A stretch of 63,709 nt of DNA, filler included, from Kipferlia bialata (taxonomy: Eukaryota): NCBI GenBank assembly GCA_003568945.1. It is 7 parts of 5 records of this genome, joined end to end, with 100 filler letters (N's around TTAATTAATTAA, not from the genome) between each part and the next. Parts side by side here need not be neighbours in the genome. Positions count along the whole stretch, not along the records: positions 14,518 to 20,855 come from BDIP01000054.1; positions 20,956 to 33,367 come from BDIP01000054.1; positions 33,468 to 44,739 come from BDIP01000054.1; positions 44,840 to 51,496 come from BDIP01000055.1; positions 51,597 to 62,414 come from BDIP01000058.1; 2 more parts are not named here. One strand, 5' to 3'. The translations under genes and the position numbers were made by a program. Under the pieces are notes generated by a model. That model was not told the DNA's origin. It ran no database searches and saw nothing but the letters and a program-made list of their open reading frames with translations. Position 1 is the first letter of the stretch. Every line of letters starts with the position of its first letter. Positions 1-63,709 of this stretch are shown piece after piece.

Positions 1-68
1 TACATTCAAGTAGTGTCACCTTCTTAAGGTTGTCTCTGTGTCTGGGCCCCCCCCCCCCCTCACCCCAG

Positions 69-3000
69 ATCCTCCTCTGTGTCCGAGGCCTCTGCCACCC
101 TGGGTGCCCAGATATACCAGGCACAGCACACACTCACAGGGTATGGGAATATCTACTATATATGAGCATGAATACTAAGGTAATCACCTATCTCACCCCC
201 AGTGTGTGTGACAGTCACTCTGCCAGGCTGGATGCCCTGGAGACAGAGACCATACCCACCATGCAGGCAGACATCAAGTACGCAGTCTGTGTATGTCACG
301 TTTGTACATGAAATTGTGTATTCCATCTCCTACTTATGTCCAGTCTTTATATACATATATTCAGAGATACCCTCCCACCCCCAGGTCCACCACGAGTGTG
401 TCCTCCCAGGCCATGCCCCGCCTAGAGGCAGAGGCTGCCCTTGACACCCTGTCCCAGACACACACACAGGGGGTGCAGACAGTGCAGGCAGCGGTGGATG
501 CAGCAGTCACTAAGGTATGGAGGGTAGTGTTTGTATATGTGTGAGTTGATAATGACTCTCCAATGGTATACTGTATCTATATGTTATTGTATTGTCTCTC
601 TCTATGTTTGTACACCACCCAACCCCAGGCTGCGGCCGGTCTGACTGAGGTGAGGCAGGAGGGAGAGAGAGAGAGGGCAGCCCTCAAGGAGGAGGCACAG
701 GCCGCAACAGCAGAGCTCAAGGTTAGACATGACTAATGTATACATACACACTTCATTGATCTCTATGTAGGTGTATACACAGATGAAACATGTATACCCC
801 TATTCCCCTCCCTCTGACCCCAGGCCTCTGTGCAGTCTGACATAGCTGCTGTACAGGCAGAGGCAACTAGGACAGGTACATGCTGTGTATATGTGTTGTA
901 TATCTCGCTGCCTCCCCCTTCATTTTCTCACCCCAGCCTCTGCCCTGCGTGACACCACCACCTCCCTGTCCACCCATGTGTCTGCCTCTGCATGTGCCCT
1001 GGCTAAGGTGGAGGGAGACATGGCAGACAGGACAGAGGGAGTGAGGCAGGAGGTGGGTGGCAGATTTGGTAGTATATACTGATATGCCCGTGTCCTATCC
1101 CTGCAGACCAGATCCTCTCTATCTGTCAGTCATTCATTGTATAATCTATAGACACTATACACTGTATACACACACTCTCTCTCTCTCCCCTGACCCAGGT
1201 CCTGTCCCTCCAGACCAGACTGGCCGAGGAGAGACAGACAGAGAGGGAGACACTCACAGGGTACTGCGACACAGCAGGTGGGTACTGACTCTCTCTCTCT
1301 CTCTCTTTCGTGTGTCTCTCTCCCGCTGTGTTCTTCTGACTCATTGCGCTCTCTCCCTCCCTATGTACCTTCTCACCCCAGTGACCTCCCTGCGCTCCGA
1401 TCTCTCTGCCTCCCTGGCCTCTGCCTCTGCACAGTCCCTGTCAGACAGACAGAGGATAGAGAGAGAGGCCGCAGAGAGAGACGCAGCCGCAAGGTTAGTG
1501 TGTTGTATATATACCTTGATCACTCAATTCCAATTGATATTTGTTTACTGAGTAGTCCTCTCCTCTCACCCCCAGGGCCGAGTCGACCTCTGCCCTCGAG
1601 TCCCTCACCCGTGACCACACGTCCCTGTCCACCTGCCACACCCTGCTAGAAGAGAGGGTGGGGGCACTCGACACAGGGGTGGAGGCCAGCCTCGCCAAGG
1701 TGGGTGTGGTATATGTATATGAATTGTGTTGACTTTTTGTTTTCCCACTGCGTCTGACCCCCAGGTGACCGAGTCCCTCCAGGCCCTGGCCGAGACACAC
1801 AAGGGAGACGTGGAGGTAGGGGGTGTATGGACGTATATATTGATGTGTATACATACCTATCCTCACCCCAGACCCTGCGTGCCTCAGCCGTTGTGTCTGC
1901 CCAGGAGAGTGAGGACAGGGACGATGCCCTGCAGACCAGTGTGTGTGAGGTGGCAGAGGTGGGTGGAGTATTCATATATTATCTCATTATATACACCCTC
2001 CCTATGTATCGTCTGATTCCAGATCCTGACTGCCCTCTCTACCCAGGTGGAGGGTGTGTCCATGGAGACAGTCCTGTCACACACACAGGCAGTGAGGGCA
2101 GACCTCGAGGCACAGGTGGGGGATAGATATGTGTATGTGTGTAAGCATGTATGTATGTGTATAGTGAGTGCATACCCCCCCTAACACCCAGGTGGCAGAT
2201 GCCGCCAAGGTGTCTGCTGAGAGGTCATACCTACTGGCATCTGAGGCAGAGAGAGAGAGAGAGGCAGTGGCTAAGGTGGGTGCCTCTCTATCTATCTTAT
2301 TCTCTCCCTCCTTCTCTCTATTGTATCTTGTATATACCCCCCTGACCCCCAGTCCCTGCAGGCTGGCACCGACAGTGTGTCTGCCCTGTCCTCTGCCCTC
2401 CAGACCCTGGACGACAAGGCCATGAGGGGCATCGCAGCTGTCAAGACAGAGACCCAGGACAGGTGGGGGTGCTACTATTGTGGTAGTGCTTGTATGTGAT
2501 ACATTCCCTCACCCCAGGTGCCTTGCTGTGGAGGCTGCTGCTGAGGCCGGCCTCAGGACAGGCAGGGAGGAGAGAGAGAGAGACATGGCAAAGCAGGTAC
2601 GATGTACATATTGTGGTATTAATGCTCTCTTTGTGCAGGTGACTGACTGACACATCTGTATTCAGGCATACCCTCACCCCCAGGACCTGTCCCTCTCTGT
2701 CATTAGGGATGACCTCTCCACATATGAGGCCAGTCTGGCAGGGTCAGTGGCGGCACTCGACGCACAGGTACATGTACAGTGTATATCTATATCTATACAC
2801 ACACACACACCCCCCCCCCTCCCCCCAGGTCAATGCGGCCATTGAGTCCACCAGGGCAGAGACCCTGGACAGGATAGCAGCAGCACAGGACGGGATCAGG
2901 GTGCTGTCGGAGCAGGTAGGGGGTTATATATGTAAATAGTTATTATATATGTGTATGTATATGTATGTGAAGGGATGTCCATATCCCACCCCAGACCGAC

Positions 3001-4191
3001 TCCCGCCTCAAGGCCCTGGGCCAGAGGGCAGCAGCGGAGATAGTGTCGGTGGGAGCATCAGTCTCAGAGCTCAAGAACACGGTGGCTAGGTATGGGGATA
3101 TATGGATATAGGCTGCATCATAGTGACGCTCTTCCTCTATACCCCCCCCCCCACCTCTCCTTCCTCCCCTCACCTGCCAGGCGCCTTGTGGAGCTTAGGG
3201 AGGGTGCCGAGACAGAGCAGAGGGACAGGGAGGCACTAGCCAGGTTCGCATATGCTTATACATATATATATATGCATATACCTCTCACCCCAGGTCTGTG
3301 CAGGAGAGGCAGGATAAGTGGGAGACCCAGGGCCACAAGGCACACGCAGACCTCGCAGCTACGGTGGGTGGACTACACTATATATGTAATTGTGTGTGAC
3401 ATGCTCTCACCCCCCAGCTAGCTGCCCAGCAGGCCGAGATGCAGACTGGCCTTGATGTGAGAGTGGGTGCCATTGAGGCATCCCTGTCCTCCCTCAGCAG
3501 CAACCAGGTACTCTCTCTTTCTCTCCCTCTGTCTTTCTATCTCTCATTTCTTCTCCCACTAACTGTCAGGCTGAGCTCCTCAGTGATACTGAGAGGGTGA
3601 GACAGGAGCTGGTGCGCAGTGTGCATGACACACAGGACTCATTCAGGTTTGTATACTCCCTTCCTTAGCCTCCTGTCTACTAACCATCTAACCCTCTAGG
3701 CAGAGCATTGGGACAGTGAGGTCTGAGATCAACGATGTGTCTGAGCAGTCCACAGAGTGTGCCGCCAACATCAATGCCATGGAGGCAATGCTGTCATCGA
3801 CTAGGTACTGTCGCTGTCCATAACCTTTCTAATGCTCTCTTCTGGACCCCCTCCCCCCCTCACCCCAGGTCCAGATCTGAGGCTGTCTCCAGAGAGATCC
3901 AGGGCTCTGTGCACAAGCTCACATCTAGGTATGGTACTGACATACCGTTCTTATAGTGGAGTCTAACTGTCCTTGTGTATTTGTCACTCTCTCTCTCTCT
4001 CTCTCCCTCTCTGACCCTCCAGAGTGGCTGACTCCGGCCACAGGTGGAGAGAGATGGGGGCCACCCTCGACGCTCGGTACGTATCGTGTAGGATACACTA
4101 TATACATCGTGTAGTTACTGTGTCTCACCCCAGCTTCATCGAGGTCAAGAACAGTGTGGCCCTCCTGGAGAGAAGGGTCAAGCACGTCTAG
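69..4191 (+). CDS. Multi-exon long coiled-coil protein, 5' incomplete
   Basis: About 20 short exons flanked by GT...CCCCAG introns give an A/E/Q/R-rich heptad-like sequence; last exon ...FIEVKNSVALLERRVKHV* with TAG at 4189-4191. Confidence 0.75.
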
Positions 4192-4765
4192 AGGGAGAGA
4201 GGGAGAGAGTGGTTGTGTGTCTATCACGTGTGACACGTGAGGATACGACCGATCCGCATAGGACCTACAGAAAGAGAGAGGGGTCCATGCTACATGTATA
4301 TTTAATAGACCAAGTGTCAGTGTGTTGAAGATTCTCCACTTAATCGTCATATTTATATTACAATATCGATGAGAATAGTAGGGAGCTAAAAGTAGTCTAT
4401 TGCCCGTACGCAGAGATAGAATTTTCCAGCTGGGTAACCGCCGCCACATACTTCTGAGCATTGGGCACTGTTATTGCCGAGAGTCGACAGGTTGTCAATG
4501 ACAACGCTTCTTAGAGTTGGCCTCGCACCCGTCTGTCCCTACCTCTCTCTCACACACAGCACAGCAGGATGAGGTGAAGCGGGAGGAGAGCCGTCCGAGT
4601 TCTCTCTCTTGTACAGTATACCAAAAGAGGATACATGGCCTGACCGACAGTGCCCATTGGCAGTCTCAGTGGTCAGAACATTCCAAGATACGGTGTGCGT
4701 GCATGCCCCTTCTCATGTCTCATGCCTCATGTCTCATGTCTCCATGCTGCACTCAGCTCCAACAC

Positions 4766-5430
4766 TCACCGGAGCTTCTTCTCCATTTTCACACAGCACA
4801 CATCGTACCCAGGCAGAGTGATGCGGGTGATCTCATCGCTGGTGGGTCTGATGTCCTGGCCACGAAGGTATCCCTGCTTGCCGTACCAGGTGAACAGGTC
4901 AGGACGCACATTCAGCACACCCATACCTATATCTGCAGTCACAGATGCACCCCCTGCCTCTGTGGCTGACTGTAGCACTAGCCGCTCTGCTTCGCGTATG
5001 AGAGCAGAGCCAATACCACGGCGGTCGAACTGCCTTCCCACTGCCACGCACCCAAAGGTACCCTTGCAGTGCACACCTCTCTCCCTCTCTCCCTCCCCCG
5101 ATACAGTGACAGTGCGACTGAGGTACAGACACCCCACTATCTGCCCTCCCCCAGGGGCACATGCACACAGATAGTCACCCTCTCCATCCATCATACCCTG
5201 CACGTCCTGTCTGGTGAAGCGCTGGTGGTACTCGGGCAGCTTGAAGAACTCATCGGCCTGTCATCAGTATAGGTAGAGGTAAAAGTATAGGTATAGGTGT
5301 CAGTATCAGCATCAGTTTCTACCCCTCATACCTTGTATGCATCGTTGGATATTGACAGGATGGATTCTAGGTCATCATGGCAGCCGAGACGAAACTCCAC
5401 AGTTGAGCCGTTAACATCTGGAGAGTGCAT
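4766..5430 (-). CDS. GNAT-family N-acetyltransferase (2 exons; intron 5258-5331)
   Basis: Spliced sequence MHSPDVNGSTVEFRLGCHDDLESILSISNDAYK|ADEFF...; acetyl-CoA motif A FGCVAVGRQFDRRGIGSALIREAE; C-terminal VLNVRPDLFTWYGKQGY. Confidence 0.85.
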
Positions 5431-5576
5431 CTGGAGAGGCGGTGAATCAGGGTTCTGGAGTAAACACTATTGAAAGAAGGATTTATGCTAGGGTGTGAGG
5501 GAAGGTGCATCGAGATGAAGTAAAGGAGGGGGGGGGGGTGGGGAGGGGGGGGGGGGGGGGGGGGGATGCAATACCT

Positions 5577-6107
5577 ACGTCTGTTAGCCAGGAACAGGTT
5601 CTTGGCCTCGGTCTCCTCTCTGACACGGGACCTCTCCTCGGCAAGGAAGTCACGGTCAAAGCGGCTCTGAGATAAGGAGCAAGTATAAAGGACAAATAGT
5701 GCTTGAGACACGAATATAGCGTGTGACCCCATGGACAGACACGTGCTGCGGGTACCTCCTCCGATATGTAGCCACTGGTCCCTTCCTCCGCGTGCTGGAT
5801 GTCGCCTGGGTCCTGGTAGGAGTGGTAGTCCTCTCGCCGCCTGCTCAGCCTGGATGTAAGGCAGGGTCATCACAATCACACACATATATCCTCGGGGGGT
5901 TCCACATGACAACGCCAGAAACAACTAAGAGAACACTGACAGCCAAGCACAATCCAAAGAGCAAGAGGCCACAGGCTAAAATTTCCCTGCTGTATCTCAT
6001 GTCCCTCACCTGCTCTTCTCCTTCAGATCCCTGTCAGCATCTGCCTTGCGCTCCAACCTGGTGCGGGGCTTCCACCTACCCCCAATAACCACCTCTTCGT
6101 CCTCCAT
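5577..6107 (-). CDS. Small charged helical protein; 3' end unresolved at a poly-G/C run
   Basis: Three spliced exons MEDEEVVIGGRWKPRTRLERKADADRDLKEKSR|LSRRREDYHSYQDPGDIQHAEEGTSGYISEE|SRFDRDFLAEERSRVREETEAKNLFLANRR; no convincing next exon. Confidence 0.6.
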
Positions 6108-6553
6108 TTGCTGGGTGAGGAGAGAGGAGTCCGAGGAATATGAGGGCCAAAGCTATCACTAAAGGGTGCCGTATAAATCCAAAAACTTCGGTGAAGCAAG
6201 TTGCTTCAAGCAACTAGCCTTGTCAGTGACAAGGCCTTTATTGCATTGCATACCAACTATATTGTCACTGTGCCACAGTGGCTATGGCAATTATTTATAC
6301 CACAGTAGTTCCCCCCATACTAAGATGGTATTGCCGTGTGCCCTAATATGCCCTAATATATACCGCTCTTACCCTTTCTCGTCGAAGGGTAGTACGCTCA
6401 GGATACTCAGGTCTTGCAGATAACGACCAGACAGTATCTATTGAACAACAAAGACCAATAACAAAGACGAACACTCACAAATATCTGAGTGGGAAACGCA
6501 ACACAATCGATAACATAATACACTACTACACTGGGCCCCTGGGAGGGAGGGCC

Positions 6554-9500
6554 TCACCATATGGACCTCTTGCCTCTCTTCTGGGCATTGAGGGCATTGA
6601 CTCTCTCCCCGCCCTTCCCGTCTGGGTCGACCCTCAGGACATCCATCCCAGACAGCACAAGCCGGTCACGCTCACGGTCCCGAGTCTGGGGTGAGGGGTA
6701 CTGGCGACATGGGAGACAGGAAAGAGCAAGAGAGGAGATATTCATGCCGACACCCGTATATATCAGGTACCTGATACTGCTGGGGGGGGAGCGGGGCCCT
6801 GTTCCTAGACCCTCTGCCACTCGGGGCAAACACTAGGGACTGGACCTGCACCGCTGCCCCGTCCCTGTCTCTCCTGACCCCCGGCTCTCTCTCACCGGAC
6901 ACGTGCCCCCCCCTGTCTAAGCTCTGTCTGTAGGGCGAGGGCCTCTCCCTCTCCTTGGCCCCAGACATGGAGGTGCCGGACACAGACACCCTCTGCAGGG
7001 GCTGCCCCACCGACCTAGAGTGTGACATGGACCTATGCCCCACCAGCCGGTCCCGGTCACTCTCTCTGTCTCTATCCCTGTCCCTGGTCGCTGTGTACCC
7101 AAGGCCGGACACAGACCGCATCTGCCGCCCGTCACCCCGCTCTCTCTCCCTGTTCAGAGGCCTGTCCACACGGCCAGAGGGTCTGGGGTCAGCAGTATCA
7201 TGTATATGACGTGTATATATTAATACACACATATATACATATGCACATGTACCCAATATGCACCCACCTGGCCATATCCCCACTGACTACATACACCCCA
7301 AAGGCATTGGACTTGCCACCCTCATTCTCTCTCTCTCTCTCGCCACGCTTCTCCAAGGGCTTCCCATCTAGCTCGGCCAGGTCTGGACAGTACTGGGCCA
7401 CGGCCAGAAGGTACCCGTGCTTGCGGCAGAGGCTGTTGCCCTGGAGTCAGAGGGGGCATATACTGGGGTCCAATGCACAATATGATAGCACCCACTCATA
7501 CACAATATGCCGACAGTTTCCCTAACAGTATTAATACCCATCTCCGTTGCCTGCAGGTTGAGTTGAGTGAGCTCTGGCAGCGAGCTGAGCCTGGCCAGCT
7601 CGCGTGTCTCTGTGACCCTGTTCTTACACAGCGACAGGGCCCTCAGCTTGTGTAACACGGGGGACCCCTTGGCCGGGGACAGCCACTCGAGGCTCTTGGC
7701 CCCCACCCTGTGGGTCAGAGACACAGGAGGGTGGGGGGGGACTCTATACACAGAAGGTATATATACAGTGACAGAGGTGGGCTATAGAGTTTAGAACCCT
7801 CACCTATCTGCTAGAAGGGATGTGAGGCGGTAGCACCCGTCGAAGGTGCCTATGCACACCGTCCTGAGGGGGTTGTAGGAGATGTCGAGGTGCAGCAGCC
7901 CCGGCAGACACCCAAAGGCCCTCGTCTCCAGGACAGATATGGCATTGTGGCCAAGGTGCAGCTCCTGAGAGGTGGGACAAGGGGGGGGGTATCACACAAA
8001 CACTGACTCCTGTACGTATGCATGTATGCATGTATGCATGCATGTACTATATGACTGCACCTGTAGATGGACTAACATGCCAAAGGGAGGGGGGAGGTCA
8101 TCAGGCTCCTCCTCGGCACCGGTGTCCTGGGTATCATTGCACCTGGGGGAAGGGAGGGAGAGGAGTGATACGAATGGGATGGTACTGCGACTTCACGAGT
8201 TTAGTGCACACACCTTGGGAGGAAGTCGAGTCTGTTGTGGCTGAGGTCGAGGGATGTCAGCTTGTGGAAGGAGAGGCAGGGGAACCCGGTGGACGCATGG
8301 TAAAGGCCCTCCAACGATATCTGGCCGTTAACAACAAGGAAATTCAAATATCGAAGTTAGATAACCAAAAGAGTTACATCCTGTAAACAGCCTGATGAAC
8401 CCGCACTAGGGTTGTGGTCTGATAGTATCGGTACAATGGAAAGAGTTACTGGTACATATCCCAACACCGACCTTGTTGTCTGCCAGGTTGAGTGTCTCTA
8501 GCAGGGGCATGTCCCCCAGGGTGGCCAGAGAGCATATCTCGTTGTGGGACAGATCCAACTTGGTCTGGGGTGAGTGGGACAGTCCATGTGTATATGTGTC
8601 TGATGGGTCTCTCTCTGCCTCATAACGTATTAGATGTGTTGCAGCAGGCCTCACCAGCTGTGGCACGTTGGCCCTGTCCAGCGCTGTCAGCACCCGGATG
8701 CCCTGGCCGCTGAGGTCAAGCACAGTCAACGCCGCCAGTTCATCCATGGCATCAGCTCTGGTACGGGACATACACGCCTCGCCTAGGGGTGGGTGGGTAG
8801 GAGGGTGGGATAGCATGTCTACACTAGCACACACCTATGAGGAGGTCGAGCGTGACCCTGCCTCTGAAGTGTCCCTTGGCCCTGTCCTGCAGCTGCTGCG
8901 TCACAGTCAGGCCGTTGATGCACCTGGGGTGAGACGACACTGACATGCCCACACTGTGACACTCCCAATGCACATGTGTGTATGTGTGTGTATTCATATG
9001 CGTGTACCTGAGAGTGGGTATGAGGTGGAGGGCATACTCTGCGGGGGCGGCATCGGAGGGGAAGCAGTTGTCACTGACGTCCAGGATGGTGAGGGAGGGG
9101 GCAACGCCTGCCAGAACCCTCAGAGAGTCTGTCGAGCACAGCCGGTTGTGGTCAATGTACAGCTGAGGTGAGGTTCGAATAGGAGAGACACCCTAGCAGT
9201 ATAAGAAGCACACCACCAGCCCCCACCTCCACCAGACCCCTCATGGGCTGTAGGGCGTCTAGGGCAGACACCTTGTTGAAGGCTAGGTGCAACACAGAGA
9301 GGGAGGAGGCGCTGCAAAGAGGGGATATGTCGCTGATGTGGTTGCAGCTGACGTCCAGGGTCAACAGACGCCTCAGCAGGGTGGGCCCCAGAGGTGCCAG
9401 CGACGTGACATTGCAGTGGCACACGGACAGCTCCTCCAGACAGGGCAGGGGGGACAGACACCCCAGGTCGAGCATGGGGTTGTGGTCCAGTCTGAGCCTG

Positions 9501-12500
9501 GTCAGGGCCGAGAGGGAGGATGTGACAGAGGCTAGGGTCCTGACCCCGGCACACGGCAGGTCGACATCATAGGCAGAGTGTAGCAGAGAGTGGAGGGTGT
9601 CGTCAGAGGCGTCCTAGGGATGAGACTATGGTACATGAGAACTAAGGAGAATCCATACCTGCAGCGAGAGGGACTGGATGCGTGTGCTGCGGCTGTACAG
9701 TCCGTGCCCCTTGGGGATAGGCTGCCTCTGCCTAGGCTCCTGCCGCATGCCCCCCTCCCCCGTGTGTAATGTAATGCCGCAGGGCATGCTGGGGTACGGG
9801 CTGTGGGTATGGGGTGCAGCAGGAGAGGCCAGGATGGGGTCTCGGAGGACTGCGGTCAGGAGCCCCAGTCGGAGCTTGGACGACACTCTGAATGAGTAGG
9901 CCCCACTCAGACACGCAGGCAGGGTGTCGGTGCAGATACGGTATAGCACTCGGGAGTCGATGCTCACGAGGCTGGGTGAGACAATATAGCAAGAGAATCC
10001 TACGTCGGAGGGATTTGAAAAGCCCAATGGATATCAGTTATACATCTAGATCTATCCAGAAATATATATGCAGCACAGGACCACTCCAATACCTGGGTAT
10101 TGCCTCTCCCAGCGCTGCTGTGATGCCGCTCTGGGAGAGGTGGAAGGACCCCGGCCAGTCCCAGAGGGGGTTGCCACAGAGACAGAGGTGTCTGGGGTCA
10201 GGGGGGGGGGGTACAGAGAGGGGGCTGATGATACACATACACCGGAGCAAGACACCCACCTCAGCTGTGGGCATGCCTGTGCCAGGCTGCTGACAGTCCC
10301 CTTGACGTCGCTGAGTCTGTTGTGGGCCAGGGAGAGGGTCTCCAGGTAGGGCAGGGACCCCTGGCCCAGCCCCAGCTGAGTGAGGTGTGCGTGTGAGACA
10401 TCAAGGTGGGTGAGCATGGGAAGAGCGGGGAGGGAGGCGAGGGACGAGATGGGGTTGAAGGACACAGACAGGCAGCTGGAGTCCGACCGCATCCTCTCCC
10501 CCACCGCCTCCAGCGAGTCCAGGCCCAGACACCCCATGTCCAGGACCCCCTCCTCCAGGGGGACAGCGACCCCAGACGCAGGGGGGTGATCCTCCCCAAA
10601 GGTGGGTGAGGACAGGGAGGATATCGGGGATATAGCCTTAGTCCCAGGCTCGGGTGGTGCGCCCCTCATGTCGCCGTATGCGGCCTCCAGGTGGAGGAGG
10701 GGTCTGAGCACTGAGGCCATGTCCATGTGGGAGGGAAGGGAGGTACGGTCGGAGGGGGAGAGCAGAGAGGCAACGGGGTCCTGGGCAGATGCCGATGCCG
10801 ATGTCTCGAGCGTGTACTCGTACTCTACAAGGTACTCTACTAGGGTATGTCTGGGATTAGACCAAGGGTCACTCTGTGAGATGCAGACGTACGGAGGGCA
10901 CCCTGATACTATGCTCACACAAGCCGGCATACCTACCGTCACACACATACACCCGCTGCCGAGAGTCCGCAGGATGCGAGAGGTACACAACCCCACTCGC
11001 TGGATCGACCTCAGAGGAAGGGAGCCAGGACCTGACGGTAAGCAGTGCTATGACACTAATTCTGAGTGCTATGTCAGTGTATTGACATGACACATATGAA
11101 ATATATATGGTTCGGTCACTGTACACACACTTATATGGGGACTCTCACCTGACTGGGGCTACATCCCTGGCCTCTGGCGACACCACAGCCTTCTTGACCT
11201 TGGTGAGCACGGTCTTGAGCACAAGCACCTGGGGTCAAAGGGGGGGCGGGGGGTATATCCTTCACCTATACAGGTATACACCACTGGGACCCCACCTGTC
11301 CCCTTAGCTTGGGAGTGTTGGCCTCGTAGTAGTGCCGCAGCCTGGGATCCTGACATGCCTGGCAGGCAGACCGGTGTCTGGCCAGGTGCTGTCTGAACTG
11401 GGCCACCTAGATGTAAGGGTATATGGGTATATGGGTACATGGGTATATGGGTATATGGGGTATAGCAGAAGACAGACAGACCAATGAGTGATAGAGAACA
11501 CCAGCTGCCAGGGCCACTCCCCACCTTGTCACCATCGACCACGCCCATGCTGTTGGTCATGAGGATGCCGGACTGGTACACACCGCCTGGGACATGAGGG
11601 GGGGGGGGTTATTATACTAAGTGTGTGTAAGACTCATACTCTACACACACAATACACACCTGGGGGTAGACCTGGCAGGCCTCTCTCCGCCAGCCTCGGC
11701 AGGCTCCTGTACTCTGTGACGGGACAGGAGTGCAGAGGGGGGGGGAACGGGAAGGAGAGGGGGTCGGGCAAGTGGCTGTCCGGGGCAGAGGGGCCAGGGC
11801 CGTCGTGCCAGGGCTGAGGGGATACCGGAGCAGAGGCATCCGAGGTGGGGGTCTCAGGGGTCAGTAGGAACAGATACTCGACCCGGTCCTTGGCCTTGTT
11901 GGCCAGGCCGCTCCTCACGCCCCCCTCATACATCATATCCTGACAGTCAGGGCATCTACCAGACAACCTGATGACACCACAACACTGATATGTATACAGT
12001 TATATATGTATATATGTATATAGGGGTACCTGGAGAGACCTCTCGAACCCCGTTGCCGTGAACCTGTTCAGGGTACGTGTCACCTTGTGTACAGCGATGC
12101 CAGACACGGGCACACCCTGGCGGGTAAGAGGGGCTACAGCAAAGACATATGTACCCATATACAGACATAGACCGGGTCACTCTACCCCACCTGCTCTGTG
12201 AAGACTGAGGGGTCGAATCTGGACTCCAGCAGCCTCTGGCAGGAGGTGAAGGACGCAGAGTCCTCGGGACACGTGGCGAGGGAGACAGACACATTGCCCC
12301 CCGTCTCCAGTTCCGTGATGACTCGGTGGGACGCATTGGTGTAGTGGGCCCTCACGGCCTCTGTGCACCTGTCATACACCCCCCTCAACAGTGCCGCATG
12401 GGTACCGGTGAGGATGGGCGAGAGGGGGGGGGTCTCCAGGCAGGACCGGCCCAGGGCAGGGTTGGCTGAAAGCCTTTCAGCGAGTGCGGCTCTGCCCTCC

Positions 12501-14359
12501 ATCGCATTGGACGCACCCAGCAGACGCCGGAAGAGGCGGCCCACCACTAGCTGAGGTGAGAGGGGAATATATGAAACACACCCAACCACACTTGGACATC
12601 CATACAAACACACATTACCATGCCTCATGACTCCCCACCTGTGTCTGCACCTCCTTGGCCCTCAGCTGCTGTAGCTGCATGCTGTAGAACATCTTCTTCT
12701 TCACAAACACGGTCTCGGCCCGCTCTCTGTCCTGGTCCCCGCACAGGATGCCGTCGACGTAGGTGATGCCGGGCACGTGGTACAGACAGAAGACACGGAA
12801 GTTGGACAGAAGCGACACAGGGCAGGGGCCGAAGATGGGGTCGCTGAACACAACAGACCTGGGGGGAGAAGGGAGAAGGGAGAGGGAGAGTAGACTGATG
12901 GACATGATCAGCCTTACTGACTCCATACACACTATGGGCCCAGACTCTGCACAACAATACACAGCCCATGTGATATCTCCCTCTACACACACCTGAGTCT
13001 GCTAAGAGCCCTGAGTTTGGGCATCTCTGCGAAGGAGGAGATAGGGTTGCCAGCCAGGATAAGCTCCTGAGGGTAAGCAGAATGGATACATACAGAGCGT
13101 CTTCACTCGTGCACAATCCGATAGCACCAGTCCAACAATACAGAGAGAGTATACAACCCAGTCACCTCTGATCGTGAGTCCAATAATACAGTACATATAT
13201 ACATATATACATATATACACATATATATACAACCCAGTCACCTCGAGCATAGGCAGGGACTCCAAGGCTGCCGTGCTGAGGCCTGTCAGAGCATTGGCCG
13301 CTATGTTGAGGGACCGCAATGCAGTCAATCCCTGGACAGGCGTCAGTTTGGACACCTAGGGTAAGCAGGACTTACATATACTGGATAAAAGATGGACGGG
13401 AGACACAGTGGGAGGGGGGTGTATTCACAATATCCCTATGCCCTAGTCACTCTCTGACTGTAGATATATAAGACCCCCCCCCCACCTGGTTGTGGGACAT
13501 GGACAGGTGCACCAGAGAGGGCAGCTGGAGGTGGGTCGGGAGGGCTCTGATACTGGGGTCAGGCACCGCTGGAACCAGACTGATTACACTGAGAAACGTA
13601 TACTCCGCCCAACACACGTAAATGGTGGCTGTCGTACCAATTGTGCTCCAGATGTAGCCTCTCCAACTTGTGAAGGGTGTCTAACCCAGAGATCTCTTCA
13701 ATTTCATTGCAGCCTGGGAGTGAGAGGTGCTGTGAGTCGCTATACAGACTACTAGCGATGCTCCTCGTCCTCACCTAGCCACAGGTGTCTGAGCTCTGTG
13801 AGGTGGGTAAGGCCCTTGATGCACGATATGCGGCACTTCATCACCGACAGAGAGACCTGGTCAATGAGGGAAGGAGTGAGGAGAGAGACTTGGTACATGT
13901 GCCCTGAAGCAGCAGAGGCGTACCAGGGATGGCGCAAACACAGACAGCCCCTCGAGAGCCGGGTACCGAGGGTGCAGAAACATCTCGAGGGACAGGACCG
14001 CCTCCTCGTTGGGGTAGGAGATACAGGGGGAGGTAGTGGTGGCCTCGGCCTGGGGTGGGAGACACAGACACAAGGGTACAGAAGGGTATAGAAGGGTACA
14101 TAAGGAGATGGGTGCAGTAGAGATACAGTACCCCACCTGGATGCAGTATGGGAAGGAGGGGAGGTCTACGTCCTCCACCATGCCAGGGCTCTCTTCCATG
14201 ATGTCTGTCGGGTCTAGTCCCTGGGTCAGAGGCAGCAGATCTGTCACTCAATATACACTGATACCATGTGTAGACACTCACATTGGCCTCGCACAGCACC
14301 TCGAAGGCCTCCTCGTAGTCCTCATCGACTGAGTCATCATCATCGGAGGACGCATCGCT
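6554..14359 (-). CDS. LRRC9: Leucine-rich repeat protein LRRC9-like, 5' end in gap
   Basis: Many SDS22-type LRRs (LRSLNIAANAL, LETLSLAHNRL, LTLDVSCNHI). LRRC9-like segments FSDPIFGPCPVSLLSNFRVFCLYHVPGITYVDG, AETVFVKKKMFYSM and TLVEYLVEYEY; low-complexity R/E/S tail. Confidence 0.75.
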
Positions 14360-14417
14360 GGTGTGAGGGGGGGGGGGGGGGGCTACATAATGACTGTACG
14401 ATGTACACTGAAGCTAC

Positions 14418-14517
14418 NNNNNNNNNNNNNNNNNNNNNNNNNNNNNNNNNNNNNNNNNNNNTTAATTAATTAANNNNNNNNNNNNNNNNNNNNNNNNNNN
14501 NNNNNNNNNNNNNNNNN
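14418..14517. other. Artificial assembly gap linker N44-TTAATTAATTAA-N44
   Basis: Exactly 100 nt with a six-frame stop core; identical at all six gaps. Confidence 0.97.
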
Positions 14518-14545
14518 CTGTGTCCTTTGGTGACACCACCGACAT

Positions 14546-14583
<38 letters not shown>

Positions 14584-14596
14584 CCTTAACTGTCAG

Positions 14597-15652
14597 GTTG
14601 GCCTAGCCGCTGTGTCCTTTGGTGACACCACCGACATGGGTGACATGCTCATGGACCATGGCAGTGAGGGGAGTGAGGATGGGAACAGGATGATGGACCA
14701 GGAGGAGCAGGTGTGTATAGGAGTGTATATATATAGAGAGAGAGAGAGAGAGACGAGGGTGGCAACAGGAATGATGGACGCTGAGGAGAAGATGAGTATA
14801 AGAGTGTGTATATCCCCCCTCCTCACCCCCCAGACCAACTGGCAGATGCTAATCAATATATATATATATATTTATGTATATATGCAATATAAATAAATAT
14901 CCCCCCCTCACCCCCAGACCAACTGGCAGATGCTGGTGGAGAATGCATCGGGGTGTCTGTGGAACATGACGCAGGTATGGGGGATACAGATAGAGTATAT
15001 ATATACTGTATGATGTAATGAGTCACATTTACATGTATATATAAATATATACATATATATATATATGCATCGGGGTGTCTGTGGAACATGACGCAGGTAC
15101 AGGGGATGCTATATGTATAGATATATGTGTGTGCAGATAGATAAATGCTGATAGATATATATAGATCGATAGGGTGGAACATGACCCAGGTACACGGTGT
15201 AATATGTATATATATATTTATATGTGTTCATTCTCTCAATATACATACCACTATAATATGTATATATATATATATATATGTATACACATCATACCCTTCC
15301 CCCAGGACGAGGCCGGAACTCTCCTATCAATGTATATGTTCATTCCCTCTGTACATATCACTATAGTATACATGATAGATATACATGTATATACATATAC
15401 ACTCCCCCCAGGACGAGGCCGGCACTCTCCTGGCTCTAGTATTCATATATATCAGTGGATATATGTATGTATACCAGTATGAGTATGCATCTATCTATAT
15501 ATCTCTATATACATATATATATATACACTAACTGTAGGACGAGGCCGGCACCCTCCTTGCCGTTGAGCATGGGGTGATAGATGAGCTGGCCCTCCTCCTG
15601 TGCCCACAAGTGCTCAGGGCCAGTGACGCGGTGGAGCTCACAGGTGTGGATG

Positions 15653-15688
<36 letters not shown>

Positions 15689-17663
15689 GCGACACAGTCA
15701 GTGCCATATATATACGCAGTCTCACTACTCCTTGGTAGTGATGATGAGCTCACAGGTACATGTGTATGTATTAACGCAGTGGAGCTCATAGGTATTTGTA
15801 TTTTCTATTACATATATATGGTATCGCTACTCCGTGGTAGTGATGCTGTGGAGCTCGCAGGTATATGGTGAGATCGTGCGTGGTATTGGACGCTCTCCAT
15901 ATAATCCCTCTCTCCCCCTCTACCCTCACAGTCACTAACCCTCCAGGCATCCATCCCCCACACACCCTGGACCGTGTGGTGTGTCCCCTTGTCTGTGGGG
16001 CAGGACTGGAGAACATCAGCGGGGCACTCTGGAACATATCAACAGTCAGACAGGTATGCGTAGTGATGTGTTGTGTGTATATTCCAGTCTATGGTCAAGT
16101 ACATGATACTTCTCATGATAGGCCCGTGCCCACTGCCGGTCTGCCCATGTCCTTGATACCATCGTGCACATGCTCATGCCTAGTCAGTGCCCCCTGGTCG
16201 AGGTGCTCACCAAGGTGGGTTGTATATGTATATCTATATATATATATATATCTATCTATTACAATATATATTACTAATATGTTGTCTAGTGCCCCCTGGT
16301 CGAGGTGCTCACCAAGGTATGTACACTGCATACCACATGGTATTTTACTACTACACTGGCGAAAGGGTCACGAGTGTATATATACCCCATGGTGTTTAGA
16401 TTGTATATACTTCCCCTTACCCCCAGGTCACCCTCGCTGGTGAGACAGAGAGGGAAGGGGAGAGAGAGAGGGAGGGAGACACAGCTGCCCACCTGTCCCT
16501 CACCCTGCAGACAATACTAGGTGGGTAGTGGGTTTACATATGCACATATGCATGGTCAGAGATATGGATATACTCATGTTGTAACCTCAATATGACCTCT
16601 CTCCCATTCGATACTTTTAGTATATTCCCCCCAACCCCAGGAGCCTGTCTGTCCCCCCCTACCATCACAAACCTCACGGGCTGCATAAGGTGAGGGTGCA
16701 TGGAGCTGTCTATGCATATAGCGCTGGGGCACAACTCATGGTACTGTTACGTCTTGGATTGTCTGACTTGCCCCTCACCCCCAGGAACCTGTGCATCAAC
16801 GACACCAACAAGCATGCTCTGCTGAAGCTAGGGGGGGTGCACTGTCTGTTAGGTAGGGCAGGGTGGATGTATAGATGTGTATATATGTGTAGTTGAATGA
16901 GAGAGTATGGTTGAAACAACTGGGGGAGAGGGGGGGGGGGGTTGCACTGTCTGCTAGGTAATTTAGAATATCTATCTATTTCATTACAGGCATATACCCC
17001 CTCTCACCCCCCAGGCATGGTTGCTGATAGATACGGTGTGCCCCACCGATACAGACTGACAGACACAGACGGGGAGGGGGAGGCTACCCCGCCCTCTGAT
17101 GACTCCCTCATCCTGTACACATCATCCCTGTCAGACGTGTCCAATGAGGTATGGGGCTCTCTTACATATATTGATATACATACTTCTTGTGTATTGCAGT
17201 GTACACATCATCAGTCTCTCTCTATATGAATATATATCCGTACACATGTATAGTGTCATTCACCCCCAGGCCATTGGCTATGCCCTTCCCTCATTCATAG
17301 CTCTCTCTCTCACTATATATATATATATATGTATCCATACACATATATAGTGTCATTCACCCCCAGGCCATCGGCTATGCCCTGGCTGCTCTGTGGGTCA
17401 TGTCAGTGCTGCCAGGGCCAGCGCTCAGGTATCAGATGTGTATATACATAGACACATGTGTATATACTGATTGTCGCTAGGCTTTGGTATCATTCATATA
17501 CAACCCAGCCCCCACCTCCAGCCGTGTCTGAGTCCCTCCACTCTATATGCATACATTCATAGTATTTTAGTAATTCAATACCATATGGATATGAGTTTCA
17601 ATTGCCATCCCACCCCCAGCCTGTCTGAGTCCCTGTCCACCCTATATATATATAGTCTCTCTA

Positions 17664-17694
<31 letters not shown>

Positions 17695-19352
17695 GTTAAT
17701 TACCTCCCAATCCTCTCCCACCCCCTAGCCTGTCTGAGTCCCTGTCTACCATCAGTATATATAGTCTCTCTCTCTCTCTCTCCCTCTCTCTCTATATATA
17801 TACATACCCGTTACCTCACCCAGCCTATCTGAGTCCCTCCCCACCCTGACCTCTCTCCTCCATGCACCCTCTCTAGATAGGGGGGTGGGACTGTCCCCTC
17901 TGCTGGGGGCACTGAGGAACAGCATACTACCAGGGTATGATATTGTTATGTGTGTATATATTGGGGAGAGAGTATATACTGAGTATATCGCTGGTGGGGG
18001 CACTGAGGAACAGCATACTACCAGGGTATGATATTGTTATATATATATATATATAAGGAGAGTGGTATATAGGGAGAGAGAGTATATATTGAGTATACCT
18101 GCTGGGGGGAACAGCATACTACCAGGGTACGGTGTATACACTATAGTGTATACAGATACAGTATTTGTACCCCCAACCACACCCTCCCCACCCTGTCGCA
18201 TTTGTAATAAGAATATATAGAAGTATGGATAGTAACAGTGTATACATACACTCACCCCAGCCACACCCTGCACTCCCAGTAGTGTGTATAGTGTATTTGA
18301 ATATGATTAGTTACAATGTATACACCCTGACCCCAGCCACACCCTCCCTACCCCTGCTCTGCTTGATGGCATATCCAGACACCTGGCCATCCTATCCCTC
18401 GACAAGGAGGAGGAGAGGGAGAGAGAGAGAGAGGAGGGCAGGGAGAGAAGGGCCACCCCACAGGCAACAGACTCAGAGACAGACGACCCGCTCAGGTGTG
18501 TACTATGTGTATGTTCCCTGCTATGTTCCTCTGTATGTCTTTGGTGTCCATACTCCCATATCCCTCACCCCCAGGTTTGCCCTGGCAGCAGGTGCAGCCT
18601 GTCTCGCAGTCTTCACAAGGTGGGTAGAATGACCTGTACTATATATGTAGTTTACATGTATTTGTATCCTCTCACCCTAGACTACCTTGTGGTCGACCCA
18701 TTGTCTACGTATATCTATATATGTATTTGGTGTACGACCGTCGGTTATGCTGCAATATATATATATACATCCCACCCCAGGCGTTCCACCGAGTGGTCCA
18801 CCCTGTCTGACCCCCTGCGTGTGTCTCTGTCCACCCTCCTGTCCCATGCCCTGGAGGGGGCACAGGCCATAGGGCACGGGGAGGGGACGCCGTTCGAGCA
18901 GGTGTGCCATTTGTATATAGTATACTAGGAATGAATGGATATACAGTATATATGGTATGTATGTATGGTTACAGGCCATAGGGCACGGGGACGGGACACC
19001 GTTTGAGCAGGTACTCTATGATATACGTGTATACATATACCTATGTGTATGTACATATATATATGTATATCCTCACCCCCAGGCCCAGGTCCGTGACCTC
19101 GTGGGAGTGGTGAGGGAGATTGCATCAGGTCCACTCTGCCCAGTGCTCAGGGGGAGGTATGGCAGTGCATGTGTTATATATTCATCACATGTATGTCCTC
19201 ACCCCAGCGTCCCCTCCATCCACTCCCTGTCTGCCATACCCGGTGTATCTAAGGGTGTCACCAGGGCCCTCAAGGCCATGGCTGTGTCATCCTCCAGTGC
19301 ACTCAGGGAGGAGGCACTCCCATACACACACAGGGAGAGGGCAGAGGAGTAG
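14597..19352 (+). CDS. Armadillo-repeat protein, 5' incomplete
   Basis: Spliced exons give ARM helix-3-like motifs LVENASGCLWNMT, LENISGALWNIS, NLTGCIRNLC, YALAALWVMS and LLGALRNSI; stop after ...RERAEE. Confidence 0.7.
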
Positions 19353-19810
19353 ACACAGGGAGAGGGAGACACTATTAGGGGTGTCACTCAGTTAGTTGCC
19401 TGAGAGATGTAGTGTATCGTCAATATATGTATGTATAGCAATGTGGTATCTGGCTAGAGTCAACGAATTGTCTCAAGCACGCGTATTGGTTGAATCTTTC
19501 GTGAAGAATGGTGTATTGCATGTGTCAGTTGGTCACTTTTGGGGCTGGAAATGAGCATGAAAAGGGTTTAGCATTTTTGGGTAGCATTATTTTGGTGGAA
19601 TGATTGTTGTAATCCAGGGTACCCAAAGAGTGTCTTGGAAACTGCCTTGTCACTGTGAAACGGACAAAGGGAGCCGAATTCCAAGGATGCCTCTGCTCTA
19701 CACACACACACTGGAGAGCCGGGTAGACGTGTGTAACTGAGGTAGAGACTAGTATTGAGAGACACATCCTAGTGAACCATTGTAGAGCCTGATAGAGTGT
19801 GCTTGAGTGT

Positions 19811-20802
19811 ATGCAGCCGAACCAGAGTAGCTATGCCGTCGGAGGGAGCCGCGGCCCCACGCCCAACCCAGGCCAGCCCCTGCTCCCTGACCCTGCCTCC
19901 CCATTAGAGGTAGGGGTGCCCCTGGAGCAGACACCGCTAGGTAGGGAGTGTGTGCATATACATACACACAGCACTGGTTGCATCACTCTCGGTGTCAATC
20001 TATAATTACAAAATACATACCGTAACTGATGGTACCGGACACTGCATTCCATATACGTCTACTAGCTGGTGCGTTAGGCAGAGGGAGTGTGTGTAATGGT
20101 TATTTATATACCTCTTGTTGTTGCCTTATACTTCTTTCCCATTTGCGCCCACCCTTCATATTTCTCAGTACCCACTCAATCACAGCAGTGCATCACACAT
20201 CATCCTCCCGACTAGCTCTCTCACTCTTGCATACCATTCAGCCGTTCAACTCTCTACCGTTTTGCCCCAGTGGCCTATCTTCCTCTCTCTCTCTCTCTTC
20301 ATCCCATTCTTCATGATGCCTTATAGGTTACTCATTCCGTGGTATATCTCTCCGTATGTCTCGATACATCTGCCTCTAGAAGCCCATGCATTAACCCCAT
20401 CCTGACATATGCTTGATCTCTCTCTCTGTGTAAGTATGAGTGCACTCCATAGGATATATCTAAATCCCCCTGACCCCCAGGCATGCTGGACCCCATGAGG
20501 CTGAGTGCATCACCCGGCATGCAGTACCCAATGGGTGAGTGGTGGATAGGATATATATATGATGTGTCATTAGGACCCAGTCCTCCACCTCCTTGTATTG
20601 CTCACAGTCTCTCACATACACCCCATGCCCCTTACCATCTCTATGTCTCTGTCTCTCTCTCTCTCCTAACCCCCAGGCATGTCCCTTGACCTCTGGGACC
20701 ACTCCATGCAGGGGTCACACTCACTCCCTCCCATGCAGGCACAGGTATATATATATTCCGTACAGTATATACTGTTATTCTCCTCTCTCATTCTTTCTGC
20801 TC

Positions 20803-20849
<47 letters not shown>

Positions 20850-23800
20850 ACACGCNNNNNNNNNNNNNNNNNNNNNNNNNNNNNNNNNNNNNNNNNNNNT
20901 TAATTAATTAANNNNNNNNNNNNNNNNNNNNNNNNNNNNNNNNNNNNNNNNNNNNTAGACGCAGATGTGCTAAGATACTTCATACTACCCCCCCCCCCTC
21001 TTTACCCTCTGACCCCAGGGCCATCCGGGGCGGCATGGGCGTGTTCCACTCATCACTGCCGGACTCAGCGAGGTAAGGGGGTACTTCACGTAGTGTATGC
21101 CAACAGTACCAGTCTGTCCACATTACCATGTTGTTCTGACCCTCACCCATAGGAAGTATGTGACCCAGCCCAATCTCAACACCCCTCTCAACACACCCCT
21201 TAATGCACACCCCCTGGGGTCAGCAGAGACCGGGTCGGGTGAAGGCAGTGCCACCGATATGCTGTCCCGCAGTGTGTACACGTGTGTGGGGGAGACCGAT
21301 GGAGAGACACAGCGTCTATACAACGGGCCGGGTCTGATCAGGACCGACCCCAACGTGGTCATTGCCTTCATGCAGTGTGTCACCAGCAGAGAGGTAGTGC
21401 CTGGGGCACAGTACATCAAGGTGGGGATGGAGTAGTCTGTATAGTATTCATATTCTCTTACAACCCTTCTCTGTCTAACCCCTAGGACCTCATGGCCCTG
21501 ATGCGCATCCTGGACCTATTGGCGGAGAACTACCCAGGTATGACCTCTCTCTCTCCGCCTCCCGTCCTTACGATCACACCCTCGGTCTCACCCCAGGCAT
21601 TGACAAGATCAAGGGCTCCGACGGTTGTATGATCATGAGGTGAGCGGTGGAGTCGCCATGTCACTGACTCTTCCATTGATACCCCTCCATATTTATCACA
21701 TATTCATATATATATGTGTGTATACTTGTATAATACGTACACACCTTACCCCCCACCCCCAGGTGTGCTTCTAGGCTTGACATGCCTGCCTCTGACCCCC
21801 ACTGTGAGGCTGCCAGGAAGGCATACCAGTACGACTGTAGGCAGATGGTGCAGTTCTGCCTCTATGCCTCCCTGGTACGTTGACCCTATGTGGCTGCCCA
21901 ATATAGCTATTCTTTAGTTCTACATTTGGAGGCGAGGTATATCCGATTGTGTGTTGTTCTCCGTCCTGACCGCTAGGCCGTGGCCAAGCTGAGCAAGAAG
22001 GGCATCGAGCTGAGCACAATAGCAGGCATCAGGTGGGAAATAATGTAGTATAGATTGTGGGATTCTTTGCGCTATTCACCTCTCTTTCATCCCATTAACC
22101 CCCAGGTGCGGCATATCCAGTGGCAGTGTGACTGGTGGTGTCCTAGGCAGCTACGAGCTCATGTACGACGTGTTTGGAGACACAGTCAACACAGCAGCTA
22201 GGTGTGTAAGTCTAGGGGTATACCTATACCTATATCTATTTCCCTTGTGTCCCCCTCTCTTCTGACTCTTACTGACCCCCCAGGCTGATGTCTCTGGCCG
22301 ATGTGTGGGATGTGCTTGTCACAGACAGAGTGGCCACTGCTGTCACAACCATCACAGACTACTCGGCCTCCCCCTACGCCCACCACTCCCACGTCCACAT
22401 CATCCACACCCCCCCTGCCTCAGTCCACCTCAAGGGCAAGGGCGTGTCCAGGCTCAGGAGACTCACTGTGGCAGCTGAGAGCCTGCCCCACATGTCTAGG
22501 TTCTGTGAGGTATGCATGGATACATATCTACCTACAGCTCTCTTTGTCACTGACGTGATCCACCTCTGTGTACTACGGTACCTCGTACTCTCTCTATCCT
22601 ATGCCCACCCCAGGTGTATGTGGACATGATACTCAAGGGGTTTGACTCCACCACCACCTGGAAGGAGAAGGTGGGTGGAGCCATCATGATGCAGCGTCTA
22701 TATGTATATATATATATATATCTAACCCCAGATCATGATGCAGATGGCCATTGATACTCTCTCTCTCTCTCCCCCCCTATCTATCTATCTGTCTATCTGT
22801 GTATCTATCTATATATACACCTCTACCCCCAGATCATGATGCAGACTGCCATGCACTATCCCTCCAAGAGAGACCAGGAGAGAGAGAACCAGCACTCAGA
22901 GGCCTCGCCCGACCACATGAAGGTATATATATATCCCAGCCCCTCCCTAACACATCCATCCTGCACTGTCTCTCACCCCCCAGGCCCATCCGTACATGGA
23001 CGACTCGGAGCATGCCACCCTGAGGTCCATCCTGCGCACCCCCTGGAGCGTCATCAGGGCTAGGTGTGTGTGTGTATATAGATAGTCTACACCGGGTCCA
23101 TGTTTTCCTCTGGAATAGTACTAGGCCTAGTCTATCATCTCCCACCCCCAGGTTCGACACGGTCAAGACCCAGGCAGCAACCAGGCTCATTGCATCCACC
23201 TCTAGGAGCCCCTCCCCGCGGTCCCCCAGGGCAGGGGGCATCAGGGAGAGCAGCTCCCGGCCCTCTGCCCTCTCCAATGACCCCTTCCACCGGTCACCCT
23301 CTGCCCCAGCCCTGCAGTCAGGCCAGCAGCCCAGACGGCTACGCGGCATCACCACGGGGTCTATGGTGGCCAGGCTCAGCCCCCTGAGTGGGGATGGGAG
23401 TGAGTCCGAGGACTGGTCTGTGGATGGCCCCTCAGATGAGTCTGGTACCTCAGAGGACGAGAGCAGCGAGGATCTGCTGGATGACTATGACTTCGATGCT
23501 CAGTTGTGGGGCCAGAAGTCCTGGGCCCTCAGGAGTGGGGGTGTGCCTGGGGGGAAGGGGGGTAGGGGACAATCCTCGGACATCCTCGGGGAGATGACAG
23601 AGGGCCTGGACTCGTCCTCAAGGTACACCCAGTCCCACTCTGCTGTTATGCCTGGGTTGTGAGTAGTTACTGGTGTTTCATCATACATTAGTTCATGTAT
23701 TCATACATATACCTCAGCCTCTCACCCAGGTGTGTCTCCTCCGTGGCCAGGTTGGACAACTGCCTCCTCAATGAGCTAGAGGCCATGGACAGGAGCGTCA

Positions 23801-24435
23801 GAGAGGGAACACCCCTCAAGCGCATGGTGCAGCTAGTCAGGCAGCGCACCCCAGGCTACATGGCAGGGGGATCCCCCTCAGACACCCAGTCCGACACGTC
23901 CTCAGACGCATCGAGTGAGGGGGGGCAGGACACAGACGTGGAGGGTGTGCCCTTCAGAGTCCTCATCAGAATGGCGGCCAGGGCTATGTTCCAAGTCTGC
24001 ATGGTGAGTGGTTGTGATACTCTGTTCTCATCACCACCTATGGATGTCATTCTCACCCTCCAGCTTGAGTTTGTGCCAGACTATGGCAAGAACGTGTTTG
24101 TGGCCTTCTCCTGGATAGCCAAGATCCAGCAGAACCACGCCTCGTACTATGTCCTGGGCCACATCCAGGGGGTGGTCCTGCTGGCACTGCACGTCTACAT
24201 AGGGCTCCCATGGGTCAGGTGAGGGGTGTCACATACATACCATCAGTGCACCAATCCCTATCATTGTTTGTGACATTGTATCTCACCCCAGCGCTCCTTG
24301 GTCTCCTGAGGACGCTCTCCCCATATCCATTGCTAACAGGATCATCCTCTTTGTGCTCCTCCTGGTGTCACTGGTACGACCTCCATCTTATGTATCATAT
24401 CCCTGCTACTCTCAGCTGGTTCGTATATATCGATG

Positions 24436-24469
<34 letters not shown>

Positions 24470-27453
24470 CACCCCAGGTCCGCATCCCCTTCATGAGGTT
24501 CACCAGAGACATTGGGGGTGCTGCTGTGGGGTTGATGCTGTCTAAGCAGCTTGATCAGGCCACTTTCTCTACTGATGGCGCTGTGGATGCCGGGCAGGGT
24601 GTGTTGCAGAGTGAGGGGTCTGGGTGTGAGGGGTCAGATGCCTCGGCGGGGTCTGCCTCCTCTGACACTGACTCTGGACACGACAACAGGGCCTACTATG
24701 CAGACCCCTTCAAGGTGGGTGTCCTCCCATCCTGACACATGGTCCAGTGCTGGTGTAGTATACTCTCTGTTACTAATTTCTATGTGTGCTATACTCTCTT
24801 CCGTGGTTCTCCATCAGTCACCATCTCACCCCAGATCACCAAGATGGGCTACCGCATGATGATGGGCGCCGTGGTGACAATGCATGTACGTGTGTGTGGT
24901 ATCTCTAGATATCTCAGCCATTCCAACTCTATATATGTATTACCATACCCCTTGCCCCTTACCCTCAGTGGGCCATGTTCCTCGGTCTGTGTGCCGTCGT
25001 TGTGGTATGTGCCAGCGGCATGACCTCCCACCCAGACCTCACCCTCACTCAGCAGAGCACCTGCAACAACGTGATGTGGGTACGTATTCTGCGAGTGTGC
25101 GCTATTCTTATCGCCACCCCCTCTCACCCTCAGGTTGCTGTGCTGCTACTGCTGCTAGACATGTACACCGCCTACCTCTTTGCCGTGCCCCACCGTGCCT
25201 CCATCCTCCTAGTGGCCATGTGTCTGTGCATGGTACCCCTCGGGTCTGTGGCTGTCAGGGCCAACCAGCAGCTGGGGGCCCTGGTCTACATGCTATGCCT
25301 CGTGGCTGCCCTGGGGGTACTGCAGTCAGTCCTGCAGGTGGGTGAACTGCTCTCTCTCCCTCCTCTCTCCTGTCCATACTCTATAATAGTGATATCTACC
25401 ACCAGGTCGTGTCCCGGGTGCTGGGGACCAGCTTCATGGTGGAGACAGGTGAGGAAGGGCCACTCCCCTCTTTCTTTGTTGCATCAACTTCACCATACAC
25501 CACTTCCTCTCATATTTGTATTTATGGAGCCATTTCCCCCTTACCCTCAGCTGCCACCAAGGTCCTAGTCTCCAGAGTGGCCTCAGGGCGGTTCTTCAAC
25601 AGGTAGTGTGTGTACATACTCACATGCTAGTTTTGTGTGTCTTGTCAACAGTCTGCATGTGCCATCCACTCACCCCAGTGTGCTTGTGTCCAGTATGGGC
25701 CCTGTCTTCCTCAGGTCCTTTGCCTCCATCACAATGTCCCCAGACCAGTCGGCAAAGCTGCTCAGGTATCTCTCTCTCCAACTATCTCTCCGTATCTCTC
25801 ACTGTTTCTATATGGTTGCAAATATATTCTATGCCGCCCCCCACCCCCAGTGAGCTCCAAGTGAGACAGATCACCCAGGGCCTGGATGGGTGTGTGATGC
25901 TCCCCTTCCTACTCAACCCAGACGGGAACGGGGAGGGGGAGTACACTACCTCCCTGGCTGTACAGCCCACCCACACCGGGAGGGGTAGGGTCAGGAAGAA
26001 GACCCCCACAAGGCTCCACTTCTCTAGGGGAGAGACCAGGAGCCATCGTGTCTTCAAGAGGGTTACCGACGCTCTGTTCCGGTATGGCCACCCGTCTGCC
26101 CCCCCTCTGCCCTGGTCTGCTACCATGGAGATGGAGGGGGCGAGTGAGAGCGAGGGGGAGAGCGGCAGTGAGGGTGCTGCTGATGCTGATGCTGGGACAC
26201 CGGAGAAGAGGGTGACTGTAGAGGGTGCCCCCATAGCCGACACCCTCCCTGACTGTATGTGTGCCACTGATGCACAGGACACTGATGCTGATGCAGAGGA
26301 GTGCGTGACTGAGACACCCCCCGCTGACACCCACCCCCTGGCCATAGCAGCCCCCTGCCTCGACATACAGTATGCCAGTGAGGCCGAGCAGGCTCTGATG
26401 CAGGACGCAGACATCGAGTTCTACCCCCTGTGTGTCTACACAAAGCTGGACATAGCCGGCTTCACCGCATACTGTGCCAGACACGGCTCAGACGTCGTCA
26501 TGCTCCTCAACATCATGTGCGTGATAGTGTATTTACCTACCAGTATATATGGGTGTGAGGATGTGCGTGTGTAGATATATGTATGGGCCCTGTCCTACTC
26601 CTGCCCTGCTCACCCCAGGTTCACTGCCTTTGACAAGGTTGTGGACAAGTACGCTGTGTCAGGCGTGGTCAAGGTCAAGACGGTCGGGGACGCATACGAG
26701 CTGATGCGGCCCTTCACCTCAGAGGAGCTGCGGCACTCCAGCCTAGCAGACATCCAGAGTGCTGTGGCTGCAGTGACTAAGGTATGTTTAGATGTCTGAC
26801 ACCCTTACCTACACCCTCTCACAACCCTCACCCTCCAGGCCAGCCAGCAGCTGCTCCATGCCGCCCAGTCGGTGTTCCAGTCCATGGGAGTGTCCCTCAG
26901 CGTGCGGTGCGGAGTGGGCATGGTACGTATTTACCCAGCGATGCTATTATTGCAACTACCCTCTGTATGCATGTCCTCACCCCAGGGCCCAGCCTTTGCA
27001 GGCGTCCTAGGCTTCCTGCGTGTCTCCTACGACATCTTCGGGGCTGCCCCCTCCAGGGCCAGGGCCATGGAGTTCCTGTCCCCCCTGGGCAGAGTGTCTG
27101 TGTGCAGGCAGGTGCGGTGCCTCCTATCCACCATGTCCAGTGACACAGGCACAGGCACAGGGTGCCCCTTCACATTCGGGGCTGAGGTCAAGGGGGACGG
27201 AGGGGGTGTGGGGGAGACCCTGCGCTCGGTGTCTGTAGACGTACCCTCACCCCTCTCCGACGGAGAGAGAGAGAGAGAGAGACTGCAGGCAGCGGCATTT
27301 GCCAAGGCCCGGCGTGTCTTTGACAGGCTGCACCCTGCATCTCAGAGACCCCAGCCCCAGTGGGATATCGAGGGCGTGCATCTCTTCCACAGAGACACAG
27401 GTGCCCCAGGGGGTGAGAGCGTGGGGTACGTCCTGCTGGCCGTCACAGAGTGA
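19811..27453 (+). CDS. Membrane class III nucleotidyl (probably adenylyl) cyclase with two catalytic domains; continuity across gap 20856-20955 unproven
   Basis: Domain 1 has IDKIKGSDG and CGISSGSVTGGVLGSYELMYDVFGDTVNTAARLMS. A hydrophobic multi-TM block lies at ~24000-25760. Domain 2 has TKLDIAGFT, VKVKTVGDAYELM and YDIFG. Confidence 0.85.
20856..20955. other. Artificial gap linker
   Basis: Same 100-nt structure; preceded by poly-C. Confidence 0.97.
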
Positions 27454-27528
27454 TACCACCTCTCCCTACCCTGTCGCTCTCTTCCCCCCATCGCTTTCCC
27501 CTCCCTTACCCCCCTGTTTTAGTTTGTG

Positions 27529-27587
27529 AGGATTCCTGATTTGCCGATGAGGAATCCTAGAGCCCATGTGTCACTTAACACATGGGC
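27529..27587. repeat. Two adjacent perfect inverted repeats
   Basis: AGGATTCCT (27529-37) pairs with AGGAATCCT (27550-58); GCCCATGTGT (27562-71) pairs with ACACATGGGC (27578-87). Confidence 0.85.
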
Positions 27588-28068
27588 ATGTTATATTGTT
27601 TCGTTTGAGTGTTCTTGACCCCTCTAAGTGAGTGGCTTGGAGAGTGTCAATCTATCTATCTAGTATCCAGGATACAGTATGCCCCATACTGTGTCGTCAG
27701 GTAGTCGCATGTATGCATGTATGCATGTATATGTGCGGTGACCCACGCCTAGAAGTCGTTAGTTTGTGTACCAATTAATAGATTTAGTTGATGTATTTAG
27801 TCTTCAGATACCCCGTCATCACATTGTTGAACAATGTGGAGAATGTAGGCAGGATGCTTGGATAATCAAGTATCCATGACACCATACTTCGTATCACAGT
27901 TACTTTGAGATGAGTACTATATTAGTTTTCAGAGACACGACGTCCAACAACCGATACTAGAACCTAATACACAAATTTACGATTCTCTTACGCTGGGATA
28001 TTCAACAATCCTATACGGTAGCTGTCCTTATACAGCCACAGTTCCCTGTCCTTATGTCCCTACCACCC

Positions 28069-31000
28069 CTATGCTGTTGTGTTGTGAAGGGGGGCCTCTG
28101 GGACATCCTCTCCCTCCCCCTCCACCGCACCTGCGTTGAGGTGGGGGTTGTCCTCGGTGTCGACAGCAGGCACAGTCTCTGGCTCGACAAAGGGAGACTC
28201 CTCAACCTGAGCCTCAGCCTCGATTGTGACTGGGGTCTCTTCCACTGGGAGTGGTACTGATACCTCAGCCTCAGGTACTGGGACCTCGGTTTGAGGCTCA
28301 GGGGTCTCTGGGACAGTGGTGGGCTGAGCAACAGGGGCCACCACCTCGGGTGCGGCCTCTGTCTCTGCCTCTACCTCAGTCTGGGGCTGTGCCTGAGGGG
28401 GGTACACAGTCACCAGCCCGTTGCTACCGTCCACCAACACGATGTCTCCTGTCTTGATGGCTGAACAGGCACGGCGGCAGCCAGCAACTGGGGTGAGAGG
28501 GTGTCCATAGAACCAAACACACTCTAACAATGAACAGTAATACACACCTGCTGGAAGGCCGAACTCCCTTGCCACGACTGACCCATGGGTGTTGGCACTG
28601 CCTAGCTCTGGGGGTTGATGGGATTGTTATCAATGCACTCAATTGTACGCAAACCAATACAGTAGACAGCACACGGAGTGTGGAACCTGACACCACTCCC
28701 ACGCACTGTGAGAATAGGACGGAGATGGCAGGGTCTGCAGCTGGGACCACCAGCACACACCTGGGGTCAGGGAGGGGGAGACTATTCAACAGTACCGAGT
28801 AGTCATGAATATGTATATGTATATACAAGTGTCTGTATGCATGTCTCACCCTGGCACCAGGGGGTCTGTGGGGGACATGCACACGCAGGCAGTGCCTCTG
28901 ACGGTGCCTGGACTGCCTCCAACACCTACACATTAGATACATATCAGATATACATCAGTTAGAGATATGGGAGTATATCCTATACCCACATACACACCCA
29001 CCTGTCAGTATCTCCGTGGCCCCCTCCGGCACCTTGTGCTCCTGGACAGGTGCCACTATCTCCTCCCCGTCCCAGTTGATGATCTCGGGCACTCTGAGGG
29101 CGGTGAAGCGCTCCATGTTGGCCTAGGGTCAGAATGGGAGAAGGTACAGTACTACTATAGTTCTACTATACCATACCTTGCGCCTGGCTACCACGACATC
29201 GAGTATAGCCCTGGCCTCTCCCACTGACCCCTCACCCTTGGGCATGGTGGACACAGCATCGAAGGTCACCTTGGCACCCACAGCCTTGGTCTTAGGGGCA
29301 GGGGCATCCACAGCAACCTCCTCAGGCCTGACCTCTCCCTCTGCCACCACAAACTCCTCACTGTTGTCACCCAGGTCGGGGGAAGCCTGTGCTGGTGTCT
29401 CGGATGCGGCAGGGGGGGTAATACCGAGGCATGCCTGGGACTCGGGTGTAGCAGGGGCACTAGATGGGAGGGTGCAGGGGAGGGAGGCGTAGGGGACGTC
29501 AAGGTAGGCCTTGCACAGGGCACTGACCTCGGGGAAGGTGAGCATCAGGAGGTCGGAGGCACAGGCTGGGGGTCAGTGGTATACATACTAAAGGCGGGTT
29601 ACAACGGGTCCCTCACCTATGAGTCTCAGCTGGGTCAGGGCAGGCCCTGCGATGTGGAGTAGGAACACCCTGATGCGGTAGAAGTAGCCCATGAGCAGGT
29701 GCTTGGGGTACTCTCTGTACTGGGCGGTGATCCTGGCCTGGGGTGAGAGGAAGAGGAAGGGAATATAGATAAGGGCATCTGTACACACACATGCCAGTAC
29801 CCACCTTGGACAGCAGCTCGACGGCCTGTGTTCCCTTCTTGAGGTGGGAGAGCACACCGGCAGCCTGGGGGGTGAGGTGGTATCCACATATAGAATACAT
29901 CTAGGCACCCCTACCTCTGTGGTGATTGCCATGCCCTTTGTCTCATGGGTCTCACTGGGCAGGGGACCGGTCTCCACCGGGGTGGTCTCATTCATCACCT
30001 GGCACCTACGGGAAAGCAAGAGGTAGTAGTATTGTGGTAATGCATTGAAGTCTATAAGTAACCCCCTACCTAGCAAAGAGTGGGATGCACACAGCTGCGT
30101 TAAAGAAGGTGGGCTCCTCATAGATCCTGGGGTTGCCAAGGTCAAACTGGGGTCAGAACATATCAGTCAGTTATACACACACACGTATACGTATATATAT
30201 ATACTGTAGCATCTACACTGAGCCCCACCTCGTTGAGCCCCCTCATGCCGTATGTGGCTATGTACTGGTCTCTGCACCTGGACACAGCTGCTGCTACACC
30301 CTCTGGGTCTGGGGTGGCAGGGGTGAGACCAGAGACCTGGGGTGGGGGGTTCGGATAGGGAGAGAGATAGAGGTAGGGTGTGATATTCAGTACCTCTATG
30401 AGCTCTGTGGCGTTGGGGTCAGCACCCAGGATCTCAATGACGGCAGAGAGCTGGTCCATGTCTAGAATGAGGGGATGCAGTGGGTGGATTAGTTGTGTAT
30501 GACACTATATCTATATACATAGACTCTTTACCCACCCTGTGTGCATGTGTCAGCAAGGTCTATCACCCTGGCACGCAGGGAGGGGTGCTTCTGGAGGTGC
30601 CTGAGAGTGAGTGATCCACATATTAATGCACAGGAGTCATTCTATACTTACAATGATGTACCCCTACCTGCATGCAATCTGCACCATGTCCATGGTTCTG
30701 TTCTGCATGTCGGACCCAACACTGTTGGGCACGTATCTGGGGGTGAGGGCAATATATACTAACATGGGTAGGAGCGCATGAGATAAGACAACTAAACAAC
30801 TGCACCTGTCAAAGCAGTTGGCAGCCTCCATCGCAGCAGACTGCTCCGGGGTGAGTCTCTCTCTCTGCTTGGTGGATAGAGAGTCAAGGCTCTTGAGGCC
30901 AATCTGTCTGGGGTCAGAGAGGGGTGATTAGACACGTAGTAAGGGGTGCACCCCATCCCCACCTGGCCACCAGCTTCCGACCAGTCTCGCGGCACTTGAT

Positions 31001-31374
31001 GCCCCCTATCATGGTGGGCAGGACATCACGCAGGACGCTGGCTGGAGGGTGAGTATGGGCACATACGGTAACTCGGCATATATATATATATATATATAGC
31101 AGTACCTGCCGGGATGGAGTACAGAGCCGACAGCCCCCCTGCCACGGTAAGGCCATCCTCCAGAGGCATTGTCATCAACACCTTGGCAGACATGACACGT
31201 CTGGGGGTCAGGGGGTGCCAGGAGAGAGCTAGTGTATAATTCAATAGGAGTGGTTGCAACACATCTCTCACCTCTCCACCACCTGGGCGAACTCTGACAC
31301 ACTCATCTTGCCACCGGCCTGCATGTGCCTCCTGGCCTGGGGGTGAGGTACTGCAGGCATACACACACACACAC

Positions 31375-31414
<40 letters not shown>

Positions 31415-33312
31415 CCGTACCTTGTTGATGTGGTGCAGGTTGGACCATATGGGTAGGGAGGCAGGGGACTTGGACAGGTTGTCCTGACATCAGAGAGGGG
31501 GGGGGGGGAGATAGATACAATACTATATACTGTATATAATGAGGTCAGTTCCAATACAACACCCACCTCTCTCTTCTGTCTCCCAAGGTGCGGGGTCTGC
31601 TTGACAACCTGGGGTCAGGTGATGCAGGGAGGACATACTATAGTGTTTCTGACTAACAACGCACTCCCTGCGTACCTTGATGTTCGGGTATGCGATGCTA
31701 AACACCTTGAGCCACACGTTGAACACCAGGAAGCCCTTCTGGTGGAAGTTAGACACGTCCATCCACAGCCTGGGTGTTACAAATCGCGTAGATTCATCTG
31801 TTTTGTAGCACAGTACACCCCTACCTCCCCTCACTGCTGTTGAACAGACCAGGGATGTGTCTGAACAGAAACTGGTGGAGGTGGGACCGGCCGATGGGGG
31901 TGAAGGGGCCATCCACCTGCTGAAGGTGAGACGATGAACGGACATCAGTGGATATGAAGGAGACTTATAAAAGTTGTACGCACAGACTGAGTGAATACCC
32001 ACCTGGAAGTACCCGAAGTTGAACCAGCAGTGACGGTGCTTGATGTCGGTGTATCTGGGGTGAGGGTATGTTTTACTCTACACGTAGCGATGTAAACTGG
32101 AGTGCACCGATACCTGAATATATGTGCGTATATATATATATCCATATAACACACCTGAACTGGGTCTGGTCCACCAGGCACAGGGCATCCCCAGGGGGGG
32201 TGAGCAGTGCAGTGACAGGACGGGCCTGGGGGTGAGACACGCAGACAGTATTCAATGTGCCACATCACATCATATGCATGTACCTGGACGCAGAACAGCT
32301 CCCCCTCCTGGTCGATGACAAACTCCACGTCGAGGGGTGTCTTGCCATGGCTAAGGCCGGCACACAAGGCGGCAGCGTGCTTGGCTATGTCGACAACCTG
32401 GGGGTCAGCCTCATACTAAGTGGTAGGGGTGGAGGATGCATGATCCCCCTAAACGAAATCACTGGTAAACACCATTCACTACACACTCTTCTAACACAGT
32501 CATAGCCATTATGAGTATGCGCACCTCTGTGTTTGTGAGTGCCGGGGGAGCAGGGTCTACGTTGAAGTGGGGAATGGTGGGCTTGATGGGGAACTCAAGA
32601 CCACATCTACGGGTTATAGGGACACGGAGACACGAGTACTGGTGGTTCATTACCCCTCACCCACCTCTCGTGTGCCTGCCTGCACTGGTCTAGATAGTCC
32701 TCCTCTGGGAGGGTGGGACCAGGGATGGTGGTGACATGCATATCCCTAGTGGGTTAGTTGGTTTAAACTATAACAGGAGAGATGTACATGACGCTCTCGT
32801 ATGTATACAGCGACACCTTACCTCTCTGGCACTGTGGACCTACCAACAGACCAACGCTGGGGAATGACCTGGGGGGTGAGGGTTGAATACTTTACTAACG
32901 CATACTGTATATACATGTATGGTAGTACCTGTCCCTGCATGGCAATCTCGCCCAGTCCGTACACTGCCTCTATGCAGATGGATCTACGGTTGCCGGTGGT
33001 AGGGTCACTGAAAGGTGAGAGAATGCGTAGTACATAGGAACGACGAAAGTATATGTGGCGTTCTTTGATTCAATTAGGACCTCTGCATACCATGTGAAAC
33101 ATATGCCGCTGGTCCTGGGCACCACCAGTCTCTGCACCAGACAGGCCAGTGGGGGTGAGTGTAGGGCAACGAGGGACGGGTCGGACCCATCAACGCCTGG
33201 GGTGAGGGGGGGAGTGGGTGGGTGGGGTATATGGTATGATGTGTCAGTGTCCTCACCCTCAGCCAGGCTGTGGTTCCTGCCCATGTATGCCAGACAGTGC
33301 ACGGTGAAGGAC
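28069..33312 (-). CDS. Rifampicin phosphotransferase-like (PEP-utilising family; ATP-grasp, substrate domain, C-terminal His-swivel), 5' end in gap
   Basis: ATP-grasp motifs VQRLVVPRTSGICFT, EAVYGLGE and DVEFVIDQEGELFCVQARPVT. Middle domain WFNFGYFQQVDGPFTPIG, YGMRGLNEFDLGNPR and YREYPK. Swivel SELGSANTHGSVVAREFGLPAVAG...GDIVLVDGSNGLV. Confidence 0.8.
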
Positions 33313-33367
33313 CTGGGGGGAGAAGTGGTGGGGGGGGGGGGGGGGAGGGGGAAAGGGTTTTTTGAAA

Positions 33368-33467
33368 NNNNNNNNNNNNNNNNNNNNNNNNNNNNNNNNN
33401 NNNNNNNNNNNTTAATTAATTAANNNNNNNNNNNNNNNNNNNNNNNNNNNNNNNNNNNNNNNNNNNN
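33368..33467. other. Artificial gap linker
   Basis: Same structure; flanked by poly-G and poly-C. Confidence 0.97.
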
Positions 33468-33676
33468 GGTCCTCCCCTCCCTCCCTTCCCCCCCCCCCCC
33501 CCCCACCATCCCTTTTGATGTATCATCAATGTTGAATTGATTGTACTAGTAACTTCTCTCGTGGGATAGATGCAGAGTGTGAATGATATGTTGTGGGATT
33601 GTTTGCTATTCCATGGTGTTCTGTTGTTATTACAGTAAGTTGCTGTGCTGTATATACCCCCCCCCCCTGACCCTAG

Positions 33677-35209
33677 GTTCCTCGCTGCGATGTCCCTCCC
33701 CTCCCCTCCCTTGTCCACCTGTCTCTCTCTGCTGATAGGTAAGGGCCATACCACCGGTGCCTCTGATCTGTGTGGATCGGTGTCACTGGTGTGTGCCCTC
33801 GAGGCCTGTATGCCCCCAGCCTGTGGTGCCTCAGATACCCCTTCCCCCTGTATTAGACATGCCACTGCCAATGTTGTGCATGTGGTGCATACCCAGATGA
33901 GGTGGGATAGTGCAACACAATAGGGAGGACTTCTTACACCCATCTCACCACAGTGCCGGTGCATCTCTTGCCTCTGCCCTCACCAGTGAGACATCCATCG
34001 ATAGACCCAGGTGTGGCCCAGCTGTGGTGACCCTCCTGACCCACCATGCTGGGTCGGACCTATGTTCTTGTACTCATACTACTGATGCAGCTGGAAGTGT
34101 CCCTGTTCAGTCTACCCAGGAGTACATGTGTGCAGGGTGTGTGTGCTGGGGAGTCATTGTGAACACCAATCACTCACTGATGGACGGAAGGTGCACAATT
34201 GAGTATATATTTGTATATGTACCGTGGGTGACATGTTTACACAGTCGTCTCTGTCAGTTGTAGTGTGTATCATACCCCCCCCCTCCCCTTATCTTCCCCC
34301 AGGGAGATGAGAGCGAGGTTAGGACACTTGATGACTGCAGTGTTGAATGCACAGAACCAGCCCATTAATATTGGTGATGCCTGTAGTGATAGGTGTAGTG
34401 ACACAGGGGAACGGCATTCCCCCCCCTCCCCGCCAGTGGAGTGGGGGGACCTACTCTCCCCCGTCCCGCCATGTACGTCTGGCGAGCCCCCTTTTCTTCC
34501 TATCCCCCCTTGCATATCCCTGTCTGACATCCCCTCTGACAAGTGGAGCATGAGTGCGACAGGTGCCGATGCCCGTGTGTCTGTGTCCCCTCAGGTGCTG
34601 GATAGGGCCAGGAGGCATGGTAGGGAGCATGGGGCTACGGTGACAGGGCTGGTCAATGCCTCACTGATACAGGCCATAGGGAGTATGTATCTTGAGTGCC
34701 ACCCAGAGGTGTCAGAGTGCTCTGTGTCGATGTCCATAGTGGTGGATATGAGGCCCTACTGTGACCCCTCTCTGCTGTCAGATGCAGACACCCCTCTGCG
34801 CCAGGCCATAGGGACTGTCACCCTTGCCCACCCTGTCACCACCTCTGCCCCCTCTGCTGATACCCTTCTGCAGATGGCTGGGACTGTGACACAGGATATG
34901 CAGCACAGGATAGAGAGGCACGAGCACGTCCTGTCTTCCAAGGCACTCTCAGATGGGCGGTTTGATGCCGGGCCGCCTTCTGCCACCATAGAGCTCTCCA
35001 ATCATGGGTCGTATGCAGGTCCCCCCTTCTCACAGGCTGAGGTCCTGACAACACAGCGCTTTGATGGGTACCCTGGCCTGTCTGTGCTGGTGCACAGTGT
35101 CAGTGCGGCAGAGGGGACAGCTCTCTGTCTGGGAGTGGCGGGGTGTGAGATGGGCAAGGAGGTCTTGGATAGGGCTGCGCATCTGTTTGGGGTAATGGGG
35201 ACAGAGTGA
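33677..35209 (+). CDS. Condensation-domain/PapA5/alcohol-acetyltransferase-like acyltransferase, 5' incomplete
   Basis: HxxxDG-type motif NHSLMDG; ARRHGREHGATVTGLVNASLIQA, SIVVDMRPY and IELSNHG match CAT-fold acyltransferase C-terminal patterns; large last exon 34302-35209. Confidence 0.65.
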
Positions 35210-35395
35210 TGTGTGTCAAGCCTCTAGTTTCAGCGATGAACAACTCGTGTAACATAGCTCGATAAGACAATGGAACTTAAATAGTACTAATTTTGAATTC
35301 TTCGTTTGTAAATTGGGCAGCTTAGGTCTTAGTAATATCTCGCATGACTATCTCGGACCAAGTCTCTTCAAGGTCCTTGATCGAACACAGCATAG

Positions 35396-37027
35396 ATGTC
35401 TCTCGCTCGTGGCTTTTCCTCCGTTGCCGGAACTGCTCTGAAGAAGGTAACCCAATGTTATCGTCTGGGTGTCTGTGACCCTGCTTGACATGCTCTCCTC
35501 CCATACCCTTTGTCCCTCATACTCACCTAAGACCCCCCTCTGGAATCTCCACAATGAGTCTGGTGGAGACATGGTCTCCTTCGGTGGCTGGAGCCTGCCC
35601 GTGAAGGTATGATGAGTTTGATCATCATCCTCTCTCACATTGTCGAAGATAGTCATTCGAGATATGTATATCTCTGGTTCATTCCCTGCTCCTTACCCCA
35701 GTACCGCACTGGCATCATCGAGTCCCACGCCCAGTGCCGTGAGACCGGCGGTCTCTTTGACGTGTCCCACATGACCCAGCTCATGTTCACAGGTTAGACA
35801 CATCCTGTCAATCCACCCATTTCCGTTCTCTATCAATTCACACTACTCCATTCTGCGTATCACAATGGCGTTGATTCTAACCTAGGTGCCGACAGGGAGC
35901 TCTTCCTGGAGACCATCACCCCTGCCGACATCCAGGGTCTCAAGGAGCGCCAGATGCGCCTGTCCTCCTACCTGACCCCCGATGGAGGCATCATCGATGA
36001 CCTCATGGTGGTCAGACACTCCGCCAAGGTACGCGGGTAGAGTGATTGCCTCAATATGGGTGTGTGTCCGTGTGTATCCCTTCACCCCCCCCCCCCATTT
36101 CTCCCCCTTATTGTTGACCTGTCAGGACCAGGTGTTCCTCATCTCCAATGCCGCCACCAAGGAGAACGACGTCAAGCACCTCAACGACATGCTGCAGAAG
36201 TACTCCCACATGGACGTCCAGATCGAGGACCTCTCCTTTGCCCGTGCCCTCATTGCCGTGCAGGGCCCCGGGGTCAAGGCCGCCATGCAGCGCCTGCTCG
36301 ACTACGACTTCACCGCCCAGCCCTTCATGTCCCAGTTCTTTGGCTCCATCGAGGGCATTGATGTGTGGGTGGCCAGGTCTGGGTACACCGGCATGGACGG
36401 AGTCGAGATCAGCGTCGACGCCAAGGACGGAGAGAGGCTGGCCCGCATTCTGCTTGCCCAGCCCGAGATTGAGGCAGCTGGCCTTGGCCCCAGGGACTCG
36501 CTGAGGATGGAGGGCGGTCTCTGCCTCTACGGGTCCGACATCGACACCACCACCAACCCCATCGAGGTATGTGCAAATACATATGTATATGTGTGACTGC
36601 ATTTCATTCAATGGTGAAATACCATTTACTTAACCCCCTTTCCCCCTTCTGACCCCAGGCCGGCCTCTCCTGGACCATCTCCAAGAGGAGGAAGGAGGAG
36701 GGCGGGTACATTGGCGCCGAGGCCGTGAACAAGGTTCTGGAGCAGGGTGTGGTGAGGCGCAGGGTGGGACTTGTCATCGAGAAGGGCGCCCCTGCCCGTG
36801 CCCACTCCAAGATATACGCCGCCGACAAGGAGACCCTCATCGGCCACGTGACCTCTGGCATCTTCTCCCCCACCCTCAAGAAGCCCATCTCCATGGGATA
36901 CGTCAACGTGCCCCACCACAAGAAGGGCACCCAGGTGTTTGTGGAGGTGAGGGGCAAGATGCTGCCCGCCTCGATCAAGGCAATGCCCTTTGTGGAGGCT
37001 GGGTTCTACAGGGGCGGAAGCCTCTAA
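35396..37027 (+). CDS. gcvT: Glycine cleavage system T protein (aminomethyltransferase) with short N-terminal presequence
   Basis: MSLARGFSSVAGTALKK|TPLWNLH...MVSFGGWSLPV, GLFDVSHM, GGIIDDL, ALIAVQGP, ARSGYTGMDGVEI, GLGPRDSLRMEGGLCLYG and VTSGIFSPTLKKPISMGYV; strong C-ending codon bias. Confidence 0.97.
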
Positions 37028-37152
37028 GGTGATGGTGTAGACCGTGTAGTAAATGTATTGAGTATTGTTCAATACCCAGGATGAATGGACATTCCACATC
37101 TATTTTACGGTTACACAACACACATATAGTACACTAGTCATCCTTATCTCTG

Positions 37153-40100
37153 TCACTGGGCCTTGGGGGAAGGGGTGTCCTCTGGCTCTCTGGCCTGGGG
37201 TCGGTCCCCTAGCCTCTCCCTCATCCGCCGTGCCTCCTTGAGCCGCCTCAACCGCATGGTCCTACCCCCTGACCCGTCGAGCCCTGTCAGCATACCACCC
37301 CCTGGGTGGGTGGAGGGGGTGCCAGGGGAGAGGGAGTGTGCCGAGGGACTCTCACGTGCCCTGTGCCTGCCTCCCAATGGCACCCTGACCCCTCCCCCTG
37401 ACACGATACTGGCCCCCCCTGGCTGGGAGTGACCGATGCCACTGGGGCTGAGGGGACTGAGGGGGTTGCCGGAGAGGAGCCCCTGCAGAATGGAGGGGGT
37501 GGGAGGGGGAGAGACAGACCGAGGGGTTCTAGCCTCCCTGTCCGTCTGACTCCCCTTGTCACTGTGGGTACTGTCCTTACTATCCTCTAAGCCCTCTGCC
37601 TCCTGTCTCGCACTACGCTGTGCCTCTAGACAGGCCAGCAGCACGTCTCTGATGCCGCTGATGCCTGCGTGGGTGGTCTGCTTGGTTGCATTTACTACTG
37701 ACTGCATCGAGTGCTGCTTTGCCTCAGCCTGTGCCACCTGGGCAGATAGCACACCCCGCTCAGACAGAGAGGCCTCTGGGGTCAAGGGGGGGGGGGGATG
37801 GAGAGATAGGGAGAGGCACAGAGGGTGATAGTCGCATACATGTACACGGGGGCTACTAGAATATAGGGATGTGTGGGTGTAGACATATACCAATATATCC
37901 GCCTCACCGTTGGCTCCAATCTTGGCAGAGAGGGCTGAGAAGGCACTGTTCTGGAGCTGGGTCTGGACATGAGTATGTATATGAGCACTCATAAGATACG
38001 TACATGAATATGAGTGACGCTAAGGAGACTCTTTGAGTGGGAAGCGCGCTGTTTGAAACAAATACCCACCTGCATTTGGTTGAGCCGACCCCTCAGCCGG
38101 TCGGCCTCGCTTCGGGCCAGTTCGGCGTCTCTGTCTGCTGCGTATCTAGCAGCGGTGAGGCGCTCACTGAGTGCATCCAGATGTGCCACTCTGGCCTGGG
38201 CTGAGGACAGGGCACAGGCACCCTTGACCTGGGCGGTGTGGAGGTGCATCCTGGCAGCAGTGCACTCTCTCTCCAGCTGTGCCATCTGCCTCCCGAGATG
38301 GAGAATGGTGGCCTGGGCCTCAGCGGCTGACTGCCTGTCTGCCTGTGCCTGTGCCATCAGATTGTGTATGTGTGTATTACAAATCTACACACTATCATAC
38401 TATACATGAACTGTACACTACAACCCATACCTGAGCCATGAGCTGTGCTGTGCCCCTGTCTGCCATGTGTCTCACAGCAGCCAGACTGTCTCTGAGGGGT
38501 CAGTGGGGAGAGGGACGAGTGTTAGGGGTATTCGTACTGGTCCTCTCTCCAACATAGTGTAGGACGTAGGTACATACATTCAACACTCACCCCATATCCC
38601 GCTGGCTCTGTCTGGACAGCCTCAGCTCCTCCACCACCCTGTATAGCTCCAGCTGCGTGTCAGCACTCATGTAGCATGCAGCAGCAGATGCCGCCTCGCT
38701 GTCCACCGAGGGGTGCCCCGTGGCAGTGCATATCAACCCATGCATGGCAGAGGGGGGAGGGGGAGGCAGCGCACACCGGGTGAGGAACGCCTCCCTGTCC
38801 TCCAGCCTAAAGGGTAAGACAATAGGATAAGGAGAGAGAGTATGGGCACAGCAAAATATACAAAATCCTCCACTCCTACCTGCGCTCAAGTGAAGTGGCA
38901 TATCTACGGAGCATTGCACACTCCCCCTCTACATCTGACAAACTGCGACTGCTCTCATCCCCTCCTCTGCTGGCAGGTGATGCTGCTGCCCCCTGCCCCT
39001 CGGCCCTGCGTGTCCTATGCTGCCACAGACCACACACCCTCTGGCAGTCAGAGAGAGCGGCCTGGAGGGACACCACCTCCGAGGAGCGAGGCATGCCCTG
39101 TGTCTTAGACCCCTGTCTGTGTGTGTGTGTGGGGCAGAGGGTGGATGTGGACAGGGCAGATAGGCTGTGCAGCACAGAGGCCGTGAGGGTCTCTGCCCTG
39201 CCCCCCTGTGTCTCAATGTCCAACAGGATCAGACACGAGTAGGAGGGGTGACGCATCAGGGGGATGCACACAGAGGCCAGGGTGGAGGTACCAGCCACTG
39301 CGTCCAGACACTGACACCCGGCACAACTAGCAGAGGGGCCAGCCTCACCCCTGTCCCTTCTCCCACATGTCCGAGAGGGTCTGCTCGTAGCACATACCAG
39401 CCCACCTAGGAGGGATGCAATGGGAGGGAGGGAGGAGAGAGCGGGCGGTAGCTGGAAGGCGGCAGATTGGACTGGTGATTCCTCTCCTTCCTGTGCCATA
39501 TCAGCATCCTCCCTCTTCTCTCCGTCGTGCACTTCAGCTATACCACCCTCACCAGCATCACCCTCAGAGACCTCAACTGCACCGGTCTTGACCCTTGACA
39601 CCACTGGGCCACCAGTGTCCCCATCCCCTTCCCCCTGTGTCCCTGTCTCAGTGTCTGTGTCTGCGGCAGGTCGAGGCCACGTCCTATCACTCAAAGCAGC
39701 AGGGGGGGACTCCATGTCATCTGGGATGGAGATGGTGAGACCACCGCCCCTCACTCCCTTGGCCACAGACACCTGACCCTCACACCCACCATCTCCGGAT
39801 GCCTTGGCTGTCTGTTGCTCAGCCCCTACCCCTGTCCCTACAGTCCCATCACTGCCTGGGCCACTGGTCCCACACATGGTTAGTGAACGCTCCAGCACGG
39901 AGAGAGAGACCTCCCCCCCGTCGACATAGACCAGTCTGCCGCACACTGGGTCTGCCCCTACCTCTGGGGGTATGTGGGTGACCGAAATCACTACAAGCAT
40001 GGGGTCTGAGACAGAGAGGACGCTGCTCCCGAGCACGTGCATCTCTCGGGCACTGTCTATGAGGGACAGGCCCTGCGCGGCATTCACCACGGGACGCTAG

Positions 40101-40878
40101 GGGTGAGAAAAAGGCAATTCAAGAGATCTTACAAACTTGTCAGATAGAGGACCCACCTGCGAGAGTACATGGGTGGGTGCCCCTGCCTGATGCCGACCAG
40201 ACGCTGAGGATACGGTCCTGGTCGCCAAGAGGTCTGTAGTACCGGCAGCTGTAATGGAACCGGCAGACACACACACGCAGTACTGACCCAACTCGCTGGA
40301 GAGCTGTCTAGCATGTATCTGCGAATACAGAGACAGAACGGCGCGGTGTATCAGTCCCTTATGCGGGGGAAGGGTCCCGATCCGATCTTCGTTCGGTCTT
40401 GTGTCGCCAAGACTCTCGATTGGGTGGGTGGGGGAAGCGTATCCCACCCCCTCTGACACCTGGTCGGAGAGAGAGTAGCTCCCAAACAGAGAGTGGCCAG
40501 AGGCCTGGTGGACTGACTCGTTGCAGGACGCAGTTGGGGAGAGAATCTCCATGCGGTCTTGGCAGGGGTCGACAGAAGCAGCAATGCAGATATGACTGAA
40601 TGGTTAGGAGAATGAATAGTCGGTGAATAGAAGAATACAATACTAGAGACTCACCTATCACCGTCCAGGACAGACTCCACCGTTGTAGAAACAGAGAGAA
40701 CCTCAGACAGCTTGATCTGGGACAGTGCGAGAGAGGGAGGTGGCTGGTCTCCATATATTGAAGACACAGTGTCTCTCCCAACTCGAACATCACCAGATGG
40801 TGCAATTAGTGTCCCATCCTTCACCTGCCAGGGAGGGCCATGCCCTGGCACTAGACGGGCATACACACCCAGCGACAT
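37153..40878 (-). CDS. Degenerate kinesin-like motor-fold protein with C-terminal coiled coil (start codon uncertain)
   Basis: Kinesin-ordered remnants GLIHRAVLSLYSQI, YCVCVSAGSI...DLL, VVNAAQGLSLI, LVVISVTHI...GRLVYVDGG and AETLT; followed by A/Q/R/E coiled-coil exons. Confidence 0.55.
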
Positions 40879-41080
40879 CAGCGAACTGACGACAACACAG
40901 GTGCCCTCACAGGTAGGTTAGGAGAAGGACACAACTGCCAATATGACTAGGCACTAGCCCCTTACACCATTTTTGTCTACAAAAAGAGCAAAAGGGTCCG
41001 TGCTAGCAAGATTCTTGAGTCAAGAAAAGTAGCGAGACGGACTGCCAGTGCACTTCTGTCTCAAGGGACATCGGTTTGGC

Positions 41081-41998
41081 ATGGACCACTTCATTGTACC
41101 CAAGGAGGCAGCCATTGAGTATGGGACGTTTGCCGGCTTGATTGACAAGGAGGGTCCTCTGTGCCATCAGGAAGGGGGCCAGACCGAGAAGGGTGTCTGG
41201 AAGGACAGGGTGGTGGTCCTGTCCGGCTGTTCCTGTTTTGTGTTCGAGCAGAGAGGGGGGGCAGACGGAGTGTTGGCTCCCAACAGCCCATGTGTGGAAT
41301 GCTTCGCTCTGGACGGCAGTCACATCAGTGAGGGTACCAGCGCACACGGGAGCTTCTTAGAGGTACAGTGCCATGGCGTTGGTCCCAAGGACCCCATCCA
41401 GACACACCGGTTCTCTACAGTGGAGAACCTGGAGGCTACAGCAGCCAAGGCCGGTGGCTATGCACAGACTACGAGGCAGAAGAAGCGGTCCAGGGACATG
41501 TCTCTACAGGACTGGGCAGAGACATTCAGGTGGGTGTCTATTGCACCGGTATTAGTACATGTTAGGAGATATATCCCAATAGTCTATTTATACTTCAGTG
41601 AGACCTGTCTCTCTGTCCTTTGACACAGGTTCTATTCCACCCATGGTGCATCGTTGCGTGCAGGTGTGCTTAGAGGCATCCATGCGGCTGACCTCAGATT
41701 CAAGGTGGGTTGTGGTTGGCCAACGGGTACCGCAAAATACTGTCTAACCCCCCAGGTGTGGCTGCTAGCCCCAGACGGGTCTCCCCTCGACGGCACCCTG
41801 GACGCCCCCCTGGTAGGTGCCGAGACAGAGTACCTCCGATCCATGCTGATCCAGTTACACAACGTCAAGGGGGTGGGGTTTGTGCTGGCCAATGCGTATG
41901 TGGATGTGTGGGGGTCCCCCAGACCCGAGCTGGTGCTAGACACGCTGGCCATGGCAGGGTATGCGGCCATACTCTGCAGCGTCAAGCCGGCACTGTGA
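41081..41998 (+). CDS. PH-domain-containing protein
   Basis: LIDKEGPL...GVWKDRVVVLSGCSCFVFE...CFALDGSHI...THRFS...LQDWAETFR follows the PH fold pattern with the terminal helix Trp. Confidence 0.65.
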
Positions 41999-42750
41999 TG
42001 GGTGGATGGTTGGATGTGACTATGGACACTGCATCCTGTTGGGGACATGTCTCTTTGGAAGGGGTGTTTGGGTCGTGGGAGGGATTCACGAGGAGAGTGT
42101 TGCTCTTTAGGCCATCAGGATAGGGCACCGCACCAGCATATGCAGAACCAGGAGTACCCCACAATGGCACTTGGTCAGCAGGTACCATTGCTCATGGTGT
42201 GTCCTAGGTGGCACTTGTGGGCACTGCTAGGCATAGCGTGCCTCTCCGAAGATCTAGCCAGGAGTCTATACCTGAACGGCCCCCATTGCTTGCTCTTCCT
42301 CCCGTACACCTGTGCTGAGCCGATGTCTGAGAGTGTGTGTATCAGTGTCATCAGTGAGTGGAGACAGAGCTGCAACAGAGGTGGGCATGCATGCCTATAT
42401 CGCAGGATGCCTGTATATTGAGAGTTCCAACGCGGCCCACGTATCCTGTTTCCTGTGACGTCCGAGGATTAAGCGATCGCAGCGGTAGGGGAGTACGTCC
42501 GTACACAATCATGTGGACACTTATTGCATACTTGAGACACTCTGGCGACAAGAACGACACATCTGTTGCTGGGGCGGTACTCTAGTCTCTCACTAGTGTT
42601 GAATGAGTGAGTCTGTCTGCTTACCCCTCCGCATTTACATACAGTAGAAGTCATGCCTATAGTAAGGGTCATGGTGTAGCTTGTCACCAAATAGACACTA
42701 AAAGTACTATCACTCTGTTGCTATAGATCTACACATACGTGGACGATAAT

Positions 42751-44609
42751 TTAGTCAGAGACGCGTCGCTTGCGTCTCTTTGTCTTCTTCTTGGTGCGCT
42801 CCCCCCCTGCCACTGTCAGAGTGGGTGCCAGGCCCATAACCTCCATGTCATCAGTCTCATCCACCAGGTCCAGAGCCTTGTGACCCACAACACGGGTAGA
42901 CACCCGATGCTTCACCCTCAGCTTGGGCCCATCCCCACCTGCACTGACTGTGGGCTCTGTCTCAGTAGGGGTTGGCACGTGCTTAGGGGGTCTGGGAGGG
43001 GGTACAGGCCCAGAACCCTTGGGCTTGGGCCGGGGTGGTGGCACAGGGGGGGGCTTCCTCAGCATGGACACAGGAGGGGGGCGGAGGTACTGCTTGAACT
43101 CCTCCTCCTCCTCCTCCTCCTCCCCCTCCCCCTCTCCAAACACCATACTGAAGATGTCTAGATCAGCACTGGTGGTGGAGGGTAGTACTATAGCATCTGC
43201 TGCAGTCTCTCCCCCTTGCTCCTCTGCAACGGGGTCCTCGGGGGTGTCCAGGGTACTGCGGAAGGTCACGTCACTCTGCACCATGTGGCTCTTACGCGCT
43301 TCGAGGACTGAAAGGTCGGGGGCACGACTGGGTGAGGAAGGGAGGGAGGGGGAGATAGAGAGAGAAATAGAGAAAGAGAGACCAGTGAAGAAGGTGTGTG
43401 GAACGGGAAGCTTCTGAGGTACTTAGTGGAACACAACCGCACCTAGCCCTACACCGCGGGACCCCCAGGGCCCTGAGGACCCCCATGTTGATGCCGAAGC
43501 TGAACTCCTCCACAGACACCACCAGCTTAGACCCCATACCCCCGAACATCTGCCTGTATGAGGGGACCCCTTCTCCACCATTGGCTGCAGCGAGAGCAGC
43601 CTGCTCCTGGGTGTAGCTGGCTATGTCGTGCTTGCCAGAAGACACCTGAGGACCTGACGAATGAGATAGGGGGATAGGGTAGGCAAACCGCATACATTCA
43701 TATATAAACCCGTGAACCACTGTGCTTCTGTCCCAGCCGGATACACTGTATATAGATACCCTTATAGACTGAGTGTGCCACCCACCCTGGGCTGCCTCCT
43801 GTGCCTTCTGGAATGTGACCAGGCCATGCTGTCTCTGGGGGATGGGGGCAGAGGCACGACCTCGGCCAGTCCTGGGGGTGAGTGCTAGGAATAGGGGGGG
43901 GAAGTGCATATATACTCCTACTCAAGGCCATATATTGTCAAAAAGGTTCAATACAGATTGTCCACCGCACCTGAACAGTCTCATCTTGGTGGGTGGGGCC
44001 CGGGTGTCAGGTGGTGGGGGTGGGGGGGGACCCGAGTAGTTGAGAGAGGGACCCAGGGTGGGTAGGGACACCTCAGCCGTGAAGGTGAAGGGGGTGGGGG
44101 CATCTGCACTGCGCCGGATGAGACCCTTCCCCTTCCCCCTCTTGCGTCTGTCAGCTGATCCCCTCCCACGCAACCCACCTCTCTGCCCCCTACCCCCTCC
44201 ATAGCCTCTTCCCCCATCTCCCTCATCGTCTGACACACTGATCTCATTGTCAAAGTCCTCTCGTGCCTCCTCTCCCTCCCCAAAGGCCAGGAACGACTTC
44301 TGGTGTGTCTGCTTCCTCTTCACTGTGGGCACAAACCCGAGGCCGTGCATGGGTGTCTCCTGGGGGGGAAGGGCACTGGGTGCCTGGAACAGAGACTTGA
44401 TGCCGTCCCCCCTCCGTGTGGGTGCCACTGGCACCTGTGCCCCGTACCCCAGGGTCTGCCTGTCCTCGTCGTCCATGAAGTCATCCAGGGTCATCTCGGC
44501 ATGGGGGGCCCGCTTGCCACGCTCCGACACCCACTGCTCAGACTGGAAGGCAGTGCCCCCAGTGCTCTCCCTCGCACCCTGGAAGGCCCCGTAGGAGGTC
44601 TGGCTGCCC
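42751..44609 (-). CDS. GPATCH1/TOUGH-like (DUF1604 N-terminus) splicing-associated protein, 5' end in gap
   Basis: YGAFQG...WVSERGKRA...LDDFMDDED resembles the DUF1604 pattern; also HGLGF, RQMFG...VEEF and a basic C-terminus KKKTKRRKRR. Confidence 0.6.
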
Positions 44610-44739
44610 CTGGGGGGGAGAGGCAGAAGGGATAGAAGAGAGAGAGAGAGGGTATGTGGTAGAGATATACACTGGGGCAGAAGACACTTTGTGTGGATGG
44701 GATAGGGGGGGGGGGGGGGGGAGGGGGGAGGGGAAAGAG

Positions 44740-44839
44740 NNNNNNNNNNNNNNNNNNNNNNNNNNNNNNNNNNNNNNNNNNNNTTAATTAATTAANNNNN
44801 NNNNNNNNNNNNNNNNNNNNNNNNNNNNNNNNNNNNNNN
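44740..44839. other. Artificial gap linker
   Basis: Same structure; flanked by poly-G and poly-C. Confidence 0.97.
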
Positions 44840-44889
44840 ATACACACCCCTATTTATACCCCCCCCCCCCCCCACCCCCCTCACCCCAG

Positions 44890-47800
44890 CACCGCACGCT
44901 GTCCATCCTGCTCCTGTCCTGCCCTGCCCCCAGGCATCCTAGTACATACCCCAGTGCACACACACAGGGACAGACAGAGGGAGAGGGAGAGACAGATGGC
45001 ACTAAGCCCACTGACCTCCCAGCCTCTGGTGCCTCTGGTGCCTCCAGTAACCCTAGTAACCCTGGTGCCCCATCTCCCCCTGTGTCTGTGTCTGACTGTG
45101 CCAACCCCTGCCAACTGGCAGTGTTCTTCCTGCTCCCAGACAACACGCTCAGGTAATGCTGATATATAGTGTATATATATATATTCCTGATACATAACAC
45201 TGAAGTATATACTCCTGCTAACCCTCAGACTGGTGGGTGTCAGACCTGCTGGCCTGGCAGCATGTGGGGTGAGTGCAGGTACAGACAGTGCAGACAGTGC
45301 AGAGGGTGAAGATGGGGCAGATGCCAAGGGTGCAGAGGGTGCTGGTGGTGGAGACCCTGCTGTAGGTGCTGCTGCAGGTGGTGCCGAGGGTGCCCAGCCC
45401 ACCCCCACCCCTGCCTCTGCCTCTGCCTCTGCCACTGAGGGCAAGGGAGGGGACATGGGCATGGTCAGGTATGTACAGACACATAACTGATATATATATA
45501 TATATACATGTATAGTGAGAGTATAGGTCATACATCCATGGATAACCCTCACCCCCCAGGAACCCCTGCTACCACATGCTGAGCACAGTGGTTGTGGAGT
45601 ACCAGCTCACATGGAACCAGGTGGGTACATGGTGTATATTAATGTATGTGTAAATGTATGTATATTGTTAATATCTATACGTGCTGATACCAGCTCACAT
45701 GGAACCAGGTGGGTGTATCAGTATCAGTATATTACGCACACATATGGAATATATTCTATTGTGCACATATACCCATCCCTCACCCCCAGGTTGACTATGT
45801 TGCCTTGCATGACTCCGAGCTCCTCAGGGCCATCAGCCCCTACCTCTCCCACGCTGCATCCCTCACCAAGTGTCTGTTGCTAGACTTCTCCACCCTGGCA
45901 CTGCCCACACACAAGGTACTGATAGTGATACTGATACTACCTACACCCATGGTATATATATATATATATATGATACTGACCCCCCAGGCCAGTGGCACTG
46001 ATACACCCCTGACCCAGGAGCAGCACCTGCTCAGGACACACAGGTGGGGTGTATTATGTATATATATAGTATTATTATATAATATGTGTATTATGTATAT
46101 ATTATGTATATACTGAGGACACTATATCTACCAATCTCTCCATCCATCCACCTCTGACCTGCCAGACAGGGCCTGCAGTGCTTCCTGGACCCCAACCCAA
46201 CGGTGTCCAGGGCTAGGCTCGAGGAGGTGTGTATACTTTAGTATACTTATGTCCATACATATAAGTGTGCGATGGATATTGATATTATATTTCAAATATG
46301 AACTGTGTGATATACCGCCCTGACGAGAGTGTACATATAGAGGTATATAGATCTCTCTGCGCGATTGTATGTGTTGGCCGGACCCTCATGACCCTCTCTC
46401 TCTATATACATATATATATATATATGTGTGTGTGTATGTGTTTATATATATATATATCCCTCTGACCCTCCAGGCCAAGTCCACCATGGACGCTGCATGT
46501 GCACAGGATGTGGATACATACCATGCCATAGTCACAAAGACAGGTATATATATACATATATATACTTGTATATATTTATGTGTGTGTGTATATATATATA
46601 GATACTGTGTGTGTCCTGATATAGTATATATATATACACATATATATAAGATGGACTGTCCCCTGACCCAGGCAAGTACAGCAAGCAGAGCACCCCCCTT
46701 GTGAGACCTATCAAGAGAGAGAGAGAGAGAGAGAGGGCTGGTGACCCCTGCCGCCGACTGAGTCTGGAGGGTCTGATGGCCTCTGCCACCCAGGCCAAGA
46801 GGAGGCCAGACCCATACCTGCCAGACCCACAGCCAAGGTATGGATATGTATGAGTATGTTTGTATATATATATGTACATGGTATATGATACTGATACCTG
46901 CCAGACCCCATGGCAGTGCAGCCAAGGTATGGATGTGTGAATACAAATATTAGTATTATCATCACCATCCCCCTCCTCCTCACCCCCCAGGCTGTATGAC
47001 ACCACCCCCATGCTCCCCCTACTACCCCTGGACATGGCATCTTCTAGGGCACAGCCGGCCCCCCCCACCACCCACAACCCCAACATGGCCCGGTCTGCCT
47101 CCCTCCCCCTATTCCCCTCTGTGAGACCCCTGTCCTCAGCTGTCCAAGGGCTGGGTCTGTCATCATCAGCTGTACAGGGGCTGCAGGGGCTGGTCAGTGC
47201 ACAGGTGGAGGCCGACCACAACCACACCCACAACCCCAACCACAACCCCCCAAGACACAGCATCAGTCCCAGCCCATCAGACGGCATAGCACATGGTGTG
47301 AGGCACATGCCGGGGCAGCCCTTACAGGGTGTGCAGCCCCTGTTCCCGTCTGAGACTGTGCCACACATGCAGAGTCAGGGGGTGTCTGGTGGACCCACTG
47401 TGCAGGGCACGTCCTGTCTCGACCCATCAAGACACAACCCTGCTCTGTCGATGCACCCCGTGGTGCCAGTCTGCATCAGTGCGGTCACAAACACTAACAC
47501 TAGTACTAACAGTGGTACTACTACTACTGGGAGTGGCACTAGTGGGAGTGACAGTGGCAAGGTGACTGTGTCCAGCACTGCTGCCAGGATAGACGACATC
47601 TTCAACGGGTCCATCACGAGACTGGGTAGTAGGGCCAGTGCACTTGGGGCCAGGGCGGCACCCATGAGTGCCATCACTACACCCTCCACACCCCCTCCCC
47701 CTGTCAACAGCCTGGCCTGGTGGGTGTCGTATGCTGAGGACATGCCCAGCCTGGGTGTGAGGGTGAGGGGGTACCACAGGCTGCAGTCACTGCTCACGGC

Positions 47801-48102
47801 ATGCCCAAAGGTGTATGAGGTGGGGACGTGTATTGGTATATATGTATATGTATGGGTGTGTATGTCTATAGTGTGGTACTTACCCCCTCCCCTCACCCGC
47901 GCAGGCCTCCAGGGTGTTCAAGGACGACAATGAGTGTGTATATAGTATATGTACTTGTATACTCTCTCTATATATATAGTATATATAGTATATATAGTAT
48001 ATATATAGTATCCTACCCCAGGCCTCCAGGGTCTTCAAGGACGACAATGAGTTTGGCTACATGGCCCAGTACAACGGAGACATGCTGGGGATGTGCCACG
48101 AC

Positions 48103-48105
<3 letters not shown>
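44890..48105 (+). CDS. Hypothetical multi-exon protein, 5' incomplete
   Basis: Canonical splice sites; last exon ASRVFKDDNEFGYMAQYNGDMLGMCHD* with TAA at 48103-48105. Confidence 0.65.
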
Positions 48106-48146
<41 letters not shown>

Positions 48147-48865
48147 GAGAGAGAGAGGACGAGACCCTACATACCCTCTTTGCCGGGTTGTGCCTGGTCA
48201 ATTAGGGTATGGCTATGGGTGTTTGTTTATACTGCTACATGTGTCCCCTGGGGTATATGCAGGTGGGTGTCCATCTGACACCCCCCTACCCATGGGATGT
48301 GTGTATGCATGTCTATTGTGTGTCTATTGTGTCTGGGTTGGATGAGGGAGGCTGTGTCGATCTAGTACCATCGAGTACTACTTGTGTCATGAATTGAATT
48401 GAATACGTTCGCCCAACTGTAATACAGTTGGGCTGGGAGAGAGAGAGAGAGGTGAGAGAGGTGAGAGAATGAAGGTTTGCAGCTGTAGTTTGTCGGTTGC
48501 ATTTGTTGTTTCTGGCGCATACATGTGTTTGCACCATTGGCATAAATCATAGTTGTTGGTTGGTGTCAGTTGGTGGTATAATGTGATTTGAGACATTAGT
48601 AATGTTTTGTTCAGCGATATGCTGTGCCGGACTGCTAGACGGAGTACATACTAAGTAGGATCCAAACAGTTTGTATCACTCAAACTCTCCAGAATGGCAG
48701 CATCCATGTTGGATCTATGGGTCATATTTCATGGCAACTACTGAATTGCATCCCTCGAAGCTGCCTGTGAAGCCTTTCAGGCTTTGCTCTCATGATCATT
48801 CTCTCTAACCCATATATTCAACATCATCTGGCATTCGATGTATCATATCTATTAGACCCATTGTG

Positions 48866-51372
48866 TCAGAGGGTATACCCCTCCTCCTCTAGCCGTTCTC
48901 TCTCTCTCTCCCTGGCAATTGCATCCTCCTCGTCATGCATCTGAGGGTGAGAGGATAGAGAGAGAGAATATGGCATGTAGACATATATATATATATATAT
49001 ATATATTTGTATATACATATATATACTATCCTCCTCGTCATGCATCTGAGGGTGAGGGGTATAGAGGCATTATGGCATATATATATAAATATATGTGTGT
49101 GTGTATATGTGTATATATATAGGCATTCCTCCTCGTCATGCATCTGAGAGGGTGAGGGGGTGTAGAGGCAGTATGGCATATATATGAAATGTATATGTGT
49201 GTGTATATGTGTATATATATAAGCATTCCTCCTCGGCATCCATATGGTGGGTGAGGGAGTATACACAAATGGAGAGGGGGGGAGAGAGACTCAGTAGAAA
49301 GGTGGATATTGTCCTCTTCCTCTCTATCTATGCATTTACACACATATCCATAAATCCTGCTCTGGTATCTGTACCAATGCATATACAGACACACATATAT
49401 GTATATACACACATATATATACATGTACATAAACCCACCTCCTGCTCCGGTATCTGTACCAATGCATATACAGACACACATATATGTATATACACACACA
49501 CACACACACATATATATACACATATACATATCCATACCTCCTGCTCTGGTATCTGCACCAGCACCAGCCCCACATTGTCAGGGGCACCAAAGGGGTTCCT
49601 GGGGTGGGGTGTGTACAGTTTGAATATCCAATGGTAGAATGACACCACATATACATTTATGACGGGCCCAAAGAGGTATACGTGGTGAGGAATTATACAA
49701 TCCCAATGAATGCGAGAGTGTTTTTCTAAATTGATAAACGGGTACCTGTCCCTCTCCCCTGTCAGCTGTGTCAGCTCTCCAAAGCACAGGCCCTGCATCT
49801 TGTTGATGGCCTTGAACTGGCCCTGGGGTCAATGTATGTATATATAGAGAGATAATAGACAGACATATACATATATATAGATAGAGAGATATATATATAG
49901 ATATAGATAAACATACATACATATATATATAGATGGGCCTTGAACTGTCCCTGGGGGTCAGTACAGATATCTAATATACATCCCTTCAGCTCTGGGGCCA
50001 TAGAGATAGTTGGATAGATAGGTATAGACAGACAGCCTATGTCTCATACGCATACCTTCAGCTCATACTCTGTGGCCACCGTCGACACTTATACATACTA
50101 TATATACTTATTAATATGTCTAAATATATATCTATATATATTAATGGTCCTTCCCCTACCTTTAGCTCATACTCTGTGGCCACCGTTGATGGGTACGCTG
50201 TGGGTATGTCAAATATCCTGGGTATTGGGTTCTTGAGGGTGTGGATCAGGGACTCCTCAAACTCAGCCCTGGGGGTGGGGGAGAGCACACAAGGAGAATG
50301 GAGAGCATAGTATTGAAATACGTATACTGTATATTATTGTATACTAAATACTGTTGTATAAGGGACTCCTCAAACTCAGCCCTGGGGGTGGGGGGTGGGG
50401 GAGGTATATAGGGAGTGTAGTTAGTATTGTATAATCTATAGTATAACAATTGTAAATCTAATACCAATATATAAGGGACTCCTCAAAAACTCAGCCCTGG
50501 GGGGAGGGGTATGTATACACAAAGAGAATATAAAACTCAGTATACACTATAGAAATACACATTTTACTTTGATTACTATATCACAAATCCAAAAGAGACT
50601 CCTCAAACTGGGGGTGGGGGACATATTGGGAGTATATATGTATAATGTAAGAATATACTCTAATATATCCTCCCTGAACACATCCATTCATGTATCCACA
50701 CGTCTATAAACACCTGAACACTTCAATATACATATATCCATCTATACCCACCTGCATACACCTGGGTGGCCTTCTATATATATGAATGTATATATACATC
50801 CATATATACATATATACCCACCTGAATACATCTGCGTGACATTGGTTGAACTCAGCATCTGTGTCCTGAGGTGGGAGGATGGTTACACATGTATGCTAAT
50901 TATATATGTAATAGATAAATGATACATACATCACCCAGCATCTGTGTCCTGGGGGTAGGTACATGTACATGAAGGTGTGTACTAAGATACAAGGTGTGAT
51001 ATAGACAAGTGTGATACATAAGTGACTCAGCATCGGTGTCCTGGGGTGGGAGGATGGTCATACATAGATATGACATGATAGACATAGATATGACAGATAT
51101 GAATATGATAAATATGGATGGGAGATGCATAGAAGAGTGGCTAGGGGAGGGGTAGGGGGTGTGCACTCTATATAGTATATAGTATATATCGATGAGGACT
51201 ATCTCGGATTGAATACAAATGCCATCGGCATAGAGGCTCAGTCTGTCCCTCAGGCTAGATATATATGTATATATATATATGTATAATACCATACCTCCAT
51301 GTACATATAGTATATATGGTATATATACGATGCCCATACCTCCACCAGTTCAGACAGGACCTCCTCCAGACA
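48866..51372 (-). CDS. Hypothetical multi-exon protein, 5' end in gap
   Basis: Spliced ...AEFEESLIHTLKNPIPRIFDIPTAYPSTVATEYELK|GQFKAINKMQGLCFGELTQLTGERDR|NPFGAPDNVGLVLVQIPEQE|MHDEEDAIARERERERLEEEGYTL*. Confidence 0.65.
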
Positions 51373-51496
51373 CTGGGGGTCAGTATCAGTTAGGATTCAT
51401 ATATATAAAGATATATAGATATATAGATATTACCAAATGATACCTCCTCCAGTCACTTGGGGGGGGGGGGGGGGGGAGGGAAGGAAAAAAACCCCC

Positions 51497-51596
51497 NNNN
51501 NNNNNNNNNNNNNNNNNNNNNNNNNNNNNNNNNNNNNNNNTTAATTAATTAANNNNNNNNNNNNNNNNNNNNNNNNNNNNNNNNNNNNNNNNNNNN
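51497..51596. other. Artificial gap linker
   Basis: Same structure. Confidence 0.97.
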
Positions 51597-51648
<52 letters not shown>

Positions 51649-51670
51649 CATTATTTATTCCTGACCTAAG

Positions 51671-53165
51671 GCCTCAAGGGCGATGTGGATGAGGTCGCTG
51701 ACCCCTCAGCGGATGATGAGTGGAGTGACTCAGTCAGTGCTGTGTTTGGGGATGATCCAGAGATTGAGGGTCCAGAGGGAGAGAGAGAGAGGGAGGGAGA
51801 GGAGGAGGAGGATGCTGCAGATGCTGAGGAGAGGCTCTTTGTGGAGAGCTCAACCTCTGTCGCTGCACCTGCCACTCTAGACGGTCTAGACGGTCTAGAT
51901 GGGGGTATTTCTACCCCCCTCCCTGGCATGCATGATGTCCCTGTCCACTCTGAGGTTGGACATGCATTGGGGGTCTCATTCTTCAACAGGTATGTCCTCT
52001 TGCCAATCCATATCCGTCTCTCTCTCTCTCCTTATCAGTTATACATGCATTGGGGGTCGCATTCTTCAACAGGTCCTGCTACTTCCCCCCCGCTCTCTCT
52101 CTACATGAGTACCTTGCACCAGCTTCCAGTGACCAGTTCTTATGAATATATATATAAGTCATGGATCCCTCACCCCCAGGGCCCAGCGTGTTCTGAGACT
52201 AGTCGGTGCCTACAGCCCCTTCTTCCCCTTGGATGTATTTGGGGCAGCATTTGACGCATCTGTCGTCATGGTGAATAGGTATTTATGTATAGTGCAGTAT
52301 ATACTCTGTATGCATGTGCCCTCACTCTCCTCTGACGCCAGGATCCTCCCCTCCCTCCTCTCCGCTGTCCCTCCCCTCCCTGTCCAGAACGAGTTGTTGC
52401 ACTACCTGTCCAAGGTGTGCCCCTCTCTCTTCGACTCCTGCCTCTCCCCCTTGGTGGAGAGTGAGCAGGACGGGGACACCCCCTTCTGGATGGGTGCCAT
52501 ACCCCCAGAGTGGCCAAGGGGACCATTCACTAGAGGGTTCGGTCTGCCTATGGTAGAGGAGACACGGGAAGAAGAGGCAGAGTACATTACACCAGAGGTC
52601 CTGCTCATTGCCACGAGGTACATGCCTTCCATACAATATATCAAGAGCAGTATATATATATATATATCTCACCCTACTAGGTATGTCCTGCTTGGTGCGG
52701 CCTCCCTCTCTGCTGTCGGCATAGCATCCTCTGCACCCCTCTCCCCCCCTTGCCAGTTCCCCTCCTACCTGTGCCCCAGCCCCCCTACGGCACTGCCTAG
52801 AGACATACTGGGGGCAGGGCATGATGCATTCGCCCAGTGCATCAAGGATAAGCAGGTATGCATCTCAGCCTCTCACTCACAACTCTTTCACGCCACCCCC
52901 CATCACCCTACACTCTGTGTGTGTGTGTGTGTATGTGTATATACTTACCACCCAGACTGCCATGGACCTCTTTGCCGATGGGTGCATGTCCGCAGAGTAC
53001 GGCCTGGCACTCTCAATGTGAGTAAGTCTCTCTCTCTCTCTCTCTTTATTAGTATGTCTCTTTCTTTCTTCTTCTATCTTTCTCTATTCTTCCTCTCTTA
53101 CCTCTAGGGAGGCCAGGAAGTGGATAGTGCACGCATGTACCATAGAGGCTGGCCGGAAGCTGTGA
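51671..53165 (+). CDS. Hypothetical protein with acidic region, 5' incomplete
   Basis: In-frame exons ending ...ALSM|EARKWIVHACTIEAGRKL*. Confidence 0.65.
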
Positions 53166-53459
53166 CCTATCCACGGTGCCATATTCACTAGGGTCAACTA
53201 ATGACCTATAATGTACGTATCTGTCTGTTTCATGAGGCATGATACTGTGGCTTATCCACTGTATTCCTTTAGCACGCTTGCATTTGTACAATAGACGTTG
53301 TTGTTTCATGGAAGTATCATATGGTCTGTATTGAAACACACTAAGACTGTGTATTCATGTAATAGTATCCACAATCCAGTTCATCTATTAAACATATATA
53401 TTAAGCGGAGATACCCTGTTACACCACAGAAGTCTCAAACACACTGAAACACCCCATAC

Positions 53460-53497
<38 letters not shown>

Positions 53498-55000
53498 CTA
53501 CTGAGAGAGTACCCCCTGCTGGGTCAAGACCTGGGGTGCCACAACAACTCCCTCAGCACCTACTGTCTCGCCCTCTCCCTCTGCAGTCTCTCTCTCTCCC
53601 TCACCCTGGGGGTCACCGTTGACGTCATCAGAGTACACCTCGGGGGTGTCAGCCACCATGGCGGAGATCTGGAAGTGAGATACATCGACATGTATAAGAA
53701 TTACCGAATGTATTTATATAGATATAGTGCATAGATTAATCCCACCTGAGTGGCGTTGACTGCCTCCAGCTTGAGCATCCGACGCAAGTATATACACACG
53801 CATATAAATATAGATACATATACATACAGTATCTAGGTACCATTCCCACCTGTGTGGCGTTGACTGCCTCCTGCTTGAGCATCCGACGCAAGTATATACA
53901 CAAACACATATATATTACATATGGTATTATTCCTTACCTGTGTGGCGTTGACTGCCTCCTGCTTGAGCATCTGGACACTGGCCGAGGTGTGTCTGTGGGC
54001 ATCCACAGCCTGTCTGGCCTCAGAGGCAAGGGTGGCTGGGGTGAGAGATATGGTAGGTGAATACGAACAGAAGGAGACTGACTAGGATATTCTGATACTA
54101 TAGACGAGTGAGAATCAGAGGCAAGGGTGGCTGGGGTGAGAGAGAGAAGAGTAAGAGATAGTAGGTGAAGGAACAGAAGGAACAGAAGGAGAGTGACTGG
54201 GTCAGACTCAACTAGATAGAGAGAGTGACAAAAGGAGAGGGGGGGGGGGGGGGGGGGCCCCCCCCCCGGGGGGGGGGGGGGGGGGGGGGGCGGGGGGGGG
54301 GGGGGGGGGGGGGGGGGGGTTGCGAGTGTAAAACACTCAATTACTGCTGTCTCAACTTCAGAAGTCAATATTTGAGCACCATGAGAGTATTCATACATGT
54401 ATATATCCGTATCCGTGCATGCCCTACCCTAGAGAGTGCCACCACTTCCTGCCTGTCAAGGGGGGCGACAGTGAGGACAGGGGTCTCTGGGGTGAGTGGC
54501 AAGAAGAGAGTATACAGACGTGACTCACGAGTTATAGACACATGCATTCAGAGACTAGTGAGTGTAATACCCATATCCCATACCTTCTGGCAGCAGAGCA
54601 GTCACTGAACCACGGAGAACAGGGGGGATGCCTGGTGGTTAGAGAGAAGAGAAGGACCAACAGAGAGACAATGAACATATGGCACCCTCCTCCGAACACT
54701 GAGGACGTGAATGCACACACATAACCTAAGCCCCAATAGACACCCACCTGCCAGCAGTGATGTTGCAGCGTATGGCTTCGGCTGTGCTATGGTGACCCTG
54801 TTCACAAAGGAGAGTCGGGCGGCAGCCAGTGTCTTGGCATACAGCCCCAGCTCACTGACCCACAGACCCTCGAAGGTGTCTACATAGCGCTCCACGGCAC
54901 TGATGAGCCGGGGTGGGTCGTATCTAGTAGACCTAGACACAAAGGCATCCAGCACACCACTCAGAGGGAAGGCAACACCGCCTGGGCTCCCACTGGACAT
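53498..55000 (-). CDS. Hypothetical protein (phase conflict across the poly-G/C intron)
   Basis: MSSGSPGGVAFPL...; 3' exons TLASEARQAVDAHRHTSASVQMLKQEAVNATQ|ISAMVADTPEVYSDD...LSQ*. Confidence 0.55.
54238..54319. repeat. Long poly-G/poly-C/poly-G homopolymer tract in an intron
   Basis: Directly visible in the sequence. Confidence 0.9.
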
Positions 55001-55206
55001 AGGTTGGCAGTCCTTGCCACTAGAGCTCAGGAACAAGGGGTCCCAGAGGCTGTCTCTGCGGCCTGGTCACTTGGTCGCAGGCTAGGGGAGACGGGTATGG
55101 GCCTCTTTAGAGAGAGTGAAGACAGAGCACAAACAGGATCTGAGATTCTTGAAAAAGAGAGAAGAGAATTCTCAGACTTTTGAGTCTGCTCTCTTCTTCA
55201 ACCAAA

Positions 55207-56147
55207 ATGCAGAGGTACGGTTGCTGAGACATATTTATGGACAGGATAGCTGCATACGGTTGCATAGTGGCTCTAGTAGTGAAACTATTCCTGTGTATTG
55301 TGTTCCCTTGTGCGTGGTTGTGCATCTCTTTGGTGTTTTTCCTCTTTTCCCGCTGATTTCAGGTGTACTAAGGTTATCCCACCTCACAAGAGGGCCGTGG
55401 ACCCCACCAAGCCCAAGCCTAAGGCTCGTAAGTCCACCCGCGGAGGCCCCCCCTCTGCTGGTGCCTTTGCCAAGAGGAAGTCACCACCTAGTGATTTCCG
55501 TCGTTACTACGACAGGTTAGTTGAGTTATTTACGTTATGGACCCTGTATGATGAATAATGATATTGTGTCATTGGTGGAGGGTAGTGTTGAGGCTGTATT
55601 AGGTTCCAACACTCCTATAATTCCTGGTATACACGAAGTATTTGCAATGTACCCTCTGCAGTTTCATACGTATTCCCTTCCATGGTACGTGAACCCTCCC
55701 AGAGTGTGTGTCTCTCTCTATTTCTCATGATAAGGGAGACCTCCCCATTGCTGTGGAGCACACAACCCCTCTCTCTCCCCCCCACCTCTCTCTCTATATA
55801 TATCTTACCCTAGAGGTGACCTCCCCATTGCCGTGGAGCACACTGCCGGTGGCAACAGGGTGCTGTGGAAGGTGGAGATTGAGAAGCTGGACTTCCACCA
55901 CTACCTCCCAATCTTCTTCGACGGCCTCAGGTTTGTATGTGTGTGTTCGTATACAATATATATCTTACGTATCATGTCTATCCCCCCCCCCCCTTCTATA
56001 TATACAGACATATACCTAGGATTCTCCTTCCCGTCATGTATTATCCCTCTCCCCTCTCGCTACCTACCGTCTCTCTACTTACCCTCTCTCTACCAATATG
56101 TGTCTCATACTAGGGAGCAGGGCCACCCCTATGCCTTCCTCTCACGT

Positions 56148-56193
<46 letters not shown>

Positions 56194-57055
56194 CCCCTAG
56201 GGAGCAGGGCCACCCCTATGCCTTCCTGGCCAGGGAGGGTACCATCAACATGCTGGAGCACGGACAGTCCAAGATCCTGCCAGTCGTGCCACAGCTCATC
56301 ATCCCCATCAAGGTATATATCAATTAGTATATATATATTTATATATATGTACATATATACAGTATAGTACATATATGCATTGATAGAGACACAGCTCATC
56401 ATCTCCATCAAGGTATGTATAGTAGAAATATATGTATTTTTTTGTTATTGAGGATCTCATCTTAACTTATATATACACATTGGATTACATATATGTATTG
56501 GTAGAGATACAGCTCATCATCCCCATCAAGGTATAAACTACATACAGTGTATTAACACACACATGCATTGCTTAACTATGTAGTATTTAGTATATAGCAA
56601 ATATATCTCCCTCACACCAGACCGCCCTGAACACCCGTGACCCCGAGATCATCTGCCGCGTGCTGCATGTCCTCCAGCTGCTGGTGGTCAGTGGGGAGCT
56701 GGTGGGAGAGGCACTCGTGCCATACTACAGACAGGTGGGTGTAAATAGATGTATATCTACTCTGTATCAGTGTAGATCCTGACCCCCCAGATCCTGCCTG
56801 TGCTCAACATCTTCATCAACTGCAACAGGAACATTGGAGACAGCATCGACTTCAGGCAGAAGAAGAGAAACTGCCTAGGTATAAACATGTATTCATACAC
56901 AGTCCTTTATACGTCGGGTATACCCTATACTATACACTAACATCCCAGGCGACCTCATCCACGAGACCCTCGAGCTGCTGGAGAGGCATGGTGGCCCCGA
57001 CGCCTTCATCAACCTCAAGTACCTGATCCCATCCTGGACCAGTGCAGTGCTATAA
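55207..57055 (+). CDS. PACRG: Parkin co-regulated gene protein (axonemal inner-junction protein)
   Basis: [84 protein letters not shown] and [14 protein letters not shown]. Confidence 0.97.
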
Positions 57056-57370
57056 GCACTGTGTGTATTGTAGGGAGAGCATAGATAGACTGACGGTGTA
57101 CAATAGATAGACATTCAAGTAATGGCGTAGAGGGTGAGATCGATTGAGTACCTGATCCCATCCTGGACCAGTGCAGTGCTGTAGAGGCCATATATACTAG
57201 TCCCCTAGTGGTATAGGGCGGTGTAACAGCAATAGATAGACATTCAAGAAATAGCCATGGAGGTGTGAGTTCGCTTGCAGACCACAATAGATTGACATTT
57301 GATTGTAACTGCTTTCAAAGGGACTCTCATTTAGAAACCAACAGAAGATATTTGAGGTATTTAGTTGGTC

Positions 57371-60300
57371 CTATCGCCGCCCCTGTGACCTCTTGACCGA
57401 GGGCGACCCTCTCTCCCTGTCTCTCTCCCTCTCCCTGAGTCTCTTTGCAGCCTGGGTCGGTCTGGCCAACTCTTCAAAGGGGTCGGGGGAGGCATCCCCT
57501 ACCTGGTGTTAATACATATATCTTTAAGTATCAGTATATATACTGATACTGATAGAGTATATACTGATACTAAGGTACTCTTCAAAGGGGTCGGGGGAGG
57601 CATCCCCAACCTGGTATAAGTATAGATAAAAGTATTAGTGAATAAACTGTACTGAGACATCCTCTGCCTGCGTATATCAGTATCAATATGATAAGTTGAA
57701 TTAGTATGAATCCACTGACGTAATGGCTTTGATATGTGTATGCGATGCACCCTGTACCTGTGTGGCCGTGGGTCCAGGGCGTGCAGTCTTGGTGACTGTG
57801 TGGGGGGTGGGCTGGGACTTGGCCTGCTTGGCCTTCTGGGGGGTCAGGGATAGAGGCATATAAATATATATATATATATATACATAGAGAGAGAGAGAGA
57901 GAGAGAGAGGAAGGGGACTTGGCCTGCTTGGCCTTCTGGGGGTCAGTTGGGATTGGGAAATAGATGTATATATGTGTACAGAGAAAGAGAGGATGATATA
58001 TAACTCTATAGAAATAGAGAGAGGAAGAGTACTTGACCTGCTTGGCCTGCTGTTCGGGTGGTTAGGGGGAAAATTCATAAACTCATGCAATACCATAAAG
58101 GAATAGATCCATAATGCTGATCACAACAATCCCTACCTTGTCCTCCCTGGCCTTTGCACTCTCGTGTGTGGTGTGGAGCTTGGTCACATCGGTGTAGGAG
58201 TCACTGGGGGTCAGGAGGAGGATTGCCCTGCACTGTGCATTGCTGTCACTCATTAGTACACCACTTATATATGCACTACCATATTATATTCTATATCTAC
58301 ATACCGCATTGCCCTGCACTGTGCATTGCACTCGGGTGTGGCCTCGGCACTGCCCTGGGGTGAGACAGGAGGAGGTCACATATCCAATATACAGCTACAT
58401 ACATATATATATACCTTGCACCGGGACTCCGCCAGACTCCCTATGAGAGTGTACATACCAACATATCCCATACGCACACACATATATGTGTATATGTATA
58501 TATATACTATATATGATACAACATATTCTGTACATACCTAGCACGGGCACTCTGCCACGACTGTCTAGAGGAGTGTACACACCCATACATGTATATATGT
58601 ATATATGTATATATACACAATACGTATAAGGGTATTACTATACCTTGCACGGGCACTCTGCCAGACTCCCTATCAATGTGGCCTCTGGCAGGTGTACCTG
58701 ACCCCTGGAAGAGGGGTCGCAGAAGATGGCATGGGACTCAACACCATCCTGGGGTGAGAGAGGGAGATATATATATATATATATATATAAATATGTAACG
58801 TACCCCGAGTGCCTGTTTGACCCTCCTGAGCAGTCTCAGCCTAACAAGCTCAGTCACTGCCTTAGCCCATCCGTCCACACGCCTGGCTGAAGTGTTAGAC
58901 ACCCATACACATGGATACATGATATATGAATATACACACACATATATATACTATTTACATACCTTCCTCCAGAATGTATGCCGCACTCCTGTCCTCTACC
59001 ATGCCGGGAGGGACCACAAGCTGGGGTTAGACAGCAGTTGAATACAATATTCTAAAATAACTTCTGTTATAGTACCTTTGTTTTGTGTATTTCATAATTA
59101 CACTATGTACAAACATACGAGTATACCTTCCCTTGCTGTGTGGCAACCATTGCCTCTGGTATGGAATACATATACATATATGACTACAATGTAATAATAC
59201 TAATACTATCATACAATATGGTATACAAAACATACAATATCTAAGCCTACCTTCCCTAGCTGCGTGGCCAGCATTGCCTCTGGCATGGTGTGGCCATGCT
59301 TGGCCAGGAAGGACCTGGGGGTTAGTGTATATATATACATGGATATATATACATATTGTATAATTTAATATAAATATACAATAGAATACAATGAATGAAT
59401 AGAAGGCTTGGCCAGGAAGGACCTGGGGGTGAATACATACATGGACCCATGCAAATACATATGGATCTTTGGACTGAAACTTCAGGAAGCAGTATGTGCA
59501 GTCTACCCCGAAGAGTCTCTCCCACACTTTCTCTCCCCCCATACCCATTGATATAGTATGTGTTACTGATACCTTATGAAGTAGTATGTGCCGTCTGCCT
59601 CTGCACTGTTGGCAAAGGGAGAGAGTATATATATATATATATATGTATACATATATATATATACATATATATATTCATACCTAATGAAGTAGTATGTCCC
59701 ATCTGCCTCTGCACTGTTGGCAAAGGGAGAGAGAGAGGGGATGTCAAGCTGACAGGGGGACAGGTCGCTGGGGTGAGAGGTATGCACATACATATCACAC
59801 TCACACCTATATATACATATACCCACCTGATGTTCATGCCATACTGGTCTGTCAGGCCAAAGTGCTGCACACTGCCACTGAACCTGGGGGGTGAGGAGGT
59901 AAACACACATACATATATACCTGGGGGGTTGAGGATATGACTGATTGCAAACATGGTTATACATGTATTGACACGAATTGCATGTATATGTGTGACCATA
60001 CCTGGACCTAGCCACCTGCTCTCTCATGTACTCCTGGGCCTGGCTGTACCTAGGGGGTCAGAGGGAGCGAGAGAGATAAGGAGGTAAGATACAGCGCCAC
60101 CTAACAACACTACACACATACAACATTCATATACAACTATGTTTCATATATCACATACATATAGTATATCATATAATACCTCTTATCCACCGATGTGTGC
60201 CCCACCCCGTCTGCCCCCACCCTCTTGTGGGTGAGGTAGTAGGACAGACCGGCAGAGGTCTGGGTGCTGCCTAGGGTTAAGAATAGGAGAGCCCTGTATA

Positions 60301-61264
60301 CTAGAAGTGTAGACTCATTTACTATAGTGAACAATAGAGTCTTATACTACAGGAGTATCAGTATTTGTAGGACAGACCGGTAGAGGTCTGGGTGCTACCA
60401 ACGAGGTTGAGACTAGGAGACTCACTTCAGTGTTGAAATATAGGACCTGTATCATCCAATAGATGGATATAGTGGTGATATACCTACGTCCAGATGCAAG
60501 TTCTCCAGAGACTTGGTCCGATGGAGGTGGGAGATGAGCCTGGGGTCAGGGATAGACACGGTATTCTATCCTCATCATAATGCATATATCGCCTTTCAAC
60601 ACCGTTTACCGTGACTATGCACTATACGCTCTATACCAGAGTGGGCATACCTCTCTACCAGCTTTCCATCACACACCATTATACAATATATACAATACTG
60701 AATCTGAATTACACACTGTACCTCTTGACCAGCTTCCCATCATTCCTGTCCAGTCCCAGACAGTACTTGGACAGAAACTCAGCAGACACACCGACTGGGG
60801 GTCAGAGAGGAATAATGGATATAACACACCCACACATATACATACTCTTGGGGCAAGGGAGGAAGGGTATGTGTGTGAGGGAGTGAGAGAGAGCACCTAA
60901 CGAAATCTACCAGTCTTGACCAGTTGATATGAATACATATACATACTCATATATATGAAAACTATAGCACCTGGCCTAGACCCGTTGACAATGAGGTACC
61001 GCATCAACTTCAGGGCCCTTCTGAGAGGTGAGACAGTTGTGATGTTCTCAAATAATAGAAATGTGTACTCGCACATAAATGTATATGTAAAGAGTGCATG
61101 CATACCCACCTATTGTCTCTGTTCTCCTGCTTCTCCTCCCTGGCCTCCCTGGCCTCTCTCTCTCTCCTCTCTGCCTCTGTCTCCACATGGGGGAGGGCCT
61201 CTGCACCTTCCTCCTCTGCAGGTGCCTCAGGGGCAGGCTGGGGCTTGGGGGCAGGCCTAGGATT

Positions 61265-61296
<32 letters not shown>

Positions 61297-61672
61297 GAAG
61301 ATAGAGAGTGAGACAGACAAAGAGACCAATACAAAGAGGCAGCGCCTGATTTAGGACCTATGGGTGCATGTAAGAGAGAGAGAGAGAGAAAGGGGAAAAG
61401 AGAGTGACCTAGCACGAGGCTTCTTTGGGGCCCGCCTCGGGGGTGAGGGGGGCTGGAAGGACTCACTCTCTGGGGGTGAGTGCACAAGGAGTCATTCTAT
61501 GCTACAGTATAAAGTCCTCTCAAGCCCCTCAGACGTATATACACAAACCCTCTCTCTGGCACCCATACGATAGCGTGGCACCTAATGTATATATGTAGTA
61601 TAGTCAGGTAAACTCACCTCCCTCGGCTGATTCGTACTCCGACTCAGATTCCTCCCTCCGCCTTCTAGCCAT
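57371..61672 (-). CDS. MAGE/NSE3-like winged-helix protein (possible SMC5/6 subunit)
   Basis: Low-complexity N-terminus, then LMRYLIVNGSRPV...LSYYLTHK (WH-A-like), GTYYFIRSFLAKHGHTMPEAMLATQLGKL and AVTELVRLRLLRRVK (WH-B-like). Confidence 0.5.
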
Positions 61673-62007
61673 CTCCTGAATACACTCAAGAGTACTCTCT
61701 CACTCTACTACAGATCACAAGGTCTACTCTGCTGCTCCAGCTACTCAAAAGACCACCTCACTACCGTGACCCTTTTATCGAATAGTCCTCAAAAATTCAA
61801 AAAACATGTCTGAACCCTTTAGTGTCTAGCTTTCAATGTGTCAAATCTTCCCCTTCAGAGTGACTGTGGTACACTTGGGTGTGTAGACAGTCAGTGACTG
61901 GCTGATCACTTTAGAGTGTAGTAGGTAGAGAAGAGAGAAGAAACAGAGGCGAGTTTGGACGGCTGGTGTCTGCCCGGGCGGAAGTGGGTTAGAGCCGCGA
62001 AGATAGC

Positions 62008-62368
62008 ATGGGTGAGACCTTCCTAGACACCGTCTACCTCAGTGCCTTTGGGGTTGATGTGACTCTGTGGGCGATATTGCTGGGTGCACCGATGGTGCTG
62101 GTGCTCTGCTGGGGTGTGGCCAGCATATGGAGTGTGTGGGGGGCAAGGTAGGTGTATCAGTATGGGTAATTGTATACACGGTGGACTTGGGTGGTCCTGC
62201 TTTGATGTGGGATGTATAGGGGCACTATGTGTGAATATTGGTAGATATAGTACGCAGTAGATATTATGAGAGGTGATATTCTGCTATATAGCTCACTTCC
62301 ATACATTGGATAGACGTCAGTGAAGTTTGTCCGTTGGGTCTATTAATACATATAGGGACAGGACAGTA

Positions 62369-62410
<42 letters not shown>

Positions 62411-62522
62411 CCCCNNNNNNNNNNNNNNNNNNNNNNNNNNNNNNNNNNNNNNNNNNNNTTAATTAATTAANNNNNNNNNNNNNNNNNNNNNNNNNNNNNN
62501 NNNNNNNNNNNNNNCCCCCACA

Positions 62523-62556
<34 letters not shown>

Positions 62557-63650
62557 CCCTCCACTATCTCCTCGATCAGGAAATCTCATTATAGTATTCT
62601 CCTGATCTGTTTTCTAATCATCTCACTGTGGTTGCCAACCTCTCAATCGGAGTTGTGTCTGTCCACTCTCAATACATAATGATATATATATATGGTATTA
62701 TCAATACATAATGATAACTGATTGCCAGTGGTCCGTTTGACCAGGCCTCCATATACGCAGTTGTGTTCTATTTCTTTTCCACACATCCTCACCCCAATGT
62801 TGGCAGTGAAGGCTGATGATACTCAATATATTATTCGCTCAATATTTCTATACATACATATATACCTGCTGACCCTTGGTCAGTGTCATCTTAAACACAA
62901 ATGCATATGCAGAAGAATGTATATCCTCACCCTAGGTGACAGGCGACGATATCCTGATGGCAGTGGAGGCCGAGGAGTCTCTCCTGCCATGGCTGCTTGA
63001 GTCCACCTGTCTCCACCCCTCTCTGCCCCTGTCCCTGGCAGTGTTTAAGTATGTGGTGCCTGAGCTGCTTCTGGAGGACATTACCTGCATAGCACACTTT
63101 GAGAACAGGTATATTATAGTATATTTATATTAGAATAGGAAACAGTATCTAGTTTATAGCTAGTGTATAATAATATATAGACACTGATTCTGACACAGGC
63201 CCAGTAGTGACCCAAGTGGCAGCATCAGCAGCATCATCAGGAGGCCTAAGAAGGTTACTAGACGGTGCTTAGCAGCCAGACTGATAGGGGAGAGGGTGAG
63301 GTACATCAACAGGGTAGGTGGGAGGAGGGAGAGGGGGGAGGAGCAAGACACAGACCCTGTGGAGACACAGCCCAACCTCCCCATGTGCCCATATGTGGAG
63401 CTATACACGTTCATGTCGACAATGCCTGCCCACACCCGACTGCCTACCAGTGTGGGGCCTATCCTGCTCACCGGTAAGTGTGGGTTATATAGCCGGTGAA
63501 TGTACCTGTCCACTAGTACTGTCTATACGCTATATATGATGGGTATATACCTCTGTAACTATCTAAGACTATGCAAACTAATCCCAGGCATCTACCGGTG
63601 TGCCTGTGCCTGCCCCCTTGTGCCACCCCTGGCACATGTCGGCAAAGTGG
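62008..63650 (+). CDS. Protein with N-terminal membrane anchor; spans a gap, 3' incomplete
   Basis: MGETFLDTVYLSAFGVDVTLWAILLGAPMVLVLCWGVASIWSVWGAR|; further + strand exons at 62937-63108 and 63199-63472. Linkage across the gap is unproven. Confidence 0.5.
62415..62514. other. Artificial gap linker
   Basis: Same structure; preceded by poly-C. Confidence 0.97.
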
Positions 63651-63709
63651 GTAAGGATGGATCTACTATACTGTACTATTTATTATAAAATGTCTGTCAT
63701 TGTCCATAT

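Follow-up and report, generated by a model that had tools for sequence, protein, structure and literature searches.

Mirage-like copies of exon edges in introns of Kipferlia bialata, with an identity step at the splice site and coding-type divergence

In a 63,709-nucleotide stretch of the Kipferlia bialata genome (assembly GCA_003568945.1; seven parts of five records joined by fillers, hereafter the window, fillers included), local alignment of 24-nt exon edges with their own introns detected copies of the exon edge, here called echoes, inside 30 of 190 modelled introns. Both boundary types, donor and acceptor, are duplicated. Boundary copies are already a known kind of repeat; what differs here is that identity steps down at the splice site and that changes on the exon side are mostly synonymous. 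We give an even chance to the explanation that the echoes arose by out-of-register recombination between diverged alleles, the survivors being only those duplications that contain one splice site.

At a score threshold of at least 12, the 24-nt probes gave 18 donor and 17 acceptor matches across the 30 introns. The same probes matched introns of other genes at rates of 0.02% and 0.06%, reverse-complemented probes gave 0 matches and the far-exon-edge control gave 1/314. A junction-anchored scan found 53 copies (null: 5/8454) with an exon part of 10–53 nt and a period of 71–128 nt in 48/53 (median 101 nt). The earlier note on this DNA, made from the sequence alone, had reported such echoes in at least eight genes with one to three recurrences per exon edge and had proposed self-alignment against controls as a check; run on the window's introns, a check of this type bore out the echoes, which lie in genes B1, C1, E1, E2, F1, F2, PACRG and F5 (Table 1), and the anchored scan found the same one to three copies per edge. 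The spacing is tighter than the 50–160 nt that it gave.

An automatic gene parser rendered the echoes as micro-exons, and seven echo-rich genes were therefore curated by hand. Most reading frames are those of our own gene models, and use of the first donor and last acceptor was assumed during curation except in three PACRG introns. Four of 21 regions (A3, B2, D1 and G1) were omitted as uncertain, as were introns beside exons shorter than 25 nt, leaving the 190. Two of the 53 anchored copies were excluded from the spacer comparison and three from the later identity, scoring and codon tests (a copy that lacked AG and matched the exon upstream, an acceptor echo that had been scored with the donors, and a copy off register by one base). 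The output of a generic repeat finder was dominated by TA runs.

Table 1. Echo-bearing genes and introns of the window, with related features
Feature	Position	Strand	Details
Copy of the start region of B1's first modelled exon, cut by gap	14518..14545	+	28 nt identical to 14610-14637, 92 nt apart
B1 intron	14711..14917	+	old donor echo 14771-14791 (GT lost); acceptor echo 14834-14850
B1 intron, 563 nt	14975..15537	+	donor echoes 15065-15096, 15174-15189; acceptor echoes 15306-15325, 15412-15434
B1 intron	15644..15946	+	three donor echoes (15746-15860)
B1 introns	16215..17366	+	donor echoes 16288-16316, 16936-16957; acceptor echo 17270-17286
B1 introns	17429..19082	+	donor echoes 17991-18025, 18108-18126, 18971-19010; acceptor echoes 17620-17643, 17729-17743, 18177-18193
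Sole echo-bearing intron in the echo-poor pieces	22671..22832	+	acceptor echo 22732-22751
gcvT gene, echo-free control	35396..37027	+	0/5 introns; product equal to a K. bialata protein
Gene E1	45621..48021	+	donor echoes 45688-45708, 46894-46938 (gapped); acceptor echo 47905-47938
Gene E2	48941..51339	-	donor echoes 49354-49461 (2), 50056-50085; acceptor echoes 49028-49243 (3), 49936-49950, 50355-50496 (2), 50933-51040 (2)
F1 intron	51990..52179	+	donor echo 52043-52072
F2 intron	53669..53937	-	donor echoes 53850-53883, 53746-53779
PACRG gene, 7 exons	55207..57056	+	Pfam ParcG exons contiguous in profile; spliced contigs and DNA contig
PACRG echoes		+	acceptor echoes 55734-55763, 56114-56140; donor echoes 56390-56412, 56509-56530
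Duplicate of PACRG stop-codon region	57018..57252	+	129 nt, without splice site
Gene F5	57503..60721	-	donor echoes 58219-58243, 58415-58557 (2), 59127-59164, 59573-59625, 60651-60671; acceptor echoes 57577-57610, 57914-58049 (2), 59406-59422, 60367-60398

The distribution is patchy. Echoes occur in 28/60 introns of the pieces at 14518–20855, 44840–51496 and 51597–62414 and in 1/130 introns of the other three pieces tested (Fisher p 9e-16), so that the word 'pervasive' in the earlier note describes the former pieces and not the latter; gcvT, one of the genes that it had listed as nearly lacking echoes, has none. Added units make up 4961/11672 intron bases in the rich pieces, and 29/34 introns of at least 150 nt carry an echo. 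These counts agree with the suggested route to intron growth. The suggested gain is not supported: among our own gene models, 0/197 adjacent exon pairs are alike at their edges, and neither a new exon nor a new intron came to light.

Over eight exon bases, echoes match the real site at 133/144 positions in donors and 129/136 in acceptors (about 93%). On the intron side, 67/144 positions match at donor +3 to +10 (48.9 expected from consensus) and 78/170 at acceptor −20 to −11 (52.1 expected), an identity of about 47%, and the step falls at the splice junction. The intron sides are homologous yet far more diverged than the exon sides. When each exon was compared with the nearest echo of its family (35 copies, 748 sites), 26 of the 43 differences were synonymous and 29 lay at third positions; pN/pS was 0.19 (family bootstrap 0.08–0.37), whereas a plain duplicate predicts at least 0.5, and a stratified null expects 17.0 synonymous changes (P 0.0036), figures to be read with the small counts and the selection of echoes for exon-side likeness in mind. 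A separate deduplicated count, leaving out copies more than 15% diverged and the four outer bases, gave 35/59 synonymous. Between echoes, private changes were 6 synonymous and 12 non-synonymous, and changes common to all echoes 3 versus 0. After insertion the echoes appear to decay neutrally.

Slipped recombination between divergent alleles is favoured because the copies differ from the exon as two working versions of a gene do. It would begin with alleles whose exons are near-identical and whose introns are much more diverged. A slipped exchange would then join a break some 80 nt inside the intron of one allele to a point 10–55 nt within the exon of the other, leaving the exon edge doubled. 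Later exchanges through the exon copy would add units, keeping the first joint and bringing in a new intron flank, a step that is partly tested. Duplications within exons or spanning a whole intron would be purged, and those with a single splice site are likely retained since the intact exon is still spliced; the sites bordering that exon are used and the decoys leave with the intron, as shown for three PACRG introns. In keeping with such a route, metamonads lack NHEJ and depend on modified homologous repair (PMC8516963). The narrow period and the confinement to three pieces are features for which the allelic model does not account.

Ordinary tandem duplication within one chromosome, by slippage or end-joining, with selection sparing only units with one splice site, is a real if minority possibility; it is the standard reading of mirages, the boundary repeats of amphioxus. 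The spacers would decay fast through repeat slippage, and the exon would later drift or be converted by other alleles. Homology between spacers of neighbouring units is positive in 36/50 pairs, as ordinary duplication would have it, but significant in only 5/50, which tells against plain tandem duplication, as invoked in the earlier note, for most units. One array (48982–49263) is called a tandem repeat of 100-nt period by TRF, several new joints have themselves been duplicated, and in 4/30 families whose exon sides are nearly identical, identity on the intron side likewise reaches 75% or more, as plain duplication predicts. Runs of (TA)4+ are commoner in the echo-free introns of rich genes (0.075 vs 0.015). 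Against ordinary duplication stand the pN/pS below its 0.5 floor and the drop in identity immediately past the GT. In echo–echo pairs, moreover, the flank at the joint is alike (z≥2) in 8/15 and the flank at the splice site in 3/15 (Wilcoxon p 0.04), although the two are equally AT-rich. Duplicates of 60–140 nt are absent from 2701 intergenic bases where 4.9 would be expected at genic density, in a scan whose threshold differed from that of the echo scan and in DNA that may be constrained. Microsatellite-seeded breakpoints, the driving force proposed in the earlier note, were rejected: 6/50 new joints adjoin a (TA)3+ run and 11.6 are expected.

An insertion targeted to splice junctions, of filler about one intron long with a target-site duplication of 10–55 nt, brought in by an intron-like mobile element or through repair linked to transcription or to RNA, would explain why homology stops near the splice site. 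Spacer length also fits normal intron length (median 79 nt, equal to that of echo-free introns; KS p 0.21), and for most spacers the likeness does not exceed that among other introns. We nevertheless consider it improbable: intron-side identity exceeds background, the base bias of the spacers follows that of the corresponding intron ends (G-rich for donors, C-rich for acceptors), and the synonymous excess is left unexplained. One duplicate, moreover, sits at a stop codon, that of PACRG. Its last two codons are CTA TAA in the gene but CTG TAG in the duplicate, preserving Leu and stop through synonymous swaps, which also speaks for the allelic reading, and a 23-nt downstream block is retained in both.

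The earlier note had suggested that the echoes may represent an undescribed route to intron growth or gain, but such copies have been described. In amphioxus, tandem copies of exon–intron boundaries named mirages occur in Adh3, globins BflGb6 and BflGb9, troponin C and PGBD5 (PMC3087553, PMC3902484); their mechanism is called unclear and they are proposed as a route of intron gain (PMC3087553). As in those accounts, the copies lie in tandem at either intron end, AG or GT survives in many of them, splicing of the mRNA is normal (here in three PACRG introns, contigs of three runs) and unit length falls within the reported 10–160 bp. We class the echoes as mirage-like since units are not alike over their whole length (5/50 pairs; one TRF array), whereas BflGb6 units are described as 81–100% alike. 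They further differ from the mirages so described in their host, a unicellular fornicate with short introns, in having only one to three extra copies, a narrow 100-nt period and coding-type exon divergence, and in being present in roughly half the introns of some regions. The 37-bp VNTR of human F7 intron 7 is similar in that the first unit spans the exon–intron boundary and the most upstream donor is used while downstream donor copies are silent, and dissimilar in being a single locus of identical minisatellite units, with donors only, under a mammalian spliceosome (PMC1557585). Intron gain by tandem genomic duplication likewise involves duplication near splice-like signals removed by splicing, but creates a new intron, whereas here existing introns lengthen (PMC3265369). 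A literature search (supplements outside its scope) turned up no description of repeats of this type from Kipferlia or any other fornicate, and the main text of the genome paper makes no mention of duplication, heterozygosity, ploidy or alternatives.

The identity step and synonymous excess offer a quantitative handle on the mirage mechanism, testable genome-wide in any mirage-bearing organism. If their origin is allelic, the echoes indirectly point to diverged alleles recombining in a free-living relative of Giardia; if it is not, they are a dense yet ordinary case of tolerated duplication debris. More tentatively, and leaning somewhat towards doubt, we suggest that mirage-type repeats in general could be the traces left when hyper-diverged alleles, anchored to each other by their homologous exons, recombine out of register; in this fornicate they would then be a record of outcrossing and a main driver of intron length. 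The same mechanism could account for the lancelet mirages, and splice sites would be chosen across exons in a protist whose introns are short and whose spliceosome is reduced; K. bialata is reported to keep 87/174 spliceosomal proteins (PMC6679479).

Splicing was followed in PACRG, read data being examined over 54400–56320. Three runs (X2, X3 and X4), taken as RNA by guess and with contigs that skip introns, splice from the first donor to the last acceptor in three PACRG introns; the most upstream donor, 56312, is joined to the next exon in all three. The rule that the in-frame exon takes the first donor and last acceptor is thereby confirmed for these introns and assumed elsewhere, and the decoys are ignored by the spliceosome in PACRG, one of the two outcomes that the earlier note had allowed for. 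The echoes do seed decoy sites: 17/26 donors and 17/24 acceptors score in the normal range, and the real site outscores its echo in only 17/26 donors and 13/24 acceptors. Weakening of the decoys would play a weak part at most in their silencing, and the choice is likely set by position rather than site strength. With about 50 strong decoys 100 nt from real sites and introns of about 80 nt, the system lends itself naturally to testing exon against intron definition.

Retention of GT in 23/26 donor echoes and AG in 20/24 acceptor echoes might point to functional decoys, which would let long introns be excised stepwise (recursively) or would serve regulated alternative splicing, and since contigs drop rare isoforms, use at a low level might escape notice. 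We think such a role very improbable: PACRG yields a single isoform across the three runs, and decoy use would introduce a stop or frameshift in 45/50. Recursive splicing uses AG|GT ratchet points. Donor echoes mostly read AG|GT, but they come without the branch-point and acceptor context used by K. bialata, and recursive splicing was rejected: only 1/26 donor-echo ends scores as an acceptor, and exons of acceptor-echo families start with GT in only 2/17 cases against 41/190 overall. Nor did introns show the equal numbers of donor and acceptor echoes needed for nested splicing.

Diverged haplotypes stacked in tandem by the assembler would give coding-type divergence, the window consists of seven pieces joined by spacers, and DNA run X1, checked over 54400–56320, may be the window's own source. 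Yet we give such an artefact scarcely any credence. In one 850-nt X1 contig the PACRG exon end occurs two times with the same 100-letter spacing that the window shows, and the depth is 475, close to the 471 of single-copy DNA; a loose end fits the sequence behind the third copy, and no alternative intron contig is listed for X1 in that interval. Joints recur among diverged copies, and donor echoes precede acceptor echoes in 5/5 introns with both types, unlike the order of stacked alleles. X1 shows no other letters over 54400–56320, and two RNA samples agree with the window's exons except for a single-base insertion in a contig of low depth; as no second allele was seen in either, we infer the allelic divergence rather than observe it. 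A metagenome scan for a second isolate (15/64 parts) yielded one distant PACRG locus, which is echo-free. Two short deep contigs in one DNA sample may hint at copy-number polymorphism or somatic instability.

A repeat scan without low-complexity seeds returned 80 local repeat pairs, nearly all within three pieces of the window. Echoes, i.e. copies of an exon edge with its splice signal inside the exon's own intron, were present in 30 of 190 introns (18 donor, 17 acceptor). Probes against introns of other genes gave null rates of 0.02% and 0.06%, the reverse-complement control gave no exon-edge copies and the far exon edge matched in 1/314 cases. An anchored scan placed echoes in 28/60 introns of pieces B, E and F versus 1/130 in A, C and D. 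Median intron length was 262 nt with echoes and 79 nt without, and 29 of the 34 introns of at least 150 nt carried one; subtracting the added units (echo plus spacer) left a core with a median of 94 nt. The period had a median of 101 (71-128 in 48 of 53 copies), and multiples of three were not favoured among these copies. Coding CpG observed/expected was 0.26 in the echo-rich genes and 0.41 in the echo-poor ones, and GC of echo-free introns was 36% (B, E, F) versus 43% (A, C, D), a contrast that, judged by composition, would be a regional mutation regime.

Part of 54400-62300 is present in four runs, and our read check covered 54400-56320. In the DNA run X1, record 4 (850 nt, depth 475, compared with 471 for single-copy record 1) contains two copies of a PACRG exon end at the window's spacing of 100 letters, and its loose end agrees with the sequence that follows the third PACRG copy. 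Record 1 spans an acceptor echo and continues into the spacer, and a 31-nt record (depth 600) fits a 31-nt word common to another echo and the real exon. These contigs are a separate assembly, perhaps of the same reads as the window, and not an independent sample; over 54400-56320 they list neither an alternative contig for an intron nor any deviating letters. The window echoes are real.

The earlier note held that splicing uses the first donor and the last acceptor. This stands for three PACRG introns, across which contigs from X2, X3 and X4 (runs we take to be RNA-like; two samples) connect 55515 with 55814, 55930 with 56201 and 56312 with 56621; contigs lose rare forms. In other genes it was assumed as a curation rule, whose only backing is that 45 of 50 decoys (splice sites in echoes) would bring a stop or frameshift if used. 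Because decoys equal real sites in strength in many cases, position, read across the intact exon, probably decides the choice, either as exon definition (PMC3488318, in part) or as 5'-3' scanning (PMC1557585, in part).

A plain tandem duplicate predicts an intron part about as alike as the exon part. Between real sites and their nearest echoes, the eight exon bases adjoining the junction were identical at 133/144 and 129/136 positions, compared with 67/144 at donor +3 to +10 (48.9 expected from consensus) and 78/170 at acceptor -20 to -11 (52.1 expected). The intron part is thus far less alike, contrary to that expectation. Among 30 families (echoes of one exon edge) with an exon side at least 90% identical, a side selected for likeness, the intron side was at most 50% identical in 24 and at least 75% in 4; picking young copies should lift the intron side as well. 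Gapped alignment found neighbouring spacers significantly alike in 5/50 pairs and above the null mean in 36/50. When echoes were compared with one another, likeness persisted in the flank at the new joint, where copied exon meets intron sequence, in 8/15 pairs and in the splice-site flank in 3/15, at similar AT content (0.68 and 0.64; p 0.04), a result that speaks against AT-rich hypermutability as the sole cause. New joints avoid dinucleotide runs (7/50 versus 17.5 expected).

On the exon side, real exon and echo differ in the manner of coding sequences. When a single echo represents each family (35 copies, 748 sites), there are 43 differences, of which 26 are synonymous and 29 fall at third positions; under a null in which transitions and transversions are stratified, 17.0 synonymous ones are expected (P 0.0036). 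The pN/pS between exon and echo was 0.19 (bootstrap 0.08-0.37; 35 copies), whereas 0.5 is the value for a dead copy next to an exon under full constraint. Together, the 53 raw copies held 42 synonymous versus 35 non-synonymous differences. Changes private to one echo were near neutral (6 synonymous versus 12 non-synonymous) and one creates a stop; the echoes therefore do not code at present. The duplicated PACRG stop region follows the same pattern, with CTA TAA versus CTG TAG, unlike sequence behind and then a conserved 23-nt block.

The earlier note suggested that this may be an undescribed route to intron growth or gain; that it is undescribed is contradicted by amphioxus 'mirages'. As far as the consulted parts of the reports go, these are tandem copies of either exon boundary with normal splicing and 81-100% unit identity, for which the mechanism is called unclear and an intron-gain model is proposed (PMC3087553); they also occur in PGBD5 and troponin C (PMC3902484). 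The window echoes share four mirage features but lack whole-unit likeness, and we therefore file them as mirage-like. Our literature search, with subscription papers largely outside it, returned no protist report and none of a synonymous excess in repeats of this type. Mirage-bearing animals are generally highly polymorphic.

The window's echo pattern has, by sequence, the look of two long-separated working alleles side by side, which favours the origin to which we give an even chance: exchange out of register between alleles that have diverged, with exon homology as the anchor, after which selection would retain only units carrying one splice site, further exchanges would run through the exon copy and echoes would decay neutrally. 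No second allele was seen in the X1 contigs over 54400-56320. The main rival is duplication within one chromosome, after which spacers would decay rapidly and the real exon would later be converted. The 4-5 young whole-unit duplicates agree with this reading, which we regard as a less likely alternative; both processes may be at work. Allele exchange leaves unaccounted for the confinement to three pieces and the match of spacer length to normal introns (median 79, KS p 0.21). NHEJ is missing in metamonads and Rad51A in fornicates (PMC8516963, in part), losses that make unusual homologous repair plausible but say nothing on the echo sites.

The window is intron-rich, eukaryotic DNA. Models came from a small parser, with seven echo-rich genes curated by hand; 17 were kept, with no internal stops, and two parser introns (97 and 116 nt) match RNA joints exactly. 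Labels such as B1 and E2 are provisional, identity being assigned for gcvT and PACRG only. The last gcvT exon matches the Kipferlia bialata protein at 122/122 residues, and PACRG exons run end to end along the Pfam ParcG profile (10-47, 49-86, 87-123, 152-183). In 121/161 echo-free introns, a branch-point-like motif lies 2-6 nt upstream of AG, resembling the fused sites reported in diplomonads (PMC6679479, in part).

Coordinates of features in the window
Feature	Position	Strand	Observation
Pieces B, E, F	14518-20855, 44840-51496, 51597-62414		echo-rich
Pieces A, C, D	1-14417, 20956-33367, 33468-44739		echo-poor
Piece boundaries	14418-14517, 20856-20955, 33368-33467, 44740-44839, 51497-51596, 62415-62514		the same spacer six times (44 N, 12-base AT motif, 44 N); seven pieces split mostly at homopolymer or dinucleotide runs
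Intron start repeat	13150-13244	-	echo-poor piece, opposite pattern: 19 identical bases, mostly intron start, 76 nt apart, ~3 exon bases
Modelled gene	21011-27450	+	28 exons, ~1420 aa; two stretches resembling class III nucleotide cyclase domains flank a membrane-like region
gcvT exon	36126-36566	+	100% identity to Kipferlia bialata protein; next Chilomastix 59%, Dysnectes 55%
Intron of echo-rich gene	46227-46473	+	247 nt, no detectable echo; may hold fully decayed units
Acceptor echo, PACRG	55734-55763	+	spanned by X1 record 1
Echo, PACRG	56110	+	shares the 31-nt word with the real exon
Two X1 contigs	56289-56319		31-32 nt, depth 1150 and 850, two other letters each; exact match to 0/3 assembled copies (our count); possibly further copies or variants
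Distant PACRG	L001:900-921		very short introns; one sits one base off window intron 56313-56620 (read by eye)
Normal-length intron	58204-58304	-	101 nt: spacer, donor echo without GT, 15 nt ending in acceptor; seems an echo-bearing intron shrunk back, exon sequence recycled into intron

Follow-up and report, generated by a model that had tools for sequence, protein, structure and literature searches.

The window, a stretch of 63,709 nucleotides of the Kipferlia bialata genome (including the filler letters between its joined parts), contains introns in which the edge of an adjoining exon is repeated. Such a copy, here called an echo, comprises 8-53 nt of the exon edge, usually includes the splice site and lies about 100 nt from the edge that it resembles. 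A scan for local repeats within 450 nt revealed 58 echoes, present in 29 of the 59 introns of 8 gene models; all echo counts refer to this window and not to the whole genome, for which 124,912 introns are annotated in the published gene set. The echoes form head-to-tail units, each containing an exon edge together with its splice site, and the arrays are found at donors, at acceptors and at one gene end. The first echo is spaced 70-129 nt from its exon (median 97). A previous sequence-only reading had described the phenomenon for 49354..59733, but echo-bearing stretches extend over 14.5-19.0 kb and 45.6-60.7 kb. The reading frames of genes G1, G2 and G3 are based on stop-free exon chains combined with a wrong-frame control. 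The features are as follows, where examples a to d are codon comparisons made in the sequence-only reading.

14518..19012, plus strand: gene G1, a predicted model with 16 exons, 512 stop-free codons and 21 echoes, outside the range first described
45600..48052, plus strand: gene G2, a predicted model with 4 echo hits
48923..49263, minus strand: young acceptor array with a period of 100 and 83% identity, filler included
49348..49560, minus strand: exon end 49538-49560 and its echoes 49437-49461 and 49348-49376 (example a)
50053..50082, minus strand: echo of exon end 50160-50186 (example c)
50248..50609, minus strand: acceptor array of four units where exon 50268 starts, with spacings of 113, 228 and 346
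52043..52074, plus strand: echo of exon end 51960-51989 (TCA>GCA)
53744..53971, minus strand: three-unit array of exon end 53938-53971 and echoes 53848-53883 and 53744-53779
55735..55763, plus strand: echo, with a decayed acceptor, of the beginning of PACRG exon 55814 (example d), having the silent state GCT at exon position 55832; the allele in RNA contigs is that of the exon
56110..56140, plus strand: echo of PACRG exon 56201 at its acceptor and start, passed over by RNA contigs
56390..56535, plus strand: two echoes of PACRG exon end 56291-56312, one with CCC>TCC at 56404, the second identical
57018..57139, plus strand: PACRG coding end, stop codon and 3' flank, the first copy of a 129-nt unit that lacks a splice site
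57147..57268, plus strand: echo of the PACRG 3' end, in one ungapped register
57914..58052, minus strand: two echoes, 57914-57941 and 58031-58052, of exon 57835 at its acceptor and start
58410..58557, minus strand: two echoes of exon end 58644-58673, at 58534-58557 (AAG>TAG) and 58410-58444
59124..59164, minus strand: echo of exon end 59251-59288 with 2 silent and 3 replacement differences
about 59486-59500, minus strand: older, decayed copy of exon end 59681-59733 of gene G7
59569..59625, minus strand: echo of the same G7 exon end, with GT and 3 silent differences in 53 coding nt (GAC, GGC and ATA at exon positions 59701, 59698 and 59683)
59681..59733, minus strand: real exon end of gene G7 (example b); the model equals residues 817-1268 of the annotated protein P0010 (452/452)

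Over the aligned coding part, 24 of the 58 echoes were identical to the exon. The filler between copies was nearly unrelated: only 8 of 48 pairs were more alike than the 95th percentile of unrelated introns, so that units were not alike over their full length, and Tandem Repeats Finder reported only the array 48982-49263. Echo divergence was not correlated with filler similarity (Spearman -0.17, P = 0.26). Echoes carry one splice site, and by eye no splice site is evident at their far edge. Because 55 of the 59 exon ends are AG, most end echoes offer an AG/GT junction, and the segment beyond the last echo has the length of an ordinary intron. The echo of the PACRG 3' end (in a gene assigned by a Pfam ParcG match on another of its exons) consists of consecutive blocks matching at 34/34, 2/6, 11/43, 19/19 and 12/20 positions; the 2/6 block is CTA TAA versus CTG TAG, in which leucine and stop are kept by different codons. 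A literature search, with supplements outside its scope, found no account of these echoes.

The four codon comparisons and both counterexamples offered in the sequence-only reading are all present in the sequence as described. The accompanying claim, that echoes often differ from the exon silently, also holds when all pairs are pooled, since 31 of 56 distinct differences were silent (34 of 56 at third positions); "often" thus means about 55% and not nearly all. Three of the 11 silent changes listed earlier (CTG/TTG, TCA/TCG and ACT/ACA) are the first mismatch beyond the aligned block and were not counted, and the pooled result stands without them. GGT/GGA of example d was likewise uncounted, as it adjoins the decayed acceptor outside the local alignment. 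Edge mismatches were left out of the pooled counts because they are possibly non-homologous (silent in 22/55 versus 148/503 in a non-homologous background, P = 0.06).

Four-fold degenerate sites differed in 24 of 162 cases and zero-fold sites in 20 of 663, a ratio of 4.9, which is significantly above 2 (P = 0.002) and has a bootstrap range of 2.7-9.9 over 41 edges. It stayed at 4.35-6.44 when any one gene was left out, whereas wrong-frame controls gave 0.83 and 0.50. A CpG effect was rejected as the cause of the codon pattern, the ratio still being 4.4 without CpG sites; triplet stepping by Dmc1 was rejected on the reasoning that it has no reading frame. When a neutral echo and a constrained exon were simulated and passed through the same detector, the ratio was only 1.8-2.2. 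A pooled comparison with the expectation for a neutral echo and a constrained exon had been named in the sequence-only reading as the means of refuting the claim, and the claim survives it. Echoes compared with each other differed at 8/38 four-fold and 10/179 zero-fold sites, a ratio of 3.8 that departs from 1 (P = 0.007) but is indistinguishable from 2 (P = 0.14). Differences private to one echo were silent in only 8 of 19 cases, and the four-fold site 15630 has three states among three copies. We confirm that, in parts of the K. bialata genome, many introns carry exon-edge echoes and that silent positions differ between echo and exon much more often than replacement positions do.

The splice signals of the echoes are preserved in a similarly uneven way. 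In the 22 end echoes, which were found by coding score alone, GT was changed at 3 of 44 bases as compared with 44 of 88 at +3 to +6 (P = 3e-7), and 20 of the 22 have a purine at +3. AG was changed at 7 of 44 bases versus 86 of 220 at -12 to -3 (P = 0.003). The identity of exon and echo ends exactly at GT or AG, and judged by sequence the echo splice signals appear functional. Copying from an mRNA or cDNA template was rejected, as the GT/AG of the intron is retained in the echoes, whose flank, where inspected by eye, is intron-like rather than resembling the next exon.

One account of these data would be single tandem duplications, each about 100 nt long, which happened to spare splicing, after which the echo drifted neutrally, the exon remained constrained, the TA-rich filler mutated fast and the silent excess arose by chance or mutational bias. 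The 25 replacement differences, the stop codons in some echoes and the decayed older copies are in keeping with it, as are the runs of (TA)4+, which number 1.9-5.1 per kb in echo-rich contigs versus 0-0.8 otherwise. The excess of the silent fraction over the neutral-echo null was significant at kappa 2 (P = 0.015) and lost significance at kappa values of 4-10, the exon being taken as fully constrained (P = 0.05-0.13). However, transitions accounted for 12 of the 25 changes at four-fold sites and 10 of the 20 at zero-fold sites, which places kappa near 2; the null reaches less than half of the observed ratio, and a neutral GT should have decayed as +3 to +6 did. We therefore regard one-off duplication as quite improbable. 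The divergence between echo and exon tracks the codon table and the GT/AG boundary beyond what one neutral copy allows, and its profile is that of two copies which were both once coding. The proposal that echoes are former exon edges is upheld, since the codon pattern and the step in identity at GT/AG require past selection on both copies.

Contigs of four runs were compared with 4,681 bases of the window. This read evidence spans 51600-56280, and the more diverged echoes at 56.4-60.7, 48.9-51.4 and 14.5-19.0 kb lie outside it. That runs X2-X4 are RNA is our guess and not on record; their contigs are spliced at GT-AG. An apparent misjoin is located at a G/C run near 54240-54320. In the DNA contigs, echoes occurred at full depth: each junction of the array 53744..53971 was spanned at a depth of 431-467, and the echo 52043..52074 lies within a single contig piece (51827-52903) with 0 differences. 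The RNA contigs skipped echoes in four introns of this interval, where rare use would be invisible, and removed the whole echo-bearing interval as one intron; the joint 53668-53938 passes over both echoes of the array, and the joint 51986-52177 over the echo at 52043..52074. Neither a joint at an echo site nor an echo allele was seen in these contigs, which hide rare forms. Within 51600-56280 the arrays are real DNA, and the only copy present in RNA contigs is the one joined to the remainder of the exon.

An assembly artefact, by which two haplotypes of a heterozygous diploid were joined in tandem, would explain why echo and exon diverge as two alleles do, and the assembly is fragmented and includes the apparent misjoin. 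Run X1 is not independent of the window, as it may be its source. However, X1 contigs run through the echo junctions without alternative letters, depth over the filler-only piece 53854-53965 is 457 versus 462-471 for exon-rich contigs, no second haplotype at 88% likeness appeared in the 4.7 kb tested, and four-unit arrays cannot come from two haplotypes. We consider an artefact extremely improbable.

Echoes could also be under selection at present, either because they are coding segments used in alternative splicing or because they serve as intermediates where splicing proceeds in two recursive-like steps. Their functional-looking splice signals, the AG/GT junction at end echoes and the ordinary intron length after the last echo would suit this role. 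Against it, the RNA contigs join the real sites across the echoes, the spacing keeps the frame in only 12 of 41 cases, the far edge has no evident splice site, one echo lies past a stop codon and has no splice site, and recursive use would leave codons unconstrained. Current function is in our view very improbable. The related suggestion that some copies are still translated is not supported, in view of the contigs, which splice across echoes and carry the exon allele (rare forms being dropped), of spacing that is seldom a multiple of three, and of the stops and replacement changes.

We propose that arrays straddling splice sites are resupplied from functional alleles by unequal recombination between homologues and then decay, an explanation in which we place about even confidence. 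Echoes would be non-coding units of short tandem arrays, with a period of about 100 nt, over a splice site or gene end, and the exon-edge core with its splice signal was likely supplied recently by functional alleles on other chromosomes. The introns would be too diverged for pairing, and the real exon edge of the homologue could therefore pair with the echo. A crossover or conversion there would place a recently coding edge, its splice site and filler into the echo position, while contraction would restore an intact echo to coding use, subject to filtering by selection. A captured echo would then decay neutrally through replacements, stops and loss of GT/AG. The first duplication may have arisen when repair synthesis overran the intron into the exon and was end-joined. 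Echoes would accordingly be by-products of recombination and not functional elements. Published work provides a setting: a k-mer spectrum suggests that Kipferlia is diploid (PMC5874029), metamonads lack NHEJ and fornicates have Dmc1 paralogues and no Rad51A (PMC8516963), and Dmc1 tolerates mismatches (PMC8682777).

In a toy population model, with one run per setting, donors on other chromosomes yielded ratios of 2.1-5.4, and 0.15/0.03 was matched in one setting. Donors in cis were modelled for one-way conversion and for two-way conversion in which back-conversion is lethal; the ratio stayed within 1.1-2.1 in each of the 10 settings. Patchwise conversion or slippage within the same chromosome or sister could nevertheless homogenise old tandem duplicates, with fillers escaping and becoming saturated and echoes never coding after duplication. 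In the PACRG 3' unit, whose 19/19 block could reflect plain patch conversion, a single register holds blocks that are identical next to others no more alike than random, and filler ends are shared; some arrays are recent expansions with similar filler. Conversion in cis also requires no allelic diversity, and none of the 4,681 bases showed an allelic variant on the four runs, although contigs hide variants. However, its simulated ratios fall short of the observed one, and it leaves unexplained why similarity ends exactly after GT. We judge it unlikely. The suggestion that expansion, contraction or conversion swaps which copy is coding works only if the exchange joins separately evolving chromosomes; it fails in cis because, within a single chromosome lineage, the downstream copy of an exon end cannot become coding as long as the upstream one is still there. 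The earlier interpretation as a whole is partly supported.

Several observations weigh against resupply from other chromosomes. The fitting simulations had a synonymous diversity of 0.07-0.2, whereas no allelic variant is listed for the bases compared. Filler and +3 to +6 are near saturation, whereas four-fold sites differ by only 15%; we therefore assume that the filler is far older than the cores or mutates faster. Core lengths of 15-35 nt leave little sequence for homologous pairing. A second sample, possibly of the same strain, gave RNA contigs without a substituted base over about 350 nt of PACRG. Neither an outgroup nor a second strain was found: a metagenome scan with PACRG exon 55364-55513 over 15 of 64 parts yielded a single distant locus, L001 (76% over 21 residues), in which one weak 19-nt repeat was present but the echo pattern was not.

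The closest known case is the 37-bp minisatellite in intron 7 of human F7, in which the first unit spans the exon-intron boundary, downstream copies carry silent 5' pseudo-sites described as identical, and the most upstream donor is used (PMC1557585). Both systems consist of tandem units of exon edge and splice site whose pseudo-sites are silent while the exon-adjoining site is used (in Kipferlia, in four introns by RNA contigs). Unlike this single locus, Kipferlia has units of about 100 nt in about half of the introns, at donors, acceptors and a gene end, with saturated filler and codon-aware divergence. Intron gain by tandem genomic duplication, or by double-strand-break repair with short direct repeats, resembles our case in the local duplication of a splice site and the direct repeats at intron edges (PMC3443670). 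In the RNA-checked cases of Kipferlia, however, no new intron is gained and an existing one lengthens, and the repeats are 15-50 nt with both copies apparently selected. Introner elements also place intron-associated sequence between direct repeats, of 3-9 bp, but their inserts form families (PMC9860276, which does not mention Kipferlia). The Kipferlia fillers weakly resemble their own neighbour, and no family was seen in the local scan. Where a gene exchanges sequence with a linked non-coding copy by interlocus gene conversion, the two evolve in concert; this similarly leaves identity patches beside diverged blocks, and donors on other chromosomes can bring allelic silent differences, but here the copies are exon-edge fragments in introns of the same gene, bounded at the splice dinucleotide. 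For allelic donors in Kipferlia, the site ratios with their controls and the toy model offer indirect support. Echoes did not qualify as tandem or mutually exclusive exons, having one splice site and neither joint nor allele in RNA contigs.

At echo arrays, gene predictors and read mappers may choose the wrong copy. Intron DNA that obeys the codon table beyond a neutral copy indicates that gene copies with separate histories of selection, two in number, were brought into one place. Tentatively, and with more doubt than conviction, we suggest that parts of the Kipferlia genome hold a dense and still active set of arrays, in which exchange between diverged chromosomes moves units into and out of coding use, so that introns store fossil alleles of their own exon edges, and that this is one of the chief ways in which introns lengthen there. 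The reduced spliceosome is reported to have 87 of 174 proteins (PMC6679479), and the arrays, if our explanation is true, would be a natural test set in which it ignores good donors and acceptors 100 nt away. They would also reflect, in measurable form, a repair that relies on Dmc1 and lacks NHEJ, and a single genome would show the footprint of exchange between homologues or through sex. One assembly of this free-living fornicate would thereby record its earlier synonymous diversity and genetic exchange.

When each of the 134 exon edges of the eight gene models in the window (G1, G2, G3, G4, G5a, G5b, PACRG and G7) was aligned to its adjacent intron or flank, 58 matches reached the score of 13 or more that defined an echo, that is, an intron or flank copy of the neighbouring exon edge, whereas about 0.3 were expected by chance. 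At least one echo was present in 29 of the 59 introns, and the spacings under 140 nt (n = 41) had a median of 97. A blind scan of the window detected 69 local direct repeats. The six large contigs held 2, 15, 0, 0, 17 and 21 of those with 60-140 nt spacing, against 37, 20, 45, 14, 20 and 29 acceptor-like motifs, respectively. The echo-rich contigs (14518-20855, 44840-51496 and 51597-62414) were also the (TA)n-rich ones, with a GC content of 0.46-0.48 and 1.9-5.1 (TA)4+ runs per kb, versus 0.55-0.57 and 0-0.8 runs per kb in the other three, which suggests two genomic compartments.

The models were built by coordinates, each as a stop-free chain with canonical splice sites, in an intron-dense eukaryotic sequence with GT donors, a branch-point-like motif near the CCC[CT]AG acceptor, and contig breaks (N linkers) near 14418, 20856, 33368, 44740, 51497 and 62415. 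Exon ends were AG in 55 of the 59 modelled across the whole window; the AG|GT context of the donors is unusually strict. The introns of G4, G5a, G5b and PACRG agree with RNA contig joints or pieces (51600-56280), PACRG matches Pfam ParcG, and G7 is identical (452/452) to residues 817-1268 of the annotated protein P0010; G1, G2 and G3 are predicted models. The exon at 58644-58748 matches the K. bialata hypothetical protein KIPB_000503, and that at 36126-36566 matches the glycine cleavage T protein of this species at 100%. Other genes and G1 are as follows.

6550-14350, minus strand: multi-exon gene(s), leucine-rich-repeat proteins by eye, almost echo-free
14597-19351: G1, with repeated segments that we take to resemble armadillo repeats
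20956-27450: long multi-exon gene, two stretches of which presumably resemble nucleotide cyclase catalytic domains
35563-37027: gene for the T protein of the glycine cleavage system; its introns are short and free of echoes

A Pfam scan of one 53-residue piece of the 20956-27450 gene gave no match. The 816 residues that precede the G7 start in P0010 are absent from the window (61672-62414 region), where an acceptor-like CAG lies three bases 5' of the G7 ATG; the annotated protein may derive from a fused gene model, or G7 may have a long intron upstream. A G/C homopolymer run at 54240-54320 is likely a misjoin. It appears to link two different genes, the reading frame is broken between the exons at 54428 and 54035, DNA contig pieces stop to its left and right, and the exons upstream belong to an RNA contig of 3,991 nt, far beyond what the window holds.

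DNA and RNA contigs covered 4,681 bases of the window, the DNA run being possibly the window's own source. DNA contigs crossed echo junctions at depth 343-471 with zero other letters, and a filler-only piece (filler being the intron sequence between exon-edge copies) had a depth of 457. In this stretch the echoes are thus real DNA, and across the window they are concentrated in certain contigs. RNA-like contigs joined 51986-52177 and 53668-53938 and, in PACRG, carried the exon allele in the pieces at 55812-55929 and 56200-56280, which indicates that echoes are spliced out, although rare forms would not show.

The sequence-only reading had claimed that echoes often differ from their exons at synonymous positions, and all the codons it cited are present as written. 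We pooled all 58 matches, excluding edge mismatches (silent in 22/55 versus 148/503 in the background). The 1,317 aligned coding positions held 60 differences, 56 of them distinct: 31 silent and 25 replacement (55% silent, CI 41-69%). Transitions stood at 12/25 and 10/20, which suggests kappa 2. At that value 25% silent would be expected if the exon were frozen (P = 1e-6) and 40% if the echo were neutral and the exon fully constrained (P = 0.015), the latter P climbing to 0.05-0.13 at kappa 4-10. A cleaner contrast is that by site class: four-fold sites differed at 24/162 and zero-fold sites at 20/663, a ratio of 4.9 (bootstrap 2.7-9.9; P = 0.002 against a ceiling of 2), which was steady without CpG sites and without any single gene; by base, G alone reached P < 0.05 singly. 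Wrong-frame controls gave 0.83 and 0.50, and a null simulation passed through the same detector 1.8-2.2. Together these results confirm the synonymous skew and, in moderate numbers, speak against a neutral echo beside a constrained exon as its source. Between echoes the ratio was 3.8 (P = 0.007 against 1; P = 0.14 against 2), and in multi-echo arrays the differences common to all echoes were silent in 3/3 cases and private ones in 8/19.

A second signal, independent of the codon pattern, is the step at the splice site. For 22 end echoes, picked by their coding score only, identity with the real site was 0.77-1.0 across the ten final bases of the exon, 0.91-0.95 at GT, and dropped to 0.41-0.64 at +3 to +6, near that of unrelated donors. 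The changes retained consensus better than uniform random changes, a control that disregards base composition; acceptor echoes showed the same step, more weakly. Echo-adjacent filler was barely more alike than unrelated introns, also beside 18 echoes identical to the exon. The PACRG 3' end carries a 129-nt unit without a splice site, whose copies were identical at 34/34 coding bases, then read CTA TAA versus CTG TAG, and after the stop matched at 11/43 positions before a 19/19 block. Splice step, filler and PACRG unit imply that conservation follows the parts that selection would preserve in a functional copy. The 19-nt motif is identical at 57101-57119 and 57230-57248, with a degraded third copy at 57285, and nothing else in the window matches it more closely; it is possibly a 3'-end signal common to PACRG and the convergent gene G7.

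Within one chromosome lineage, a downstream exon-end copy is non-coding while the upstream copy persists, so that, logically, both cannot have diverged under constraint. In a toy population model (one run per setting), conversion in cis gave ratios of 1.1-2.1 in 10/10 settings, and donors on other chromosomes 2.1-5.4 in five settings, one of which yielded 0.147/0.030 (four-fold/zero-fold) versus 0.148/0.030 observed. From these two arguments we infer unequal exchange between homologues. Against it, the contig comparison listed no variant among 4,681 bases, and a second sample had no substituted base across ~350 nt of PACRG, although the model requires high diversity at some time; either the strain would have to be homozygous there or the contigs mask variants. 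Also against it, 15% four-fold divergence beside near-saturated filler requires older or faster fillers, and exon-edge cores are short for homologous pairing. An outgroup was sought and not found.

Tandem duplication as a route of intron gain does not agree with the RNA contigs, in which an echo-bearing interval is removed as one intron, and introners would fit poorly. A search of a mostly open-access paper collection returned no description of the echo feature; the nearest case described is a minisatellite in intron 7 of F7, whose pseudo-donors are silent (PMC1557585).

According to the K. bialata genome paper, the k-mer spectrum has two peaks, which suggests a diploid (PMC5874029), a survey reports NHEJ as absent in metamonads and fornicates as having Dmc1 paralogues without Rad51A (PMC8516963), and Dmc1 is described as tolerating mismatches (PMC8682777). 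Diploidy, NHEJ absence and this Dmc1 set would make an inter-homologue route plausible. The proposal that echoes are former exon edges, swapped with the coding copy or still translated, is borne out in part: a recently coding origin would stand, while the RNA-like contigs point to removal by splicing. Homologues would exchange unequally, pairing at exon-edge cores because the introns are too diverged; such exchange would refill echoes with recently coding exon edges, the copies would decay after capture, and array contraction may return intact echoes through selection.
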